Shown piece by piece: positions 1 through 64,000 of a DNA stretch of 64,000 nt. The stretch lies in the NCBI GenBank assembly GCA_018335015.1, contig JAGXKX010000001.1, positions 54,028-118,027 of the forward strand, read 5' to 3'. The notes beneath the pieces were generated by a model. The model saw only the letters and a list, made by a program, of their open reading frames with translations, was not told the origin of the DNA and searched no databases. Position numbers and translations under genes: made by a program. Origin of the DNA: Candidatus Bipolaricaulota bacterium (lineage in GTDB: Bacteria > Bipolaricaulota > Bipolaricaulia > M55B111). Numbering within the stretch: the first letter of the stretch is position 1; every line of letters starts with the position of its first letter.

Positions 1-888
1 AAATTCAGCGAGATAACTGAACTGGTTAAGGAATCAAGCTACTGGGCCAAACAACAGGACGAAAATTACGTGGACGAGGACCACGTCAAGAAGGCAATGG
101 AGGAAAAGATAGAAAGAAGGAGCCTCATCAAAGACAAGATACACGAGTACATTGACCGAGGAAAAATCTTCATCGACACGAAGGGAAAGGAAGTCGGCCA
201 AATCACTGGCTTATCAGTGCTTAGTACCGGAGACTTCAGCTTTGGAAAGCCGGCTCGGATCACCGCAAGTGTATATGCGGGAAAAGAAGGGGTCGTAAAT
301 ATCGACCGGGAAGCTGACCTCTCAGGAAGCAGCCATACAAAAGGCGTAATGATACTAAAGGGATACCTGGGGAAGAAGTTCGCTTACGACAAGCCCCTGT
401 CGCTGACGGCAAATATCGCGTTCGAGCAAAGTTACTCAAAAGTAGACGGGGATAGCGCATCCAGCACGGAACTTTACGCTATAATTTCCAGCCTGGCCGA
501 TGTAGAAATCAACCAGGGAATAGCGGTTACCGGTTCCGTTAATCAGAAGGGTGAGATTCAACCTATAGGCGGGGCCAAGGAAAAGGTAGAGGGGTTTTAC
601 GAGGTATGCAAGGCTCAGGGCCTAACCGGCGATCAGGGAGTTATCCTTCCCGAAAAAAACGTCGACAACCTGATGCTGAACGACGAAGTTATAGACTCCG
701 TGGACTCCGGTGACTTCCATATTTACCCGGCAGAAACCGTTAGCGAAGGCCTTGAGATTTTAACCGGTATGGATGCAGGAGCCGAACTCAAAGACGGAGG
801 GTACGAAGAAGGAACAATATTTGCCAGAGCTGACGAAAAGATCAGGGAAATATACGACACGCTGCAGAACAACGAAGACGAAGAATAG
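1..888 (+). CDS. lon: Lon protease (LonB-type) C-terminal proteolytic domain; 5'-truncated by the window edge
   Basis: The reading frame is open from nt 1, the track ORF 70..888 continues upstream without a stop, and the gene ends at TAG 886-888. The translated protein has LonB-type protease motifs (KGVMILKGYLG, DGDSASSTELYAIISSL, VTGSVNQKGEIQPIGGAKEKVEGF). Confidence 0.85.
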   Translation, partial: KFSEITELVKESSYWAKQQDENYVDEDHVKKAMEEKIERRSLIKDKIHEYIDRGKIFIDTKGKEVGQITGLSVLSTGDFSFGKPARITASVYAGKEGVVNIDREADLSGSSHTKGVMILKGYLGKKFAYDKPLSLTANIAFEQSYSKVDGDSASSTELYAIISSLADVEINQGIAVTGSVNQKGEIQPIGGAKEKVEGFYEVCKAQGLTGDQGVILPEKNVDNLMLNDEVIDSVDSGDFHIYPAETVSEGLEILTGMDAGAELKDGGYEEGTIFARADEKIREIYDTLQNNEDEE

Positions 889-906
889 GTAAAAAAATAA
901 ACTAGT

Positions 907-944
907 AAAACCCTTCACCGTTTGGTGAGGGGTTTTTGTTTTTT
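907..944. terminator. hairpin plus T-tract between convergent lon and the downstream minus-strand gene (bidirectional terminator candidate)
   Basis: The stem aaaacccttcacc/ggtgaggggtttt encloses a gtttg loop and is followed by tgtttttt. Confidence 0.55.
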
Positions 945-2040
945 AACCTTCCATTTCTTGTATAGCTTTCCACAAGGACTCGTAATTGGAGGACGGGTTC
1001 CAGACCAGAAAACCCGTTCCCTTGTGCGACTCCAGCGCCTTTAGCTCCTCCTGAATATAGGAAACTAAATCCATGCCCTGGGGTATAGCCCTTTCGAACC
1101 CCTGAATGAATGGCCGTATTTCCGTGGACAAACGCTCTTTCCCTGTCTTTAAAGAGATATCAACTAATTTATTCGGATTGTACACCAGGTCAGGATTATT
1201 GTAATGAGAAGGATAGATCATCGGTGAGAGGACGTCCAGTGTATCCTCCAGGTAGTCGAGATTCTGGCCTATCGGGTCAGTATTCTTGCTGTTCCAGTTC
1301 CAAATTGTCCGCCCGTAGACGTCCGCGGACAGCCTGACCTGAGGGTCTATAGCCCTCTTAACACGCTTGACGAACTCCGAGATTACCTCGCTTCTGGCAC
1401 GATAGTCACCACCTATTTTCCCCGGGCCGTCAGGATAGCGAATGTAGTCAAGCTGAATCTCGTCAAACCCCAAGGTTGAAACCTCCCGCGCAAGTCGTAC
1501 GTTGTACTCCTGTGCTAGTTTGTCCTCCGGGTTAGCCCATTCACCCCCACCACAGCACCTGGCCGCCATCAAACGGTCCTTAAAACAGGTCAACCGGGCA
1601 ATTACGTATATCCCTTCCCGGTGTAACTGTGATATAATATTCTTAATGTCCAGCCGACCAGTTGTCGCCCCGATCTCGTGCGCCAGCTCTACCTCCGAAG
1701 GGTAAGTTACTTCCCCGTGGACGTTCTTGACATCTATTACTGCAGCATTAAAACCGTGGGCATTTAGAGTCTCCGCCCAATCTCCGGCGCTTTCTCCCGA
1801 GATCGACCGGGAATGAAGGTAAACTCCTTTAACTACTCTTGTTTCCCCCTGCGTTTCGTGACCGATAGGCGTGGTAATATTTACGAAAGTCCTCTGGCCC
1901 ACGTTCACAGGGGTGAGCACAAGTAACATAGTAATTACAGAAAAGACAACAATTGATTTGACCGCTATAATTACTTTAACGGAGTCAAGTTTAGGCATTT
2001 TCTTGAAACAAATGGTGGTTCGTTTACTTGATAACCGCAA
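943..2040 (-). CDS. putative exported or membrane-anchored glycoside-hydrolase-like TIM-barrel protein (DUF4015/GHL-type)
   Basis: It is a 365-aa ORF with an N-terminal hydrophobic segment. Motifs GFDEIQLDYIRYPDGPG and LSADVYGR are typical of this family. The true start may be Met15 (MPKLD...). Confidence 0.5.
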   Translation of the reverse strand: MRLSSKRTTICFKKMPKLDSVKVIIAVKSIVVFSVITMLLVLTPVNVGQRTFVNITTPIGHETQGETRVVKGVYLHSRSISGESAGDWAETLNAHGFNAAVIDVKNVHGEVTYPSEVELAHEIGATTGRLDIKNIISQLHREGIYVIARLTCFKDRLMAARCCGGGEWANPEDKLAQEYNVRLAREVSTLGFDEIQLDYIRYPDGPGKIGGDYRARSEVISEFVKRVKRAIDPQVRLSADVYGRTIWNWNSKNTDPIGQNLDYLEDTLDVLSPMIYPSHYNNPDLVYNPNKLVDISLKTGKERLSTEIRPFIQGFERAIPQGMDLVSYIQEELKALESHKGTGFLVWNPSSNYESLWKAIQEMEG

Positions 2041-2182
2041 GGAAAGCCGTCACCAGACCAACTAAAATCCGTCTCCACTTTTCCACAGTAATTTACCTCC
2101 CTTTAGCACCCAAGCTTCGACACCTCGTATCGGGGTTTAATATATCCGAAGATAAGTTATATTTAGGAAAAGGAGGTACGAT

Positions 2183-2797
2183 ATGAAGAACGGAGATCTG
2201 GCCGATCTCGTAAGTTTTATCTTTGAACTGGGACAGTTAAAGCGGACCCCCCGATCGGGTTGGCTCAAACTTGGGGTGGATAACCCCGAATCAGTGGCCG
2301 ATCACTCGTTTCGAACAGCGGCCATCGGTTTTCTGCTCGGAAAGCTTGAAGGGGAGAATCCCTACGAAGTAGCCGGTTACTGTCTGTTCCACGACGTGGC
2401 GGAAACGAGGACTATGGATCTGGACTGGCTTGCTCAGAACTACCTGGAGAAGGAAGATTCTATCTCGTCGGACGTTATAGCAGTGCAAATAGACGGTCTA
2501 CCGGCCGAGCTTAAGTCAGGTATGTCAGAACTCTTGATCCGGTCCTCACAGTCGGACAGGTTGGTAAGCATCGCCCGGGACGCGGATCTACTTGACCTTA
2601 TCTTCCAGGCGCTCGAACTAACTTACCATGGTAAACCGCTGGCACGAAAATGGTTCGAGAATACGGTACCCGCTCTCAAGACGGAATCCGGCAAACTAAT
2701 CGGAGAGTATCTCATAGAAAGAGAACAGGAGAATGACCTGGAACAACTGGTTACCTGGTGGGAAAGGGACGGTCCTAACCGAGTTCAAGATAGCTAG
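2183..2797 (+). CDS. HD-domain phosphohydrolase (YfbR-like 5'-deoxynucleotidase family)
   Basis: The RBS ggaaaaggaggt lies 6 nt upstream of the ATG. The protein carries the HD signature (HSFRTAA ... LFHDVAETRTMDLD). Confidence 0.6.
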   Translation: MKNGDLADLVSFIFELGQLKRTPRSGWLKLGVDNPESVADHSFRTAAIGFLLGKLEGENPYEVAGYCLFHDVAETRTMDLDWLAQNYLEKEDSISSDVIAVQIDGLPAELKSGMSELLIRSSQSDRLVSIARDADLLDLIFQALELTYHGKPLARKWFENTVPALKTESGKLIGEYLIEREQENDLEQLVTWWERDGPNRVQDS

Positions 2798-4001
2798 TCA
2801 GGCTTTCGATGAATCGCCCTATTTTATTTTCCTGTTCCTCCGTTAGTTCACCCTTATTTTCCAGTTCCTGGACCTCTTCGAGATTCTCGACGACCCTGGC
2901 AGGTAGAGCTGAGGGAAGACTAAGATTATCCCCGTTTTCAGTTAACAGGAAATCCCCCACCCTTCTTAAGTCTTCACCCTTAACTGAGTATTGATCGCTA
3001 TCAAACTTCAGTGATAAATTAGAAACCAGCAAACCGGCGTAAAAGTGCCATAGTTTCTCGGGGCCAAAGCTGTCCTGGACCCAGCTCAGGGTTGGGAATC
3101 CAATCAGGTAATCGATTGGCCGATCAAAATTTAGATACTCTATTTCGACACTTCTGTCCTTAATCCTCAATTCGTCAATATTCCCTATCATTCCACCACC
3201 GAGAGCGATCTCCTTAGAAACGTTAAGCGGGCTTGAGAACCGTGATTCGTTCACAGGGTTCCCGTTTTGGCATAGCTGGACCCTCTCGCCATCCCAAATC
3301 AACGAGACGTGGGTCCAGTAATTTGGAGGAATTTCCCGGCCTTTAAGAATTCGGTCTCCCGACGAGTTCTCCAGTATCGGTATACTGTCCTTCAACCCGA
3401 GCTTCCAGTTACCCGACTTTACTATTTTGCCTCTCGACCCTTCCCGGAACCGGACCCAGAACTCCAGAGTAAAACCCTCAGCCAGAGGAGTGTCTAACTT
3501 CTCCCCTACACTTATAACGGCACTATCCTCTTCAAGAGCGAACTTTAGAAATCTAAACCCCAACCTGCTGGAATCGGATCCCTCATCCTTGTTCCCCTTA
3601 ACCAGTATTTCCTCGTCTTTTTCCGCCCCCGCTAGATTTACCGTCGAATCATCCTGAGCAAAATTCCAGTAGCCAAACTGGTATGTCCATACGTCTTCAG
3701 TCTTCGCTCTTTCCAGCTTAGCTAAAAGGGGGGGTATTCTGTTAGCGAGAAAGGACGGAGAATTTATATCTTCAAACGCTTTTTCCAGAGAAGTCAGCGA
3801 TGAATTGAGCCCGCCATCTTTGGCGTAAGAAGGTCCGTTGAGTACCATTAACTGCCAGTTCAACAGCACTTCGGCGAGTGCTTTGCCCAGTCTGGCTTCT
3901 TCCGAGGACTCGGCTTCCAGCTCAACCGAAAAAACAAAAAATCCGACCAGTAATATACTCAACAAAATAACAACCGACCCGCGCAACACATCCACTCTCA
4001 T
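2775..4001 (-). CDS. exported LamG/concanavalin-like domain protein, hypothetical
   Basis: The track ORF is 2775..4040. I moved the start to Met14 (MRVDVL...), which leaves a 4-nt overlap with the upstream gene. It has an N-terminal TM or signal segment and a lectin-like beta-sandwich region (FTLEFWVRF ... THVSLIWDGERVQL). Confidence 0.45.
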   Translation of the reverse strand: MRVDVLRGSVVILLSILLVGFFVFSVELEAESSEEARLGKALAEVLLNWQLMVLNGPSYAKDGGLNSSLTSLEKAFEDINSPSFLANRIPPLLAKLERAKTEDVWTYQFGYWNFAQDDSTVNLAGAEKDEEILVKGNKDEGSDSSRLGFRFLKFALEEDSAVISVGEKLDTPLAEGFTLEFWVRFREGSRGKIVKSGNWKLGLKDSIPILENSSGDRILKGREIPPNYWTHVSLIWDGERVQLCQNGNPVNESRFSSPLNVSKEIALGGGMIGNIDELRIKDRSVEIEYLNFDRPIDYLIGFPTLSWVQDSFGPEKLWHFYAGLLVSNLSLKFDSDQYSVKGEDLRRVGDFLLTENGDNLSLPSALPARVVENLEEVQELENKGELTEEQENKIGRFIESLTSYLELG

Positions 4002-4876
4002 GTAGTACCTCCATTTCCTGTTTCTAATTCTCGTTTGCAAGTTTTACCGTTAAACCTAAAATTCCACGCGGGAGAAGAGTACTTGGCTCTGGCCAGGTAT
4101 GACGCAACCTCCCATTCTTCGGTAGTTATATGTCCCTCAACCGGACGCCGACCCAGGGCATCAGCTATTTTTCGGGTCATGTCTTGCACCAGTTCCGGGG
4201 TCCTAACTCTTCCCTTCACCAGGCTATCCAGGTTAGAAACCGGATCCGGTTTCGACGAAACCCGGGTTACAGCTTCGCCGTAGTTGTCGTGCCCGGCACG
4301 AAGGAATGAAGCCATCTCTTTAATGATATCATCACCATGGACCAACAGCGTTCCGTGGTGCAATAGACCCTCCCTGCGGGATTGGGCCGTGCCCCCGATT
4401 TTCGTCGATCCCACGAACAAACCGTTGGAAAGCACCCTGGTATCGAGGCCAAATTCGGAAACGGCAGATGAGACGGGCTTCGTCATTTCTATAGATTCCT
4501 TTTCCACGCTGGTCAACGGGGCTTCAGGTAGATAGATAGAATAGTTCAAGCTGCTCGGATGGTGAAGCACCGCCCCACCACCGGTGGGTCGCCTAATCAC
4601 CGGAATTTCAGCCGCTCTGCAATTTGGAATATCTATCTCTACCTCGGCTTCCTGCGACCTTCCAATAATCGCCGAATGACCGTTCCGCCAGAACCTGATG
4701 GTCGGGATAGAATTGCCTCCGGAGACGGCCTCCACGATCGCCTCCTCCAGACCTATGTTCATCGCGGGATCCCTGAGTTCCAGGTCTTTAATTACTCTTA
4801 CTCGATCTTCGAGAGCAGGGCCGTTATTGACTTTATTTGTTTTTGAGTTCATATATTGAGGGTAATTGACTTTCAA
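3998..4876 (-). CDS. lplA: lipoate-protein ligase A family catalytic domain (LplA-N/LipM-like); no LplA C-terminal domain
   Basis: BPL/LplA/LipB fold motifs are present (NIGLEEAIVEA, FWRNGHSAIIGRSQEAEVEID, RRPTGGGAVLH). The protein is 292 aa. Confidence 0.7.
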   Translation of the reverse strand: MKVNYPQYMNSKTNKVNNGPALEDRVRVIKDLELRDPAMNIGLEEAIVEAVSGGNSIPTIRFWRNGHSAIIGRSQEAEVEIDIPNCRAAEIPVIRRPTGGGAVLHHPSSLNYSIYLPEAPLTSVEKESIEMTKPVSSAVSEFGLDTRVLSNGLFVGSTKIGGTAQSRREGLLHHGTLLVHGDDIIKEMASFLRAGHDNYGEAVTRVSSKPDPVSNLDSLVKGRVRTPELVQDMTRKIADALGRRPVEGHITTEEWEVASYLARAKYSSPAWNFRFNGKTCKRELETGNGGTT

Positions 4877-4897
4877 AATTAGTAAACCATCGCCCGG

Positions 4898-5785
4898 TTA
4901 AAGTTCCGCTTCCCGGCACTCCGCCTGAAGGTAAGTTTCTTTCGCCCTGTACGAACTCCTGACAAACGGTCCGGCAACTACGCTCGAAAATCCCATTCTT
5001 TCGCCCCTCCGCTTTACCTCTTCGAAGTCAGAAGAATCCCAGTACTCCTCGACGGGAAGTTGATCTGGCGTAGGCCTGAGGTACTGGCCGACTGTAACGA
5101 TATCCACCCCAACACTCCGGAGGTCCTCCATTGCTTCCCTCACCTCTCCCCGGCTTTCTCCCAGCCCCACCATTATCGAGGATTTGGTAACGAGGTTCGC
5201 GTCGACTTGGTTGATTCTTTCAAGAACCGAGAGAGATAACCGGTAACCGGCCCGGCGATCCCTTACTTTTGGACTTAACCGTTCCACTGTCTCGATATTG
5301 TGGCCGATTACATCGAGTCCGCTCCTGGCCACTAGTTCGAGTGACTCGTGGTCACCCGAAAAATCAGGTATCAACCCTTCCACCAATGGAGGTTCAGATA
5401 GTTTTTTTATCTTTTCGACGACTCTCCTGAAGTGTTCCGCGCCCCCGTCGGCCAGGTCGTCTCGATCCACGGAGGTTAAAACCACGTAGTCAAGTTCGAA
5501 CTCTTCGACTGCCCTTTTCAATCGTTCCGGTTCGGTTTCATCCAGTGCCCTTTCGGGGTCCCCTGTCTTTACGTCGCAGAAACGACAGTTCCTTGTGCAC
5601 AGGCTCCCCATTAGCATAAAGGTTGCCGTTCCTTGCCCCCAGCATTTCCCCTGATTGGGACAGTTAGCCTCCCGGCAAACTGTGTTTAGCCCGAGCTCTT
5701 TCAGCTTATTCCCCACCTTGACTTTGCTTTCCTGTCCCGGTGCACTGGCTTGTATCCAATCCGGCCTGACGTTCATACTTATCAC
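4898..5785 (-). CDS. lipA: lipoyl synthase (radical SAM)
   Basis: It has the CxxxCxxC radical SAM motif (CTRNCRFC) and an N-terminal Cys cluster (CREANCPNQGKCW). It overlaps lipB by 4 nt. Confidence 0.9.
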   Translation of the reverse strand: MISMNVRPDWIQASAPGQESKVKVGNKLKELGLNTVCREANCPNQGKCWGQGTATFMLMGSLCTRNCRFCDVKTGDPERALDETEPERLKRAVEEFELDYVVLTSVDRDDLADGGAEHFRRVVEKIKKLSEPPLVEGLIPDFSGDHESLELVARSGLDVIGHNIETVERLSPKVRDRRAGYRLSLSVLERINQVDANLVTKSSIMVGLGESRGEVREAMEDLRSVGVDIVTVGQYLRPTPDQLPVEEYWDSSDFEEVKRRGERMGFSSVVAGPFVRSSYRAKETYLQAECREAEL

Positions 5786-6453
5786 CCACGAGAGAACTCG
5801 CTAGAAAATTTTACCAATAGAAGTCTTTTAACTTCATCAAGTTCTACATCCTCTACAAAATCTGTGATGGACACAAGTTCGGCTCCGGCTATCCCACAGG
5901 GTCTTATCGTCCTTGCATTCTCTTGATCCAGAGAGACGTTAAGTGCCAGACCGTGCATCGTATACCATTTTTTTACCCTCAGTCCCAGGGATCCAAGCTT
6001 TTTGGTCCCCTCACCCCTAACCCAGAGCCCGATCTCGTCGCCCTCCCGGTAATCGGCTTTCAGCCCAAAATTTTCGACAACATTTTTAGCTACTAACCCC
6101 AATCTTCGAACAAAATCGCTCAGATCCTTACCGTACTGTCTCAGATCAAATATTGGATAGAGGACAAGCTGTCCCGGCCCGTGGTATGTTATTCCTCCGC
6201 CCCGATCGACCTCGACGTAATCAATCCCCCGTTCAGCTAGAATTTCCTTACTCGCGAGCAAGTCCTTTTTACGGCCTGATTTTCCCATAGTAACAACCGG
6301 TTCGTGCCTTGTAATAAGTAATGTATCCTCGCCACTACCCTTCAGCCGATCGGTAAAAAGTTCCTTCTGGAGTTCGTAATTTTCCCTGTACCGGGTTAAG
6401 CCGCAGTCAATTACCTTATAACTATTTCCGGAAAGGTCAAGTTTTTTCACCAA
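5782..6453 (-). CDS. lipB: octanoyltransferase LipB
   Basis: LipB motifs are present (ITRHEPVVTMGKSG, RGGGITYHGPGQLVLYPI). It is the first gene of a lipB-lipA-lplA minus-strand cluster. Confidence 0.85.
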   Translation of the reverse strand: MVKKLDLSGNSYKVIDCGLTRYRENYELQKELFTDRLKGSGEDTLLITRHEPVVTMGKSGRKKDLLASKEILAERGIDYVEVDRGGGITYHGPGQLVLYPIFDLRQYGKDLSDFVRRLGLVAKNVVENFGLKADYREGDEIGLWVRGEGTKKLGSLGLRVKKWYTMHGLALNVSLDQENARTIRPCGIAGAELVSITDFVEDVELDEVKRLLLVKFSSEFSRG

Positions 6454-6514
6454 AATTCACCGACTAAGCCTCGAACCCTGGAAAGGTTTATGAATTTTAT
6501 CCTCCTGAATCGAT

Positions 6515-7741
6515 TTAAAACTGGTCTATCGTTTCCAGGGCGTAATCAAGGTCTTCCCTGGTGTGGTCAGCGGATATCTGGAATCTTATGGATTCGTCAC
6601 CCTGGGGAACGACGGGGTATACGATAGCAGTAGCGAGTATTTTGTTTTCCTTTAGATACTTCACGAGTCTCTTTGTCTCCTTCGTATCCCCGATCATCAA
6701 GGGCACGACCGGATGAGGACCTTCGATCACCTCGTGACCTATATTCTTTAGCCCCTCTTCAAAATAATTCGTCATCTCACTCAGGTGAGACAGCTTTGAC
6801 CTGCCCCGATCACTATCCAGTATCTCCAGCGATTTTATTGCAGCGCTGGCTTCGGGAGCGGTTATCGGGTTGGAATAAATGTAGAATGGGGACGTCTCTC
6901 TCAGATATCGTGTAATTGCCTTTCTCGTAACTACGTACCCTCCGTTGACTCCCAATGCTTTGCCCATAGTGGAGACAATTAGGTCTATTCCGTCTTCACC
7001 CGTTACCTCGGTAGTTCCCCTCCCTGTTTCCCCGTAAGCCCCAACGCCGTGGGAATCGTCCATTACCGTAAATACGCCGTCTTCAAATTCCGAATCGTAT
7101 TTTCTGGCCAGCCCGGCGAGTTTAGGCAGGTCGGGATAATCCCCTCTCATGCTGAATACTCCATCCGTAACCACGATCACCCTTTCGTAATTTCCCACTG
7201 CATCCTGAAGCTTTTCCTCCAGGCTATCCATGTCGAGATGGGAGTAAATATCTTTTCCCTTGGGCTTCGCCATTCTTATGCCATTGATTATACAGTTGTG
7301 ATTCAGTTCGTCGGAAAGAATCAGCGTCTCGCCTGACGTCAACGGACGGAAGATCCCCGTCATCGTCGCGTACGCAGAGGAATAAATAACACAGGATTCT
7401 TTATCGTGAAAATCGGCCAGCTTCTCTTCCAGTTCCACGTGTGGTTTGTAGGTTCCGTGAATAAACCGGACAGCCCCGGGGCCCGAGCCGTACCTTTCGG
7501 AACTCTCCTCTTCAGCCTGAACTACTTCCTCGTTCAGATGCAACCCAAGATACGAATTGGAATTCATCTTCAGAAACGCTCCATCCTCCCCCTCGATCCT
7601 GTATCGCGGAGCATTCCCGTCGGAAGATTTCTCGATTCCCGTAATTACCAGTTCCTCCCCCTTTAACCTGCCCTCTTCTTCTAGTTCGTTCAAATTCTTC
7701 TTTACCTTCTCTTCCAGCTTATCAAGCGGCATATACCTCAC
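6515..7741 (-). CDS. kbl: 2-amino-3-ketobutyrate CoA ligase / glycine C-acetyltransferase (class II PLP aminotransferase)
   Basis: The PLP-lysine region STMGKALG and the overall Kbl/BioF-like fold are present. It is paired divergently with tdh. Confidence 0.8.
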   Translation of the reverse strand: MRYMPLDKLEEKVKKNLNELEEEGRLKGEELVITGIEKSSDGNAPRYRIEGEDGAFLKMNSNSYLGLHLNEEVVQAEEESSERYGSGPGAVRFIHGTYKPHVELEEKLADFHDKESCVIYSSAYATMTGIFRPLTSGETLILSDELNHNCIINGIRMAKPKGKDIYSHLDMDSLEEKLQDAVGNYERVIVVTDGVFSMRGDYPDLPKLAGLARKYDSEFEDGVFTVMDDSHGVGAYGETGRGTTEVTGEDGIDLIVSTMGKALGVNGGYVVTRKAITRYLRETSPFYIYSNPITAPEASAAIKSLEILDSDRGRSKLSHLSEMTNYFEEGLKNIGHEVIEGPHPVVPLMIGDTKETKRLVKYLKENKILATAIVYPVVPQGDESIRFQISADHTREDLDYALETIDQF

Positions 7742-7829
7742 CTCAGGTTTGTTTGCTTTGCCAAAAGGATACCGAAGCAGGGTATAGGGGTCAAATTGTA
7801 AAGGGCGGGCGGCAGAGCTGAATTGGTAG

Positions 7830-7858
7830 TTGCCTGCCAGTTTTTTTGTTTCTATAAT
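7830..7858 (+). promoter_or_regulatory. sigma70-like promoter for tdh (-35 TTGCCT, 17-nt spacer, -10 TATAAT)
   Basis: TTGCCT is at 7830-7835, a perfect TATAAT is at 7853-7858, and SD GGAGGG is at 7875-7880 upstream of the ATG at 7887. Confidence 0.5.
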
Positions 7859-7886
7859 TGATAAAACTTTCCTGGAGGGTTTCTAT

Positions 7887-8849
7887 ATGGAGGCGGAAAT
7901 GGACAACATTATGGTCATTGGAGCGACAGGACAGATAGGTTCAGAGCTTACGCCTGCGCTCCGAGAGAAATACGGAAACGAATCCGTCGTTGCAACTTAT
8001 CTTTCGACCGAAGAGCCGGACGATGAACTCGCCCGGGGACCGCTGGAGAAACTGGACATTTTAAACAGGGATAGAATGGCAGGACTCATCGAAAAGTACG
8101 ACATCGACTCCGTGTTTAACCTGGCAGCAATACTATCAGCAAAGGGGGAAGAATATCCGGCAAAGGCATTTAAAGTAAACGTTACGGGTTTTTTCGACCT
8201 GCTGGAGCTGGGCCGGAAGTTCAACTTAACCAGGATAATTATACCCAGCTCGATAGGCGTATTCGGTCCCGAAGTGCCAACAAAAAACGCCCCCAACGAG
8301 ACGGTTCTACGACCGACTTCTATGTACGGTGTAACAAAGGTAGCTGACGAGCTGCTCGGTAATTACTACTTCCATAAGTTCGGCCTCGACGTCCGTGGGC
8401 TCAGACTACCCGGTATAATCAGCTCGAAAACCCTCCCCGGGGGTGGAACAACTGATTACGCGGTAGAAGTATTTTATGAAGCAATTAAAGAAGAACACTA
8501 CACTTTCTTCGTCCGAGAAGACACTACACTGCCACTCATGTACATGCCCGACTGTGTAAAATCCTTGATAGACTTGGCCGAGGCGAACCTGGATGACCTG
8601 GAGCACCATTGTGATTTCAACGTATCTTCTATGAGCTTCTCTGCGGGTGAACTAGCTCACAAGATAGAGGAATACATTCCCGAATTTACGTACGACTTCC
8701 AACCGGACGAGCGGCAGGAAATTGCCGACTCATGGCCCGATTCGATGGACGACACACCTGCCAGGGAGGAATGGGGCTGGGACCCGAATTACGGTTTGGA
8801 GACCATGGTAAAAGACATGTTAGAGAAACTGGAGGCAAAGCTGCACTAA
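7887..8849 (+). CDS. tdh: L-threonine 3-dehydrogenase (NAD-dependent epimerase/dehydratase type)
   Basis: The start was moved from the track ORF start at 7830 to Met20, which has an SD and promoter upstream. The Rossmann motif VIGATGQIGSEL is present. The genomic pairing with kbl forms the threonine-to-glycine pathway. Confidence 0.75.
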   Translation: MEAEMDNIMVIGATGQIGSELTPALREKYGNESVVATYLSTEEPDDELARGPLEKLDILNRDRMAGLIEKYDIDSVFNLAAILSAKGEEYPAKAFKVNVTGFFDLLELGRKFNLTRIIIPSSIGVFGPEVPTKNAPNETVLRPTSMYGVTKVADELLGNYYFHKFGLDVRGLRLPGIISSKTLPGGGTTDYAVEVFYEAIKEEHYTFFVREDTTLPLMYMPDCVKSLIDLAEANLDDLEHHCDFNVSSMSFSAGELAHKIEEYIPEFTYDFQPDERQEIADSWPDSMDDTPAREEWGWDPNYGLETMVKDMLEKLEAKLH

Positions 8850-8850
8850 G

Positions 8851-9525
8851 ATGATTTTCGACGACCGACCGGAGGGCGCAGAATTTCGGCTATTACACAC
8901 GAGAAAAGAGGAAATTGCCAACGGTCTTTCTCACGGGCTGGGAACGGCCCTGAGCGTGGCCGGGCTAATCCTGATGATTCTTAGAACCCTACCACTCCAG
9001 GGCAGACTCCGGCTTGCCAGTGTGGTAATATTTGGCACCACGTTGATACTTGCGCACTTAGCTTCGACCCTCTATCACATAATTCCCGAGAAGAGGTACA
9101 AAAAGATCCTCCAGTTCATCGATCACGGCACAATATACTTTCTGGTTGCGGGAACCTTCACTCCTCTGCTGTTAATAACTTTGAAGACAACTCTGGGCTG
9201 GATCATGTTCTCCCTGGTCTGGGCCTTCGCTTTCGGAGGAATTGTCTTTAAAATCTTCTTTATAAACCGCTATCCCAGATTCGAGGCTAGTACTTACGTT
9301 ATCATGGGCTCGCTTTCCACTTTGATAATGAAACAGCTTTATCTGGGACTACCGTTCACCGGGTTTCTCTGGGTCCTGCTTGGTAGTTTTATTTATCTTT
9401 TGGGGTTAATTTTCCTGGGCTGGCACAGTCTTCCCTATAATCACATGATCTGGCACCTGTTCGTCATTGGTGGGAGCGTCAGTCACTTCTACGCGATTTA
9501 CTTTTACGTTCTGCCCGCCGGCTGA
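8851..9525 (+). CDS. hemolysin III / PAQR family membrane protein
   Basis: It has seven predicted TM segments and conserved HlyIII motifs (HIIPEKRYKKILQFIDHGTIYFLVAGTFTP ... HMIWHLFVIGGSVSHFYAIYFY). Confidence 0.75.
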   Translation: MIFDDRPEGAEFRLLHTRKEEIANGLSHGLGTALSVAGLILMILRTLPLQGRLRLASVVIFGTTLILAHLASTLYHIIPEKRYKKILQFIDHGTIYFLVAGTFTPLLLITLKTTLGWIMFSLVWAFAFGGIVFKIFFINRYPRFEASTYVIMGSLSTLIMKQLYLGLPFTGFLWVLLGSFIYLLGLIFLGWHSLPYNHMIWHLFVIGGSVSHFYAIYFYVLPAG

Positions 9526-9611
9526 CCGAACTTGTTTACGTCCTCCGCTGGCTCGTTTGGAATCAAAACTTAAACGTTGAAAAAGAAATGAGATGAAAAG
9601 TTTTTCCAACC

Positions 9612-9807
9612 CAACTCTTTCACCACTCCCGTAATTAATCGCTCGTTCGAAAAATCCCCCTCCCGCTTACCTGGCAACTGATTTAACTTTAAGAAATTGA
9701 ACATACCCTAAATCCCGGCAGCCAGGTAAGCGGGGAGGGGGTCCTTGAGAAAATAGAGTCATTATTTATGCATTTCGTCTAGGTTAAATACAATGGTGAA
9801 AGAATTG
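9612..9807. repeat. MITE-like element copy A (196 bp): 13-bp TIRs plus internal long hairpin
   Basis: The left TIR is CAACTCTTTCACC (9612-9624) and the right TIR is GGTGAAAGAATTG (9795-9807). The internal hairpin spans 9656-9741 (CCCCCTCCCGC-TTACCTGGC ... GCCAGGTAA-GCGGGGAGGGGG). It sits between the convergent hlyIII and rnz genes. Confidence 0.7.
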
Positions 9808-9837
9808 AGTACAACTGGAACCCAAAATTGAGAGCGA

Positions 9838-10695
9838 TCAGTCTTCGCGATAGATCCTGCCGGGCGAGACCAATTCTACTTCAAACGGAGGGTCTTCCGA
9901 GTCCATGATTTCTACTTTAAGTTCCTGTATTCTGTCTTTGTATCGGGAGGAAATATGAAAGCCCAGAAATTTCTTTTCCACTCCCGCCTCCTTGCCCACC
10001 TTTATGGCTTCCTCTAAAGTGGCATGTTTGTACATTTTTCTATCCTCTTCTTCAAGGAAAGTGCAGTCGTGGCATAGAACCTCCGTACCTTCAATCTTCT
10101 TCGGATCCAGGGGCACGGAATCGCCACCGTAAGTAAATATCTTCTGTCTGTAAGTTTCCATCAGTCCTTCTCGCCCTTCTCGTTCAGCTATTTCCCTTAT
10201 CTCCTCCTGAGAATAATCGCTATACTCGTCCTTCAAACGCTGGCGTTCTTCGATGATATTATACCCGAGCGATACTTCGCTCCGGGAGTGTTCGGTGGAG
10301 AAAGCACTGACGAACCGAGGATTCCGCGAGCCGTCCTCACCATAAACCTGAACCTCCTCGTCCGGCTCAATCGGTACCCAGTTGAGTGGGTACTTTACGT
10401 TATTATTGGTTCTGCTGAGATAATTTATCAATTCGGAAATATGAAAATTGTTTCGGGGGTAGTAAATATTCAACGGCTTTTTCTTGTCTCCCATAGCGTT
10501 GTTTCTTATGTTGACAAGACTCACAAGGCCCGCTATATGATCCGTGTGGCCGTGCGAGAGAAAAACGTTTTGGACTGCAAATGTTTTATTCCCCATAATA
10601 CTGCTCACGCTTTCCCCCGCATCAAAAAGAATCCTGTCCGGGCTGTAGTAGAGCCAGCTGGAATAAAGAGCCTTGGAATAGGCGAGTATTTTCAT
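9838..10695 (-). CDS. rnz: ribonuclease Z-like metallo-beta-lactamase-fold hydrolase
   Basis: The HxHxDH motif (SHGHTDH) and a C-terminal tRNase Z-like motif (HATLEEAIKVGKEAGVEKKFLGFHISSRY) are present. Confidence 0.55.
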   Translation of the reverse strand: MKILAYSKALYSSWLYYSPDRILFDAGESVSSIMGNKTFAVQNVFLSHGHTDHIAGLVSLVNIRNNAMGDKKKPLNIYYPRNNFHISELINYLSRTNNNVKYPLNWVPIEPDEEVQVYGEDGSRNPRFVSAFSTEHSRSEVSLGYNIIEERQRLKDEYSDYSQEEIREIAEREGREGLMETYRQKIFTYGGDSVPLDPKKIEGTEVLCHDCTFLEEEDRKMYKHATLEEAIKVGKEAGVEKKFLGFHISSRYKDRIQELKVEIMDSEDPPFEVELVSPGRIYRED

Positions 10696-10705
10696 TTAGC
10701 GACCA

Positions 10706-11533
10706 TTAATCTTGAGCGTTAAAACCTCTCAGAAAGGCATCGATATTCCTTCCCAGATCATCACCAACGTATCCTCCTTCCAGGACGCCGAAAGCAGGGA
10801 TGCCCACCTCCCTCAACATATTTCCGATTTCTTTGAAAGCAGAAGTAGAGAGGCCAACTGAGGCCAGCGGGTCATCCTTGTGGCCGTCAAATCCAGCTGA
10901 TAGTGCCAGCTGTTCGAGCTCCTTTTCGCGCAATCGCTGGAGTTCCTCGTTCAGTAAATCAAGATACTTTTCGTCTCCTATAGTAGCCGAAACCGGGTGA
11001 TTAATAGCGTTCTGATGGGATTCGCGGCCCGTTCCTGGAAAGCCGGGCGAGCGATGCAGGGAAAGGTACGTAACGCCTTCTTTTCCGAGAAAGATGTCCT
11101 CCGTTCCATTGCCGTGATGGGCGTCAAAATCAACTATTAAGGTCTTCAATCCTGATTTCTCAACCGCTATAGCTAGGTTGTTAAAGTAACAAAAACCCCC
11201 GAGAAAGTTACGTCCGGCGTGATGGCCGGGAGGCCTCATAATAGACAAAGCTCCGGATTCCTGAGCGGTAATTGCTCCTCCCGCTGAAAGAGTTGCGTAA
11301 AAGAATAAATCTTCATATTTGGGACAATCAGGGTCCGAGAACCTGCCCTCTTTGACCCTCTGGACGAAATCTTCGTCGTGGACTAAAAGTAGGTCGTCAT
11401 TTGAGGCCTGAACCGGTTCCTTAACATCGTATTTATCCTTTAAATAATTATGCGCTTTCTTAACTCGGTCGGGGCTTTCGGGATGCCCGGCCGAGCGGTA
11501 CTGCAAGGCTTCTTCTGAAAATACTAAATCCAT
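10706..11533 (-). CDS. histone deacetylase-family amidohydrolase (AcuC/AphA-like)
   Basis: HDAC active-site motifs are present (PPGHHAGRNFLGGFCYFNN, DFDAHHGNGTEDIF). Confidence 0.75.
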   Translation of the reverse strand: MDLVFSEEALQYRSAGHPESPDRVKKAHNYLKDKYDVKEPVQASNDDLLLVHDEDFVQRVKEGRFSDPDCPKYEDLFFYATLSAGGAITAQESGALSIMRPPGHHAGRNFLGGFCYFNNLAIAVEKSGLKTLIVDFDAHHGNGTEDIFLGKEGVTYLSLHRSPGFPGTGRESHQNAINHPVSATIGDEKYLDLLNEELQRLREKELEQLALSAGFDGHKDDPLASVGLSTSAFKEIGNMLREVGIPAFGVLEGGYVGDDLGRNIDAFLRGFNAQD

Positions 11534-11608
11534 GATCCTCCTTTTTTAGTGGAGTTTTTCGGCGGACGTAATCCGGAAAGATCAAAGAATGCCGGCTGTA
11601 GCGGGAAC

Positions 11609-12118
11609 TCAACCAGTCCGGTGCATCTCCTCTTCCATCTCCACGTAGTCCCCGTACTCCTCCTGGACCTTTTCCATGTGCTGCTCTATTTGTTCGTGTC
11701 GTTTTCTCAGATCTTCGGGTATTTCTTTATTACTCGAATCCAGGTAATTGTAAATGGCTTCCACTAAACCGTCGGCAGCCAGGTTGGAGCAGTGCATTTT
11801 AACCGAAGGCAAACCATCCAGCTCCTCCGCAACCTTCTCGTTGGTTATTTCCAGGGCTTTTTCGAGCGTCTCCCCTTTCGCCAGTTCCGTTACCATTGAA
11901 GACGTAGCTATTGCTGCCGTACAGCCGAAGGTTTCCCAGGAAATATCCTCGATAATTTCTTTCCCTACCTCGTTCTCACCTACTTCTACATAAATCCACA
12001 TTACGTCCCCGCAGAGCGCGTTACCTACTTTGCCGATCGCGTCGGGATCTTCCATCTTCCTCTGGTTCTGAGGGTTATTGAAGTGTTCCATTACTTTTTC
12101 TGAATACACTATGACCAC
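11609..12118 (-). CDS. iscU: Fe-S cluster scaffold IscU/NifU-like with acidic C-terminal extension
   Basis: The N-terminus reads YSEKVMEHFNNPQN, and the protein has LCGDVM and FGCTAAIATS cysteine motifs. It lies downstream of iscS. Confidence 0.8.
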   Translation of the reverse strand: MVIVYSEKVMEHFNNPQNQRKMEDPDAIGKVGNALCGDVMWIYVEVGENEVGKEIIEDISWETFGCTAAIATSSMVTELAKGETLEKALEITNEKVAEELDGLPSVKMHCSNLAADGLVEAIYNYLDSSNKEIPEDLRKRHEQIEQHMEKVQEEYGDYVEMEEEMHRTG

Positions 12119-12138
12119 CTCAAAGCAGTCTTTCTGGG

Positions 12139-13290
12139 TTAGTTTGACAGGGGGGAGGCCCGCCTTAACTCATCTACGACTTCCGGAAGTTCCTCCAGCA
12201 GGTACTCCACGTCTTCTTCCTGCGTTTCCCTGCCCAGAGTAATTCTCAAACTACCATGGGCAAGAGAAAGAGGGAGTCCTATGGAAAGAAGTACGTGACT
12301 CGGTTCGAGGCTCGGGGAGGAACACGCAGACCCGGTGCTGGCCGCTATATTTCGATTATCCAGCTTCATCACTATAGATTCCCCTTCTATTCCCTTGAAG
12401 CTAAAGTTGGCGTTATTAGCAAGTCTATTTTCATCAGGTCCGTTCAGCCTCGCATCGGGTATCTTAAGAACATTCTCGATGATTTTTTCCCTCAACGCCC
12501 TTTCGCGGGGGATTTCTTCCCCCTGTTCTTCAGCCATTAGTTCTGTAGCAGCAGCCAGTCCCACTATTCCAGGAACGTTTTCGGTTCCACTTCTCAGTCC
12601 TTTTTCGTGCCCCCCTCCGTGCAATAATGGCTCCAGCTTAACTCCTTTCCGGCGATAGAGAAATCCCACTCCTTTTGGTCCATAAATTTTATGGCCCGAC
12701 GCGGATAGCAAATCGACGTTTTCCAGATCGAGTGGAAACTTACCGAAAGACTGGACTGCATCCGTGTGGAACAAAGCTCCACTTTCAGCAGCAATCTCAG
12801 CAAGGTTTTCAATCGGCTCAATCGTCCCAATTTCGTTGTTTGCGTACATAATCGAGACGAGCGCCGTGTCATCGCGGATGGCGTTTTCCAGATCTTCCGG
12901 CTTGACTCGTCCAAGCTCGTCGACTTCGAGGAAAGTTACGTCGTGTCCCCGATCCTCCAGCCATTCGAAGGCATGAAGAACGGCGTGATGTTCTATCTCT
13001 GTGGTAATAAAATGAGCGGACTCATCCCGCGAAAGAGCGACACCTTTAATCGCAAGATTATCGGATTCTGTGGCACCTGACGTAAAAATAATCTCTTCCT
13101 GTTTCACGCCAAGGTAGTCGGAAATCTTATCCCTACTCCGTTCCAGCCCCTCTTTCCTCGCCGTATTCGCGGCCGAATATAGACTGGAAGGGTTCCCGAA
13201 CTTGTCCCGAAAAAAAGCTGACATCTCTTCCCTTACGGATTTGGCGACTGGAGTCGTAGCTGCGTTATCCAAATAGACTAGTTCGTTCAT
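12139..13290 (-). CDS. iscS: cysteine desulfurase (IscS/NifS, class V aminotransferase)
   Basis: The PLP-lysine SGHKIYGPKGVGFLY and the active-site Cys region STGSACSS are present. Confidence 0.85.
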   Translation of the reverse strand: MNELVYLDNAATTPVAKSVREEMSAFFRDKFGNPSSLYSAANTARKEGLERSRDKISDYLGVKQEEIIFTSGATESDNLAIKGVALSRDESAHFITTEIEHHAVLHAFEWLEDRGHDVTFLEVDELGRVKPEDLENAIRDDTALVSIMYANNEIGTIEPIENLAEIAAESGALFHTDAVQSFGKFPLDLENVDLLSASGHKIYGPKGVGFLYRRKGVKLEPLLHGGGHEKGLRSGTENVPGIVGLAAATELMAEEQGEEIPRERALREKIIENVLKIPDARLNGPDENRLANNANFSFKGIEGESIVMKLDNRNIAASTGSACSSPSLEPSHVLLSIGLPLSLAHGSLRITLGRETQEEDVEYLLEELPEVVDELRRASPLSN

Positions 13291-13376
13291 TTCTTACCTC
13301 CTAAAAAACTATACTATTATAGTCCAGTTTTATCAATACACGCCGAGTCCAGTCAAGTTCTCGATAAGAATATCTC

Positions 13377-13405
13377 TTGAGGGAAATTACTGCTTCTTTT
13401 ATAAT
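13377..13405 (+). promoter_or_regulatory. sigma70-like promoter of tRNA-Ala(CGC): -35 TTGAGG, 17-nt spacer, -10 TATAAT
   Basis: TTGAGG is at 13377-13382 and a perfect TATAAT is at 13400-13405. The tRNA 5' end lies 14 nt downstream of the -10 box. Confidence 0.55.
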
Positions 13406-13418
13406 AGCTTTGTCTTAC

Positions 13419-13494
13419 GGGGATGTAGCTCAGTCGGGAGAGCGCCGCGTTCGCAACGCGGAGGTCGGCGGTTCGAGTCCGCTCATCTCCACCA
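13419..13494 (+). tRNA. tRNA-Ala (anticodon CGC)
   Basis: A 76-nt cloverleaf was folded by hand. The acceptor GGGGATG/CATCTCC has G3:U70, the anticodon loop is TTCGCAA, the T-loop is TTCGAGT, and the 3' CCA is encoded. Coordinates are accurate to about 1 nt. Confidence 0.85.
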
Positions 13495-13498
13495 GAAT

Positions 13499-13768
13499 CT
13501 AAAGTTTTTCGTTTATCTCGTCAATTTTTTCTTCCAGATCTTCCAATTTTTTCTGGACTTCCTGGATAGATTTTAGTGTTTGGGGGTCAGGGCCTGATCC
13601 TCCGCCCATTCCTCCGCCCATACCACCCATCTGGCTCATAATTTGTCCCAGTCCGCCCATTCCTCCGCCCATACCACCTGACATCTCTTCCATCTTCTCC
13701 TCTAATTCCTTCTCCCTTGACTCTCTAGTCTCGTCTTTTTCTTCGTTCTTTTCCTCTTCTTCGTTCAT
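13499..13768 (-). CDS. small acidic coiled-coil protein with central Gly/Met-rich (GGMGG) repeats, hypothetical
   Basis: It is an 89-aa ORF with a strong SD (GGAGGT) 6 nt upstream of the ATG. The low-complexity core reads MSGGMGGGMGGLGQIMSQMGGMGGGMGGG. Confidence 0.45.
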   Translation of the reverse strand: MNEEEEKNEEKDETRESREKELEEKMEEMSGGMGGGMGGLGQIMSQMGGMGGGMGGGSGPDPQTLKSIQEVQKKLEDLEEKIDEINEKL

Positions 13769-13851
13769 GTATTTACCTCCAGTTGTTGAATGTAATTAAA
13801 ATTAAGATATTTAGACCTAACAATGCAACAGCAAACCGCGTGCCGAGGAGA

Positions 13852-14880
13852 TTACGCCTCCCAGCCAGTGCCCTCGCCAGGTAACGGACAGGAAGAGTTA
13901 AGCGCGGTTTCTGCTATGTTGTTTCCGTACTCTTTCACTCTTTCTATGCTATCGGAAACTATCCCCAGCAACTGGGCCGTTTGAGGGTCGAGTTTCCTGA
14001 GCGACTTGTCAAGATCGAACAGGTTTTCCTCTATAACCTCTCCCTGTGCCAGCGCTTCATTTGCCAGCTCGATGTCTCGCTGGGTAAGTGATTTTACGGA
14101 TTTATCAACTATCGATAGAGCTTCTACGGCCGTGGCGTTAAATGCTTCTCTGACTTCTTCTGGCAGGTCTTCTTCCAGTGCCGGAGAAATGCTGGCTATC
14201 TTCTTGGCATGATCCGCTATCCTCTCCAGCTGCTTGGCCGCCGTCTGGTAATCGAAGTAGCGTGCCCTGTTTACCTCTTTTCCGTTTCGCTCAACTATGG
14301 TATATAGCATAACCCTGAACCTTCGGGATAGAGCAAGGTAAAGTCTATCCACGTCGTCGTCCCTGTCCTCCACGTCCCTGGCAAGTTCGTGGTTGCTTTC
14401 AACCATAGCGTGCACTGAGTCTTCAAACATAGTGCGAGATATCTGATATATTCTCGATAGGGTCTCGTTTATTGACAGTTCGGAGAGATCCGAGAGATTG
14501 CGGATTATTATCTGATTTGAAGATTCCTCAACTATTTCGGGACCAATGAGAGACTGGGTGGTCTTTCTAATAGTGCCTCTCTGTTCAGAAGTTATTTGCT
14601 CCCCTTCGATTTTGATAACTTCATAACCCGCTATATAGAGAGAAATAATGCTCCTGGTTAGTACTGCACCTTCTCTATCTCCTATTTCCAGCTTACCAAC
14701 CTTGTCTTCCTCGTCCAGTTGCGTCTGGGGCTGAAGGACCATTGTATTCGGCTTTATACTCACCATATTGACTTCAGTTCCTGGCTCCAGGCCGATTCCT
14801 TCGGCCCACGCCTTGGGCAGCGTTACCATAAAGGTCGAACCACCGGTAATCTGGACCTTCCTACTATACATATTTTTCAC
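13852..14880 (-). CDS. AbrB/SpoVT-PhoU fusion regulator (phosphate uptake regulator PhoU family)
   Basis: An N-terminal SpoVT/AbrB swapped-hairpin domain (VQITGGSTFMVTLPKAWAEGIGL) is followed by tandem PhoU-like helical domains. Confidence 0.7.
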   Translation of the reverse strand: MKNMYSRKVQITGGSTFMVTLPKAWAEGIGLEPGTEVNMVSIKPNTMVLQPQTQLDEEDKVGKLEIGDREGAVLTRSIISLYIAGYEVIKIEGEQITSEQRGTIRKTTQSLIGPEIVEESSNQIIIRNLSDLSELSINETLSRIYQISRTMFEDSVHAMVESNHELARDVEDRDDDVDRLYLALSRRFRVMLYTIVERNGKEVNRARYFDYQTAAKQLERIADHAKKIASISPALEEDLPEEVREAFNATAVEALSIVDKSVKSLTQRDIELANEALAQGEVIEENLFDLDKSLRKLDPQTAQLLGIVSDSIERVKEYGNNIAETALNSSCPLPGEGTGWEA

Positions 14881-15071
14881 CTCTTAAAGTACTTAGTAAG
14901 GAGGAGGTCTAATATTTATTTTACTCTAGTATGTATATCAATATAGAAAAATTATACTAATATACATAACCCGTTACCAGGGTACGAGCGGAGATTGGAA
15001 ATAAGAACTCTTGAAGACTCGTTAGAATACCCTGAAGGGCAAAATTTACCAACTTAACCGGAATCGAACCC

Positions 15072-15102
15072 GTTTCCGCTTGACGGAAACTTGGCCTTTT
15101 CT
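15072..15102 (+). terminator. orphan intrinsic terminator-like hairpin plus T-tract (candidate sRNA end or leader attenuator)
   Basis: The stem GTTTCCG/CGGAAAC encloses a cttga loop and is followed by ttggccttttct. No plus-strand CDS lies upstream, because phoU is on the minus strand. Confidence 0.35.
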
Positions 15103-15131
15103 GTAAACTAGAAGAACTATTATTACTATAG

Positions 15132-15278
15132 AATCGAAAAAAGGGGGATAAAGTGCCAAAGTCCCAGCACGTTAAACCACCAAAACACCTGACTATAGTT
15201 TTTCTGGTGGCCTATCTTCTTATCTTTCTGGTTATTCCCAGCTTTGCGGCCGAAGATTATCTGGTGGTAGAGACATAA
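15132..15278 (+). other. disrupted 5' region of the PKD-protein gene: signal-peptide-like coding segment followed by an in-frame TAA
   Basis: In the same frame as the downstream PKD ORF it encodes ..HPKHLTIVFLVAYLLIFLVIPSFAAEDYLVVET, then TAA at 15276-15278. A GTG at 15152 with a GGGGG SD lies one frame off, upstream of the C/A run at 15176-15185. Confidence 0.5.
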
Positions 15279-15374
15279 GGGAGCAAGTCAGGCCTCTCCA
15301 GACTGGAGTACTTTCGAGGTAACATACCCGCCAGCGATTTTTACAACTACTACAAATTAAGACCTAATACCGGA

Positions 15375-17294
15375 TTGGAAAAATCAAGTACCTGCCTTCT
15401 AATTCCGTATCGAGAACCTTCAAACCAAACCAGCCTGATAATAGTAATGGGTGGTCCAGGATCATCCATCGGTGGAGCGGGCAAATTAAAGGTAAGGGGG
15501 CTAGCCGAAGGGGCGGAGGCTATTCTTCGAGACGATCCTCCCGATCAGGATCCAACCGACGGATACTCTGTTAATCCTCCCACAGCAACCTTCCAGTGGT
15601 CCTGGGAACCAGGGTTAGCCGACGGAGTAATTATAAGTGATCTGACGAAAAATCCGGATCTCGAGTTTAAATTTGACCTCCTCGAAAACGTCGACGAAGT
15701 CCGAATAATCACGGGCGATATCAAGGACCCTCGAGTGACGAGCCTGGATCCGGTTGCCAGTATTAGATTACGCGGCGTGGAAAGAAATCCGAGGCTAAAG
15801 CCTGAGTTCTCCGTTTCTGAATTACATCGACTCGGCCAGAACATAACCTTTGATGCATCAAATTCGACCGCTCCGGAAGGAAGAATAATCCAGTACGAGT
15901 GGGACTTCGACGGCGACGGACACTTTGCTTACATCTCCCATAAATCGGTAGTTGAACACACTTTCGTCAAATCGGGAAACCACGAGATAGCCCTTAGAAT
16001 TACCGACGACCGAGGAAATAAGGCAGTAAAGCGTAAAGAAATAGTCACGGTCGAAAGTCCTCTTGAAGCAGAAAGGAAACTATCAGCCCGGAAAGTCCGG
16101 CCAGGAGAAACAATAAACTGTGTTATAAAAATTACGGCGCGAACTGAGGTAGCGGGTATAGGAATAGATGATTCGGTCCCCGACGGATGGAGGGTAATTC
16201 CGGAAGCCCACGATGAGGGCATATTTAAACTTTCCACCAGCCAGTGGGTGTTGCCGGATAAGTTGGAGGCCGGTGAGACCAGGCAAATTAATTTTCGAAT
16301 CAGGACTCCTTCACAGAAGGAATTCGATTCCGGTTCTCCGGACCGGAAAGGAGAACTTAGCGGTAAGATTAGCAGCGCGAGTCCTGAATTCGTCGGTCAA
16401 ATAGAGGGTGACTCAAGCATAACAGTATCCCCTGAACTAGAGCCGCTCGAAGCTTTATCCCACCTCGATGTCGGGGAAGGAAAACTCGACTTTGGCCTAC
16501 CGAGCAGGATTTCTGATCGACAGTTAAAAAGGGTTATTAACTCCTGGCAAACCGGGAGGAGCATTCCCGGAATCGATGAAAAGGAAATAACTTTTGAGTT
16601 CGTCAAGAAAGCCCTGCTCTACTACCAGAAAGGATTAGACTCAAACATCAGGTTAAGCAAGGTAGAGCAGAGTAAACCCGAAGTTTTAAGAAGGGTCAAG
16701 CCGAATCTACCCGGAAAACTTTTGTTTGTGCACTCCGAGAGCCCTCTGGCAAACGAAGGCGAAAGAATTATTGAATTCGGCGTTGAGGTTATAATAAAAC
16801 CACGGAACAGGACTTTGATGGGGGTTGGACTGGAAGAGAAAATACCCGACGGCTGGGAAATCGTGCCCACTAAATCTGATAATCTTGCCTACAAGGATTC
16901 CACGGATCAATGGGTGATAACCCGTCCGATATTCCCCGGAGAAGAGTTCTCGGTACCTTACAACGTCCGGATTCCAATTGAAGAATCATCAGGGTGTTTT
17001 ACCGTATCCGGGGTGTTCAGTGAAAGCTGGTCCGGGGGAGCTAAAGTGATAAAGGGTGAAAGTTCTCTAAACCTGACCCGGACTCTCCCGATTCACCTCG
17101 TCATTTCGCGCTGGGGCAGCGAGGCCGGAGAGCTCGATTTGACCACCGACAACTACATTTCTGAGCCTCAGGCGAGAAAAGCTATTCAGCTCTGGGTTCT
17201 GGATGAACCAGTCCCGTATACGGAAGGAGAGAAGCTAAATTTCGAGGAAATTTTCGCCTATCAGCTGGAAAGGAAGCCGGTTGTAGAATCTTAA
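15375..17294 (+). CDS. large PKD-domain-containing exported protein; N-terminus disrupted, so a possible pseudogene (see the 15132-15278 feature)
   Basis: It is a 639-aa ORF starting at TTG. The PKD domain motif is ITFDASNSTAPEGRIIQYEWDFDGDGHF. No signal peptide is in frame after the stop. Confidence 0.6.
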   Translation: MEKSSTCLLIPYREPSNQTSLIIVMGGPGSSIGGAGKLKVRGLAEGAEAILRDDPPDQDPTDGYSVNPPTATFQWSWEPGLADGVIISDLTKNPDLEFKFDLLENVDEVRIITGDIKDPRVTSLDPVASIRLRGVERNPRLKPEFSVSELHRLGQNITFDASNSTAPEGRIIQYEWDFDGDGHFAYISHKSVVEHTFVKSGNHEIALRITDDRGNKAVKRKEIVTVESPLEAERKLSARKVRPGETINCVIKITARTEVAGIGIDDSVPDGWRVIPEAHDEGIFKLSTSQWVLPDKLEAGETRQINFRIRTPSQKEFDSGSPDRKGELSGKISSASPEFVGQIEGDSSITVSPELEPLEALSHLDVGEGKLDFGLPSRISDRQLKRVINSWQTGRSIPGIDEKEITFEFVKKALLYYQKGLDSNIRLSKVEQSKPEVLRRVKPNLPGKLLFVHSESPLANEGERIIEFGVEVIIKPRNRTLMGVGLEEKIPDGWEIVPTKSDNLAYKDSTDQWVITRPIFPGEEFSVPYNVRIPIEESSGCFTVSGVFSESWSGGAKVIKGESSLNLTRTLPIHLVISRWGSEAGELDLTTDNYISEPQARKAIQLWVLDEPVPYTEGEKLNFEEIFAYQLERKPVVES

Positions 17295-17297
17295 CTT

Positions 17298-18428
17298 TTA
17301 AGAGGCGCCGCTCAACTCTTTTCTGGACGGAATTTCAGCTCTTTTCCAGATCTCCTCAAAATAAGTCTCAAACGGTTTGGCTACCGAGGGTAGCTTTTTA
17401 ATTGCCACGTCCATCTCCAGATTCTCGGCGAGCGAATAGTAGGACCAGTTGCTCGAACCAACCAACACCGACTCTCCATCGACTATCAGGATTTTACTGT
17501 GGGTCGTAACCTCCGGGTTATCGAACTTCACGTCTTTAACCCCTTTGCCGAGAAGCCAGAGTGCCGTTTCCCGGTTTGTTTGGTTGATTTCTTCCGACCA
17601 GGTATTGACGTCAAGGACAATTCTAACCTCAACCCCTCTGTTCCTGGCCTTCACCAGCTCTTCGGTCAGCAGGTTGGACTTGCTTTCGCCGAAACTTGAG
17701 TATCTAGTAATTTTAAACAACACCAGATCAATCGACTTTCCAGCGTCTCTTATCAATTGTCTCGCTGTCTCGAAGTAAGCTCGGCTTTTTTTCGTGCTGA
17801 TTAGCGGGACTATCGATTTCCCTCCCGAAATTTCTGGAAGCTTCAGGCGCTCCGGGGGTTTCCCCCGCCAGGCCGCGTCAAAAAACCGCCCGTAAAACCG
17901 CCCTACCTCCCCTGAAACCAGCTTCAGGTTGGCCTGATATGTCTCAGTGTAGGTTGGAAAGTTCCAATTACTGGAACCCAGCAAGACGACCTCTTCGTCC
18001 ACTATTACGGTTTTAGAGTGAGTGGTGACCTCCGGATCGTCGAACTTAACCCTGAGCCCCCTATCTCTAAGATATTGCGCGGTCTCCCGGTTGGTCTTTG
18101 TTATCTCCCCGGACCAATCGCTTTTATCGAGAATTATTTTTACATTCACCCCTCGTCCTTTTGCGTCCACGAGGGCGTCGTATAGCCTGTTCTGTAGTCC
18201 GTCGGGATACTCGGGGTAGTAATTGGCGGTTGCCATCATCACCCTGATCGATGATTCGGCGTCTCTAACTGTGCTGAGTAACTCGTCGTAGTAAGTCCGA
18301 TTATTGGGCGTGTCGAGCAAAGGAGTAACCGTAACCTCTGCTGGCTTCGCAACCAGCGAAAATACGGCCAGCCCAAGAGCAATCAAAACGGAAAGCTTCT
18401 TTAGAAAAGATCTGTATTCACTGCTCAT
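17298..18428 (-). CDS. phospholipase D-family protein with two HKD motifs, secreted
   Basis: A signal peptide is present. The HKD motifs are HSKTVIVDEEVVLLGSSNW and HSKILIVDGESVLVGSSNW. Confidence 0.75.
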   Translation of the reverse strand: MSSEYRSFLKKLSVLIALGLAVFSLVAKPAEVTVTPLLDTPNNRTYYDELLSTVRDAESSIRVMMATANYYPEYPDGLQNRLYDALVDAKGRGVNVKIILDKSDWSGEITKTNRETAQYLRDRGLRVKFDDPEVTTHSKTVIVDEEVVLLGSSNWNFPTYTETYQANLKLVSGEVGRFYGRFFDAAWRGKPPERLKLPEISGGKSIVPLISTKKSRAYFETARQLIRDAGKSIDLVLFKITRYSSFGESKSNLLTEELVKARNRGVEVRIVLDVNTWSEEINQTNRETALWLLGKGVKDVKFDNPEVTTHSKILIVDGESVLVGSSNWSYYSLAENLEMDVAIKKLPSVAKPFETYFEEIWKRAEIPSRKELSGAS

Positions 18429-18550
18429 GGTAGTTTATTTTAGAAAAATTCTGGGATTTGTAAATACCCTGGCCCAGCTGAACCGAAGTTTACACTTCCC
18501 TCTGACCTGAAACGTTATCGGCTAGATTGAGCTTAGTTTTTACCACCTCC

Positions 18551-18750
18551 CAGTTCTTTCACCATCGTCGAACGTCATTATTTTGTCCTCATGTGCCTCT
18601 TACCCCTTACCTGGCAACTGATTTAACCTTAAAATCCTACCAGTAGACGAAATCCCGGCAGCCAGGTAAGGGGCAAGAGGCCTGAACTGAAGATATAGTT
18701 ATCGCAATATGAGATACCACTCGCTTACGAATAGTGATGAAGGAACTGGG
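18551..18750. repeat. MITE-like element copy B (200 bp)
   Basis: The TIRs are CAGTTCTTTCACC (18551-18563) and GTGATGAAGGAACTGGG (18734-18750). The hairpin spans 18596-18680 (CCTCTTACCCC-TTACCTGGC ... GCCAGGTAA-GGGGCAAGAGG). It sits in the divergent pld/wecB promoter region. Confidence 0.7.
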
Positions 18751-18765
18751 CTCCTGTTATTAACA

Positions 18766-18789
18766 CCAGATACTATACCAGATACTATA
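18766..18789. repeat. 12-bp tandem duplication CCAGATACTATA x2
   Basis: Read directly from the sequence. Confidence 0.8.
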
Positions 18790-18900
18790 GAAGAGAATCC
18801 AGTGTAAAACTAATTTTCAGCTTTTACGGGTAAAACTCTACACTTTCTTAACACCGCCCGTTGCACAAGAACCCCTAATCGAATAGCCTTTACGACTGCG

Positions 18901-20028
18901 ATGATAAAAACCCTGACAGTATGCGGCACCAGGCCGGAAGCGATAAAACTCGCCCCTTTGCTGAACGAGCTCGGGGGCAGAAAAGAGATCCAATCCGTGC
19001 TATGCTCTTCCGGTCAACACCGCGAAATGTTGACCGGAGCCCTCGAAGTATTCGACTTAACCGTGGACTACAACCTGGAACTTATGGAAGATTCCCAGAC
19101 CCTTTCGGGACTTACAGCCAGGGCGGTAACCGGAATATCTCAGACCATCGAGTCAGAAGACCCCGATCTGGTTCTCGTGCAGGGTGATACTACAACTGCG
19201 TTCGTAGGTGCTCTTACAGGGTTTTACCATCGCACCGCCGTGGGCCACGTGGAAGCCGGTCTACGCAGTGGGGACAGGGCAAATCCATTTCCAGAAGAGA
19301 TAAACCGCAGACTGGCCGATTCTCTTTCGGACCTACTATTTGCCCCGACAGAAAGGGCTAAAGCAAATCTTCTAAGAGAAGACTTTACCGAGGAGTCAAT
19401 ATCGGTCACCGGGAACACGGTTATAGATGCCCTGGTCAAAATCGAAAGTTCTATAGAGAAAGGTGAGGTACAGCCGACTTTTCCCGTCGACGTCACAGGA
19501 TTTGATGGCGACGAGAGAAAGCTACTCTTAGTTACAGCTCACCGACGGGAGAGTCTAGATGGAGGAATTACGAGGATTGCCCGGGCAATCAAGCAAATAA
19601 CCGAAAGGTTTCCCGAGCTCGAAGTCGTATTCCCGGTACACCTGAACCCTAAAGTCCAGGAGGCCGTTTACAAAATTCTCGAAGACGAAGAAAGGGTAAA
19701 CCTCGTGGAGCCGGTCGATTACCTGACTTTTGTGGGTCTAATGAGGATCGCGGACCTAATTATAACGGATTCCGGCGGAATTCAGGAGGAGGCACCATCT
19801 TTTGGAGTTCCGGTTCTAATTGCGCGAGAGAAGACCGAGCGACCGGAAGCCGTGGAGGTTGGTACGGCAAAGCTAGTAGGTACCGATACCGATAAAATTG
19901 TCTCAGAGGCGACTAGATTGCTTAGCGACGGGGATAATTATCAAAAAATGGTAAAGCAGGTTAATCCCTTTGGGAAAGGGAACGCGTCGAAAAAGATCGT
20001 CGAAAAGATCCTCGATTATCTCAATTAG
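18901..20028 (+). CDS. wecB: UDP-N-acetylglucosamine 2-epimerase (non-hydrolysing)
   Basis: The N-terminus CGTRPEAIKLAPL and the motif HVEAGLRSGDRANPFPEE match WecB. The 3' end overlaps convergent uvrC by 8 nt. Confidence 0.85.
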   Translation: MIKTLTVCGTRPEAIKLAPLLNELGGRKEIQSVLCSSGQHREMLTGALEVFDLTVDYNLELMEDSQTLSGLTARAVTGISQTIESEDPDLVLVQGDTTTAFVGALTGFYHRTAVGHVEAGLRSGDRANPFPEEINRRLADSLSDLLFAPTERAKANLLREDFTEESISVTGNTVIDALVKIESSIEKGEVQPTFPVDVTGFDGDERKLLLVTAHRRESLDGGITRIARAIKQITERFPELEVVFPVHLNPKVQEAVYKILEDEERVNLVEPVDYLTFVGLMRIADLIITDSGGIQEEAPSFGVPVLIAREKTERPEAVEVGTAKLVGTDTDKIVSEATRLLSDGDNYQKMVKQVNPFGKGNASKKIVEKILDYLN

Positions 20029-21898
20029 GGCTATTCCCCGGTTCTTCAGAGAAAAACTCTGCCACTCTTTCCGCCACTTTATCAGGAATTTCAGAAATAG
20101 ACTTTAACTCTTCCAGGGAAGCATTTCTTACCCGATTCACGGAGTTAAAAGTACTTAAAAGGGCCTTTTTCCGCTTCGGTCCCACCCCTTTAATGGAGTC
20201 CAGCGAGGACCGGACCGTTCTCTTTTGCCTCAACCTTCTATGGTAATCCACGGCAAAACGATGAGCCTCGTCCCTTATCCGCTGGAGCAACTTTAGACCT
20301 TCCGAATCACGCGAAAGTCCTACCGGCGCGGTGTTACCGGGGCGGTATACTTCTTCATACTCTTTTGCCAGGCCAATCACCGGAATGTTGTCCATGCTCA
20401 GTGATTCCAGCACCTTCGTTGACGCATTCAGCTGGCCTTTGCCTCCGTCAATCAGGATCAGATCGGGAAACTTGGAGAAACTCTCGTCGGCCTCCCCCTC
20501 ATTCTCCTCGTCACCAGCATCAAGTCCGTGCCGGAACCTCCTTCGCAGAACTTCCTGGAGCATCAGATAGTCGTCGGGGCCTTTTTCCTGTATCCTGAAT
20601 CTTCTGTACTTTCGATTCGTCGACCTTCCACCCTCGAATACGACCATGGATCCTACGGAGTCCGTACCCGATATATTTGATACGTCGTAGCCTTCGATGC
20701 GATGGGGTGGGGTGGGTAGTCCCAGAACCTCCTGGATCTCTTCAACTCCCCTATCAGTAGCACTTTTCTTTCTATCGGTACCAACCCCGAGAGCTTTACC
20801 CATTCCGTACCTGGCATTCCGGCTCGTCATATCGAGTATTTTTTTCTTCTGGCCCCGTTCTGGGACCTTTATTTCGACCTTCCCGGCCCTTGATTCTTCC
20901 AGCCACTTTTCGATGACGGAAAGATCCTCGGGCTTCTCCTCCACGTAAATTTCCGCCGGTATTACCCTTCTATTCGAATAGAACTTCTTGATAAAACCAC
21001 TCAGGATAGCAGGGGGTTCCTCCTCGGAGGGAAACTCCAGGTCGAAGCTATCCTGGCCGGTTATCCTACCTGCTCGGACGAAAAACACCTGAATCGTACC
21101 CCGTGCCCCACTATCCACTCCCGATTTCTCCTCAATTGAAAGGGCAATAAAGTCCCGATCGAGTTCATCGGATAATCGAACGTTCTGGTCCCGTGTTATC
21201 TTCTTCAATGCCTCAAGTTTATCGCGCCATTCAGCAGCTTTTTCGAAGTCCTTGTTTTCGGAAGAGATTTCCATCTTTTCTTTAAGTTGATCCGCTATTT
21301 CACCAATTTTTCCCTTGAGCAGGTCCCGAATCTTTTCAATCGATTCCATGTATGTATCCCTGTCCGCCTTTCCGGCACAGGGAGCAGGACAGAGGTCTAT
21401 GTGGTGACGCAGACAGGGACGCCGATAACCGTCCTCCGGCTTCCAGCTGCAATCCCGTACGGGGAATATTTTTTCAATAGTGTCAAGAGTTTTTCTCATC
21501 GCCCCTGAATCTATATAGGGCCCGAAAAGTTCACCCGATCCGTCTCCCCGCTTGCGCGAGACATCTAGCTGAGGGAACTTTTCGTCGGTAATCTTTATGT
21601 AGGGGTATCGCTTGTTATCTTTGAGCAGTACGTTGTACTTTGGTCTGTATTCTTTGATCAGGTTTTCTTCCAGGATCAGCGCTTCTACTTCGGAATCGGT
21701 TACAATGTAATCTACTTCGTCCGCCTCGTCCCTCAAATTTTTTGTCTTAACCGATTCAGCTTTGCCCGAATTAAAATAGCTTCTGACCCGGTCCTGGATC
21801 GAAGCGGACTTGCCCACGTATATTACCTTTCCCTCGGACCGGATGATATAAACTCCGGGCTTTTGCGGGAAATTCTTCACTTCTTCCCTCAGGTGCAT
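20021..21898 (-). CDS. uvrC: excinuclease ABC subunit C
   Basis: A GIY-YIG N-terminus (GVYIIRSEGKVIYVGKS), a UvrBC region and a C-terminal HhH are present. The start overlaps the uvrA stop by 10 nt. Confidence 0.9.
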   Translation of the reverse strand: MHLREEVKNFPQKPGVYIIRSEGKVIYVGKSASIQDRVRSYFNSGKAESVKTKNLRDEADEVDYIVTDSEVEALILEENLIKEYRPKYNVLLKDNKRYPYIKITDEKFPQLDVSRKRGDGSGELFGPYIDSGAMRKTLDTIEKIFPVRDCSWKPEDGYRRPCLRHHIDLCPAPCAGKADRDTYMESIEKIRDLLKGKIGEIADQLKEKMEISSENKDFEKAAEWRDKLEALKKITRDQNVRLSDELDRDFIALSIEEKSGVDSGARGTIQVFFVRAGRITGQDSFDLEFPSEEEPPAILSGFIKKFYSNRRVIPAEIYVEEKPEDLSVIEKWLEESRAGKVEIKVPERGQKKKILDMTSRNARYGMGKALGVGTDRKKSATDRGVEEIQEVLGLPTPPHRIEGYDVSNISGTDSVGSMVVFEGGRSTNRKYRRFRIQEKGPDDYLMLQEVLRRRFRHGLDAGDEENEGEADESFSKFPDLILIDGGKGQLNASTKVLESLSMDNIPVIGLAKEYEEVYRPGNTAPVGLSRDSEGLKLLQRIRDEAHRFAVDYHRRLRQKRTVRSSLDSIKGVGPKRKKALLSTFNSVNRVRNASLEELKSISEIPDKVAERVAEFFSEEPGNSPN

Positions 21899-24729
21899 TT
21901 GGTCAGCAATTCTTTTCTCTTTTCTGAGAAAATACCTTCGAGAACGTCCCCCGTAAACGATTTCTCGACGTTACTTATTTCTTCGGGTGTGCCTTCCGCT
22001 ATTAATTCTCCTCCGTGCTTACCGCCTTTTGGACCGAGATCAATTATCCAGTCCGCGGTTTTGATGACATGGGGGTTATGCTCGATCACTACCACCGTAT
22101 TCTCGTCGTCGACCAACCTGTGCAGAACTTCCAAAAGCTTCCGGATATCTTCAGCATGGAGACCGGTCGTTGGTTCGTCAAACAGGTAAAGCGTATGACC
22201 CTTCCTTCGGCGGGATAGCTCCCGGGCAAGTTTTATCCGCTGTGCTTCGCCACCGGAAAGCGTCGTTGACGGCTGACCGAGCTTCATATAACCAAGTCCG
22301 ATATCCATCAAAGTTTCCAGTTTATTCTTTATCTTGCCGTGGTTTGCAAAGAAGTGCAGTGCTTCTTCGACGGTCATCTCCAGTATGTCGGCGATCGTTT
22401 TACCCTTATAAGTAATCTGGAGCGTTTCTTTGTTGTACCGTTTTCCGTTACAGTCCTCGCAGGGCACTGAAACGTCGGGCAGAAAGTGCATCTCTATTTC
22501 CTTGTGTCCCCGGCCCTTGCACTCCTCGCAGCGACCTCCCTTTCGGTTGAAGGAAAATCTTCCCTTTTCGTATCCCCTCGTCCTCGCTTCAGGGGTCTCG
22601 GCAAAAAGTTCTCTGATATACCGGAATACTTTAATGTACGTAGCCGGGTTCGACCTTGGCGTCCGGCCAATCGGAGACTGGTCTATCTCTATCACCTTGT
22701 CGAGGTGTTCGACCCCGTCGACTTCGTCGTGCTCTCCCGGCTTTGCCCCACTATTGTGGAGCTCCCGTTCGAGCTGACGGAAGAGTATATCGTTTATCAA
22801 AGTAGACTTTCCCGAGCCTGAAACACCCGTCACGCAGTTGAACAGACCCAGAGGTATCCCAACGTCGATGTCCTCAAGGTTGTGTTCCCGGGCTCCACGA
22901 ATCCAGAGTTTTTTACCCGGTGAGTGTCGTCTCTTCCGGGGTATAGGAATCTCCTTCTCTCCCCGGAGATACTGCCCGGTTAACGATTCTTTGTTGGCTA
23001 CCAAACCCTCCGGCGAACCTTCGTGCATTACTTCCCCGCCGTTAACACCGGCCTTCGGGCCCAGCTCTACGACCCAGTCCGATTCCATTATGGTCTTTCT
23101 ATCGTGCTCGACAACTATTACCGTGTTATCCATGTCCCGAAGATCCTTGAGTGTATCTAGAAGCCTGTCGACGTCGTGCTGGTGTAATCCTACGGTCGGC
23201 TCGTCCAGAATATATAGAACCCCCGTTAGACCAGAACCAATCTGAGTTGCCAGTTTAATCCTGTGCGCTTCGCCGCCGGAGAGAGTACCCGCTTCCCTGT
23301 CCAGCGTAAGGTAATCCAGCCCCACGTCCAGGAGAAACCCCAGTCTTGCCTTGATCTCATCGAGGATTTCTCCGGCGATCAACCTCTCGTTTCTGCTAAG
23401 ATCTAACGAGTTGAAGAATTCGTAGGCATCGTCGATGGACAGGCCGGTCACTTCATCTATGTTTTTCCCGCTTACGGTAACTGCCAGGCTTTTCTGGTTC
23501 AACCGTCCTCCCCCGCATTCAGGGCAGGGAAGTTTTGCCATGTACTCTTCTATTCTCTTTCTGCTGCTACTCGAACTCGAGTCCCTGTACTTTTTTTCCA
23601 GTTCTTTCAGCACACCCTTGAACCTTCTCTTGTGCCTTTTGGTTTGACCTTTTCGGTTTGTATAGAGAAAACTCACCTTCTCTTCGTCCCCATAAAGGAG
23701 CAAATCAATTTTATCTCCCGTGATCTCTCCAATCGGTCGGTCTCTGGGAATATCGTGCTTCTTGCAGAACGCTGAAAGTATTGCTTTCCTCCACTTGCCA
23801 GGATTTTTACGCCAGGGGAGAATCGCCCCATCATCGATCGATAAACTCCTGTCAAGTACGAGGTCCGGGTCTACCTCCGCCTTCTTTCCCAGACCGTCAC
23901 ATTCCTCGCAGGCTCCGTAAGGACTGTTAAACGAAAACATCCGGGGAGTGAGGTCCGGAACACTTATACCGCAGTCAGAGCAAGCCTGTTTCTCGCTGAA
24001 AGTCAACTCCTCACCATTTTTCACTTTTACGATCAGATTACCTTCAGCCAGATTTAGAGCGGTTTCCACCGAATCCGCAACCCGGGAACGAACGCTGTCC
24101 TTCACGATCAATCGATCGACGACAACTTCTATATCGTGCTTTACGTATTTTTCGAGATCGAAATCTTCCTCAAGTTCCCTTATCCTTCCGTCGACCCGTA
24201 CCCTAAGGTAGCCCTGATCGCTCAATTGCTGGAACAGGTCCTGGTATTCTCCTTTTCTACCCCGGACCACCGGAGCCAGTACGTAGATCTTGGATTCTTC
24301 TTCCAGCTCCATAACTTGATCAATTATTCTCTCGGCTGTCTGTGTGGACAATTCTTTTCCACAGTTTGGACAGTGCGGTACACCGACGTGGGCGTAAAGT
24401 AGCCGGAGATAATCGTAAATCTCGGTTGCCGTTCCGACTGTGGACCTCGGGTTATGTCCAGTTGTCTTTTGATCTATGGAGATCGACGGGGAAAGTCCTT
24501 CTATGAAGTCCACGTCGGGCTTCTCCATCTGTCCCAGGAAACGCCGGGCATAAGCCGAAAGCGATTCGAGGTATCTTCTCCTGCCTTCGGCGTATATCGT
24601 GTCGAAAGCAAGTGATGACTTACCGGAACCACTTAGACCGGATATCACGATTAATTTGTCCCGGGGAATCTCCAGATCTATATCTTTTAGGTTGTGCTCG
24701 CCTGCACCTTTTATAGAGATTTTCTTCAT
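21889..24729 (-). CDS. uvrA: excinuclease ABC subunit A
   Basis: It is 946 aa with two ABC ATPase modules ([22 protein letters not shown]), zinc-finger Cys clusters and ABC signature motifs. Confidence 0.95.
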
Positions 24730-24808
24730 GGGTAACTTAATAATTATACTTCAGTAATTTGGAAGGTGAAAGCCCCGCTGATCCATGGTAGAGCAGTAGA
24801 AAGTGGAG

Positions 24809-25510
24809 TTATAGACTGACTGGAACGTCCGTCTCCCCCAGTAAAACCTTGCCCGATTCTGTCAATACCATCTTAATTCCGAAGAGCTTCACGCCCATTT
24901 CCCGAGCACACTTCAACTTGCTAACCATCTCTGGCTGAACCTCACCATTTGGCCTGAACCTATCACAATCCGGGTGGGTAACGATAAAAATCACGTAAGC
25001 GGGATGACCTTCGCTGGAGAGCTTCCCCAGCAAATCTACGTGCTCGATACCCCGTTCCGAAGGAGCATCAGGGTAGCTTGCCCAACCGTTCTCGCACGTA
25101 ACGGCGGACTTTAACTCTATATAACCCATACCTTTCTTCGTACTGAAGCCGAAGTCAAACCTTTTGCCCTGGAAAGAAACCTGTCCCTCGACCTCGACTT
25201 CCGAAGGAAACCAATCAAGGTTTCCTTCCTCCAGGACTTCACCGAACGCTTTTTCCTGAACGAAAGTATCCAGGAGCACGTACGACCCGCCGTCTACTGC
25301 GCCGATAACTCTGGCATCAGTCTTTCCGCTTTTCTTCCACTCGCAGGCAACGGTCACTCCAGGATAAATAAGATCCTCCAGCCTGCCTGTATTTCTCAGA
25401 TGCGCTCTGAATTCGTTGGCCCCACCTGAAGCAAGAATTGTCACCCTGCTGTCTCGTTGCAGCACTTTGGCGGTGAACAGATCGAATTCGGCCAGGGCTG
25501 AACTGGTCAT
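24809..25510 (-). CDS. sfsA: SfsA-family (sugar fermentation stimulation) nuclease-like protein
   Basis: SfsA motifs are present (AHLRNTGRL, SYPDAPSERGIEHVDLLGKLSSEGHPAYVIFIV). Confidence 0.7.
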   Translation of the reverse strand: MTSSALAEFDLFTAKVLQRDSRVTILASGGANEFRAHLRNTGRLEDLIYPGVTVACEWKKSGKTDARVIGAVDGGSYVLLDTFVQEKAFGEVLEEGNLDWFPSEVEVEGQVSFQGKRFDFGFSTKKGMGYIELKSAVTCENGWASYPDAPSERGIEHVDLLGKLSSEGHPAYVIFIVTHPDCDRFRPNGEVQPEMVSKLKCAREMGVKLFGIKMVLTESGKVLLGETDVPVSL

Positions 25511-25543
25511 TATCGAGTTTTTACCTCAGATAATTTAGAAGAA

Positions 25544-26251
25544 CTAGTCGCGAATTTCGAGAGAGATCCGGTTTATTTCGTCGTCTACACCTTTAAGAGC
25601 CCGCAACATTCCTTTTAGCCCACCCTCGACGAACTGCGCGGGGAAGTACTCCAGCGGAACGTCCTCTCCGTTAACCTTCAGATCCACCATCCGCTGCTCT
25701 CTAACGACACAATCCGAGAGCTCCCTCTCATCCTCGTATATCGCCTTTGCGAGTTCCTGGCAGCTATCGTAGCCACACCTCCCACAGTCCAGTCCCGGGA
25801 GATCGTCTAAGAGATGGTTCACGGAGATCAGGTCATTTATTTTTTTCTTTAGCGCGAAGAAATCACCGTCGTACTCGTGAAGGGTGTTGTCCCGAGGGTC
25901 GATCTCCCCTACGGCAACTTTCGGTGCGTCCCCGTCCTTATAACCCTCAGCTATGACTAGGTCAAATCCGCCCAACCTTTCCAGCATATCCTCGACCTCC
26001 TCCAATTTCATCTCCCGGGGTACGAGAAATGAGGTCTCCACTTCCGTTGCAAGAACAGTCATCCGGGAGCCGGCCTCCTTGTGTCTCCACGTGTCCTTAC
26101 CTTCCTGGTCCAGGCTAAGCGGGCTCGGACTATGCTTAATCGTGCAGACTTCAAGACCCTCCCCAACGAACTCTTCAACGAGTTCAACGACCAATTCGGT
26201 CTTTCCGGAATTTGAGTTTCCATATATCGATACTATTGGCTGCGTGGCCAT
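25544..26251 (-). CDS. MobB-like P-loop protein with C-terminal Cys-rich extension
   Basis: A Walker A (GNSNSGKT) and a MobB-like core (VIAEGYKDGDAPKV) are present. The C-terminal extension reads CGRCGYDSC...C. Confidence 0.55.
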   Translation of the reverse strand: MATQPIVSIYGNSNSGKTELVVELVEEFVGEGLEVCTIKHSPSPLSLDQEGKDTWRHKEAGSRMTVLATEVETSFLVPREMKLEEVEDMLERLGGFDLVIAEGYKDGDAPKVAVGEIDPRDNTLHEYDGDFFALKKKINDLISVNHLLDDLPGLDCGRCGYDSCQELAKAIYEDERELSDCVVREQRMVDLKVNGEDVPLEYFPAQFVEGGLKGMLRALKGVDDEINRISLEIRD

Positions 26252-26477
26252 TTTATTTCCCCCTTCATCAATTCAGTATTAAAGCCGGTAAATTTTAAGC
26301 CAGGGTCATCTAAAAACAATAGAGACTTGGACGGGATGAACAAGCTGTTTTAATCTCTACGGTTAATCAATCCTAGAAATGGGATATTTGCAGTTGAAAA
26401 AAACCCCTTCTACGTTCATCATATTTTTTGGAACCAACTTCGGGACTCCGAAAATTAGTCCAATCGAGGTGATTATC

Positions 26478-27536
26478 TTGAAAGGAGTCTTCCTCTGTGC
26501 CGGTAAAGGTACGAGAATGCGTCCTATAAGCTACTCGACCCCAAAACATCTCATTCCGCTGGCGAACAAGCCAATCCTGCAGTATAACGTTGAAAAAGTC
26601 ATCGATGCCGGGATAACGGAAGTCGGACTCGTAGTTTCTCCCGATATGGAATCCCTTTATCGAGAAACGCTTGGGACCTCAAAGTGGGGTGCATCGATAA
26701 CTTACATCCACCAGGAGGATCCAAAAGGGCTCGCCCACGCTGTTGCCTGTGCCCGGGATTTCGTCGGAGATGATTCATTTCTTGTCTATCTCGGAGACAA
26801 CCTATTACACTCCGGCCTTACGGGGATGGTCAGTAATTTCGAGGAAGAAGAGCCAGCTGCTTCCATTCTGCTCGCCTCGGTCGATGATCCTGAAAGATTC
26901 GGAGTTGCCGAAATCGAGGATGGAAAAGTCGTGGACCTGGTTGAGAAACCGGACAGTCCTCCCAGCGATCTGGCGATCGTGGGGGCCTATCTTTTTAACC
27001 AGGAGATATTCCCGGCAATTGAGCAGATAGAACCTTCCGACCGGGGAGAATTGGAGATAACGGACGCGATCGCCCACCTGATAACCGAGGGAAGGAACGT
27101 GACTCCGTCCGAGCTCGGGGGCTGGTGGCTTGACGTAGGTCGACCCTCGGACGCACTGGAGGCCAACCGGGTTCTACTCGGAGAGGTAGATGGCTCCATC
27201 AAAGGAGAAATTCGGGATTCGCAGCTAAAGAACCGCCCGGAAATTGTCACAGCAGAAAGTAGCCGTATCGAAAATAGCGAGATAAAAGGACCGGTTCACG
27301 TTGCAGAGGGAGCTCGCATCGTCGATTCCACCCTCGGACCTCACGTTTCGGTCGGAGAGGACGTGGAAGTAAGCGATGCCGAGGTAGAGAACTCGATCAT
27401 CATGGTCGAAGCCAGGATAGAGGAAATCGAATTGACCGGATCTCTGATCGGAGCGAAGGCCGAAATAAAGTTACCCGGCAACCAAATAAAGACCATCGTC
27501 GGCAATCAAGCTAAAATTGTAGACGAACTGGCCTAA
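26478..27536 (+). CDS. sugar-1-phosphate nucleotidyltransferase with C-terminal left-handed beta-helix (glucose-1-phosphate thymidylyltransferase / GlmU-like)
   Basis: A TTG start was chosen at Leu34 of the track ORF 26379..27536. The motifs LCAGKGTRMRPISYSTPKHL and LGDN are present, and the C-terminus has hexapeptide repeats. Confidence 0.65.
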   Translation: MKGVFLCAGKGTRMRPISYSTPKHLIPLANKPILQYNVEKVIDAGITEVGLVVSPDMESLYRETLGTSKWGASITYIHQEDPKGLAHAVACARDFVGDDSFLVYLGDNLLHSGLTGMVSNFEEEEPAASILLASVDDPERFGVAEIEDGKVVDLVEKPDSPPSDLAIVGAYLFNQEIFPAIEQIEPSDRGELEITDAIAHLITEGRNVTPSELGGWWLDVGRPSDALEANRVLLGEVDGSIKGEIRDSQLKNRPEIVTAESSRIENSEIKGPVHVAEGARIVDSTLGPHVSVGEDVEVSDAEVENSIIMVEARIEEIELTGSLIGAKAEIKLPGNQIKTIVGNQAKIVDELA

Positions 27537-28420
27537 TGCCAGCCCCATTTAGAAAGCCACTTTGTTTTGAATTTCGCTATGGGATATTTTCCAAAGCTAG
27601 CAGCCCGTGTTCCCCGGTAAGTACGATTCGACCTTCGGGCTTCCCGGGCCGAGAAATTTCCGACTCGCGTGCTCAAACTATCCTGTTCATGGAAGTGAGT
27701 CCTACTTATGGGAGTACCACCCTTAAACAGTTCGACTCAGGTGGTTATGGAAATATCCCTCCCCAGCACTATCTGAGTATACCCACTCTGGTTTGTACTC
27801 GGAAGATGGGTGTTAATGGCAACCAAAACTGTATTAAATCACCGGCACAAATCCAGTTATCATAACTCAGATAAGTGCTGGTTCGGTCAGACATATGCGC
27901 CGCGTCGCTGGAATTTTCTCGGACCGGAACCCTCCACGAAATAAAGTCGAAAAGGTTAGTGGTTATGAAATGATATATTGGTTGTAATACATAGAGTTCT
28001 CTGGTGATTGTTCAGGAAAATCCTATCGGAGGCCGAGCGGGCACGGTTCCATGCTTTCGGAGAAAGCATGGGGAGCGAGGCCGAGATCGGAAGCAGTGAA
28101 TTCCACGCAGGGGAATTCACCTACGGTTTTATCGAACAATTACCAGAGAACAACGTGAGATACTTTCTATATAAAGAATACAAAGCAGGGCGATCTTCCA
28201 TCCTCGGCCGATTTGGCTAGCGAAACCAGGCAAATTATTTGCCGAGGAAGTCTTGGGCCTTCCATAATAAGCTCCTGCCGGGCAGGGGGCTAGTCAATTA
28301 CCCCCCCTTCCGGGCAAGCATGTAGAAAAACCCTTTATAACTAACAGCTAAGTACTTAAAAAAAGCGAGACCCAGCAGTCAACAAGGCCGGAAACGCTGA
28401 TCAGGGAAGTATAAGGCGGG

Positions 28421-28496
28421 TGGTGGAGCCGACGGGATTCGAACCCGTGACCTCGTGGATGCCGACCACGCGCTCTCCCGACTGAGCTACGGCCCC
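28421..28496 (-). tRNA. tRNA-Ala (anticodon GGC)
   Basis: The minus-strand 76-nt cloverleaf has acceptor GGGGCCG/CGGCTCC with G3:U70, anticodon loop TCGGCAT (position 33 is C, which is unusual), T-loop TTCGAAT and an encoded CCA. Confidence 0.8.
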
Positions 28497-28508
28497 GTTA
28501 GTGAGTTA

Positions 28509-28537
28509 ATGATAGGTTAGAGTTATAAAGCATGCAA
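28509..28537 (-). promoter_or_regulatory. sigma70-like promoter of tRNA-Ala(GGC): -35 TTGCAT, 17-nt spacer, -10 TATCAT (minus strand)
   Basis: The plus-strand complements are ATGCAA at 28532-28537 and ATGATA at 28509-28514. The tRNA 5' end lies 12 nt downstream of the -10 box. Confidence 0.45.
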
Positions 28538-28882
28538 GGATGTCTGAGTGCTCTCTTCACTGAAAATCAGTTGACTAAACCCTCCAATTGTCCTATACTG
28601 ATTAAAAATCAAGAATAAGGTGATAACTATGAATTTTGGTGATCGGGTTTGGCTCGGTTAAAAACAACCACCCTCTAAACTTTTCCAGTCCTTCCTTGTC
28701 CGGTACTTCAGCTGGACATTTTCTTCCAATGCTGTCTGTTTACTTAAAACTACCGTCTTTCTTTCCAGAACAGCTGGAACCTGCCTGGCAACTTTAGTAA
28801 TTCTCACTCAGTAACCAGTACTCTCATTTAGCCTTTATCAATTACTTTAAATTTATTAACTCAACCTTATAGGAGGTTTATC

Positions 28883-30211
28883 GTGTTAAAAAATAAAATG
28901 ATCCATCTCGACCAGACAGATTTGCCAACAAAATGGTTCAACCCTCTACCGTTATTCGAGGAACCGCTAAAACCACCGCTTAACCCGAAAACTGAAGAAC
29001 CAATGAATCCGGAAGAACTCAAGGAAATATTCCCCGAAAGCTCGATCGACCTCGAAATGAGCCGGGAGAGAGAGGTGGATATTCCAAAGGAAGTCAGCGA
29101 AAAATATAAAATCTGGAGACCGACGCCACTGATAAGGGCGACCAACCTGGAGCGAGAGCTGGATACTCCGGCCCGGATTTATTTCAAGTACGAAGGTGCT
29201 TCTCCCCCGGGAAGTCATAAGCCCAATACTGCCCTCCCTCAGACTTTTTACGCCAAACAGGAGGGGCTGAAAACGTTGACCACCGAGACCGGGGCGGGTC
29301 AGTGGGGAAGCGCCTTGAGTTTCACGACATCGCAGTTTGGAATAAACGCAAAAGTTTTCATGGTAAGAGTGAGCTACGACCAGAAGCCGTTCAGAAAGTC
29401 CATGATACAGAGCTGGAACGGAGAAATTGTCCCCAGTCCTTCGGAGGAGACTGAAGTCGGTCGAAGCTTTCTGAATGAGAATCCCGACACGGACGGCACC
29501 CTGGGTATGGCAATTAGCGAAGCCATAGAACTGGCCACCAAATCGGAAAACGCCAAGTACTCTCTGGGCAGCGTTCTGAACCACGTCCTGATTCACCAGT
29601 CGATACTCGGAAAGGAAACACGGCTTCAGCTCGAAAAGGACGGACAAAAACCGGACGTACTAATCGGCTGCACGGGCGGAGGCAGTAACTTTGGAGGACT
29701 CGTTTTACCATTCTTACAGGACATCATCGAGGAAGGAAAAGACATAAAACTAATAGGAGCCGAGGCGACGGCTTGCCCGACCTTAACCAAGGGTACCCAG
29801 GAATACGACTTCGCCGACAGCGGAGAGATGACACCGTTAATGAATATGTACACCCTCGGTCACAACTTCGTACCCGACGGAATTCATGCAGGAGGACTGA
29901 GATACCACGGCATGGCTCCGATAGTAGGAAGACTGAACAGTAAGGGTTATATGACCGCAAGAGCCTTCGAACAGACGGACATATTCGAGGCGGCACTGAC
30001 TTTTGCCAACACCGAAGGATACATTCCCGCCCCGGAGACAGCCCACGCGATAAAGGCCGCAATCGACGAAGCTAAAAAAGCGAAGGAAGAGAACGAGGAG
30101 AAGAACATAGTTTTCAATTACAGCGGTCACGGGAACTTCGACATGTCGGCCTACGACGACTACCTTGCAGGTAAATTAGAAGACGTCTACCACGAACACC
30201 CTGCCGAATAA
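28883..30211 (+). CDS. TrpB2-type tryptophan synthase beta-like PLP enzyme
   Basis: The GTG start lies 5 nt after an AGGAGG RBS. The protein has the PLP-lysine region [14 protein letters not shown] and TrpB2-length insertions (442 aa). Confidence 0.8.
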
Positions 30212-30280
30212 CCCCGGCGACAGGGTTAAAAATAGTCAAACATCATAGGCTTAAAAGCAAAGAATTTTTCCTAAAGCCAG

Positions 30281-30310
30281 GACCGCGGAGAACTCTCCGC
30301 GGTCTTTTTA
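30281..30310 (+). terminator. intrinsic terminator of the trpB2-like gene
   Basis: The stem GACCGCGGAG/CTCCGCGGTC encloses an aact loop and is followed by TTTTTA. Confidence 0.7.
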
Positions 30311-30313
30311 TCC

Positions 30314-30410
30314 CAGCCCTTTCACCAGCGGCGGATTTAGTTGTCTTGCCCGAATGGCTGCTCTTCGCCCCTTACCTGGCTGCCGGATTTCGTCTACTGG
30401 TAGGATTTTG
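30314..30410. repeat. MITE-like element copy C (5' half; internal core in inverted orientation; 3' part missing)
   Basis: The left TIR is CAGCCCTTTCACC (30314-30326). Its flank resembles copy D. The core TTACCTGGCTGCCGGATTTCGTCTACTGGTAGGATTTT is the reverse complement of the core in copies B, D and F. Confidence 0.6.
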
Positions 30411-30554
30411 AGTTTATTTTGCCTCCTCTCATTTGAACGTAACCACCCACCGGTTATAATTCATAAAGGTTTACAAAAATCGGAAAACAACCGGATATAA
30501 TCCCCATTACGGGAGGTAGTACCAATCTCACTAAACGAGCTCACGTTACACGAA

Positions 30555-31937
30555 TTGATCGATCTACTGGAGGAATCACCAGGGAAACTGGAAAAGCTGA
30601 TAAACGACCTATTCGCGGAAATTGACGATAACGAGCCAGACGTTCAGGCCTACCTGGAACTTGCCAGCAGTGACGAGTTACTAAAAAGCACTCGAGAACT
30701 CGTCGATCAACCGCTGAAGGGAATTCCTGGTACGATAAAGGATAATATTCAGACCCTTGGGTTCAAAACTACCTGTGGGTCCAAATTTTTGGAGGATTAC
30801 GATTCCGTCTACGACGCCACTGTAATAAAGTCCCTCAAGGAAGCCGGCTCACCAGTACTCGGTAAGGCAAATATGGACGAGTTTGCCATGGGTTCCTCAA
30901 CGGAAAATTCGTACTTTCAGACCACCAGGAATCCCCACGATCTTTCACGGGTTCCGGGTGGATCATCCGGGGGTTCGGCCGCGGCAGTAGCCGCGGATGA
31001 GGCCGTTTACGCGCTCGGCTCTGATACCGGTGGCTCGGTCAGGCACCCTGCCGCTTTTTGTGGTGTAGTCGGGATGAAACCGACATACGGTCTCGTTTCA
31101 AGATATGGTCTTACGGCTTTCGCTTCCTCCCTGGACCAAATAGGACCAATTACCAAGGACGTATATGACTCGGCCCTCTTGCTTAATTACCTCGCCAGAC
31201 ACGATGAGATGGACTCTACATCCGCGGTAAAAAAGACGCCGGACTATACCGAGGGTATAGATCGGGGAATAGAGGGGCTAAAGGTTGGGCTACCGAAAGA
31301 GTACTTTGGGAAAGAACTGGATTCCAGAATTCAGGAAAAGGCAAAAAAGTGGCGCAAAACCTTCGAAAATCTTGGCGCGGACGTTGTGGAGATATCTCTT
31401 CCTAATACAGAATACGCGATAGCTACGTACTATATAATCGCCAGTTCGGAGGCGAGTGCCAACCTCGCTCGGTTCGACGGGGTAAGGTATACAAGTAGAG
31501 CTGACACCGATTCGATCGAGGAGCTGTTTTCCAGAAGCAGGGACGAGGGGTTTGGTCCGGAGGTAAAGCGGAGAATCCTGCTCGGAACTTATGCCCTCTC
31601 CGCCGGTTATTACGATGAATACTACGGAAAAGCCCAGAAGGCTCGTCGACTCATAAAACAGGACTTCGACAGGGCATTCGAGAATGTGGACCTAATAGCC
31701 GCGCCGACTTCCCCCACGCCGGCGTTCAAGATCGGCGAAAAAATTGAGGATCCGCTGGAAATGTACCTCTCCGACGTATTTATCGTCCCGGTCAACCTGG
31801 CAGGAATCCCGGCGATGTCCATGCCCGGTGGGAAAGTAAACGACCTACCGGTAGGGATGCAAATAATGGGTGGAAGTCTGGCCGAAAAGAAGATACTCCG
31901 GGCCGGTTACGCGTTTGAGCGGAATTTCGAAGATTAA
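30555..31937 (+). CDS. gatA: Glu-tRNA(Gln)/Asp-tRNA(Asn) amidotransferase subunit A (amidase signature family)
   Basis: It starts at TTG. The amidase signature is GGSSGGSAAAVAA ... GSDTGGSVRHPAAFCGVVGMKPTYG. Confidence 0.85.
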   Translation: MIDLLEESPGKLEKLINDLFAEIDDNEPDVQAYLELASSDELLKSTRELVDQPLKGIPGTIKDNIQTLGFKTTCGSKFLEDYDSVYDATVIKSLKEAGSPVLGKANMDEFAMGSSTENSYFQTTRNPHDLSRVPGGSSGGSAAAVAADEAVYALGSDTGGSVRHPAAFCGVVGMKPTYGLVSRYGLTAFASSLDQIGPITKDVYDSALLLNYLARHDEMDSTSAVKKTPDYTEGIDRGIEGLKVGLPKEYFGKELDSRIQEKAKKWRKTFENLGADVVEISLPNTEYAIATYYIIASSEASANLARFDGVRYTSRADTDSIEELFSRSRDEGFGPEVKRRILLGTYALSAGYYDEYYGKAQKARRLIKQDFDRAFENVDLIAAPTSPTPAFKIGEKIEDPLEMYLSDVFIVPVNLAGIPAMSMPGGKVNDLPVGMQIMGGSLAEKKILRAGYAFERNFED

Positions 31938-31974
31938 GTCGACCGAGCTCAGGTTGACTCTCGGGTGATCCGGT

Positions 31975-32979
31975 GTGACCTCTATAACCCCTATAGCGGG
32001 ATTGATCTCCCTCTCAGTTAGCTTCGTAGCGGCTCGGCTATTGATAATTTCGATGAATTCCCGGGGAATTGGACAATACATAAGAAGCTGGGGTCCAAAA
32101 GTTCACGAACACAAGAGCGGAACTCCAACGATGGGCGGCCTGGCCATGCTCGCGGGTCTCGGTTCGGCACTAATCTACCTCTGGTTAAGTTTCCCGGGAG
32201 GGAGAAGTAACCTTATTCTGTTTGCGGTCGGGACCTTCGGGTTCGGAACTATTGGTATCCTGGACGACGTCCTGAGTCTGGTCAAGGGAAAAGCGGAGGG
32301 CCTCTCACCAGGCGGGAAGATAATTGCTCAGTTAGCGGTGGCCGTGGTTTTTCTCGTTCTCGTATTCCGGCTTTTAGACCAACCAAATCAATTGTCGTTG
32401 CCGTTTACTTCGACAGTTGTGACCATTGCCCCCGTCTACTACTGGATTCTTGTAGTTTTCATTTTCCTGAGCACGGTAAACGCCGTCAACCTTACTGACG
32501 GTATGGACGGACTGGCCGCGGGAGCAAGTTTTATATCGATCTCGGCTTTCGCCTTGATCGGGGGCGGGGGAATTATACCGTTTATCACGGGAGCTCTCGC
32601 CGCCATTATCGGTTTTCTCTGGTATAACTCATTCCCGGCTGAAATCTTTATGGGAGATACTGGATCCTTTGCTCTGGGGGGGTTTATCGGGTCCGCCGCT
32701 GTACTTGCCCGAGGCGAGGTCTTTCTACCCCTCCTCGGCGGGCTATTCGTTTTCGAAACTTTGTCCGTCCTGATCCAGGTCGGTTACTACAAGACAACGG
32801 GGAACAGGGTATTCAAAATAAGCCCGCTCCACCACCACTTCGAGTCAGCAGAGGGAGTTGATTACGATTTCTTTCTCCCAGAGGTTGCGTGGAGCGAACC
32901 AAAAGTCACCGCCAGGTTATTGATAAGCCATCTGGTCTTAGCGGGTATCGGATTGGCTGGCTTTTTCATTTGGGGATGA
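31975..32979 (+). CDS. mraY: phospho-N-acetylmuramoyl-pentapeptide transferase family (MraY/WecA-like polyprenyl-phosphate sugar-1-phosphate transferase)
   Basis: About 10 TM segments are predicted. The motifs NAVNLTDGMDGLAAG, GTPTMGG and LHHHFE are present. Confidence 0.75.
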   Translation: MTSITPIAGLISLSVSFVAARLLIISMNSRGIGQYIRSWGPKVHEHKSGTPTMGGLAMLAGLGSALIYLWLSFPGGRSNLILFAVGTFGFGTIGILDDVLSLVKGKAEGLSPGGKIIAQLAVAVVFLVLVFRLLDQPNQLSLPFTSTVVTIAPVYYWILVVFIFLSTVNAVNLTDGMDGLAAGASFISISAFALIGGGGIIPFITGALAAIIGFLWYNSFPAEIFMGDTGSFALGGFIGSAAVLARGEVFLPLLGGLFVFETLSVLIQVGYYKTTGNRVFKISPLHHHFESAEGVDYDFFLPEVAWSEPKVTARLLISHLVLAGIGLAGFFIWG

Positions 32980-33015
32980 TCATTTTGACGCTTTTCCCGG
33001 CAGGATATTAAAACT

Positions 33016-33165
33016 CAGATCTTTCACCAACGACAGATTTAGCTATCTGGTTCGGATAACTGCTCTCTACCCCTTAGCTGGCAACTGATTTAACCTTCAA
33101 ATCCTACCAGTAGACGAAATCCGGCAGCCAGGTAAGGGGTAGAGAGCCAGTAGTGAAAAAATGAA
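33016..33165. repeat. MITE-like element copy D
   Basis: The left TIR is CAGATCTTTCACC (33016-33028). The hairpin spans 33063-33146 (CTCTCTACCCC-TTAGCTGGC ... GCCAGGTAA-GGGGTAGAGAG, with a perfectly complementary outer stem). The right end AGTAGTGAAAAAATGA is degenerate. It abuts the 3' end of rnpB. Confidence 0.65.
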
Positions 33166-33217
33166 AACAATACTCACAATTAAGTCTCGCTTTCATGCGC
33201 CGGTATAAGAACTGAAT

Positions 33218-33560
33218 AAAAAAGACGAAGGGGAAGTTAAGCCGGATCCTGTGTTAGGAAGCCATCTATCTCAGCAGCCTACCCGAAGGTTACGGGAGCG
33301 GGCAGCTCCATACCTCCCTATTTGGCTTTACTCCGGTTGGGGTTTACCCTGCCTTCCGCCTCACGGCTGAAGCGGTGAGCTCTTACCTCACCGTTGCACC
33401 CTCTCCCAGCACTCAATTAAGTGCTGGGTGGTCTATTTTCTGTGGCACTTTCCAGCCGTCGCCGGCTCTGGTCTTCGGCAGTGAAACATCGACCAGCAAC
33501 CTGCCCTGCGGAGTCCGGACTTTCCTCGGCCGTAAGGCCGCGGCTTCCTCTTCCCCTTCG
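33218..33560 (-). ncRNA. rnpB: RNase P RNA (type A)
   Basis: The minus-strand transcript contains GAGGAAAGUCCGGACUCCGCAGGGCAGG (P4), ACAGAAAAUAGACCACC, GGUAAGAGCUCACCG, GGUAAACCCCAACCGGAGUAAAGCCAAAUAGGG, GGGUAGGCUGCUGAGA and ACAGGAUCCGGCUUAAC. The P1 helix is formed by GUCGAAGGGGAAG and CUUCCCCUUCGUC, followed by UUUUUU. The track ORF 33375..33602 inside it is spurious. Confidence 0.85.
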
Positions 33561-33565
33561 ACCAA

Positions 33566-33594
33566 ATTTTACTCTCCTTTAATTTTCAGTTCAA
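33566..33594 (-). promoter_or_regulatory. sigma70-like promoter of rnpB: -35 TTGAAC, 17-nt spacer, -10 TAAAAT (minus strand)
   Basis: The plus-strand complements are GTTCAA at 33589-33594 and ATTTTA at 33566-33571. The predicted TSS is about 6 nt upstream of P1. Confidence 0.5.
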
Positions 33595-33661
33595 TTGGGT
33601 AATCTTAATTTTGACGAGTCCCGTGAAAAAAGGATATTTTTTACCAGACAAGGAGGTTGAA

Positions 33662-34069
33662 ATGAAGTATAAAACGATCGGCAATAAGTTGTTCGTCAGA
33701 CTGGAGAAAGGTGAAGAGGTAGTCTCCAAACTCGAACAAATTCTGGAAGAAGAAGGGGTCCATGCGGGTTCTTTCCAGGGGATAGGGGCCGTGTCGAAGG
33801 CAACTTTAGGACATTATTCCCTGGAATCAAAGGACTACAGCGAGAAGGAACTGGACCAGCCCCTCGAGATAGTATCGCTCCAGGGAACCGTATCCGGAGA
33901 AGGAGTTCACCCTCACGTCTGCCTGGGAACAAAAGACATGAAAACGTACGGAGGCCACCTTGTAGAAGCAGTCGTGGCCGCGACTTGCGAAATTATCGTT
34001 AAACCCGAGCCTGGTGGCCTCGACCGTTACTACGACGAGGAAATCGGTCTGGATCTCCTCGAACTCTAG
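33662..34069 (+). CDS. PPC/DUF296-domain protein
   Basis: The start was moved to Met18 (MKYKTIGN), which has AGGAGG 6 nt upstream. The motif HPHVCLGTKDMKTYGGHL is typical of the DUF296 family. Confidence 0.6.
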   Translation: MKYKTIGNKLFVRLEKGEEVVSKLEQILEEEGVHAGSFQGIGAVSKATLGHYSLESKDYSEKELDQPLEIVSLQGTVSGEGVHPHVCLGTKDMKTYGGHLVEAVVAATCEIIVKPEPGGLDRYYDEEIGLDLLEL

Positions 34070-34923
34070 CTTCTTTTTTTTCGATTCTCTCGCAACCGGA
34101 AGAAACCAAGTCCGATTACCACCATTATTCCGAGCAATCCGCAAGCGACAACTAGAAGGGCACTCCGAAAAGCCCATTCGAAATTAATTGAAGGATCCGA
34201 GGGAGACGCCAGCAGAACCTCGAAGGGTTTTCGCAGCGCTCCGACCATAAGTCCGATCAGAAAGCCAAGGGTTTCCGAGCGCCAGCTATCGAGGGCAAAC
34301 GACAGAACTCGAGAAAAAGCAACTATCCCCAGCCCGGCCCCGAGGGCAAAAACTAATAACGTAGGGAGGCTTGAGGGCAGTTCCCCGACTGAATCCAGGA
34401 TGTATTCGTACTGTCCCAGTAGCAAAAGTATGAATGCTCCGGATATCCCGGGTAGTATCATGGCGCAAATCGCTATAGCTCCAGCAGCCAAAATAACCGG
34501 GAGACCGTGGCCAAAACTCCCGGCCGAAACTCCAATTATCATAACCGCAGATAAAGCACCGATTATACTGGTTGCAGCGGACGAAGGCTTTATTTCCGGA
34601 ACTTCAAAATACAACAATCCGGCCGAAGCAAGTATCAGTCCGAAAAAGAAGGAATACGTGTAGGGCGGAAAATGCTCCAGTAAATATCTTACAAACTGTG
34701 ACCCCACGAGCAGGGCTATTCCGATCCCGAGGCCAAGAGGGATCAGAAAACTGTAGTTGATGTTCTTAAGTCCGTTTCGGAACTCTTCTAGCTTTCCCCT
34801 CAGAAGGTCCAGGAGGATCCCGGGCTTAAAAGATTCCAAGGCTAAAATCAGATCTTCGTAAATTCCCGTAATGAGGGCCATCGTTCCCCCGGACACGCCG
34901 GGAATCACGTCGGCAAACCCCAT
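34066..34923 (-). CDS. DUF368-family polytopic membrane protein
   Basis: The start is set at Met37 of the track ORF (MGFADVIPGVSGGTMALITGIYED is the family's conserved N-terminus). Multiple TM segments are predicted. Confidence 0.7.
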   Translation of the reverse strand: MGFADVIPGVSGGTMALITGIYEDLILALESFKPGILLDLLRGKLEEFRNGLKNINYSFLIPLGLGIGIALLVGSQFVRYLLEHFPPYTYSFFFGLILASAGLLYFEVPEIKPSSAATSIIGALSAVMIIGVSAGSFGHGLPVILAAGAIAICAMILPGISGAFILLLLGQYEYILDSVGELPSSLPTLLVFALGAGLGIVAFSRVLSFALDSWRSETLGFLIGLMVGALRKPFEVLLASPSDPSINFEWAFRSALLVVACGLLGIMVVIGLGFFRLRENRKKRS

Positions 34924-35083
34924 TACAACCCCTTTCAGAAACAAAATCGCTTTAGTTCTCAAATATTTCAAGGTTATCGCTTTTTCTCCAGTAGTTAGAG
35001 TTAGCCTTCCTAATCCGGAGACCACTACCACTCGGCTCTTTTACTGATGCCGTGCCAATTCTCCGGTCTTATCTGCTCCGGCG

Positions 35084-35146
35084 CTTGCCTGGCGACTGAT
35101 ACGACCTAAAGGATAGGAGATAGCCAGATTTCGTCAGCCAGCCAAA
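35084..35146. repeat. degenerate relic related to the MITE-like family (copy E)
   Basis: TGCCTGGCGACTGAT resembles the core TACCTGGCAACTGAT. AGCCAGATTTCGTCAGCCAGCC contains GATTTCGTC, the reverse complement of the core GACGAAATC. The similarity is weak. Confidence 0.3.
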
Positions 35147-35294
35147 CGGGGAGTACGGTGATCAAATTATTTTCTGAGAATCGTCGGGAAATTTCAACGT
35201 AAAAACAAATATGAGTGCCCAAACCCGTTTATTGCCTGAAAGTCCCCGTAAAAGTTAGCAAATTAAGGCTTTAACGCCAAATTTACCTGGTCCA

Positions 35295-36761
35295 CTAATC
35301 CACGGAAGACCCGCTCAACTCAGGCGTATCGGTCGTTTCCGTTAATTCTTCGGAAATAGTCTCCTCGGGTTCTTCTTTAATTGTTCGCTCTTTCCAGGTC
35401 CCGGTGAGAAACCAGACGAAAGCCATTATTCCGACTACGAAATTACTGGTAAACAGACCCAACCAAATCCCGTCTTTACCAAGGTTTACTCCCGCCAGCC
35501 CAAACGCCAGAAGATAGGAAACCCCTACCCTAAGAGGAATGAGTCGAATCAAAGACATTATCATCGGTGGTCTGGTATGGCCCGACCCCCGAAAGACGGA
35601 GCTTGTCAATCTGAAGACGCCAAAAAATGGAATCGACCAGAGAAATATACTGAGGAAACGCGCCCCCGCGGTAATAACCTCAGGGTCATCAATAAACACA
35701 CCAAACAACGGGCGTCTCAGGAGAAAAACGGCAAACGCAAGCGTTACGAGGGTGGAAAAGGAGAGGCTGTAAGCCCTTTTTGCAATTGATGAAGCCCTAC
35801 TTTCGTTCTCTGCCCCTATATTTTGCCCGATCATCGTAGTGAGAGGCGAGGCAAGCCCCCAAATTGCCACGTTGAGCAAACGAATTATCCTTTGCCCTAT
35901 CCCGTAAGCGGATACGGCGACGACTCCCAGCCGCGATATCAATCCCATTAATAAAACCGAACCAACGGCCGTACCCGCCTGTCCAATCGCCGAGGGCAAC
36001 CCGATTTTTAGTATCTGTTTGACCCATCTTAACTTCAGGATCAGATCCCGAAGGTGCAGATGAATTTCCAGCCTCCCGGAAAATAGGAGGTAAATAGCCA
36101 AGAGCGAGGCGGCTCCTCGGCTTAAAACCGTTGCCAGAGCTGCTCCAGCAACTCCCATTCCCGGCAATGTACCCAGACCGAAGATAAGTAGCGGATCCAG
36201 AAACATATTAGCGATGACAGAAGCGCCAGTCACCAGCATCGGAGTGATCATGTCACCGATTCCTCTAATAAGTGAGCGGAAGGCAAAAAATACGAACATC
36301 AAAGGAAGCCCCGAAAATATTATCCTGATGTAGATCAGGGCTTTAGGAAATACGTCCTCGGGAACGCCCATCAGGGTTCGGAGAAGGCCAGGGGCAACAA
36401 TGTAACCGATAGCCGAAAGGACCACCGAACTAACCAGCATAAATGAGATGACCTGTCCAGCCGCTTTATTGGCGTTTTCAGAGCTACCGGCCCCCGTATG
36501 CTGGGAGACAAGCGATACCCCGGCTATCGAGAATCCAAAACCGAGTGAAATCAATAAGAATACGACCGGAAAACCCACGGTCGGTGCGGAAACGGCCACC
36601 TTGCCAATCTTCCCGAGCCAGTAGGTATCGACAAGATTGTAAAGCATCTGGAGGGCGTTTGAGATAATGACCGGCCAGCCCAGAACCAGCAAAGTTTTGA
36701 TTATCGGTCCATTCAGAATGTCGTCTTTCAGCCGTTCAATCCTAGTTGTGGTCTCTTTCAT
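35295..36761 (-). CDS. MATE-family multidrug/oligosaccharidyl-lipid efflux transporter
   Basis: It is 488 aa with 12 predicted TM segments and NorM-like motifs. Confidence 0.85.
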   Translation of the reverse strand: MKETTTRIERLKDDILNGPIIKTLLVLGWPVIISNALQMLYNLVDTYWLGKIGKVAVSAPTVGFPVVFLLISLGFGFSIAGVSLVSQHTGAGSSENANKAAGQVISFMLVSSVVLSAIGYIVAPGLLRTLMGVPEDVFPKALIYIRIIFSGLPLMFVFFAFRSLIRGIGDMITPMLVTGASVIANMFLDPLLIFGLGTLPGMGVAGAALATVLSRGAASLLAIYLLFSGRLEIHLHLRDLILKLRWVKQILKIGLPSAIGQAGTAVGSVLLMGLISRLGVVAVSAYGIGQRIIRLLNVAIWGLASPLTTMIGQNIGAENESRASSIAKRAYSLSFSTLVTLAFAVFLLRRPLFGVFIDDPEVITAGARFLSIFLWSIPFFGVFRLTSSVFRGSGHTRPPMIMSLIRLIPLRVGVSYLLAFGLAGVNLGKDGIWLGLFTSNFVVGIMAFVWFLTGTWKERTIKEEPEETISEELTETTDTPELSGSSVD

Positions 36762-36982
36762 GGTTTTTTGATTATACGGTGTTTTGAGTTATTTCTAGCA
36801 CCTATTTAAAAATCAAACTCAACAGCTTTTTATTCTCCCCGGAACAGGGATTGTCGTGCCTCCTTTCCAATGGGGGCGGGATCTTTACTTGAACCTAAAC
36901 GGTACGAGTGACTCTTTTTACGTTATTCAAGAAGGTGGGGCTTCCGTACACCCTAATAAAAAAGAAAGACCAAATTGTACCG

Positions 36983-38599
36983 TTACCACTTATAAATAGT
37001 ATTCAAAATAACGTCCTGAACACCTTCGTCGGCAGCGAGAACTAGCCCGGTAACTAATTCAAAAGAATTACTTAATCTGTAGCTGGCTTCGCTTGTAAGC
37101 TCGCTAAACCCGAATAAACCGGGATCAGACCCCCAGTAAGCATCCAGGGCCAGCTCTAGATTTCCTCCCCCTCCTTCTAAGGACAGTGCTCCCTCGTAAT
37201 CCGTTTGTCCAAATGCGAACGATCTTTCCTCGTAGGAAAACTCAGCTTCAGTGGTTAGGTCGTAATCGGAGGCACGCAGTCGCCAGTCATCCCGGCCCCT
37301 TAACCGCTGCAATCTATTATTACCAAGGGCCTGAATAAAACTGGCTCTTACGTTGCCTAACTGAATCCCATTAACCCCGTAACCTTTTAAATTTATTCCG
37401 GTTATCTGGCTCTCTTCCTCGGTCAATTCGTTCGGACGCATTTCCGAGTAGACGTCGAAGCAGGCCCATTCCAGGTTTAGTGACGGTTCAAGCGAAAGAG
37501 TTTTCTTCCTAGCGCTATACGTCATCGTACCTTCGAACTCGATGATTCCCGATGACTCTTCGAACCAGAAATCTACCTCGGTCTTTTCATACCCGTCCTC
37601 AGCCGTAAAACTGTTCGCCGTGTCGAGCCGTATCGGTCCGAGCTCGATTCCATTTATTTCCACTTCGCTTCCCGTGTAACCCACGTACCTGCCGTCGGTG
37701 TCAAATACGTCGTAGCCGCTCCCGGGATTATCCCCGACCATCTCTGGAGGGTTAGGCACTAACCCCAGCCTCGTCTTCAGTTCGACGGAAACGCCGCTTA
37801 TTTTCATTCCGGACAGGGCCAGTTCCAGTCCCGCGCCATAGTTGCTGTCAACCCCCAGCTGTTCGGTAAGGGTTTCCTCCGAAATAGATTTAAGTATCTC
37901 TTCTAATGTCTCTGCAGAAATATCCTCGAGCTCCAGGTCAGGATTCTGAAACACGCCCTCCAGCTCAGTCCGTCCCTCGACTGAGATCTTATCTTTAGTC
38001 CCCAAAATGACCTGCTTCGAGACTCCCTTTAAGATAGCCGGGCTGCTCTCGTGTATTTCCTCGGACAGGAAAACGCCGCGGTAGGAGAACCCTCCGTAAT
38101 TAATTATTCCCTTAGTAACCCAGTAGTCCATCTCTTCCTCGCTAAGATAAACCCGGGAACTCCCACCGGCCGTGCCCACAGGATAATCGGGCCCAAAATC
38201 TTCTGCAAAAAAACCATCAAGTTTCAGTTTAAAATCATCCAAACCCGAAGTCGCCGAAATCAGGGGAGCCTCTATGTCCCCGCTCAGCGCGAGCCCAGTA
38301 TCGAAAAGAGTGTTCGTGGTATTTGGCCAGTAAAGAGCAGTAGTCAGTTGACTGGGATAGTCCGTTAGGTTCCCTTCCAGGTAGTCCACCCGGAAATTCG
38401 TTACTGAATTTTCCCCCAGCAAAGACCCCCCTGGGCCCAGCCAAAGTTCAGTGTCGACTTCTCCGTCAATCCTGGCCCGAACCGGCAAAGGGGGCAAGAC
38501 CAGCAGGCCGAGAGCAAAAAGACCAATAAATAATAAAATGTCGATTCTCATTGAGTTAATCGGGTTGACCGAAGGAACCGTTTCACCACATTTATTCAT
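36983..38599 (-). CDS. large exported beta-rich hypothetical protein (last gene of the PadR/ABC operon)
   Basis: It is 538 aa with an N-terminal hydrophobic signal or anchor (IDILLFIGLFALGLLVLPPLPVRA). It overlaps the permease gene by 8 nt. No family was recognised. Confidence 0.5.
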   Translation of the reverse strand: MNKCGETVPSVNPINSMRIDILLFIGLFALGLLVLPPLPVRARIDGEVDTELWLGPGGSLLGENSVTNFRVDYLEGNLTDYPSQLTTALYWPNTTNTLFDTGLALSGDIEAPLISATSGLDDFKLKLDGFFAEDFGPDYPVGTAGGSSRVYLSEEEMDYWVTKGIINYGGFSYRGVFLSEEIHESSPAILKGVSKQVILGTKDKISVEGRTELEGVFQNPDLELEDISAETLEEILKSISEETLTEQLGVDSNYGAGLELALSGMKISGVSVELKTRLGLVPNPPEMVGDNPGSGYDVFDTDGRYVGYTGSEVEINGIELGPIRLDTANSFTAEDGYEKTEVDFWFEESSGIIEFEGTMTYSARKKTLSLEPSLNLEWACFDVYSEMRPNELTEEESQITGINLKGYGVNGIQLGNVRASFIQALGNNRLQRLRGRDDWRLRASDYDLTTEAEFSYEERSFAFGQTDYEGALSLEGGGGNLELALDAYWGSDPGLFGFSELTSEASYRLSNSFELVTGLVLAADEGVQDVILNTIYKW

Positions 38600-39818
38600 A
38601 TCTTAACGCCTCTACTGGCTGAAGCCTGGACGCCTGCCGGGCGGGGAGAACGCCCGAAATCGAGCCGAGAACAAACGAAAAAGCGATCGCACCGATCAAC
38701 AGTCCCGGGCCAAAAGAGGGCGTAAAAGGAGCAGACAGGGCCTGGCTGATGAACCTACCGGCAAGGATACTAAGACCCACCCCTACAAGTGTACCGATGG
38801 CCCCACCAACCAGACCGAGTAGTCCCGATTCCGTCAGAAATAAGCCGAGAATCTGCCCATTTTTTGCCCCCACTGCCTTCATCACTCCTATCTCTCTGGT
38901 CCTTTCCAGAACGGCCGTGTACATAGTATTCATCACTCCAATCCCACCAACCAGCAACGATATCGCGGCAATTCCAGCCAGCGCTATCTGGATCGTTCCC
39001 AGAGCGCTGTTGACTCTGTTACTTATCTCCTCCGTAGTGATCGTGGTAGCAGCTGTATCGTCAGCCGAGTAGGCTCGTTCAATTTCGTCAGCTACCTCGG
39101 AGACTTCTGCGTCTTCGAAAACCTTGGCCAGAATAAGGGAGGCGTTACCTTTGCGTCCGTAAAGATTTTCAAGAGCGGAAAGAGGGATGAATAGCCCGTT
39201 ATTCAGGTCACCGTAAAAATTGAACTGCCCGTCGTTACCCTCTTCGTCCGTACCCAGAAGACCGCTCACGGTAAATTCCTTACCCTCTATCCGTATAATA
39301 TCACCCGGGGATACTCCTAGTTCTCTCGCGATCTCGTCGCCGATCACCACTCCGCTCTCCTCGCTTTCGTAAGAAAACCGTTCTCCTTGAGATATAGGAA
39401 ACCCATCGAAATAGGCCTCAAAATCGGAAAGTACGGCAGGGCTCATCCCCGTTACCCGGAGAAAAGCCTGCCCCTCAAGACCTTCTGAAACTATCTGCAG
39501 ATCCTCGCTCCGAATAGCCGCGGAGGTTTTTACCCCTTCGACTTCGTTTATAACGCTCTTATTTAGATAGGAACTTGTATCGGCGCCGGTATTGCCAAAC
39601 CCGCCCCGCCCGGTATCGAAGTTACCGGGGAGAACAGTAACGGTATTATACCCGACCTTATCGAACTCGTTCAGAATAGAATCCTGGATTCCCTGACCAA
39701 TTGAGATCAGCGTGACGATTGCAGTAACTCCAATTACCACACCCAGGATGGTCAACCACGACCGGAGACTTCTATTCCTGATCGAATGCCAGGACAAACT
39801 TAGATAGTCGAACAACAT
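38592..39818 (-). CDS. ABC transporter permease, FtsX/MacB family with large extracytoplasmic domain
   Basis: It has a MacB-type periplasmic core and a C-terminal FtsX 4-TM region (GVMNTMYTAVLERTREIGVMKAVGA). Confidence 0.8.
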   Translation of the reverse strand: MLFDYLSLSWHSIRNRSLRSWLTILGVVIGVTAIVTLISIGQGIQDSILNEFDKVGYNTVTVLPGNFDTGRGGFGNTGADTSSYLNKSVINEVEGVKTSAAIRSEDLQIVSEGLEGQAFLRVTGMSPAVLSDFEAYFDGFPISQGERFSYESEESGVVIGDEIARELGVSPGDIIRIEGKEFTVSGLLGTDEEGNDGQFNFYGDLNNGLFIPLSALENLYGRKGNASLILAKVFEDAEVSEVADEIERAYSADDTAATTITTEEISNRVNSALGTIQIALAGIAAISLLVGGIGVMNTMYTAVLERTREIGVMKAVGAKNGQILGLFLTESGLLGLVGGAIGTLVGVGLSILAGRFISQALSAPFTPSFGPGLLIGAIAFSFVLGSISGVLPARQASRLQPVEALRYE

Positions 39819-40519
39819 TAATTGTCCCCCTCGTTTTCCTTACCGTTTTTAATTTTCCCGTCAATCATGTTCACTATCCTGACGGCGTATTCCGCGTCTC
39901 TAGGGTTGTGAGTGACTACTACGATCGTGGTTCCTCGGTTTCTATTTAAACCCTTGATTAACTCCATTATATCCTTACCCGTCTCCGAATCGAGATTTCC
40001 CGTCGGTTCGTCCGCAAGCAGGATATCTGGGTCGTTTATCAGGGCCCGGGCAATTGAAACCCGCTGTTGTTCTCCTCCGGATAGCTCAGCCGGCTTATGA
40101 GTAAGCCGGTCGCTCAGTCCGACCATTTCAAGGAGTTCGGCAGCTCGTTCCTCCCTTTCCGATTTTCCTATACCTTGAAAGGTAAGGGGGAGGGCCACGT
40201 TGTCCAGACTCGAGAGGGTATGGATCAAATTGAAGGTCTGAAAGACGAAACCCACCTTATTGCCACGTAGTTCTGCGAGTTCGTTTTCGTCGTAATCGGA
40301 TATGTCCTTTCCGTCCAGCAGCACCCGGCCCTGGTCCGGAATGTCCAGGGCGCCAATTATGTGCATTAACGTGCTTTTACCGGAACCGGAAGGCCCAACT
40401 ATCCCGACAAACTCTCCGTTATTGATCTTGAGGTCCAGGCCACGTAAAGCCCGGACTGTAGTTTCGCCCATAATGTATTTCTTGGCGACGTTCTGTAACT
40501 CTACCATTGGTTCTTTCAT
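39818..40519 (-). CDS. ABC transporter ATP-binding protein (LolD/MacB-type)
   Basis: Walker A (GPSGSGKST), the ABC signature ([15 protein letters not shown]) and Walker B ([11 protein letters not shown]) are present. Confidence 0.9.
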
Positions 40520-40521
40520 AT

Positions 40522-41163
40522 TTAGGGTTGGTAGCTAAATTCCACCAGTTCTATTCTAGTCTCGACTTCGCCGTTTTTCAGTAATTCAAAGAAAGTGGGG
40601 AAGAGTAGCAGGTCCCTCGTCTCCCTGTCGGCAAGTGCAAGCCGTGCCCGCTGATTGGGGTAGTTGGAATGAGTAAAAACCCCGGTCACGACGTCCACTC
40701 CGGCTATATTATCTTCTTCCTGAGCAACTAGCCTGCCCCCATCGGGCAATCGTATTGGTTGATTGGGCTTTATCTCGATGTTTCTCTCGTCAATCGTGGA
40801 TAGGGGGCTGAGGTCCATGGTTGGATAGCCTCCCTCATCGTAACGTGACCCCCCGGCACTAGCACCCCCGCTTGCCCCAAAAGCCGTTGAGACCTCCTCC
40901 CGCGCTCGACCCGGGCTGGAAACCTTCTCCGTCACATCGTAGGAATCCCCGGAGGGTTCAACCTTGATAGTGTACTCCCGTGGAGGAGCATCGCTACTTG
41001 GCTCGCTGATATGAAACACCGCCCTCAGAGTACCTCCAGGGTACTCTCCCATGCCAAATATTCCCGCGGCCGCGCTTACCCGGAATAAAGTAACTAACAT
41101 AAGTACGCTCAAACCAACCAGCATCACGGCAGATAATCTTCCATCCTCTGTAAATGATTTCAT
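40522..41163 (-). CDS. membrane-anchored hypothetical protein
   Basis: It is 213 aa with an N-terminal TM segment. It sits between the PadR and ABC genes. There is no recognisable domain. Confidence 0.45.
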   Translation of the reverse strand: MKSFTEDGRLSAVMLVGLSVLMLVTLFRVSAAAGIFGMGEYPGGTLRAVFHISEPSSDAPPREYTIKVEPSGDSYDVTEKVSSPGRAREEVSTAFGASGGASAGGSRYDEGGYPTMDLSPLSTIDERNIEIKPNQPIRLPDGGRLVAQEEDNIAGVDVVTGVFTHSNYPNQRARLALADRETRDLLLFPTFFELLKNGEVETRIELVEFSYQP

Positions 41164-41181
41164 CCTTACCCCCCATAATTA

Positions 41182-41577
41182 TTAATCAAAAAACTCTTCC
41201 CCGATCTCTTCCAGCAGAACTTCGAATTCTTCCTTGCCCGCGAGAAACCTGTATATGTACATCAAACCCAGAATTTGGTCCACCGGGTTTATTTCCTCCT
41301 CGCACTTACCCCTTAGCCTTTCAAGCTCTTCGCGGCCCTCCCCGGTAAGGCCGTAATACTGTCGACTACTATCCTCGTCATCCTCATCCAGGTCCACTTC
41401 TTCGATCCACCCCTCTCCCTCCAACCTCTCCAGGGCACCGTAAACAGTCCCTTGGCCGGGTTGTAAATAACCCTCGGACTCGTCTTCAATCTTCTGAATC
41501 AGCTCGTAGCCGTAACGCGGCTGGTCCTCCATAAGCGAGAACAACAGGAACTTCAAGAATCCGTGTGTCTTTCGCAA
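41182..41577 (-). CDS. PadR-family transcriptional regulator
   Basis: The PadR wHTH motif is FLKFLLFSLMEDQPRYGYELIQKIE ... GTVYGALERLEGEGWI. I start it at TTG (41577), preceded by GGAGAGGAG. The longer track ORF starting at 41721 would run through the promoter and the MITE. Confidence 0.6.
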   Translation of the reverse strand: MRKTHGFLKFLLFSLMEDQPRYGYELIQKIEDESEGYLQPGQGTVYGALERLEGEGWIEEVDLDEDDEDSSRQYYGLTGEGREELERLRGKCEEEINPVDQILGLMYIYRFLAGKEEFEVLLEEIGEEFFD

Positions 41578-41606
41578 ATCGACTCCTCTCCGGTTTATGT
41601 TACGTA

Positions 41607-41640
41607 ACGTAATATTACGTTCTGTAAAAGATAAGGTCAA
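41607..41640 (-). promoter_or_regulatory. putative PadR promoter and operator: -35 TTGACC, 17-nt spacer, -10 TAATAT overlapping a 14-bp perfect palindrome ACGTAATATTACGT
   Basis: The palindrome is at 41607-41620, flanked by TTACGTAA. The plus-strand complements GGTCAA (41635-41640) and ATATTA (41612-41617) form the promoter on the minus strand. Confidence 0.45.
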
Positions 41641-41654
41641 TATCTTCTTTGTCT

Positions 41655-41849
41655 CAGTTCTTTCACCATCCCCGTACATCATTGGTTTGTCCTCCTGTGC
41701 CTCCTGCCTATTACCTGGCAACTGATTTAACCTTAAAATGCTACCAGTAGACGAAATCCGGCAGCCAGGTAATAGGCAGGAGGCTTGAACTAAAAATATT
41801 GTGATTCCTCCCGACCTTCACCTTACTCCGAATAGTGGTGAAAGAACTG
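41655..41849. repeat. MITE-like element copy F (195 bp)
   Basis: The TIRs are CAGTTCTTTCACC (41655-41667) and GTGGTGAAAGAACTG (41835-41849). The hairpin spans 41701-41783 (CTCCTGCCTA-TTACCTGGC ... GCCAGGTAA-TAGGCAGGAG, with a perfectly complementary outer stem). Confidence 0.7.
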
Positions 41850-41962
41850 ATTTTTGTGTTAACCCCTGAATTTCTTACTGGATAAACTTCCCCCTTTTAG
41901 CTAAACTGTTAAACACCTGAAGAAGTTTTCCTCTACGGAACTGGAAATGCACTGGTGATAAC

Positions 41963-42583
41963 ATGATAAAGACAATAACTTTCGACTTTGGTGGAGTACT
42001 TTACGATTACGACGGAGAGATACTCCTAGAGAGACTTGCTTCCCGCTCAAAGGGAACCCTGAATGATCTGAAGGCCCTTCTAAAAGAATCCGAGCTGGAC
42101 CGGGCTCATTTCCGCGGGGAGATCGAGGCGGAAGAACTTTTGAATGTTCTGGAAGACCTGGTCGGGCTGGAGTTGAACGTAGAAGAACTGGCCAGCGCCT
42201 ACGCGGATAGCGTCCAACCGAAAGAAGAGATGTTCGAACTAGTGCGTGAGCTTAAGGTCAACTATAATCTCCAGCTTTACTCCGATACCCCGAAGATTCT
42301 TTACGATCGCGTTATAACAGATATGCCGATCTTCGAACTGTTTTCAGACGTTATCCTTTCTTTCCGGGTCGGAAAATTGAAGGATTCACCCGAGGGACAC
42401 AGAGAAGTAATTGAAAAGGCCGGTTACTCGCCGGGGGAAATAATATTCATTGACGATAGAGGTGAATTCGTAGACCAGGCAAAAGAACTGGACATCAACG
42501 GAATTAAGTTTACGAGTATTAATGACCTGATAGAGGATTTCGCCGGACTTGGTGTTAAACTGGACGGCAAATTTGACGTTTAA
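41963..42583 (+). CDS. HAD-superfamily hydrolase (subfamily IA-like)
   Basis: Motif I is FDFGGVL. A C-terminal IFIDD motif is present. Confidence 0.7.
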   Translation: MIKTITFDFGGVLYDYDGEILLERLASRSKGTLNDLKALLKESELDRAHFRGEIEAEELLNVLEDLVGLELNVEELASAYADSVQPKEEMFELVRELKVNYNLQLYSDTPKILYDRVITDMPIFELFSDVILSFRVGKLKDSPEGHREVIEKAGYSPGEIIFIDDRGEFVDQAKELDINGIKFTSINDLIEDFAGLGVKLDGKFDV

Positions 42584-42597
42584 CGGGAGGGAAAGTT

Positions 42598-43479
42598 ATT
42601 CAAAAACCATCCACTTTCTCAATTGTAGCTCACGATCCGAAAACGGAGGAACTGGGAATTGCAGTACAGTCTAAGTTCCTCGCGGCCGGAGCGGTTGTAC
42701 CCTGGGCCGAGGCGGGAATCGGCGCAGTGGCCACACAATCCGCCGCCAATACTGCTTACGGGCCGGACGGGCTTGATCTGCTTAGAAGGGGCTTGGAACC
42801 GGAAGAGGTAGTTGAAAAACTTACCGAAGCCGACGAAGAGAGAGAAATAAGGCAGGTCGGGATCGTCGATTCAAACGGAAATACGTCCGCTTTCACCGGT
42901 AGCGAATGTATCGAGTACGCCGGTCATCGTTCTGAAGAAAATTTCACCTGCCAGGGTAACATACTCGTTTCCGAAGATACTATATCTTCAATGGTTCAGA
43001 AGTTTCGGGAAACAAAAAACAGCCCTCTTTCAGAAAGGCTCGTTGCAGCTCTGAGAGCGGCCGACGAAGCGGGTGGAGACAAACGAGGCAAGCAATCAGC
43101 GGCACTATTAGTGGTAGAGAAAGAAGGGGGATACGGTGGGTTCAACGACAGAAAAATCGACCTGCGAGTAGACGATAACCCTGAACCTATCAAGAAACTC
43201 AGGAACTTACTTGCCTTACACCAACTCTACTTTGGGCAGCCATCCGATGATGACCTGGTTGAGCTGGAAGAGGGCGTCATCAAAAATATTCAGCACCTTA
43301 TGGGTGAACTCGGGTACTATTCAGGCCCTGTAAATGGCAACTACGACGAAAAAACTTCAGGTGCTTTCCTGGAATACTGCCGCACGGAAAACTTCGAGGA
43401 AAAGTTACGGGACGACGGAAAACTTGACTACAGAATCGTCGAGTTCATGGAGGACCAGGTCGAGAAAAGCTCCTGTTAA
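42598..43479 (+). CDS. DUF1028 (Ntn-hydrolase-like) protein with C-terminal peptidoglycan-binding domain; start codon unresolved
   Basis: The track ORF starts at GTG 42727. The conserved family N-terminus STFSIVAHDPKTEELGIAVQSKFLAAGAVVPWAEAGIGAVATQS is encoded in the same frame from 42610, right after TGA at 42574-76. No ATG/GTG/TTG is available. The only start-like codon is ATT at 42598, 5 nt after GGGAGGG. A PG_binding_1-like motif lies at the C-terminus. Confidence 0.5.
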   Translation: MQKPSTFSIVAHDPKTEELGIAVQSKFLAAGAVVPWAEAGIGAVATQSAANTAYGPDGLDLLRRGLEPEEVVEKLTEADEEREIRQVGIVDSNGNTSAFTGSECIEYAGHRSEENFTCQGNILVSEDTISSMVQKFRETKNSPLSERLVAALRAADEAGGDKRGKQSAALLVVEKEGGYGGFNDRKIDLRVDDNPEPIKKLRNLLALHQLYFGQPSDDDLVELEEGVIKNIQHLMGELGYYSGPVNGNYDEKTSGAFLEYCRTENFEEKLRDDGKLDYRIVEFMEDQVEKSSC

Positions 43480-43495
43480 ACTTACCCCGGAGTAA

Positions 43496-45259
43496 TTAGT
43501 CTTTGTCTGCTCCGTTGACACGCAATCCGAGTTCGTTCAGCTGTTCCTCGGAAACCTCCATTGGTGCCCCGGTTAACGGGGACTGAGCCATACCGGTTTT
43601 AGGGAAGGCTATTACGTCCCTGATACTGTCTTCTCCAGCCAGCAACATTGCCAGCCTATCCAGCCCAAGTGCTATTCCTCCATGGGGCGGGGCTCCGTAA
43701 TTTAGGGCTTCCAGGAAGAACCCAAACTTATCCTGGGCGTCCTCACGTGAAATGCCAAGAACGTCGAAGACGTTCTGCTGCAGGTCCCGGTCGTGAATTC
43801 TTATGCTTCCTCCACCCAGCTCTATTCCGTTTAACACCAGGTCGTAGGCTTTTGCATCCACTTCGAGAGGGTTTTTGCTGAGCTTTTCCACGTCTTCATC
43901 TCTCGGCGAGGTAAACGGATGATGCTCCGAAGTGAGGTTCCCGGCGTCATCAGTACCAAATAGTGGAAACCGCCTTACCCAGGTAAATTTCCACCTGTCC
44001 TGCGGTATCATATTGTTCTGTTTTGCCAGCTTCAACCGTAGCCCTCCCAGTACTTCGTTTACCGTCTCTCGGGTGTCAGCTACTATGAAAACTAGATCGC
44101 CGGGGTTCGCCTCGAGCTTATCCAATATAGATTCCTCGGTTTCTCCCGTCAGGTGAGACGTAAACTGACCGTCCAGACCGTCCTCGGTGACGTCCGCCCA
44201 GAGGAGTCCTTTGGCTCCGAGTTCTTTGACGTAATCCTCGAGAGAGTCAAACTGGGATCGGTTGTATTCCTTCGGTGAACTGAGGCAAAGACCTTTCACG
44301 GCGCCTCCGTCGGCAACCGTCCCGGAGAAAATATTAAAGTTTGAATCCTCAACTACCGGGGAGAGATCGACCAGCTCCAGCCCGAACCTCAGGTCGGGTC
44401 TGTCGGAGCCGTAGCGATTCATCGCCTCTTCGTAAGTCATTCGACGCAGGGGAAGCTCCAATTCGAGGTCCAGTACCTCGTCAAATACCCGTTTTACCAT
44501 ACCTTCAGTAACATCAACCACGTCCTCTTCATCTACGAATGACATTTCCAGATCAAGTTGCGTAAATTCCGGCTGTCTATCTGCCCTGAGGTCCTCGTCC
44601 CGGAAACATTTAACTATCTGGAAGTACTTTTCGAACCCGCCGATCATAAAAAGCTGTTTGAATAGCTGGGGTGACTGAGGCAGAGCGTAGAACTTGCCGT
44701 TGTGCAACCGTGAAGGAACGAGAAAGTCACGGGCGCCCTCCGGAGTACTTTTCGTAAGGACGGGTGTCTCTATTTCCCAGAACCCTTCTTCGTCGAAATA
44801 GTCCCTAATTATTTTAAAAGCCCTGTGCCTTAGCTGGATGTTGCTCTTCATTCGATCCCTTCGGAGATCGAGGTAACGATACTTCAACCGGGTATTCTCG
44901 TTTACTTCCAGGTCATCGGCGGGCGAAAAAGGCAGGTTTTCCGAGGAGTTCAGGACTTCCATCTCCTCTACTTCCAGCTCAATCGTCCCGGTATCCAGCT
45001 TGGGATTGACATTGTCCTCGCCGCGCTCGATAATCGTCCCTTCTACTTTTACCACGTCTTCCCTGTTCAGGTCTCCGGCACGGTCGTGGAGGTCTGCCCG
45101 TTCCGGAGTGAACAACAACTGAACTATACCCGATCTATCGCGAAGGTCAATAAAGAGCAAGCCTCCTAAATCCCGTCTATTTGTAACCCAGCCGGCAAGT
45201 GTCAACGATTCGCCCAGATTTTCTTCGCTCAGTTCACCACAACGGTTAGTCCTTAACAA
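43496..45259 (-). CDS. aspS: aspartate-tRNA ligase, bacterial-type (587 aa)
   Basis: Class II motifs are present (FRDEDLRADRQPEFTQLD, GGIALGLDRLAMLLAG), together with an N-terminal OB anticodon-binding domain. Confidence 0.9.
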   Translation of the reverse strand: MLRTNRCGELSEENLGESLTLAGWVTNRRDLGGLLFIDLRDRSGIVQLLFTPERADLHDRAGDLNREDVVKVEGTIIERGEDNVNPKLDTGTIELEVEEMEVLNSSENLPFSPADDLEVNENTRLKYRYLDLRRDRMKSNIQLRHRAFKIIRDYFDEEGFWEIETPVLTKSTPEGARDFLVPSRLHNGKFYALPQSPQLFKQLFMIGGFEKYFQIVKCFRDEDLRADRQPEFTQLDLEMSFVDEEDVVDVTEGMVKRVFDEVLDLELELPLRRMTYEEAMNRYGSDRPDLRFGLELVDLSPVVEDSNFNIFSGTVADGGAVKGLCLSSPKEYNRSQFDSLEDYVKELGAKGLLWADVTEDGLDGQFTSHLTGETEESILDKLEANPGDLVFIVADTRETVNEVLGGLRLKLAKQNNMIPQDRWKFTWVRRFPLFGTDDAGNLTSEHHPFTSPRDEDVEKLSKNPLEVDAKAYDLVLNGIELGGGSIRIHDRDLQQNVFDVLGISREDAQDKFGFFLEALNYGAPPHGGIALGLDRLAMLLAGEDSIRDVIAFPKTGMAQSPLTGAPMEVSEEQLNELGLRVNGADKD

Positions 45260-45369
45260 GTCACGATCATCCTCCGAAAATATTTGATGTTTCGAAAGTT
45301 ATAGGGGATATGCTTTTATATAACAAACAATAACCCGAGAAATATTCACATCGGCGAGGAAAGGCGTCC

Positions 45370-47655
45370 CTAATCGGATTCCTCGGATTCCGGCTTAAAC
45401 CCGATATCGCCCGACTTCTCCTTCAGTCGTTTTTCGATGTTCTCGTAACGCTTCCTCGAGTCAGAAGTCACCGAAGCTGGCGTTTCGTCAATCGCCGCCA
45501 GGAAGTGATCCATGCGAACAAACTGCGAGTCGATATCCTCGCGCAGAGCGAACCTGCCGGCCTTTTTGCATACCGCGGCGATATCGGCGCCGGTGAAATT
45601 ATCTGAGAGGTTAGCCAGCTTTTCGAGGTCTATCCCTGGCTCGAGGTTCATCTCTTCCGTATGAACCCTGTATATCTTCAACCGAGCTTCTTCATCGGGC
45701 ACGGGAACGTGGATGAGTTCGTCAAACCTTCCCGGACGCAGAAGAGCCGAATCAACCATGTCGGGTCTGTTTGTTGCTCCTACCACGACGACTCCCTGTA
45801 ACTCCTCCAGACCATCCATTTCGGAAAGCAGCTGGTTGACTATTCGCTCTGTTGCCCTCGGCTCGCCAGCCCCACCTCCTCTTTCAGGAGCCAGAGCATC
45901 CAGCTCGTCGAGAAATATGATCGCCGGGGAAACCTGACGGGCCTTGTCGAAGACCTCGGCAATTCTCTGTTCTGATTCCCCGTACCATTTTGAGAGCAAA
46001 TCGCTCCCTTTGGCCGTAATAAAGTTAGAGTTACTTTCGTTGGCAATCGCCTTGGCCATAAGCGTCTTCCCGGTTCCGGGAGGACCGTACAGCAGGACAC
46101 CTCTCGGGGGTTGTATCCCTATCCTCCGGAAGGAATCCGGATTCTTTAGCGGTAACTCGATTATTTCGGACATCGTCTGTTTTATCTCCTCGAGCCCGCC
46201 TACATCTTCCCAGCTCACCTGGGGCACGTCGGCGAGTACTTCCCTCAGGGCGCTCGGCTCTATACCCTTATAGGCGTCGAACATGTCCTCCCTGGTAACT
46301 TCCAGCTCCTCCAGTTTCTCAGCCGGAATCGACTCTTCCTCAAGATTCAGTTCCGGCAACAGTCGCCGAAGAGCGTTCATTGCCGATTCCCGAGCCAGTG
46401 CTTCGATATCGGACCCGGTAAACCCGTAAGTGAGTTCGATAAACTCGTCCAGGTCTAGGTCCTCGGCCAGCGGCATCCCTCGAGTGTGTATCATGAATAT
46501 TTCCTTTCGCCCCTCCGTATCGGGTACCCCTACCATGATCTCCCGATCGAACCTGCCGGGTCGACGCAACGCCTCATCTACCGCGTCCACTCTATTTGTA
46601 GCGGCAATTACGACGACGTTCTCCCGGGGTTTCAATCCGTCCATCAGGGCCAGAAGCTGGGCAACAACCCTCCGCTCAACTTCACCGGAGGCCTCTTCCC
46701 GTTTGACCCCCAGGGAATCAAGTTCATCTATGAAAATTATTGCCGGAGCGTTATCCGAAGCTTCTTCGAAAACCTCCCTGAGCTGTTGCTCCGATTCTCC
46801 GTAGTACTTGCTCATTATCTCGGGCCCGTTGATCGAGGTAAAGTGAGCATCAGTTTCGTTCGCAACTGCCTTGGCTAGTAGGGTCTTTCCGGTTCCCGGA
46901 GGCCCGTGGAGAAGTACTCCTTTGGGCGGGTCTATCCCCAGCCTGTCAAACAGTTCGGGATTTTTCAGTGGCAGTTCGACCATTTCACGTATCCTCTGTA
47001 GGACGTCGTCGAGCCCGCCGATATCCTCGTAGGTAACTCCAACGTACTTTTCGCCTTCCTCGACCTCTTTGTATTCCGGCTTCAGCTCGATCTGGGTCTT
47101 ATTGGTAACCTTGACGATTCCTCTGGGGTTCGTACCAAGTACCTGTAATCGGATCTCCCCCAGACCGAAGCTACTCGAGTCGAGAAAATCCTGAAAGAAA
47201 CTTTCCGACATCAAGTCGGAACCGAACGGGCTTTTCGAACGCCTTATAGTCGTAGAAAGAACGTCCCCTGTCGTCAATGGCCGCCCGCCAAGAACCTGCT
47301 TAAGGCTCTGACCGCTCCCCCGGAGCCTCAGATTATCGGAGGCCGGACCGATAGTCACTTTTTTGGCTTCCTTCACGTCGGCCTTTCCGATCCTGACCTG
47401 GTCCCCGATGCTAGTGCCGGCATTATTCCTCATCAAACCGTCGATTCGGATAATATTCAGTCCCTTGTCCTGAGAGTAGCCCTCCACGGCTATACCGGCA
47501 GTCTTGTCGTTTCCTTCTATCTCAATAATATCTCCCCGGGAAATTCCCAGCTTTTTCATGGTATCAGTACTAATCCTGGCAACCCCTTTACCGAAATCCT
47601 GCTGGTTGGCTCCTGCCACCTTTAGTTCCATCTCTTTTTTTGGGCTATCGGACAT
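45370..47655 (-). CDS. CDC48/VCP-like AAA+ ATPase with two AAA domains
   Basis: An N-terminal CDC48-like domain is followed by two Walker A motifs (GPPGTGKT at both D1 and D2) and second-region-of-homology arginines. It is 761 aa. Confidence 0.9.
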
Positions 47656-47958
47656 AATTTCACCTCGTAACTGGTATTAAAAAAATCATTTATATATCTA
47701 GATTTTTCGTACTTCATTATTATCGGAATCGAGACTAATATAGGAAGAAAGTATTCTAAGCAATTAATGCACTTAGAGTACCGGCAAATTATATATATTA
47801 ACCAAATAGGGCTCAAGACGAACTATTTTTGCAACCCGTCGCAACTCTCACTTCTTACTAATAAAAACCCTCTAAAACTCATTTTTCGGGCACGATTTTT
47901 ACTTTTTTGCCTTCCGGAGGCAACTAACTTATGATTACAATCCAGTTATCATCTAGAG

Positions 47959-48414
47959 GTGAACGAAATGAAAAGCGTACGCCAGCTCAAAGACATCCTT
48001 GGGTTAAATACCGTCCATCAGGCCCGCAACAGGATCAAGGCAGTAGAGGACGTGATTCAGCCGTACGTAAAGCGGGGAGAAAACAACGAGATCCTCGTCG
48101 GGGAGGAGGGAGTGACGATTTTAACGAAGTTGCAGGATTTGTACGAAAGTGGATTACTCCTATCCGAAGCGGCGGAAGTGGTTAGGTCGGATTACTTACC
48201 TGATGAGGAAGAGGACATTGATTCGGATTTTTATAGTTCTACATCAATCCCATCAAAAGCAAAATCAGAGGTAGATCTTATCGATTACCTCCTTGAGGAG
48301 CTCCAGTTTCAGCGAGAACTAATCCTCAACTTGGCTAGTTCCGGAGGCGAGGGAGGCACCGGGAATGAAAAGGGCGTCAATAATGAAGATAAATGGTGGC
48401 TGAAATGGATGTAA
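47959..48414 (+). CDS. hypothetical protein with N-terminal HTH-like segment and acidic linker
   Basis: It is 151 aa with a GTG start. It lies 10 nt upstream of the HD-domain gene, so the two probably form an operon. Confidence 0.4.
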   Translation: MNEMKSVRQLKDILGLNTVHQARNRIKAVEDVIQPYVKRGENNEILVGEEGVTILTKLQDLYESGLLLSEAAEVVRSDYLPDEEEDIDSDFYSSTSIPSKAKSEVDLIDYLLEELQFQRELILNLASSGGEGGTGNEKGVNNEDKWWLKWM

Positions 48415-48435
48415 TTAAATTAATTGGTGATACAG

Positions 48436-49212
48436 ATGGAATTTTCGGTTCCGCTTAAAGGCAATAAGAAACTGAAGACGGTCATCGACAAAATTCAGAA
48501 CCACGGCAGATTAAACGGCCTCTGGACAATTGCGAACGTAAACGCCGTAGATCGGCTGGCCATTAATGACCACGGTCCGGTGCACTCGAAAATCGTCGCC
48601 AATTCCGCCCTGAGAATGTTCCGATTGATCGAGAAAAGCGGCGTGAAATCGAACCTTGAAATAGATCACAACCTGACAAAAGAAGACGCGGAGATAGTCA
48701 TCATTCTTGCCGCCGCATTCCACGACCTGGGTCACGCCATACATCGGGTACATCACGAGGAGTTCGGCATAGGCCTTGCCGACTCGCTGGTCACCGATTT
48801 GCTGGATGACATATATAACGGCCACACGATGGGAATTATGGAGGGAGAAGTCCTGCATGCCTGCTACGCTCACGGCACGGAGCTGGAAACCCTGACCCTT
48901 GAAGCGGGCGTGGTAAAGGTGGCCGACGCTTTAGACATGGAACAGGGCCGGGCAAGGATCCCATTTAAAGAGGGAGAGCTAACGATACACTCAGTTTCCG
49001 CCACCGCTATAGAACAGGTCAGCGTGAGACGAGGCAGTAAAAAACCAGTTAAAATCGTCATAGAAATGTCAAACTCCGCAGGGATCTTCCAGCTGGATAA
49101 CCTGTTTAAACCAAAACTGGAACATTCAGGAATAAGAAAACACATAGAAGTTACCGTGGAAGTAGGAGAAGAAGACGCTGAAAAGAAGATAATCGAGGAT
49201 TATCAGTTCTGA
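48436..49212 (+). CDS. HD-domain metal-dependent phosphohydrolase
   Basis: The start was moved to Met5 (MEFSV). The His/Asp ligand pattern is HSKIV ... AAFHDLGHAIHRVHHEEFG ... D. Confidence 0.6.
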   Translation: MEFSVPLKGNKKLKTVIDKIQNHGRLNGLWTIANVNAVDRLAINDHGPVHSKIVANSALRMFRLIEKSGVKSNLEIDHNLTKEDAEIVIILAAAFHDLGHAIHRVHHEEFGIGLADSLVTDLLDDIYNGHTMGIMEGEVLHACYAHGTELETLTLEAGVVKVADALDMEQGRARIPFKEGELTIHSVSATAIEQVSVRRGSKKPVKIVIEMSNSAGIFQLDNLFKPKLEHSGIRKHIEVTVEVGEEDAEKKIIEDYQF

Positions 49213-49536
49213 TATTATTTTGGCGATTTTAGATTCCCAGTTATCGGACGTTTTCAAGTATATTTAACAAAAGGTATCTTATGTTAAAAATCTGACGAAC
49301 GTCCTTTTTCGAACTAACACTTGTAATTGCTCCTAAAAAAATATTAGTTAAGCTAACAAAGGCTTTAGCGGAGATCAAAGATTTGCAATTCATCTTAGAA
49401 GGTAAAAAGAGGAAGTCAAGTTAAGAGGATAAGGACAAAGTTATAAGTCATTTCTTTCTCCATGGTGGGAGAAAGAAAGAATTAGGTGGGAGTAGGATAA
49501 AAATGGAAAGAATAAACCCCAAAAAAGGGCAAAATC

Positions 49537-50160
49537 ATGAGTTTAGAACTGACACAGGAAGATTTCCTAACTGAGAGGCAAGTGAAGAGGTTGAAGAAGA
49601 CCCTCCGGGGGGCAGCAAGGGAAGGCAAGGAAGATGGCAAATATATCCCTGTGAGAGACTGGTGTATTTTGCACATCGCCCTTGACGCAGGTTTGAGGGT
49701 CTCCGAGATCCGTGACCTGAAAATTGGAGACCTGCTTATAGACCAGGGCGGTTCTTCCATAATAGTCAGGAGCGGCAAGGGGGACAAAAAGCGAGGAGTC
49801 TCTATCGGGGCCGATCTGAAGAGTCACCTCAAGGAATATATCGAGTGGAAGGAGGACCGTGGCCAGCCCACTGGAGACAACGACCTCTTATTCATCTCTC
49901 CCAGCGGAAAATCCGATAAGCTAAGTCGCCAGGCAATCTACCACATTTTCAAACGCTGGGCTGAACGGGCGGGTTTACCCGATAGATTCTCAATACATTC
50001 CTGTCGCCACACTTACGCATCCATGCTCTACAAATCGAGTGACTACAACCTCAGGCTTGTCCAGTCTCAACTCGGACACTCCTCCATCCAGACAACTCAG
50101 GTTTACGCAGACGTGCTGAACAAGGACGCCGAAAAAGCGGTCAACGACTTACCCCAATAA
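49537..50160 (+). CDS. tyrosine recombinase (phage-integrase family), catalytic domain only, 207 aa
   Basis: The catalytic residues R (GLRVSE), H-x-x-R (HSCRHTYAS) and Y (TQVYADV) are present. No N-terminal core-binding domain exists, and an in-frame stop lies 8 codons upstream of the ATG. Confidence 0.8.
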   Translation: MSLELTQEDFLTERQVKRLKKTLRGAAREGKEDGKYIPVRDWCILHIALDAGLRVSEIRDLKIGDLLIDQGGSSIIVRSGKGDKKRGVSIGADLKSHLKEYIEWKEDRGQPTGDNDLLFISPSGKSDKLSRQAIYHIFKRWAERAGLPDRFSIHSCRHTYASMLYKSSDYNLRLVQSQLGHSSIQTTQVYADVLNKDAEKAVNDLPQ

Positions 50161-50396
50161 AAACAATATAATCTCTAAAGGTGGCCTCAGACCGTAATTA
50201 GTCAACTACGGATGGACTATGACATGGTATAGTTTGGTTCCAAACAGATCCGTATACTAGCGTACGATACCCACAAGTATTGGCGCTTAACTAACGGCGC
50301 CCTTCCGGAGCAAGCCGTGAATCTTCCTCGTTATGTTTTGGTGACCATTAATGGTTTAAAACCTCACCCACGAAAAACGTGTCAAAACGGTTTAAT

Positions 50397-50551
50397 CACC
50401 GGAATTGTCTACGGAACCCAATCCAAAACACTATTCTTTAAACGTTAGTTCCAAGACCGATTAAACGACGAACATCAGGCCTGAACCGAGTCATGACTAG
50501 CCTGGGTAAATACGTAACATACAAATCTAAGTGACCGGTATTGTCTAGTAT
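50397..50551. repeat. imperfect direct repeats (ACCGGWATTGTCTASK ...TTAGTTCC..CGATT) inside an 840-bp AT-rich non-coding spacer
   Basis: CACCGGAATTGTCTACGG is at about 50397 and GACCGGTATTGTCTAGTA at about 50532. Both are followed by related TTAGTTCC-N-ACGATT segments. Confidence 0.4.
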
Positions 50552-51001
50552 TAATTAGTTCCGTACGATTCCTAATTAATCCCATACCAACCTCGACCAA
50601 ATACTTTTTCAATTAAAGTCTCTATTTAATTATATTCTCATGGGGATTATCACAAGATTTAGATTTTAAAATAGCTGGAAAAATGAGATTTATTGACGTT
50701 ATTATTTATAAATCCGATTTAAACCATATAATACCAGTTCGTTATTCATATCTGAGTTTTGGCTGATTTGTTGGTATCAAATAGGAAACGGTAGCTTTAA
50801 CCGGGGAAGGATAAACCACCTGTTGAATTCACAAGCTTGCTGTTCAATTCCCTTCCGATTTTCTTTTCAGCGGAAGATGACCTATACTTGCCTTAGTAAC
50901 CCAAGTAACAGGTTCTAGTTACAAACAAAAACTCCTCTTTGGGAGAAACTCACGGGTCTAAACTAACCTGAAAATGAGCTTTAATCGAAGGATGAGAAAT
51001 A

Positions 51002-52342
51002 ATGGAGAATCAAGAAAAATGTACGCAGGGTGAGAGGGTCCTTGTATTCGCCCCTCACAACGACGATGAGATACTGGCTGCAGGTGGCTTAATTCAAAGG
51101 TACGTAGAGTCCGACACCCAGGTTAAGGTTGCGGTAATAACAAACGGGGATGGCCAGATACGTAGACCGCCTTTCCTGCCTTTCCTCCGGCCCGATTTCG
51201 TCAAATTGGGTTACAAGCGTCAAAATGAGACTTTAGAGGCGATGAATTATCTTGGCCTGAGTAAAGAGGACGTTAAATTCTTCGGTTATCCCGATCGAGG
51301 GCTCAGCCACATGTGGACTAACCACTGGGACCGCAATGACCTTTATTACTCCAAGTATACCAAAACCAACCACACTCCGTACGATAACAGCTACAACGGT
51401 AAAGCTCCTTATTGTGGTTCGGCAGTTGCCGAAGACGTAAGGCATATACTGTTGGACCATAAACCGGATGTAATCTATCTACCACATCCAAACGACAGTC
51501 ACCCGGACCACTGGGCGACAAATGGTTTCGTCCTTTACGGGCTGGAACAACTGAAAAATGAGGGTTTCGACCAGCTTAAAAAAGTAACCATGCTGAGCTA
51601 TCTCGTCCACAGCGTGAAATTCCCATGGCCCCGAGGCAAGTATCTCGAATCTTCACTTTCCGAGCCAGAACACCTGGAAGGTCTTGACACAGAATGGGTT
51701 GGCGTCGAACTCGACATGAAAGAAAGATTGCGCAAGCTCCGGGCAATAGGAAAGTATCGAACTCAAACTCAGCTCATGCGAAAATACCTGATCAGTTTCG
51801 CCCGGGCAAACGAGCTATTCGGAATAGTTCCTAGCTTATCACTGAATAACTCTTTAGCTTACGGGGGAAAGCCAAACCTATCCCGGGACTTCATCCTGAA
51901 CGAAGAGGAAGACGAACCTTTACTATCGTACCTCAACCCGAAGCGAAGAAGCCGAATAGCCACGCTCAGGCGGTACCCAGACATGAAATCCGTTAGCCTG
52001 AACAGGAATTCTGAGTTCTTGAATCTTTCTATAGATTTCTTTAACAAGTACCGGCCGGGAAACGAAATTCAAATAACTCTCAAACCATTCGTCCAGGACG
52101 ATAAGCTTAGTGGAATTGGAGATTCTCATTCTTTCAGGTTCTTAAACCGAAGACTTTACCATAACCAATCTGAAGTCGAAAAGGGGAATGGGTACGACTT
52201 CGAAAGCGGAAGTAAATCTTACAGGTTATCCATCCCGCTGGAAAAGATAAACGACCCGAGCAAACTCATCCTCTCCATAACGCTTGCTCGGAAGGGCTAC
52301 CCGTTCGCCAGAAGCGCGAACAGGTTGGTCAAAATTCACTAA
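51002..52342 (+). CDS. PIG-L/LmbE-family N-acetylglucosaminyl deacetylase (MshB/BshB-like) with ~240-aa C-terminal domain of unknown function
   Basis: The motifs APHNDDEILAAGG and HPNDSHPDHWAT (the PIG-L zinc-site signature) are present. The C-terminal half has no recognisable family. Confidence 0.7.
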   Translation: MENQEKCTQGERVLVFAPHNDDEILAAGGLIQRYVESDTQVKVAVITNGDGQIRRPPFLPFLRPDFVKLGYKRQNETLEAMNYLGLSKEDVKFFGYPDRGLSHMWTNHWDRNDLYYSKYTKTNHTPYDNSYNGKAPYCGSAVAEDVRHILLDHKPDVIYLPHPNDSHPDHWATNGFVLYGLEQLKNEGFDQLKKVTMLSYLVHSVKFPWPRGKYLESSLSEPEHLEGLDTEWVGVELDMKERLRKLRAIGKYRTQTQLMRKYLISFARANELFGIVPSLSLNNSLAYGGKPNLSRDFILNEEEDEPLLSYLNPKRRSRIATLRRYPDMKSVSLNRNSEFLNLSIDFFNKYRPGNEIQITLKPFVQDDKLSGIGDSHSFRFLNRRLYHNQSEVEKGNGYDFESGSKSYRLSIPLEKINDPSKLILSITLARKGYPFARSANRLVKIH

Positions 52343-53130
52343 GTACTGTCATTGATGCGCTTCTTATAAATTATTGACCGAGAAGTTCTAAATTCATTAC
52401 CTTCTGCAACCAGTATCGGGTAACCAGTCTCCCGGGTAAACCCAAGCGACCGGAAAAACCTGCTGGCTCTCCTGTCGTTCTGCCTTACCCGAACGTGGAC
52501 CCCCCTTACTTCGGCCTCTCTTAACATGGAAATAAATTCATTCGCGAGTTCCGTTCCCAGCCCCTTCCCCCTCGAGCCTTCCGAGATGTTAATGTGAAAG
52601 TGGGCCGGATAGCCGGAAGGGGGAGCGTTCCTCAAACCTCCGTGGGTAGTCACGTAGATAAATGACCCGAGGTATCTAACCTCCTTCCAACCTATCTCTC
52701 TCCGGAACAGAGCCTTCACTATCGCCTTTGGTATCACTCTGGTGCTTTTTATCCACCTACAGCGGGATCCATTAAAACAACCGGAGAGATAGCCCACTAC
52801 CTGTCCCTCTACCTCGGCAATTAGAAGGTGTTCAGGCTCGTAATTCAGATAATAGTTGGTCAAAAGGTCTGCTACCAGTTTAAGGTCGGAACGGGGGTAT
52901 CCAGTGACAGTGGAAGTAGCAATTTTTCTTACCTTATCCCGATCTGTTTCTTTAAATTTCCTGATCTCCGGATTCACATCGTATACAAGTCTAGTTGTTT
53001 TACTAGTAATGGTCAATTTAATCAAAAAGACTGAACCTCTTTTAGATAAATCAAGCGGCCTAAATTCTTTTCCCGAACGAGGAGGTTTTTCCGGTAATTT
53101 TTCCGGACGGGTTTGCGAAACAGGAAACAA
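52339..53130 (-). CDS. GNAT-family N-acetyltransferase with N-terminal extension
   Basis: The acetyl-CoA-binding region is RGKGLGTELANEFISMLREAEVRGVHVRV. It is convergent with the PIG-L gene, with a 4-nt overlap. Confidence 0.7.
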   Translation of the reverse strand: MFPVSQTRPEKLPEKPPRSGKEFRPLDLSKRGSVFLIKLTITSKTTRLVYDVNPEIRKFKETDRDKVRKIATSTVTGYPRSDLKLVADLLTNYYLNYEPEHLLIAEVEGQVVGYLSGCFNGSRCRWIKSTRVIPKAIVKALFRREIGWKEVRYLGSFIYVTTHGGLRNAPPSGYPAHFHINISEGSRGKGLGTELANEFISMLREAEVRGVHVRVRQNDRRASRFFRSLGFTRETGYPILVAEGNEFRTSRSIIYKKRINDST

Positions 53131-53354
53131 GCGGCGTTTGTTGTCATCAAGCGGTTAAACTGATAAGGTAAACCTTAGGTGAATTTTCACTAAAGAGTCA
53201 GACGGAGTTTTGGGTAAGCAAGTGGTTCTACCTGGTAAAGGAAAATTAATTATCCATCACAATGGTTAGAATGGTAGGTGAATTGAAATGGTAGAAGTTT
53301 TGAAAAAGCTCTGGAGCGCTCTTTGACGAGGGCCCTTATAGAGGAGGCAGAAAT

Positions 53355-54746
53355 ATGAACTCCAATAAACAGAAGTCAAACTACGACGCGGTTGTGATAG
53401 GTTCCGGCCAGGGGGGCACTCCCCTTTCCCTCTACATGGCAGAACAAGGTCTTGAAACCGCGTTGATCGAGAGTAAACACGTCGGAGGAACGTGCGTAAA
53501 CGAGGGCTGCACGCCCACGAAGACGATGATCGCCAGCGCGCGAGTTGCGCATCTCGTCGGTCGCGCCGAGGAATACGGCGTCAACCCTGGAGGGGTCGAG
53601 GTTCAGCTTTCGAAGGTCCGAAAACGTAAAAGGGATATCGTAGACAGTTTCAGGAGAGGTAATTTGAATCGGATCGAAAAGAAGCCGGGGCTGGACTTGA
53701 TTCGGGGGGAGGCCATGTTTACCGAACCCTATACCATCGAAATATCCGGAGAGGGCGAAAAACACCAAACCGTAGAAGCAGAAAAGTTCTTTATCAACAC
53801 TGGGGCCAGGCCGTCAGCACCACCAATCGAGGGCCTCGATGAAGTTGACTATCTGGACTCGACCTCGATAATGGAACTGGGTGAGGTGCCTGAGAAACTA
53901 CTTATAATCGGCGGTGGGTATATAGGAGTCGAATTCGGCCAGGCATTTCGGAGGTTCGGAGCGGAAGTGACTATATTCCAGCGAAGTGCTCAGTTGTTGA
54001 CTCACGAGGATCAGGATGTTGCGGAGGAAGTCAGGGAAATACTGGAAGAGGACGGGGTCGAAGTCTTGCTTGACAAGGAAGTTCAAAAAGTTGAAAAGGT
54101 CACAGAGGGTATTAGAGTAATTGCAAACGGTTCCACGGCCGAAACAGGTAGCCATTTGCTGGTGGCCGCGGGGCGGGCTCCCAACACGGATAAACTCGGA
54201 CTGGAGAATACCGAGGTAGAAACTACCGACAGGGGGAATATAAGAGTCAACCAAAGACTGGAGACCGACCAGGACGGAGTCTACGCACTTGGAGACGTAA
54301 AAGGTGGGCCTGCTTTTACCCACATCTCATACGACGATTTTCGTGTTTTACGGGACAACTTATTTGAAAACGGAAACCGTTCCATAAAAGACCGGCCAGT
54401 GCCCTACACCGTATTCACAGACCCGCAACTAGGCCGGATTGGATTAACCGAGGAAGATGCCAGAAAAAATGGCTATGACGTCCAGGTTGCGACCATGCCC
54501 ATGGAAAGCGTCGCCCGGGCCCTGGAGGTAGATGAGACCAGAGGGATGATGAAAGTAGTCGTAGATAGAGAAACCGAAAAGATACTGGGAGCTGCAATTC
54601 TCGGTATCGAGGGCGGTGAAATAGCTTCCGCAATACAAATAGCAATGATGGGCGAACTTTCCTTCAGGAAGATGAAAGAAGGTGTCTTCGCGCACCCTAC
54701 GCTGGCGGAGTCGTTAAACAATTTATTTGCTCTGCTTGATGACTGA
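53355..54746 (+). CDS. class I pyridine-nucleotide disulfide oxidoreductase (Lpd/GR/Mtr-like flavoprotein disulfide reductase)
   Basis: The motifs are FAD GxGxxG (VIGSGQGG), redox CxxxxC (GGTCVNEGCTPTK), NAD GxGxxG (IIGGGYIGVEFG) and C-terminal HPT (FAHPTLAE). There is no C-terminal Cys pair, so it is not MerA. No E1/E2 genes are nearby. Confidence 0.8.
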   Translation: MNSNKQKSNYDAVVIGSGQGGTPLSLYMAEQGLETALIESKHVGGTCVNEGCTPTKTMIASARVAHLVGRAEEYGVNPGGVEVQLSKVRKRKRDIVDSFRRGNLNRIEKKPGLDLIRGEAMFTEPYTIEISGEGEKHQTVEAEKFFINTGARPSAPPIEGLDEVDYLDSTSIMELGEVPEKLLIIGGGYIGVEFGQAFRRFGAEVTIFQRSAQLLTHEDQDVAEEVREILEEDGVEVLLDKEVQKVEKVTEGIRVIANGSTAETGSHLLVAAGRAPNTDKLGLENTEVETTDRGNIRVNQRLETDQDGVYALGDVKGGPAFTHISYDDFRVLRDNLFENGNRSIKDRPVPYTVFTDPQLGRIGLTEEDARKNGYDVQVATMPMESVARALEVDETRGMMKVVVDRETEKILGAAILGIEGGEIASAIQIAMMGELSFRKMKEGVFAHPTLAESLNNLFALLDD

Positions 54747-54779
54747 GCCGATACTTGCTAAAATCCGAAAGTTAATACT

Positions 54780-55478
54780 ATGCATAATACTTGTAACGTC
54801 CTATGGCAATTAAAAGAATTCGACCTACTTTCCCAGTTAAACGAAGACCAGCTGGAAGAACTTGGATCCTGGGTAAAGGATCTCGAGTTCAACCAGGGTG
54901 AACTCATATATCTTCCCGGCGAGCCAAGTGAATCGGTATACTTCTTAAAACAGGGAAAGGTGAAGCTTTCCTACGTGGGACCAGCCGGCAAGGAATTTAC
55001 GGTTTCAATCCTGGACAAGGGGGAACCGTTTGGCGAGATGTCGGTAGTTGGCGAAGAGGATCGTAGCCTGAAGGCTGAAGCAATTGCCGACGTCGTACTC
55101 TGTTCCGTCTCAAAACGAGATTTTCTTCACTTTACCGAACAGAACCCGGAATTATCACTCAGCGTCGCCAAAAAGATCGGTCAACACAGGCGCGAGATTC
55201 AGAACAGCCTAGCGGATCTTCTATTCAAAGACGTTCCTTCCAGGTTGGCCACGACTCTCCACAGACTCGCGGTAGAGTACGGTGAAGAGGGTCGGAACGG
55301 TGTGAAAATAAAACCTTCATTAACTCACGAGGAGATTGCAAAATTAATTGGCTCCACCCGGGAAACCACCACCGCCAACCTAAACGAACTCGAATCCGAA
55401 GGGTTAATAGAAAAGGGAAGAGAAAATATATTAGTCAAAGACAAAGACGGATTAAAAGCAAGAGCCTCCAGAAATTAA
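54780..55478 (+). CDS. Crp/Fnr-family transcriptional regulator
   Basis: It has a cNMP-binding beta-roll and a C-terminal HTH (EEIAKLIGSTRETTTANLNELESEGLI). Confidence 0.8.
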   Translation: MHNTCNVLWQLKEFDLLSQLNEDQLEELGSWVKDLEFNQGELIYLPGEPSESVYFLKQGKVKLSYVGPAGKEFTVSILDKGEPFGEMSVVGEEDRSLKAEAIADVVLCSVSKRDFLHFTEQNPELSLSVAKKIGQHRREIQNSLADLLFKDVPSRLATTLHRLAVEYGEEGRNGVKIKPSLTHEEIAKLIGSTRETTTANLNELESEGLIEKGRENILVKDKDGLKARASRN

Positions 55479-55749
55479 CTTATGCCCCCTGCCCCCGTCT
55501 TCTTTTCAACCCTTTTAATTAGAGTCGGAGTAACTCAATTTTTCCACCGGAGACCTCATTGTCCAGCCTGATCAACTGCCAACCGTCACTCTACTGACAA
55601 CTGAAAGACCTTCCTTCTTTCCCTGATGTAAGCCAGGTTACATAACTCTACCTTCCTGCCCCCTATAGTTAACATCGAAGAAAAGTTCGAAGAATGAAAG
55701 AAAGCAAATAGGAGCGCTATTAAACTAACTTGATTACGAGGAGGTAATC

Positions 55750-56598
55750 ATGAATCTGAAAAAAATCATCACGAAACTTACAGTTTTCGCGCTGGCCTTC
55801 GCTCTGGTTGTCGGAGTAGGTATAGTAAGCTTGGGAGCAATGGATGAAACCAAGACCACCGTTACTGCGAGTGGGGAAGGTTTATGGATATACCCCGGCC
55901 TCAGAAAGCTGGACCCGGAAGTATTCGGAACCCCGGATCAACCTAAGATGCTCGAGGCTTTACCGCTGGCCGGCCGAAAAGTAAGCGAGGACGGAGAAAA
56001 GTTTACCACGACCAAACAACCGGGACCTTTTTCCGATAAAGTAGCCCCTTCAGAAGGAGAACTATCTCTGACTATATGGGACAGGACCCCATTCGATAGC
56101 AATAACTCAGAGGACAAAGCGGACCTCGAGGCCACCTTCGAGGACCCTTCCGGGGAGAACACTTACCGGGTAGTACTGAAAAAGCTGATCCCCGTCGGCC
56201 CTCACCATCAGTTCTTTGGCGGCGCAGCCACAAACGTCTGGATGCATGGTTCCACAGGAATAGGTGAACCATTTATGCCCGCTACCTTCAGCTACGTAAC
56301 CCTCTGGGGCTTAGGTGACTTCTATCGAAATGGAGAAAAGCTAGACGAAAGACGGCTAGTCCACGTCATGTTGACCCCGAAGATGAGGACCGAGGATAAT
56401 GAACTGGGGTTCGGGATAGCCGACAGGGACAAACTGGAAATCCACTTCATCATGCCACCGACCAAGGTCTCGGGGGGCCACCCTGAAGAGGTTCCTCTAC
56501 CCACGAAGTTAGTTCTTCCAAATGGAAATGAGCAACCGTTCGTCCACTTTAATTTCTACGGCAATATAGAAGTGGAGGGCAACAAATACCTCGACTGA
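55750..56598 (+). CDS. secreted hypothetical protein
   Basis: It has a signal peptide (MNLKKIITKLTVFALAFALVVGVGIVSLGA) and an RBS GAGGAGG. No family was recognised. Confidence 0.5.
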   Translation: MNLKKIITKLTVFALAFALVVGVGIVSLGAMDETKTTVTASGEGLWIYPGLRKLDPEVFGTPDQPKMLEALPLAGRKVSEDGEKFTTTKQPGPFSDKVAPSEGELSLTIWDRTPFDSNNSEDKADLEATFEDPSGENTYRVVLKKLIPVGPHHQFFGGAATNVWMHGSTGIGEPFMPATFSYVTLWGLGDFYRNGEKLDERRLVHVMLTPKMRTEDNELGFGIADRDKLEIHFIMPPTKVSGGHPEEVPLPTKLVLPNGNEQPFVHFNFYGNIEVEGNKYLD

Positions 56599-56633
56599 CG
56601 GATTGCAGTTAAATTAATGCACGCCAAATATAG

Positions 56634-56672
56634 GAAACCACCCTCAATGTTAGGGTGGTTTCCTCTTTTCTA
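56634..56672 (+). terminator. intrinsic terminator
   Basis: The stem GGAAACCACCCT/AGGGTGGTTTCC encloses a caatgtt loop and is followed by TCTTTTCT. Confidence 0.65.
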
Positions 56673-56869
56673 TCTCCTATTCAATCACTCCTTTCCTTCT
56701 CCAAAAGTTGTAGCTGCCCCAAAGCCTACCCCGATTGGGCAATGATATAATAGGATTCTCAAGGAGAAAGTGTTCCATTACCTCAGAGCTTCAAGTTATT
56801 ATTAAAATTATTAAATATTTAATTAAATATATTAATCATATCTTGAATGATTTGATATTTAGATAAATA

Positions 56870-57040
56870 ATGTCAGAAAAAATAAATGGGAAATGCCCGG
56901 TCCGCGGACAGAATATAAGAGTTACGGAGCTCGAATGCCCAAGCTGCCATACCCAGCTAAGCGGACAATTAAACTTAGGGAGGTTCTCTCGATTAAACCG
57001 AGGGCAACTCAAGGCTGATAGTAATTGCCGCTGCCATTAA
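56870..57040 (+). pseudogene. truncated DUF2089-like Zn-ribbon gene (56 codons; the family is normally ~110 aa with a C-terminal HTH)
   Basis: It encodes MSEKINGKCPVRGQNIRVTELECPSCHTQLSGQLNLGRFSRLNRGQL..., then diverges and stops. It overlaps MFS-like fragments. Confidence 0.4.
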
Positions 57041-57499
57041 TTTTATCACCGCACCCATAAACGTCATTATTCCTTTCTTCATTAAGGAAACCCTGTGGCT
57101 TAGTTAGAGCGTGTACGGCGTAATGGCTGCCTGTCTCTCCGCGAGGATGGTCGCCGGCAGCATGATTATCGGCAACATTATAGTCCATAGAGGCAAGAGT
57201 CTGGGTTTCGGGATATTTGGAGCAGGTATCTCTATAATACTGTTCTCGTTTTCTACCTGGTTAGCGAAGGACTCTTACTACCAACAATCATCTTGGTCGG
57301 CTTTCTTAGCCTCACACTGGCCGGAGTAGATGTTTCGACTTCTTTCGCCAAAATCCCAATCAACACTTTACTCCAGAAAACGACTGAGGACAGTAAAAGA
57401 GGAAGAGTAATGAGCGTCGTAAATATGGGTACTATGGCAGCCACGCCCTGTCTTACAACAGGTTTAGCGGGCTTTTACTTGAACAGAATTGTAATGTGA
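57015..57499 (+). pseudogene. fragmented MFS-type transporter remnants in three frames
   Basis: The fragments LIVIAAAINFITAPINVIIPFFIKETL*, ..ISIILFSFSTWLAKDSYY.. and ..IPINTLLQKTTEDSKRGRVMSVVNMGTMAATP.. each end in a stop or a frame change. Confidence 0.4.
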
Positions 57500-57837
57500 C
57501 TCTATTATTCTGAATCGGTATCCTAACCGCTCTCGGTGCAACCACCTGCTTTAGGTCCAGGGAGATAATGGCGGCCAAATAGGGTATCGGGCTTGATCAA
57601 CAACAGGGCCCACAACCACAACCCAGGAAAGCAAGAAAAGCTACAGCCCACATAGACCAAAACAACCCCAGCACAAACGCCGATCCAATGAACATTGAAA
57701 TACCTCCTTTTAATTTCCTTTCAATATTAGGATATATCGAACAAGCAAACTTGTCAATTAACTGCCCAGGATCGTGGTCTAAGCCAAAATAAATTCTCAA
57801 AGGTACCTGCATGATTAGAATTTGGGGAATTATTCCA

Positions 57838-58686
57838 TTATTTGCTGCCTATTTCCTCCCTCAGTGCCTTTTTAGTCATCTCCGTCAGATCATCTATTTT
57901 ATCACTGTTGCGGTACAGGACGACGTTTTCCTGTCGAAGGACGAGATCGTAACCTTCCTCCTCAGCTCTCAAGTTGGTAATCTGAAATATCTTTTTCTCT
58001 ATCAAGCTAGTCAACAGATTGTCGAGTTGATCGTACTGCCTTCGAATTTGCGAAAGCGTCTGCGAGACCTCCTCCGGAACGGCCGTGCCCTCTCTAATGT
58101 CCTCTAATACTTTTTCTAACTCGTCCACTATCGGCCCAACTTGCTCTTTTATATCAAATAGCCTGCCCGAAACGGATTCGAATCCCTCTGCTTGAAGCAT
58201 CTTATCCAGCATGGCTATATCTATTTCCAGTTGAGCTTTTAGCCTTTCGGCCTGAAGTACATCTCTCTGTCTCTTGTAATCGCTTTCCGATATTTCGCCT
58301 TTGAGAACTTCCTCCCTCAGGGAGATCAGTTCCTCCGACTTTTCCTTGGCACTTTTTCTTTCTTCTTCTACGGCCTGGGTGAAGACAGTAAAGGCTTCCT
58401 TCGCGTTTACGTACCCTATTTTCACTCTGGAACCGGAAGGGCCCAGGTCAGTCTCTGTGCCCGCAGCCTTGCTTAGTTCCTTTATCTTGCTATCGAGTAT
58501 TGATCTAACACCTAACAAAGAATCCAGCGCCTGGGAAATTTCTCCGGAGTTTATCAGGTTTTCAGCTCTATTAAGCTCCTCGATTAGTAGGTCGGCGGAA
58601 AAATCCTCCTGACTTAAACCGATCGGTGCACCTGCCAGTACCAGCGCAATAACAATGCAAAAAGTTATGGTTATAGTTTTTTTCAA
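57838..58686 (-). CDS. exported coiled-coil hypothetical protein
   Basis: It has a signal peptide (MKKTITITFCIVIALVLAGAPIGLS) and a long heptad-like charged region. Confidence 0.5.
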   Translation of the reverse strand: MKKTITITFCIVIALVLAGAPIGLSQEDFSADLLIEELNRAENLINSGEISQALDSLLGVRSILDSKIKELSKAAGTETDLGPSGSRVKIGYVNAKEAFTVFTQAVEEERKSAKEKSEELISLREEVLKGEISESDYKRQRDVLQAERLKAQLEIDIAMLDKMLQAEGFESVSGRLFDIKEQVGPIVDELEKVLEDIREGTAVPEEVSQTLSQIRRQYDQLDNLLTSLIEKKIFQITNLRAEEEGYDLVLRQENVVLYRNSDKIDDLTEMTKKALREEIGSK

Positions 58687-58973
58687 ACTTTCACCCCCGC
58701 AGTATATACTTTACGGATAAAGTCCCGTGGCGCAACTATAAATATTAATTCCTGACACCATCTATCAGGTGGTTATTGTTTCACGACCACTTCATAGTTT
58801 AAAAGATCTTCGTGCGCCTCGAGAAACAGACTTAATATGCCTGGTTAGCAAATTTAATGAGCGTTTTGTTGTCTCTGCCGGTAATCTATAATATTGGTGG
58901 AAAGTAGGCTACATAAAGGTCACCTTCAATTAGAATCTAACTAACTTTAGAGCATATTTAGAGGAGGGTTATT

Positions 58974-59957
58974 ATGAGAAAAACCCCAATCTTGTCTTTA
59001 GTAGTTGTGATAGCCGCGTTCATAGCTGTACCCGGAGGTATTGCAAACCCCCAGGTAACAGACGAGCAACTCGATCTTGCCGAAGCGAACGTAATGGGCG
59101 TCAATTATTCCCGGTCGGGGGGCGATCGAGAATTAAGATTTAACGTGACTCTCTACCATGACGACGAGGGCGAGGACGGCTACGCCAACTGGTGGCAGGT
59201 AGAAACCCTGAATGGAGTTAATCTAGGTCGACGGGATCTACTCCACGCACACGGAACAAGAGAGTTTACTCGGTCTGACACAATAAGGACACCGGAAGAA
59301 ACGCGATACATCATAGTTCGCGGGCACGACGAGATCCACGGTTACGGGGGGAGGGCCGCCATAGTGGACCTCAACCTGGAAGAGATTGAATTCATCGATC
59401 AAGGGTCCGATCCTAACAACTTCTCTGATTACGCCGAAACCCAACCAGTTGAGATGAAACCTTATTCGAACGAAGAATTCGGCTTTAAGATAAGTTATCC
59501 GAAAAGCTGGGAGAAGGTTTTTCCAAAGGAAGAGAAAAACAAAGAACCAAAAGATCATAAAGAGATATTCTTTAGGGCCACCAGCAGCGAAGATCTTTGG
59601 AAGGCAACCTCTATATCAGTAGTGGCAAACGAGGTAAACTCACCTGTAACCCTCAATGAGTACGAGCAATACGTGGAATTGTCCAATAAGTTTTTCCCAC
59701 CCGGTTACGAAAGTATCTATCGCGGCGAGCTCGAAGGGATCCCGGCTGTTGTTACAGAGTCTACTCATATTGACTACATATCAAAAACCGGGGGCAAAAA
59801 CGAAACTGAGCAGACCCGAAAAACTAAGACCGTAAGTCTAATCACCCGGGGGAACCTTTACCGGATAACTGTCAGTGCCAATTCGGAAGATTTCGATGAA
59901 GCAAATCAAGAATACTTCGAGCGGATACTGGACTCTTTCGAAATTTTGCCTGAATGA
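58974..59957 (+). CDS. secreted hypothetical protein
   Basis: It has a signal peptide (MRKTPILSLVVVIAAFIAVPGGIA) and GGAGGG upstream. Confidence 0.5.
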   Translation: MRKTPILSLVVVIAAFIAVPGGIANPQVTDEQLDLAEANVMGVNYSRSGGDRELRFNVTLYHDDEGEDGYANWWQVETLNGVNLGRRDLLHAHGTREFTRSDTIRTPEETRYIIVRGHDEIHGYGGRAAIVDLNLEEIEFIDQGSDPNNFSDYAETQPVEMKPYSNEEFGFKISYPKSWEKVFPKEEKNKEPKDHKEIFFRATSSEDLWKATSISVVANEVNSPVTLNEYEQYVELSNKFFPPGYESIYRGELEGIPAVVTESTHIDYISKTGGKNETEQTRKTKTVSLITRGNLYRITVSANSEDFDEANQEYFERILDSFEILPE

Positions 59958-60060
59958 TGGTCTTAGAATGATAAGCGATAAATTTCAATCTTTCATTAGC
60001 TGGTAAAACCCCATTAGAACAAGGTTCTAGCTTAAGTGCTTTATAATTAACCGGAACTCC

Positions 60061-60570
60061 ATGAAAAAGAAGGTGATCATGATGGATTCCAAAACGGAAG
60101 GAGACGAAAAAGTTTACGAAAAGCTAGAAAGTCTGATAAAACACGGATTCAGAATCCTTGACGTCGGCTGTGGTGACGGGTCTTTCCTCAACCAGATAAC
60201 AAAGCATCACGATATCAGCGGAGTCGGGATTGACCCTTCTCCTGCGAAGAGAGAAGATGCCGATACGAACTGCACGATTTTAAAAGCAGAAAGTGTCGGG
60301 GAGTTGGAAGAAAAGTTCGACCTCGTTTACAGCATAAATAGCCTGCACCATTTCGGCGACGTCTCCGAGTTTTTCGAAGGCGTCCCGGAAAAGCTAAAGA
60401 GACCGGGCAATATAATTCTTGCCGACTGGAAGGAAGGCGCCTCGACCGGTAGGCCGGAAAGCTACTTTTCCCGGGAACACATAAGTAAATTGATGACGGA
60501 AGCAGGGTTCGAAGTCACGGAATCACGGGACCTGGAAAGGCAATTTTTCTTGGTCGGCAAATTGTTCTAA
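60061..60570 (+). CDS. class I SAM-dependent methyltransferase
   Basis: Motif I is ILDVGCGDGSF. A downstream acidic motif is also present. Confidence 0.75.
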   Translation: MKKKVIMMDSKTEGDEKVYEKLESLIKHGFRILDVGCGDGSFLNQITKHHDISGVGIDPSPAKREDADTNCTILKAESVGELEEKFDLVYSINSLHHFGDVSEFFEGVPEKLKRPGNIILADWKEGASTGRPESYFSREHISKLMTEAGFEVTESRDLERQFFLVGKLF

Positions 60571-60737
60571 CAAATTGAGTAATCGTTAAACCATCAAATT
60601 TTCAAAAACTTTTGATAGATATAGAAGGAAGAAAAACGAGGATACTTATCATTTGCAAGAATAAAAACTTTTAGTTAAAATAATTATAGTTTAGTAAACA
60701 TTTTTAATTCAAAAAATCAACTAGGAGGTTGATTAAA

Positions 60738-61400
60738 ATGAGCGAGCAGGAAAATATGCCTCTGATAGGGGATAAATTTCCGAACCTTGAAGTAAATACA
60801 AGCCACGGCACTTTCAAATTGCCTGATAAATACAAAGGGAAATGGTTCTTGCTTTTCTCTCATCCCGGGGACTTTACACCCGTCTGCACGACAGAATTCT
60901 ATGCATTCCAGAAGCGCTACGACCAATTCAAGGAACTAAATACCGAGCTGATAGGACTGAGCATTGACCAGGTCCACAGCCACTTAAAATGGACGGAATG
61001 GATTAAGGACAACCTGGGTGAAGAAATTGAGTTCCCGATAATCGCGGACGGGAGGGGGAAAGTAGCTGAAAAACTTGGGCTTCTCCACCACACAGGCGGT
61101 ACAGCAACCGTGAGAGCCGTTTTTGTTGTGGATCCGGAATCGAAAATAAGATCCATACTTTACTATCCCGCCGAGCTTGGCAGAAACATGGACGAATTCC
61201 TTAGAATAATCAAGGGATTCCAGAAAGCTGAAGAAGAGGGCGTGGCAATTCCGGCAAACTGGCCTGACAACGAATTGGTGGGTGACGACGTTATATCGCC
61301 CCCTGCTGGTAGCGAAGAAATGATCGAAAAGCGAAGAAAGCAGGAAGAAAGAGGCGAAATCGAGTGCTACGACTGGTGGCTCTGTCACAAAAAATCCTAG
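60738..61400 (+). CDS. peroxiredoxin (Prx6/1-Cys-like subfamily with C-terminal CxDWWxC)
   Basis: The ATG lies 9 nt after AGGAGG. The track ORF starts at TTG 60729. The peroxidatic Cys motif is FTPVCTTE. The C-terminal pair is [10 protein letters not shown]. Confidence 0.85.
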
Positions 61401-61431
61401 GAAAATAGATTCATTTTTTATGCTCTTAGAC

Positions 61432-61464
61432 AGGGCGCAGGTCAATTGTCCTCCGCCCTGTTTA
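61432..61464 (+). terminator. hairpin with weak T-tract downstream of the prx gene
   Basis: The stem CAGGGCGCAGG/CCTCCGCCCTG (one mismatch) encloses an 8-nt loop and is followed by TTTAAG. Confidence 0.4.
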
Positions 61465-61668
61465 AGTCTTAGAAATCGACCCAAAAGGACAAGTCGGAAT
61501 TAATAAAATCCAACGATAAAGGTAATCTAAAAAAGGCAGGGAGCCCTTTATATATACATGACAAACGGCACGAATTGGAAAAACCATCCTCCCGTCCAAA
61601 TACAATATACGGTTTATGCCCCAATTTTCGACTTCTTTAGTCAATTGTGTAATATTGTGTAAAGCACG

Positions 61669-62640
61669 TTATAATTCCCGCCCTTTCCCGGAATCACTAA
61701 TCTCCACTAACCCGTGCGGGTAGGGATCGAAGTACCTCTGATCCTTCAAGTACTCCACGTTAAACCTGACGATCCAGGACCGAACCAGACTGATTAACGA
61801 ACTGAGTGGTACTTTTCCAGCTCTGTAGTCCTCAATATAGTCCTGGAATAAGGACTTCTCCTGAGAGTTAAGCTCGTCGGAGAAGTAGCCGAAGGAGTGT
61901 TCAAGTGTATTGACGTGGGTTCCGGGCGAGGGGGATTCGGACAGGGCCTGGGTTAAAAGCTCGTGGTAATTTTTTATAACCTGCCCAACCTCTTTTTCCT
62001 CTCGGTTGGCGGCAATTTTGCCCATTTTTCTCATTGTTTCCTGATCGTAAGTCATCAGCAGGAATTTGTGCCTCGCCTGGTAATCGGTAAGCGCTTTCAT
62101 GGATTCATTTTCGAGGACGTGTTTTCTGAATCGAGCCAGAGCGAATAAAGCCGTATAAAAATCCTCCCTGATCCGGAAGTTCCTCAATCGCCCTTCGTTT
62201 TCCACCGGTTTCAAGGGATATTCTTCAACGACGGCTCCACCAAATATACCGGGAACTTTTTTCAGTACTCCCGATTTGTCCAGGTCGTCGTACAGCTTGA
62301 CGTCGTTGGTGCCACAGCTCGGAGATCTGTTCTTCAAAATGGCTCCATCTATCTCGTCGAGCTCGGAGAATAGGTTCGAAGCGTAGTCCTTCATCTCTTC
62401 TGTACAGTCCTTCCTAGTCTCGGTCTGGATTAACCGCGGTGCTCCTTCTTTTTCTACTAGCCTTAAAGCTTTACGAGGTACACCTAAGCCGATCTCAACC
62501 TCAGGACATACCGGCTCGAATTCTACGTAATTTTTTAGGTTCTCTACGACATCGCTCGATATTATTCCGCCGTTGAACCGGCAGGAATCGAAGCCTATGC
62601 ACTTGCTTAACAGTACTTTTGGTTTTATGTTATTGATCAC
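61669..62640 (-). CDS. DUF523 (TudS-like 4Fe-4S thiouracil desulfidase-type) fused to DUF1722
   Basis: The N-terminus LLSKCIGFDSCRFNGG ... PVCPEVEIGLGVPR with conserved Cys matches DUF523. The C-terminal half is YbgA/DUF1722-like. Confidence 0.65.
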   Translation of the reverse strand: MINNIKPKVLLSKCIGFDSCRFNGGIISSDVVENLKNYVEFEPVCPEVEIGLGVPRKALRLVEKEGAPRLIQTETRKDCTEEMKDYASNLFSELDEIDGAILKNRSPSCGTNDVKLYDDLDKSGVLKKVPGIFGGAVVEEYPLKPVENEGRLRNFRIREDFYTALFALARFRKHVLENESMKALTDYQARHKFLLMTYDQETMRKMGKIAANREEKEVGQVIKNYHELLTQALSESPSPGTHVNTLEHSFGYFSDELNSQEKSLFQDYIEDYRAGKVPLSSLISLVRSWIVRFNVEYLKDQRYFDPYPHGLVEISDSGKGREL

Positions 62641-62823
62641 GGTTCCTCCTTTCTTCTATGGGGATTCTAACGGTGAGTCGTATTTTTTCCAACTTTCGGC
62701 GATAAGGCCCCGTTTTCTGAGGGTGAATGAACCGGACCACAGTATGGCTGACATTAGAACGAAAGAAATTCCCAGAATCATGAACTTAATATTACCGGGG
62801 CTTGAGGCTTATCACCAATAATT

Positions 62824-63987
62824 TTGTTTTTCCAAACCAGGTTGCTGTATAATGCGACCGGGAAGGCTAGAAGGTTTGCCAGCCTTCGTGAATCCAATAA
62901 TCTCAATCAAAGGGAGCAGGTTGAAATTAATTACAAAAAAATCGCAAAAGTAACCGCGATATCCGTCTGCGTCCTGGTAGTTCTTTTTGCCGCTTTCGTC
63001 GGCTGGGTCTATTTATCTACGCACCAGCCGGATCAGGTTGAATCCGCCCCCTTGACCAATCGGGAATATGCACCACTTGTACCTCAAGGGGAAAAGATAA
63101 AGATTCTGAACTGGAACGTCCAGTTCATAGCGGGGAAGGGTTACTACTTTTACTACGAAGGAGGTTCCGATACGAGGCCCACCTCTGAGGATATAATTCG
63201 GACTACGGAAGAAGTGACCCGAGTAATAAAAGAAGAAAATCCGGATATAATACTCCTTCAGGAAGTTGACGACGGAGCAAAACGAACGGATCACGAAGAC
63301 CAGTTGAATAATCTGCTCGCCCGACTGCCAGACGATTACGGCTCCCATGCCTCCGCCTTTTACTGGAAGGCGGCTTTTTCGCCTCATCCAAAAATTCTTG
63401 GATCGGTAGGGATGAAACTATCGGTGATATCCAGGTATAAAATCGAGTCCGCCGTCCGATATCAACTCGCCCTGAAACCGGATAACTGGTTCGTAAGACA
63501 GTTCGATCTCAAACGAGCGGTACTGGAAGTCGTGCTTCCCCGGGATTCGGTAAAGGACCTAGTGGTATTTAATACTCACCTGACGGCGTTTGCTTTTGGA
63601 TCCGACGTCAGGAGTCGTCAGGTCGAAGAAATCAAATCACTACTGAACGAAAAATCATCAAATGGCAATCCCTGGGTTATCGGCGGAGACTTTAACCTGG
63701 AACCGCCTGGACCCAAGGTGGAGAGAAAGGGGAGCGAGGTAATAAAACCTCTTTTCGACGAGTATCGAGCGGTGCCCGGCTACGAAGAAGTCAACGGGGC
63801 AAGTCCGGAAGATTGGTATACACATTTCCCCAACGATCCCGATATAAAAAGCCCGAACAAGACAATAGACTACTTCTTTCTTTCGGATAATCTTTCTCTT
63901 GGCGAGCACTACGTAAGGCAGGAAGATACACTTGATATTTCCGATCATCTGCCGGTTATTGCGGAAGTTAGTTTGCCTGGAACTTAG
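62824..63987 (+). CDS. endonuclease/exonuclease/phosphatase (EEP) family membrane-anchored protein
   Basis: It starts at TTG and has an N-terminal TM segment. EEP motifs are present (ILNWNVQF, DIILLQEVDD, DISDHLPV). Confidence 0.7.
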   Translation: MFFQTRLLYNATGKARRFASLRESNNLNQREQVEINYKKIAKVTAISVCVLVVLFAAFVGWVYLSTHQPDQVESAPLTNREYAPLVPQGEKIKILNWNVQFIAGKGYYFYYEGGSDTRPTSEDIIRTTEEVTRVIKEENPDIILLQEVDDGAKRTDHEDQLNNLLARLPDDYGSHASAFYWKAAFSPHPKILGSVGMKLSVISRYKIESAVRYQLALKPDNWFVRQFDLKRAVLEVVLPRDSVKDLVVFNTHLTAFAFGSDVRSRQVEEIKSLLNEKSSNGNPWVIGGDFNLEPPGPKVERKGSEVIKPLFDEYRAVPGYEEVNGASPEDWYTHFPNDPDIKSPNKTIDYFFLSDNLSLGEHYVRQEDTLDISDHLPVIAEVSLPGT

Positions 63988-64000
63988 TCAAACCAGCGAA

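Follow-up and report, generated by a model that had tools for sequence, protein, structure and literature searches.

A short repeat was found six times in the window, that is, the whole stretch of 64,000 nucleotides of Candidatus Bipolaricaulota DNA analysed here. All six copies claimed by the initial annotation exist and are intergenic, as it had stated, with housekeeping genes as neighbours. Motif counts were far above those in shuffled sequences, the core motifs occurring 4–5 times in the window (0.00–0.02 expected from shuffles) and the 14-mer of the terminal inverted repeat (TIR) 13 times with up to two mismatches (0.4 expected). A further weak match near position 28785, also listed at first, was not recovered by the covariance model at E ≤ 1 and is unsupported. 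The features were as follows.

9610..9809, + strand: copy 1, 200 bp, full length, standard arrangement; left TIR CCCAACTCTTTCACCA, right TIR TGGTGAAAGAATTGAG
9656..9741, + strand: central hairpin of copy 1; 5′ arm CCCCCTCCCGCTTACCTGGC, with an extra G in the 3′ arm that forms a bulge
18549..18750, + strand: copy 2, 202 bp, full length, standard arrangement
18595..18681, + strand: central hairpin of copy 2; a single A·C mismatch on the + strand
30312..30416, + strand: copy 3, 3′-truncated; left TIR CCCAGCCCTTTCACCA, short left flank, 5′ arm and a loop inverted relative to the left flank
33014..33216, + strand: copy 4, 203 bp, full length; right TIR decayed (GGTATAAGAACTGAA)
33062..33147, + strand: central hairpin of copy 4; outer stem perfect, inner stem with one G·G mismatch
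35031..35163, + strand: copy 5, degenerate; decayed left TIR (CTCGGCTCTTTTACT), 11 of 20 stem pairs, right flank deleted
41653..41851, + strand: copy 6, 199 bp, full length; left TIR perfect
41699..41784, + strand: central hairpin of copy 6; perfect 21-bp stem, −47.8 kcal/mol as RNA, z = −7.7
49447..49484, no strand assigned: possible relic, uncertain; TIR-to-TIR-like palindrome GTCATTTCTTTCTCCATGGTGGGAGAAAGAAAGAATTAG

Copy 1 lies between convergent HlyIII-like and metallo-beta-lactamase-fold genes, copy 2 between divergent PLD-like and UDP-GlcNAc 2-epimerase genes, and copy 6 between divergent PadR and HAD-hydrolase genes, while copy 4 was inserted 5 nt past the 3′ end of rnpB (33222–33560, − strand). 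Copy 4 had been listed as 33016–33165 and not as full length; it extends from 33014 to 33216 and has a decayed right TIR and an exact TAAAA duplication, so that the window holds four full-length copies instead of three. The change in the copy 2 hairpin that had been called G-U-compatible is A·C on the + strand and G·U on the − strand only. Copy 3, between PALP and amidase genes, is devoid of the 3′ arm, the long flank and the right TIR, and part of it (30378–30423) was also recovered by the hairpin covariance model. A terminator-like hairpin (30283–30309) just precedes this copy. The degenerate copy 5, between VCA0040-like and MatE genes, was recovered by the same model at 35066–35163 (31.8 bits, E ~1e−6). 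Finally, the possible relic lies upstream of a gene for a 207-aa tyrosine recombinase (49537–50160), in the intergenic region that contains a copy in CAZYPS (L026:115-215).

A transposon family with defined ends

About 49 copies were found altogether, in five MAGs that represent Bipolaricaulota species, in two syntenic loci of further MAGs and in one contig from a metagenome. Of the loci with the repeat, 36 were found in five Bipolaricaulota-type MAGs, and the covariance model recovered 46 distinct copies in 297 kb, three more being found besides, while no copy was found in the viral contigs searched. The search pattern behind most copies fixes 22 loop positions, so that conservation at these positions is partly due to ascertainment. 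The elements bounded by TIRs measured 192–206 bp and contained no ORF above chance, the sole overlapping ORF being that of the PadR gene, over-extended to a TTG start.

The TIRs, previously taken to be 13 bp long, extend over 16 bp (CTCAGTTCTTTCACCA / TGGTGAAAGAACTGAG), with 0–3 mismatches in 26 elements. Identical 5-mers flanked 7 of these 26 TIR-bounded elements and 5-mers matching at four of five positions flanked five more, as compared with 0.6% and 4%, respectively, in control pairs that were mismatched. The target-site duplication (TSD) is therefore 5 bp long and above controls, although a few look like 4 bp, and the target is A/T-rich. Within the window, copy 4 has an exact 5-bp TSD (TAAAA at 33009–33013 and 33217–33221), while the flanking 5-mers match at four of five positions in copy 1 (TCCAA/TACAA) and copy 2 (CACCT/CTCCT).

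Copies were precisely present or absent at orthologous sites of related species. In particular, the rnpB site reads TAAAA-MITE-TAAAA-aagacgaagggg in the window and has a single TAAAA in L050 (...TAAAA-aagaagggg(rnpB)); L051 likewise is without copy 4 at this site. Copy 6 is absent from the PadR/HAD spacer in both L047 and L050, and there are reciprocal cases, L026 and L050 having copies where the site in the window is empty. Since homology stops at the TIRs, the copies are not parts of larger duplicated segments. Moreover, at least one other short element shares these TIRs, which enclose a different cargo at L023:418-687 and L028:6781-end.

No transposase was found among the 40 window ORFs scanned with Pfam, in agreement with the initial annotation, and neither a TIR pair 0.7–4 kb apart nor a multi-copy ORF was detected in ~450 kb of related loci. 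Because no autonomous element with these TIRs was found in the window or in these loci, the class of the transposase is deduced only from the TIRs and TSDs, according to which a DDE-type enzyme encoded elsewhere in the genome would bind the TIRs and cut and paste the element in trans.

The repeat is a non-autonomous DNA transposon (MITE) of ~200 bp restricted to a Candidatus Bipolaricaulota group; jointly with the DNA-level reading of its hairpin proposed below, we give this explanation a probability of about 0.7. The claim of an undescribed family was borne out by the TIRs, the 5-bp TSDs, the empty orthologous sites, the occurrence in multiple genomes, the lack of coding capacity and the absence of a literature or Rfam record, and the family is apparently new. 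In the literature searched, no record matched the element motifs or dealt with Bipolaricaulota MITEs, and a large RefSeq MITE census (PMC11602168) does not mention the phylum.

Matched arms and inverted loops in the central hairpin

The central hairpin (85 nt; two 20-bp arms and a 45–48-nt spacer) is set within a long imperfect fold-back, the whole element folding back as single-stranded DNA with its TIRs paired. Complementarity of the stem was kept across copies as had been claimed, far above both controls: 94.2% of cells were paired compared to 85.1% in shuffles and 32–50% with slid partners, cells with double changes numbered 107 (26.6 in shuffles), and 14 stem pairs were changed on both sides. 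The outer stems, reported earlier as completely different between copies, vary around a single consensus (CCCTCTGCCGC) by point changes, with compensation on the opposite arm. On the other hand, the contrast drawn at that time with simple copy decay is valid for the family and not for each insertion, as individual copies have decayed at window 35066–35163, L050:3525-3625 and L006:5409-5509; L015:561-659 is a further decayed single copy.

At least six copies carry a loop that is inverted with respect to the asymmetric flanks (L041, L028, L037, L024, the window copy at 30312 and, less clearly, L036b). In L021, the flanks of copies a and b are collinear with 77% identity, while their hairpins align at 90% only after one of them is reverse-complemented. 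Likewise, the VCA0040-like/MatE intergenic region of L047 holds a better-preserved copy whose loop orientation is opposite to that of copy 5. No flips were seen among three same-species assemblies, which share one orientation, so flipping is rare on that time-scale.

These observations bear on the earlier proposal that the hairpin is under selection, whether in the form of RNA or of a cruciform; as it was stated, that proposal is not supported. If the hairpin were a structured RNA under RNA-level selection, either a small RNA or a REP-like stem-loop that regulates in cis or stabilizes mRNA, the MITE would be a mere vehicle for it. The stability of the predicted hairpins (z = −5.7 to −7.7 against shuffles), the covarying stems, and a conserved asymmetric internal loop with a 4-bp inner helix (GAUU/AAUC) bearing one compensated change (in L036b) fit such a role. 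However, both strands fold equally well, and the strand-specific covariation expected of a functional RNA (G·U tolerated, A·C not) fails, the mismatches in the 20-bp stem of 45 copies comprising 23 G·T and 24 A·C. Furthermore, the loop flips described above, the occurrence of copies in either orientation between convergent, divergent and tandem genes, and the decay of single copies speak against an RNA, and scans of the element for sigma-70-like promoters and intrinsic terminators found none. In Rfam 15, the element reached only sub-threshold matches to generic miRNA hairpins (37 bits, the gathering score being 90), the scan of the window returning only rnpB and two tRNAs. An RNA-level explanation is thus very unlikely.

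The behaviour of the hairpin is best read at the level of DNA. The two 20-bp arms would interact through replication template switching or intramolecular recombination, changes would be copied from arm to arm to give apparent compensatory substitutions, and the same process would occasionally invert the 45–48-nt spacer, individual copies decaying after insertion. Two studies describe template switching as homogenizing the arms of inverted repeats and inverting their spacers (PMC8604942, PMC5941160). Matched arms with flipped loops are the pattern expected from this process, which is one of the reasons why the step from complementarity to selection on an RNA or a cruciform is not supported as it was stated.

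A second explanation retains the same MITE and attributes the complementarity mainly to natural selection on a cis-acting DNA structure, the compensatory changes being two independent mutations fixed in active masters. Such a structure might be an extruded cruciform or a lagging-strand hairpin that brings together the TIRs of a very short element, which would agree with their pairing in the whole-element fold-back, or the transposase or a factor of the host might bind to it. In the per-column identity profile, conservation between subfamilies is highest at the TIRs and in the loop-proximal core (TTACCTGGCAACTGATTTAACCTTA ... AAATCCCGGCAGCCAGGTAA), the identity of the flanks having fallen to about one half, so that the lineages of active copies are constrained there on this explanation as on the preceding one. 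Moreover, arms drift in apparently dead copies, as element-level selection predicts: the arms have diverged in L047:11617-11717 (five transition mismatches) and in copy 5. The arms are thus not homogenized rapidly in all copies, and selection among active copies may outweigh template switching. Against this, the compensated pair types included ~12 transversion-type along with ~11 transition-type changes in a tally of pair-type columns, and two separate mutations would hardly yield so many transversion-type double changes at modest overall divergence. Window copy 6 and L015, for instance, differ by A-T to C-G, and the L004 and L027 copies, which are orthologous and under no selection for transposition, differ by C-G to A-T. 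In addition, two ~105-bp derivatives without the 3′ arm retain both TIRs (L018:358-459 and L037:925-1032), and the repeated loop inversions indicate that the arms recombine. Selection as the main cause is consequently considered rather unlikely, though it deserves more weight than the RNA.

Under the template-switching explanation, the constraint on the loop-proximal core would most likely arise because the core is recognized in cis by the transposase or by a DNA-binding factor of the host. A bolder version, which we regard as improbable, takes the core as a functional cis-acting DNA module (a hairpin/cruciform or a protein-binding site), needed for propagation or adopted by the host, whose orientation could be switched by arm-to-arm exchange; the family would then be a mobile, flip-capable structural signal and not inert fold-back DNA.

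Finally, the hairpin alone could be the mobile or functional unit and have merely landed in several backbones. It might be a palindrome resembling REP/BIME and mobilized by a RAYT, an end of the IS200/IS605 type, or an invertible switch operated by a site-specific recombinase. A second backbone without recognizable TIRs (L021:1534-1756 and ~6003-6220, partly L031), about a dozen copies with undetectable TIRs, and the FimB-sized tyrosine recombinase gene with the CAZYPS copy directly upstream of it are compatible with such a unit. Nevertheless, most of the copies seemingly without TIRs showed decayed MITE flanks or TIRs on inspection (e.g. L019, L026, L038b and L030), homology and TSDs end at the TIRs and not at the hairpin, and its 85 nt are far above REP size. 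GTAG is present in some loops without being conserved, and no HUH/RAYT gene was found among the 40 window ORFs scanned. As to the switch, 45–48 bp of spacer would not suffice for recombinase synapsis in cis, judging by invertase systems, and orientation was not heterogeneous among the same-species assemblies. In an inverton, both orientations coexist within a population, the segment carries a promoter and an invertase is encoded nearby; here, the element showed no promoter consensus, and the tyrosine recombinase gene is present in the window. Overall, a hairpin acting by itself is the least probable of the explanations considered.

Comparison with known repeat systems

The Correia elements or NEMIS of Neisseria are 100–155 bp long, bounded by TIRs, intergenic, abundant and often co-transcribed, and fold to a hairpin over their whole length; their TIRs are 26 bp long, their duplication is TA, and they contain an IHF site and serve as substrates of RNase III. 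The present element resembles them in its bounding TIRs, its whole-length fold-back and its intergenic position, but differs in the length of its TIRs (16 bp) and TSD (5 bp), in its unrelated sequence and in its distinct central hairpin, whose large asymmetric loop is conserved.

REP/BIME sequences (20–40 nt) carry a conserved 5′ GTAG, lack TIRs and TSDs and are grouped around a RAYT gene. Extragenic palindromes, a G/C-rich stem, both orientations and mosaics are shared with them; this assignment was rejected on the length of the hairpin, the GTAG that is not conserved across subfamilies, the presence of TIRs and TSDs, and the absence of an HUH gene from the window. Derivatives of IS200/IS605 have subterminal hairpins and no TIR or TSD, and were rejected on the TIRs and 5-bp TSDs found here and the central position of the hairpin. 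Integron attC sites have R″/L″–L′/R′ cores (RYYYAAC ... GTTRRRY) and lie in cassette arrays beside intI; they were rejected because the copies occur one by one among housekeeping genes and the stems (TTACCTGGC/GCCAGGTAA) contain no GTTRRRY core.

ERIC is without a clear TSD, and spacer inversion between copies is, to our knowledge, not noted as a feature of the ERIC/IRU and RUP/BOX families. These families are imperfect palindromic intergenic repeats of 100–200 bp with size variants from internal deletions or insertions, as found here, in other sequences and hosts (enterobacterial and pneumococcal) (PMC3049150).

Regarding the hairpin, quasipalindrome correction by template switching, as presented in three papers (PMC5941160, PMC8604942, PMC7202029), predicts identical arms through one-step copying of any type of mutation, no strand asymmetry and occasional spacer inversion, as seen here. 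The inverted repeats for which it is described are short ones of E. coli, yeast and primates; it is not known to have been described for a MITE core, and it does not explain the conservation of the non-palindromic loop in this one.

The closest likeness is to bacterial MITEs in general, as characterized in three reviews (PMC10969869, PMC3184786, PMC2229807): ~200 bp, non-coding, intergenic, with TIRs, TSDs, many copies, a fold-back structure and presumed mobilization in trans by an IS transposase, the difference being that this sequence family is not on record. The element is therefore an ordinary kind of selfish repeat, whose single unusual trait is a hairpin loop that has repeatedly flipped.

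Copies in the window and their distribution in relatives

Each of the six copies claimed by the initial annotation was borne out, the sequences concerned being present where they had been placed, and the same families were recovered independently by repeat detection (D1-D3; inverted pairs I2-I4). The core motifs appeared 4 and 5 times in the window, compared to 0.00 and 0.02 occurrences expected from dinucleotide shuffles, while the 14-mer of the terminal inverted repeat (TIR) appeared 13 times, compared to 0.4 expected. Moreover, R1, a covariance model built from the hairpin, found all the window copies (6/6), among them a degenerate copy (35066-35163, 31.8 bits) and a partial one (30378-30423). 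In R1 the 4-bp inner helix is one column off, which is harmless for the search, and the pair counts reported here refer to the correct structure.

Several details were corrected. The TIRs, described as 13 bp long, measure 16 bp, the element being bounded by CTCAGTTCTTTCACCA ... TGGTGAAAGAACTGAG. The copy annotated at 33016-33165 actually spans the full element (33014-33216): TAAAA is duplicated exactly at its ends, and its right TIR has decayed. A further copy, at 30312-30416, lacks part of its 3′ side and has its loop inverted. The weak partial match reported near 28785 was not recovered by R1. Within positions 28540-28810, two short partial loop matches were observed, AAATCAGTTGAC at 28564 (minus strand) and CCTGCCTGGCAACT at 28781 (plus strand), separated by ~220 bp and with TIR-like strings near them, and this region may be a heavily degraded copy undetected by R1.

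Two assemblies, GCA_018335315.1 and GCA_036628535.1, are collinear with the window (99.7-99.9% identity), and a window protein is identically encoded on a contig of the former, a Bipolaricaulota MAG. One genome per GTDB species was searched with the exact gapped loop pattern, which matched 39 loci, 36 of them (37 matches) in five MAGs (JBDGQU, JAGXLB, CAZYPS, JAIPHJ and JAIPHN); the other three were discarded as chance matches. Four of these five MAGs are labelled Bipolaricaulota or Bipolaricaulia, and CAZYPS, despite its label ‘Thermotogae’, shows synteny with the window (81% nucleotide identity). A single true hairpin match was found among five in JGI metagenome contigs, and none in the viral contigs of IMG/VR. 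As for the TIR 16-mer, its 71 matches in viral contigs all fell in one coincidental prophage gene without an inverted partner. With R1 the number of distinct copies rose to 46 (in 297 kb), and later loci added three more. No family was found in Rfam, either by a gathering-score scan of the window or by an E-value scan of one copy, and the element was not found in the literature.

A conserved non-coding block of ~60 nt (GGGYTCCGGKCCGAGAAAATTCCAGCGA...) was observed at 27866-27933 (minus strand), just downstream of a 109-aa ORF (27536-27865). It is common to four loci of other MAGs (L004:3650-3702, L027, L034:2600-2904 and L041:7720-7995), and a hairpin copy directly adjoins it in L004 and L027. 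The spacer 27866-28420 harbours several further stem-loops with no Rfam match, and the tRNA-Ala(GGC) at 28421-28496 (minus strand) gave a sub-threshold match to the ends only of the Rfam tmRNA model (42.1 bits vs. a gathering score of 47), probably because of the tRNA-like domain; ARAGORN called no tmRNA. Furthermore, a short tandem or direct repeat (TCCGCCCATTCCTCCGCCCATACCACC) appears at 13589-13678, within a small ORF (13499-13768) beside tRNA-Ala(CGC).

Transposition and passengers of the terminal inverted repeats

An alignment of 21 full-length copies gave the layout TIR, left flank of ~30 nt, 20-bp arm, loop of 45-48 nt, 20-bp arm, right flank of ~50 nt and TIR, the fold-back spanning the whole element. 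The 5-mers directly outside the TIRs were identical in 7 out of 26 TIR-bounded elements and matched at four of five positions in 5 more, compared to 0.6% and 4%, respectively, in mismatched left/right pairs, and the targets were A/T-rich (TAAAA, TTAAA, TTAGA, ATCAA, TGGAA and TTGGG). Orthologous regions of related species were obtained via the neighbouring MatE gene. Beside rnpB, locus L050 represents the empty site, reading ...tga-TAAAA-aagaagggg, while the window reads TAAAA, the 203-bp element, TAAAA and aagacgaagggg; L051 likewise has no element there. Copy 6 is missing from the PadR/HAD spacer in L047 and L050, and the reverse case was also found, with copies in CAZYPS and CAZRDU where the window has empty sites. 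L013 and L003 were rejected as an orthologous pair, since the two copies were inserted independently, 66 bp from each other and in opposite orientations. The neighbours of the copies are ordinary housekeeping genes, in convergent, divergent and tandem spacers. Within a 21-kb syntenic block, 4 copies were found in the window, 1 in L047, 1 in L050 and 0 in L051, three of the four window copies being absent from the sister species, which points to recent transposition in the lineage of the window. The element is thus a bacterial MITE.

With regard to mobilization, the absence of a transposase from the window was confirmed (0 of 40 Pfam-scanned ORFs). TIR pairs 0.7-4 kb apart were not found in the window and related loci, nor were multi-copy ORFs across all loci, and no autonomous partner was found in the window or the related loci searched. 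The sole recombinase found in the window, at a locus conserved in CAZYPS, is similar in size to FimB/FimE:

49537-50160: tyrosine recombinase gene, 207 aa, only the catalytic Phage_integrase domain (PF00589, 1e-34)

A small palindrome resembling the left TIR fused to the right TIR lies 55 nt upstream of this gene (49447-49484) and may be a deletion relic; the same intergenic region of CAZYPS (L026:115-215) contains a hairpin copy with decayed TIRs. Two derivatives of ~105 bp were also observed (L018:358-459 and L037:925-1032), which lack the 3′ arm and differ in their deletion junctions; in each, the first part of the loop remains together with the 5′ arm, the left flank and both TIRs. A second short element, 270 bp long, carries the same TIRs (L023:418-687, and the end of L028 at 6781-6833), and its interior is unrelated to the MITE and has two small G/C-rich hairpins. 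Since the TIRs are shared, they would define the specificity of a transposase which, judging from these sequences, seems to mobilise more than one passenger.

R1 also matched RNase P RNA in one relative, namely the P12 helix of rnpB in L047 (33 bits; L047:13446-13540 vs. window 33400-33435), whose extension starts with CTTACCTGGCA and ends with GCCAGGTAAG, resembling the inner stem of the MITE. P12 is hypervariable among the relatives, rnpB being 339 nt long in the window, 383 in L047, 418 in L050 and 424 in L051. An origin of the MITE from RNase P RNA, or an insertion into it, was discarded, and the match was not accepted as evidence of homology: the loop similarity was not significant (reached by 100 of 300 shuffles), and L050 and L051 have CTTAC/GTAAG as a native part of their P12. 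A comparison of the window with the same-species assembly GCA_036628535.1 gave two SNPs in rnpB, 3 nt apart (33286, A>G; 33289, G>A), with just two other differences in the 6-kb alignment.

Pairing, loop orientation and decay of the hairpin

Single copies folded at −44 to −54 kcal/mol (z = −5.7 to −7.7), both strands equally well. Pairs were counted in 45 copies for a structure comprising a 20-bp stem and two helices of 3 and 4 bp. Standard pairs occupied 94.2% of the cells, compared to 85.1% with shuffled partners and 32-50% with partners slid by 1-3 columns; both sides had changed in 14 pairs, with 107 double-change cells vs. 26.6 in shuffles and 13-25 in slid controls. Hence the complementarity is actively maintained despite sequence change, as had been proposed, while the outer stems, previously described as completely different between copies, are variants of one consensus. 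As the search pattern fixed 22 loop positions, their invariance is partly due to ascertainment; the non-fixed motifs TTACC/GGTAA, AACCTTA and AAATCC were as conserved as the TIRs, and the flanks were far more variable. In L010:3197-3298, the 3′ arm has a 9-nt tandem duplication (GCCAGGTAA GCCAGGTAA) and the outer stem is three pairs short. Its ortholog in L019, by contrast, is almost perfect, and the loop of each resembles the subfamily of its own genome.

Selection on an RNA expressed from one strand is disfavoured; the earlier claim had allowed for RNA or a cruciform. Single mismatches were symmetric (23 G·T vs. 24 A·C), whereas in an RNA G·U would be tolerated and A·C eliminated. By our tally, about half of the compensated pair types were of the transversion type (G-C to C-G, C-G to A-U), with no wobble intermediate. 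Such changes were found between close relatives (window copy 6 vs. L015) and between orthologous copies of two species (L004 vs. L027), where selection for transposition cannot act. Promoter and terminator scans of three copies found nothing inside the element; TTACCT-17-TA(t/a)AAT looked promoter-like by eye, but it was not called by the scanner and its invariant spacer speaks against a simple promoter. An RNA element is therefore unlikely on mismatch symmetry, pair types and lack of promoter or terminator consensus, to which the flipping of the loop is added.

Relative to the asymmetric flanks, an inverted loop was observed in L041, L028, L037, L024 and the window copy at 30312, and less clearly in L036b. 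In the inverted copies, flank-to-flank alignment scored two to three times better when the opposite flank was reverse-complemented, with the loops matching in the same orientation; L044 and L047:11617-11717 also look loop-inverted by eye. Moreover, two copies of L021 (L021a and L021b) have collinear flanks (77% identity) and hairpins that match (90%) only as reverse complements. The degenerate window copy 5 and an L047 copy share their intergenic region and flank polarity but have opposite loops, which suggests an in-place flip if both insertions share descent. An inverton is unlikely given a spacer of a mere 45-48 bp, the lack of a promoter in the copies scanned and the single orientation common to three same-species assemblies. 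These were gaplessly collinear with the window, showing no strain-level flipping, with only one SNP in a loop.

Mismatch symmetry, transversion-type compensation, loop inversions and the opposite loops of copy 5 and L047 lead away from one-strand RNA selection and towards inverted-repeat behaviour at the DNA level, which is the most likely reading of the hairpin. As documented in PMC8604942 and PMC5941160, template switching between inverted-repeat arms homogenises them and inverts the spacer. Arm-to-arm exchange of this kind would generate one-step ‘compensation’ and loop flips, while lineages of active copies would be constrained as well, in the TIRs and in the loop-proximal core, the latter probably as a cis-acting protein-binding or structural site. 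The drift of the arms in some copies, together with a non-palindromic loop core that arm homogenisation cannot maintain, speaks against a purely mutational explanation and argues that both processes act. In particular, the arms of L047:11617-11717 have diverged by five transition mismatches and window copy 5 pairs at 11/20 positions. In ‘bystander’ copies outside the search pattern (e.g., L006:5409-5509, L015:561-659, L050:3525-3625 and window copy 5), the hairpin decays in step with the TIR; individual insertions are unprotected.

That the hairpin alone is a mobile module is suggested by its occurrence in a second backbone, but most ‘TIR-less’ copies retain recognisable decayed flanks of the MITE. 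This backbone was found at:

L021:1534-1756, ~223 bp, no recognisable TIRs
L021:~6003-6220, same backbone
L031:1290-1440, same backbone, partial

A second small covarying hairpin was observed within it (CCGAGC-GTGGGA-GCTCGG / GGGGC-ATGGGA-GCCCC), and the main hairpin is inverted between its two L021 copies, the flanks of which are collinear.

Significance and comparison with known elements

With this element, a candidate phylum represented solely by MAGs gains a well-defined MITE family, for which TIR, TSD, subfamilies and empty sites are described. The family is a practical strain-typing marker and a possible cause of assembly trouble in these MAGs. Its ~50 related 20-bp inverted repeats constitute a natural data set for the joint study of ‘compensatory’ substitutions and spacer inversions, with the caution that a functional RNA should not be deduced solely from covariation in a repeat hairpin. 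Identities as REP/RAYT, IS200/IS605 or attC were rejected, each failing on defining features. Every testable feature of a MITE was found, save an identified autonomous partner in the window and the loci searched. The recurrent inversion of the asymmetric loop and its strong conservation are uncommon, although they do not indicate a new mechanism by themselves. Overall, the element is alike in kind to bacterial MITEs such as Correia/NEMIS, ERIC, RUP and Nezha, but it differs from all of them in the sequence and length of the TIR, the TSD and the host, which places it outside these families.

Follow-up and report, generated by a model that had tools for sequence, protein, structure and literature searches.

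Four adjacent genes of a Candidatus Bipolaricaulota genome encode a PIG-L/LmbE deacetylase, a GNAT acetyltransferase, a flavoprotein disulfide reductase and a Crp/Fnr-family regulator. The original prediction read them as a single module, and the locus raises the question whether the four genes belong together, and what they do. The window analyzed (contig JAGXKX010000001.1, 64,000 nucleotides) carries the four ORFs where they had been placed, with the expected Pfam domains (PIG-L; GNAT; Pyr_redox_2 and Pyr_redox_dim; cNMP_binding and HTH_Crp_2). The interval is probably made up of two independent conserved gene sets, adjacent in this Bipolaricaulota species only: Unit A (51002-52342 and 52339-~53025), an N-acetyl editing pair formed by the deacetylase and the convergent GNAT, and Unit B (53355-56598), a redox unit in which the reductase and Crp are joined by an exported protein of 282 aa (p282).

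49537..50160, forward strand: tyrosine recombinase, 207 aa, catalytic domain only (Pfam PF00589; XerA model positions 94-261 of 263)
51002..52342, forward strand: Unit A gene 1, 446-aa LmbE/PIG-L-fold metal-dependent de-N-acetylase (ORF, Pfam, fold match)
51002..51826, forward strand: predicted LmbE catalytic core, residues 1-275 (model secondary structure, pLDDT, conserved residues)
51983..52339, forward strand: predicted C-terminal β-sandwich, residues 328-446 (~120 aa), Ig-like/CBM9-like (AlphaFold model)
52339..53025, reverse strand: Unit A gene 2, ~225-228-aa GNAT, O-GlcNAcase-AT-like family, SsAT/OgpAT type (ORF, profile match)
53355..54746, forward strand: Unit B gene 1, 463-aa class-I flavoprotein disulfide reductase, RclA/MerA-like, PRK06370 group (NCBIfam, PDB matches)
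54780..55478, forward strand: Unit B gene 2, Crp/Fnr-family regulator, cNMP-binding domain and HTH (Pfam)
55750..56598, forward strand: Unit B gene 3, 282-aa protein with N-terminal hydrophobic leader (synteny)

Two gene sets in the interval

At the nucleotide level the closest other species (L001) is syntenic from 43515 up to 53027, where the match ends. PfkB, PAS-HD and GGDEF genes follow downstream of GNAT in L001, GlnA in L004. The trio formed by reductase, Crp and p282 is flanked in three relatives (L094, L096, L097) by GntR/OpuA betaine-transport genes on one side and MFS/GAPDH genes on the other, and neither PIG-L nor GNAT was found beside it in any of the three. The components of the trio are conserved to different degrees (67-71% identity for the reductase, 76-81% for Crp, which adjoins the reductase in L094 and L096, 86-88% for p282, the most conserved member, found in the same place after Crp in all three). 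As synteny with L001 stops after GNAT, other genes lie downstream in relatives, and the trio occurs elsewhere without PIG-L and GNAT, the two units are independent. Crp was found at none of 88 loci of PIG-L relatives, a reductase homologue at two, in both cases a distant one (29-31% identical) located 6-7 kb from the PIG-L gene. The four-gene module is not borne out by these data.

The interval had also been described as island-like DNA beside a recombinase. L001, L009 and L004 have a recombinase 86-95% identical to that of the window, and the block AspRS-Cdc48-p151-HD-recombinase-PIG-L-GNAT is syntenic in the same three relatives, where PIG-L is 53-87% identical. The GC dip (0.416, window 49001-51000) falls on the gene-free spacer 50161-51001, and no tRNA was found nearby. 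A genomic island was rejected on these grounds; within the clade the recombinase is conserved at its syntenic position next to Unit A and is not an island marker, and the upstream block is made up of core genes.

The PIG-L/LmbE deacetylase

Pfam PF02585 covers residues 14-177 of the 446-aa protein (88.9 bits vs. a cut-off of 28.2; E 5e-25). Both motifs of the LmbE/PIG-L superfamily, (A/P)H(P/N)DDE and HxDH, are found, as APHNDDE (H19, D21, D22, E23) and HPDH (H167-H170); H19, D21, D22, E23, H162, D165, D169 and H170 are invariant among 31 homologues. The Rossmann-like LmbE fold was recognized by Foldseek, with probability 1.00 to MshB, Dac, Orf2*, BshB and TT1542 over 254-305 alignment columns. 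Structural relatives of characterised activity all act on GlcNAc glycosides, the sole exception being GalB (5cgz), a hydratase. R73/E76 and YPDRG are conserved in the PIG-L family, and fall, by motif position only, where characterised LmbE enzymes bind sugar.

The C-terminal 240 aa had been regarded as one uncharacterised domain. In the AlphaFold model of the 446-aa protein (pLDDT 84) the LmbE fold extends to about residue 275. Core residues past the Pfam model are conserved (H203, P208, P222, W232, K245, Q255, F266, R268, E271), the invariant ones reaching E271, and Deinococcus and Thermus homologues cover profile positions 12-278. A low-confidence linker spans residues 284-323, and only residues 328-446 are extra. 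As modelled, the stretch is the rest of the LmbE fold followed by the linker and an Ig/CBM9-like β-sandwich.

Just 16 aa precede the APHNDDE motif, and neither leader nor anchor was found at the N-terminus of the protein. An N-terminal hydrophobic anchor or signal is predicted in 57 of 75 PIG-L relatives, and is missing in the clade of the window protein; anchor, signal and lipobox calls, and the topology resulting from them, derive from hydropathy and lipobox inspection alone.

The GNAT acetyltransferase

PIG-L and GNAT genes are convergent and overlap by 4 nt (52339-52342), as originally described. The 263 aa assigned to the GNAT protein are too many, the mechanical ORF reaching 53130 from an upstream TTG; the identical gene has been called 174, 225 or 228 aa (174 or 228 in GenBank), and orthologues measure 210-228 aa. 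In a profile of 12 GNAT orthologues, positions 4-189 match residues 58-241 of PDB 4BMH (SsAT, S. sviceus; 5e-35), positions 2-199 match residues 3-199 of PDB 3ZJ0 (OgpAT, O. granulosus; 2e-22), and residues 715-897 of human OGA are also matched (2e-8). Similarity to the SsAT/OgpAT family is full-length, and includes the family-specific insertions. Judged from these profile matches, the GNAT belongs in one family with the O-GlcNAcase C-terminal acetyltransferase-like domain.

SsAT, OgpAT and the human OGA pseudo-HAT share with the window GNAT the YPAH-x-H-I-N/D motif, including the proposed catalytic His. H141 is invariant, and is the counterpart of OgpAT His135 (PMC3814719); the AcCoA loop (RGKGLG) is intact, as in SsAT and OgpAT. 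Identity to solved members is about 25-30%. The SsAT/OgpAT family shows a recurring link to GlcNAc-processing enzymes, but while OgpAT adjoins a GH84 GlcNAcase (PMC3814719), the partner of the window GNAT is an LmbE deacetylase. The acceptor site of the family has been described as a narrow tunnel for small polar molecules (PMC3919268, PMC3814719). The SsAT cavity fits a small polar molecule, and has room for serotonin-sized ones (PMC3919268); the acceptor is not established for any SsAT/OgpAT-type member (PMC3814719, PMC3919268). As LmbE motifs are invariant and the LmbE fold is present, and the GNAT P-loop and the His135 equivalent are kept, both Unit A enzymes are predicted to be catalytically competent.

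PIG-L and GNAT genes are neighbours in many bacteria

Of 88 loci picked by PIG-L, 15 have a GNAT homologue next to that gene, at a median distance of 160 nt; nothing else recurs as a neighbour of PIG-L relatives. Conversely, in loci picked by the GNAT motif alone, a PIG-L homologue adjoins GNAT in 31 out of 80 cases (13/35 when at least 1.5 kb are available on both sides, 21/49 when GNAT proteins are clustered at 60% identity), and is again the only recurrent neighbour. The pair is found in at least six phyla, including the cultured Deinococcus radiodurans (PIG-L, WP_010889322.1; GNAT, WP_010889321.1), and its orientation differs, convergent or tandem either way, among Bipolaricaulota, Anaerolineae, Omnitrophota, Lentisphaerae, Planctomycetota, Clostridia and Deinococcus. 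The functional link between PIG-L and GNAT, part of the original prediction, is supported by their being neighbours across phyla in both search directions.

The partner is missing nearby in 49 of the 80 GNAT loci and in most PIG-L loci, and hence each enzyme can work alone. The top 120 GNAT homologues include no fusion protein, and beyond PIG-L and GNAT no further gene (glycosyltransferase, transporter) is conserved alongside the pair. PIG-L relatives also have other partners, among them a NodS-like N-methyltransferase, which takes the place of GNAT in some of these relatives. In D. radiodurans, nagA is three genes away from the pair, and the surroundings of the D. gobiensis GNAT include nanE together with a BadF/G-type kinase-like gene. 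Amino-sugar N-acetyl modification is the best reading of Unit A, and the pairing is a modest lead.

An MDR-type MFS transporter adjoins the D. radiodurans pair, an aminoglycoside phosphotransferase is found near a Streptomyces family member, and DedA/VTT and PLD/cardiolipin-synthase-like genes adjoin other PIG-L relatives.

The reductase and its partners

The reductase features Pfam domains PF07992, PF00070 and PF02852 and, as had been noted, the CVNEGC redox pair and the HPTLAE string, and is a class-I flavoprotein disulfide reductase. Class-I architecture, CxxxxC and the C-terminal H-x4-E dyad are shared with the hypothiocyanite reductases RclA (E. coli), Har (S. pneumoniae) and MerA (S. aureus), and with mercuric reductase MerA. 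Among NCBIfam models NF004992 (PRK06370) ranks highest (503.6 bits), followed by RclA (430), Har-type MerA (408), Lpd (405.8) and MerA (387), all scores being under cut-offs. The best PDB matches are E. coli RclA (6KGY, 335 bits) and MerA (5X1Y, 302 bits); Mtr and GR score 254 and about 203 bits. By sequence comparison RclA and MerA, rather than Lpd, GR or Mtr, come closest to the reductase, in disagreement with the GR/mycothione-reductase-like family first assigned to it. A grouping with Lpd or mercuric reductase, named beforehand as evidence against the thiol idea, is found in part, the nearest enzymes being RclA and MerA.

Two specific assignments are not supported. A protein 100% identical to the reductase is named 'mercuric reductase' at NCBI, but the window protein ends ...HPTLAESLNNLFALLDD, without the C-terminal Cys pair, has no N-terminal extension (NmerA domain), and scores 387 vs. 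a cut-off of 454 (TIGR02053); a 17-residue insertion common to the reductase and MerA is absent from RclA. Two active-site lysines are typical of HOSCN reductases (Har K13, K16; PMC11107202), and are replaced by Q18 and T21 in the window reductase, which also misses the RclA and Har cut-offs (430 vs. 740, 408 vs. 650; NF040477/NF041853).

The regulator combines PF00027 (70.7 bits) and PF13545 (64.6 bits), the domains of the Crp/Fnr family, and falls under the cut-offs of all equivalog models; an FNR-type N-terminal Cys cluster was not found in its sequence. No Pfam, NCBIfam, PADLOC or PDB match was obtained for p282. Unit B would be a redox unit, formed by an RclA/MerA-like NAD(P)H-dependent reductase, a Crp/Fnr protein probably controlling the reductase, and an exported protein.

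Alternative readings

If the four genes formed one module making and recycling a novel low-molecular-weight thiol under Crp, PIG-L would act as MshB/BshB, GNAT as MshD, the reductase as mycothione reductase. The enzyme classes of thiol pathways match superficially, the window pair having in common with MshB/MshD and BshB the LmbE and GNAT superfamilies, the metal-binding/catalytic motif, and the link of a GlcNAc-glycoside deacetylase to an acyl-CoA N-acyltransferase. Yet identity to MshB and BshB is 15-20%, and the weak matches to MshB (22.4 bits vs. a cut-off of 224), BshB2 (36.3 vs. 195) and BshB1 (33.2 vs. 182) are 5-10 times under cut-offs; Mca (18.3 vs. 277), MshD (17.6 vs. 163) and Mtr (324 vs. 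501, 294 vs. 636) models are also missed by far. MshD has two domains, the window GNAT a single, OGA-AT-like one. The reductase, closer to RclA/MerA than to Mtr or GR, is not linked, being missing at 86 of the 88 PIG-L loci, as Crp is at all 88, and travels with Crp in the separate trio. MshA/BshA and MshC/BshC are not nearby, and neither an MshA/BshA-type glycosyltransferase nor a Cys ligase turned up in a scan of all but four of the window ORFs that reach 150 aa. The original statement that the window lacks glycosyltransferases stands for this type, not for glycosyltransferases at large, as a PF00953 (MraY/WecA-type) gene, not MshA/BshA-like, lies 19 kb away (31975-32979). Nothing points to a new thiol cofactor pathway, and the one-module thiol model, largely refuted by the neighbourhood data, is very improbable. 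The reductase might also be the dihydrolipoyl dehydrogenase of the organism (E3 or L-protein), with no stress or thiol function. Its score is 3 bits short of the Lpd cut-off (405.8 vs. 408.8; TIGR01350), many of its homologues carry the JGI label 'E3 component', and lipoate ligase/transferase-like genes and a radical-SAM LipA-like gene at 3998-6453, 47 kb away, imply that lipoylated proteins exist. This role is unlikely, however, given the higher scores on the PRK06370, RclA and Har-type MerA models, the best PDB matches, and the conserved partnership with Crp and an exported protein; no E2, GcvH, GcvP or GcvT gene was found beside the reductase in any of four genomic contexts.

Unit A might edit a membrane or envelope glycoconjugate, de-N-acetylating lipid- or polymer-linked GlcNAc/GalNAc for subsequent re-N-acylation, on the model of LpxC/LpxD, or of the step proposed for P. 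aeruginosa DnpA (PA5002) and a transferase in making GalN(L-Ala) of the Pseudomonas LPS core. DnpA, a membrane protein of the PIG-L family (473 aa), is encoded in the LPS core cluster on a common transcript with PA5003 (PMC6048251, PMC10579960, PMC8005017), and has been proposed to de-N-acetylate an amino sugar before its re-acylation (PMC10579960, PMC6048251). By literature description, the likeness to Unit A lies in DnpA being a PIG-L-family protein (~470 aa, usually membrane-associated) whose partner has an acyltransferase fold. An envelope substrate would suit the N-terminal anchor, signal or lipobox of most family members, the CBM9/Ig-like domain of the window deacetylase, the DedA/VTT and PLD-like neighbours mentioned above, and the presence in the window of a UDP-GlcNAc 2-epimerase, the PF00953 transferase and an undecaprenyl-phosphate translocase-like protein. 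The window deacetylase is nevertheless leaderless and outside any LPS-core context, the tunnel-like acceptor site of the GNAT family fits small polar molecules, PA5003 is annotated as Mig-14-like (PMC13552734), a family other than the OGA-AT-like GNATs, and no envelope-biosynthesis gene is a recurrent neighbour of PIG-L or GNAT. We regard the envelope reading as doubtful. Less probable still is a reversible acetylation switch, or a detoxification pair, working on a non-sugar amine (antibiotic, polyamine or other small metabolite), with LmbE as a general amidase. Mca amidase and GalB hydratase, both among the structural matches, exemplify non-GlcNAc chemistries in the LmbE superfamily, and the SsAT cavity, the MFS transporter of D. 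radiodurans and the Streptomyces phosphotransferase would fit such a role. Residues R73/E76 and YPDRG, at putative sugar-binding positions, and the amino-sugar genes recurring near family members (PMC3814719 for OgpAT) argue against it, and PADLOC/resistance models gave no match beyond a weak one to ArsN1.

A tentative role for Unit A

Gene identities, folds, catalytic residues kept across homologues, neighbourhood counts and the separateness of Units A and B are established by the data. For amino-sugar N-acetyl modification by Unit A, we infer which sugar is the substrate, in what order the two reactions run and in which compartments, as we do the control by Crp in Unit B. The deacetylase would use the standard metal site of the superfamily (H19, D22, H170), with D21 as general base, and act on a GlcNAc-type (2-acetamido-sugar) glycoside or glycoconjugate by stripping off its N-acetyl group; the C-terminal β-sandwich probably assists in holding a glycan. 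The GNAT would acylate a small polar amine with acetyl- or acyl-CoA, most plausibly the hexosamine amine made or consumed by the deacetylase. In many lineages the two proteins are predicted to be on opposite membrane sides, and this rules out a simple same-pool cycle in those lineages. As in most lineages the deacetylase has a signal, anchor or lipobox and the GNAT has none, the ancestral logic may have been to acetylate in the cytoplasm and remove the acetyl group at the membrane or beyond it, or, in salvage, to do the opposite. Both proteins are predicted to be leaderless and cytoplasmic in the clade of the window. NodB/NodA/NodS and LpxC/LpxD similarly pair a de-N-acetylase with an enzyme acting on the freed amine; the analogy is one of logic only, the deacetylase folds (CE4, LpxC) being unrelated.

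We tentatively propose that the LmbE deacetylase and the O-GlcNAcase-AT-like GNAT constitute a widespread two-enzyme system, of which the literature searched gave no description, and that they determine how far a hexosamine-bearing metabolite or envelope glycoconjugate is N-acetylated. If true, hexosamine amines would be the acceptor class of bacterial OGA-AT-like acetyltransferases, and by extension this would give the ancestral catalytic role of the domain from which the pseudo-HAT of animal O-GlcNAcase arose.

Gene content of the locus

The interval under study carries the following features.

49537-50160, + strand: tyrosine recombinase, catalytic domain only, 207 aa (XerA model positions 94-261 of 263)
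51002-52342, + strand: PIG-L deacetylase, 446 aa
52339-53130, - strand: GNAT acetyltransferase, mechanically called ORF, 263 aa
53355-54746, + strand: disulfide reductase, 463 aa
54780-55478, + strand: Crp-type regulator, 232 aa
55750-56598, + strand: p282, exported protein with an N-terminal hydrophobic leader, 282 aa

The PIG-L and GNAT genes are convergent and overlap by 4 nt. The original prediction, according to which PIG-L, GNAT, reductase and Crp genes form one thiol or amino-sugar module, was largely right on the genes and wrong in scope. The four ORFs lie where it had placed them, and their classes are borne out by Pfam: the PIG-L domain spans residues 14-177 of the deacetylase, the match in the GNAT ORF is confined to C-terminal motifs, the reductase is a class-I pyridine-nucleotide disulfide oxidoreductase, and the 232-aa ORF is a Crp-type regulator. 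The strings CVNEGC and HPTLAE, claimed for the reductase, are present. The proteins encoded by all interval genes are 100% identical to those of the Candidatus Bipolaricaulota MAG GCA_036626135.1. The RNase P RNA found at window 33222-33560 is of bacterial class A and marks the window as bacterial DNA.

Two juxtaposed units

Neighbourhoods were compared at several evolutionary distances, including 88 loci encoding PIG-L relatives. The block AspRS-Cdc48-p151-HD-recombinase-PIG-L-GNAT is retained in the comparison loci L001, L009 and L004, in which PIG-L is 87%, 75% and 53% identical, respectively. The genes which follow GNAT differ, being PfkB, PAS-HD and GGDEF genes in L001 and glutamine synthetase in L004, and nucleotide synteny with L001 stops at window 53027, just beyond the GNAT start. 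Other Bipolaricaulota also have the reductase, Crp and p282 genes together (67-71%, 76-81% and 86-88% identity, respectively). This trio is flanked there by GntR/OpuA betaine-transport genes on one side and MFS/GAPDH genes on the other, and neither PIG-L nor GNAT accompanies it. Crp homologues were found in none of the 88 PIG-L loci, reductase homologues in two, which are 29-31% identical and lie at a distance of 6-7 kb from PIG-L. The occurrence of the trio without PIG-L and GNAT, and the absence of Crp and near absence of the reductase from PIG-L loci, argue that the interval results from the juxtaposition of two conserved units which are very probably independent, and not from a single four-gene module.

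A 48-aa stretch encoded at window 56870-57013 shares 67% identity with the start of a DUF2089 protein located further downstream in L001, which suggests that synteny with L001 resumes thereabouts, past the variable segment holding the trio. Between genomes of Bipolaricaulota the trio moves as one block. Its best conserved member, p282, has no match in Pfam, NCBIfam, PADLOC or PDB. A 1-Cys peroxiredoxin (AhpC-TSA and 1-cysPrx_C domains) is encoded at window 60729-61400 (+ strand), 5 kb downstream of the trio; in L094 and L096 the two are not linked.

Recombinase and spacer

The locus had been described as island-like DNA. The recombinase is syntenic and 86-95% identical in relatives, the neighbouring PIG-L only 53-87%, which marks the recombinase as a core gene under strong constraint rather than the integrase of a mobile element. 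The dip in GC at 49-51 kb falls on the gene-free spacer 50161-51001, and there is no tRNA in the vicinity. There is no genomic island at this locus.

The spacer, about 840 bp of AT-rich DNA between recombinase and PIG-L, is almost devoid of detectable conservation between species, a single 84-nt match, 73% identical, being found in L098. An invertible promoter switch, made up of the FimB/E-sized recombinase and the spacer, was considered and rejected: no flanking inverted repeats were found, and five contigs of the same species, collinear at 99.5-99.9%, show no inversion. The syntenic block is headed by a Cdc48-like double-AAA+ ATPase (761 aa, CDC48_N and CDC48_2 domains; window 45370-47655, - strand), here in a bacterial genome, which is 98% identical in L001 and 85% in L004.

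Association of PIG-L and GNAT genes in different phyla

GNAT homologues adjoin PIG-L in 15 of the 88 PIG-L loci, separated from it by a median of 160 nt, and are the sole recurrent neighbour. Stronger support for a real pair comes from the reciprocal test, based on 80 metagenomic loci picked by the GNAT motif YPAHxHIN alone. A PIG-L homologue is directly adjacent in 31 of them, typically about 140 nt away, and again no other neighbour recurs. Among the 35 GNAT loci which extend 1.5 kb or more to either side, 13 have the adjacent PIG-L gene, as do 21 of the 49 clusters formed by GNAT sequences at 60% identity. The co-occurrence of the two genes in other genomes was thus confirmed, and the deacetylase/GNAT pair is conserved.

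Halophilic Bipolaricaulota and the cultured Deinococcus radiodurans have the two genes in convergent orientation; a tandem arrangement, with either gene first, is seen in another Bipolaricaulota lineage, Anaerolineae, Omnitrophota, Lentisphaerae, Sedimentisphaerales and Clostridia. The D. radiodurans proteins (PIG-L, WP_010889322.1; GNAT, WP_010889321.1; L178 6824-8528, corresponding to NZ_OV024759.1 358916-360620) match both family profiles strongly (213 and 131 bits). In this species nagA lies three genes upstream of the pair, an MDR-type MFS transporter gene downstream, and PIG-L lacks the β-sandwich but carries a hydrophobic segment at its N-terminus. Neither PIG-L-GNAT nor GH84-GNAT fusions were found among the top 120 GNAT and top 120 PIG-L homologues, and no third gene is conserved with the pair in either set of loci. 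PIG-L relatives lacking GNAT have other recurrent neighbours, encoding a NodS-like methyltransferase (L006/L061 9388-10080), DedA/VTT-domain membrane proteins (L017, L028, L030) and PLD/cardiolipin-synthase-like proteins (L076, L081, L082, L087). No description linking the O-GlcNAcase-AT-like (OGA-AT-like) GNAT family, to which the window protein belongs, with LmbE deacetylases was found in the literature searched.

Deacetylase and acetyltransferase proteins

The invariant LmbE motif residues are H19, D21, D22, E23, H162, D165, D169 and H170 in the deacetylase. A confident structural model (pLDDT 84.4) features an LmbE fold up to about residue 275, a disordered linker (284-323) and a β-sandwich (328-446). 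The C-terminal 240 aa, once regarded as a candidate novel domain, would thus consist of the remainder of the LmbE fold, the linker and a predicted generic β-sandwich of about 120 aa, to which that claim is reduced. This β-sandwich belongs to no Pfam family and is almost without sequence relatives beyond its own protein family, only 7 matches being found among 1.84 billion representatives. One match, P0362, is a 4438-aa protein with 11 IgGFc_binding (PF17517) repeats (8 weak matches, 34% identity), and is uninformative on β-sandwich function. Foldseek matches to the deacetylase include MshB, diacetylchitobiose deacetylase (Dac), Orf2*/Dbv21, BshB and TT1542, all at 15-20% identity and none favoured; assignment to one characterised LmbE subfamily was rejected, as these proteins are about equally distant.

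An N-terminal anchor or signal was scored in 57 of 75 deacetylase relatives by a crude hydropathy and lipobox check. Anchors or signals prevail in the long PIG-L family (L098-L177, L009-L088), several members of which carry lipobox-like motifs (LTGC, FQGC, LAGC). In the window clade only 16 residues precede the catalytic motif, and the deacetylase is therefore predicted to be cytoplasmic; judging from these sequences, the halophilic Bipolaricaulota clade including the window has lost the N-terminal anchor or signal.

The profile of GNAT orthologues matches SsAT (4BMH; 5e-35), OgpAT (3ZJ0; 2e-22) and the C-terminal pseudo-HAT domain of human O-GlcNAcase (2e-8). As the AcCoA loop and a histidine equivalent to OgpAT His135 are retained, the GNAT protein should be active. 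OgpAT and SsAT are thought to be active on an unknown acceptor, probably a small polar molecule, and the OgpAT gene resides beside a GH84 GlcNAcase gene (PMC3814719, PMC3919268).

The reductase and the thiol hypothesis

The reductase had been likened to mycothione and glutathione reductases. Its best-scoring models are PRK06370 (503.6 bits), RclA (430), Har-type MerA (408), Lpd (405.8, cut-off 408.8) and MerA (387), and it falls below the cut-off on all five. Among solved structures it is closest to those of E. coli RclA and a Lysinibacillus MerA (for the identities of structures 6KGY, 8AJJ and 8UUB, see PMC11107202). In contrast to MerA, it lacks the C-terminal cysteines and the NmerA domain, and the two lysines typical of HOSCN reductases are replaced by Q18 and T21. 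Thousands of proteins across phyla, named 'mercuric reductase' at NCBI, are more than 60% identical to it. By these sequence criteria the protein is an ordinary member of a large, uncharacterised RclA/MerA-like clade, and not a GR/Mtr-type thiol-disulfide reductase. Less probably, it is an Lpd: a radical-SAM (LipA-like) gene lying between two LplA/B-type lipoyl ligase/transferase genes at window 3998-6453 (- strand) indicates that the organism lipoylates proteins, but the conserved partners of the reductase argue against this role.

A new thiol cofactor system, as envisaged originally, would have been important, but finds no support in the evidence: equivalog models for BshB1/2, MshB, Mca, MshD and mycothione reductase were all missed by a wide margin. 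A link to defence systems was rejected on the result of a PADLOC scan, which revealed nothing but the similarity of the cNMP domain of Crp to Pycsar/TIR effectors.

Possible function and significance of the pair

Characterised relatives of the deacetylase all deacetylate GlcNAc glycosides, the one exception among the matches being GalB, a hydratase. GlcNAc-processing genes recur near members of the GNAT family, namely PIG-L (present study), GH84 in Oceanicola, nagA in D. radiodurans, and nanE and a BadF/G kinase-like gene near the D. gobiensis GNAT. Some PIG-L relatives have, in place of GNAT, the NodS-like N-methyltransferase, like GNAT an enzyme acting on a freed amine. PIG-L and GNAT are therefore proposed to work as a pair that edits the N-acetyl groups of a hexosamine-bearing molecule. 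An amino-sugar editing function is a tentative assignment, plausible yet a little short of probable. The target would be either a soluble glycoside or an envelope glycoconjugate, the latter by analogy with DnpA and the LPS core (PMC10579960, PMC6048251). The order of deacetylation and acetylation and, in lineages with an exported deacetylase, the bridging of two compartments are putative parts of this scheme. Further envelope or amino-sugar genes, for PLD/cardiolipin-synthase-like, UDP-GlcNAc 2-epimerase, PF00953 (MraY/WecA-type) transferase and undecaprenyl-phosphate translocase-like proteins, reside at window 17298-20028, 31975-32979 and 34066-35031; with the PF00953 transferase present, the statement that the window has no glycosyltransferase was not strictly correct.

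Two likely mis-annotations are corrected by the analysis, 'mercuric reductase' for a protein without the defining cysteines of MerA, and 'integrase, therefore island' for a conserved core recombinase. The GNAT family includes solved structures (SsAT, OgpAT) and the C-terminal pseudo-enzyme of human OGA, and its acceptor has never been identified. The family is tied recurrently, in many phyla, to a deacetylase of the GlcNAc type, so that the search for its substrate can be narrowed to hexosamine-type amines, and the presence of the pair in the genetically tractable D. radiodurans offers a clear biochemical and genetic test. The pair is thus a modest, testable lead on the substrate of OGA-AT-like acetyltransferases.
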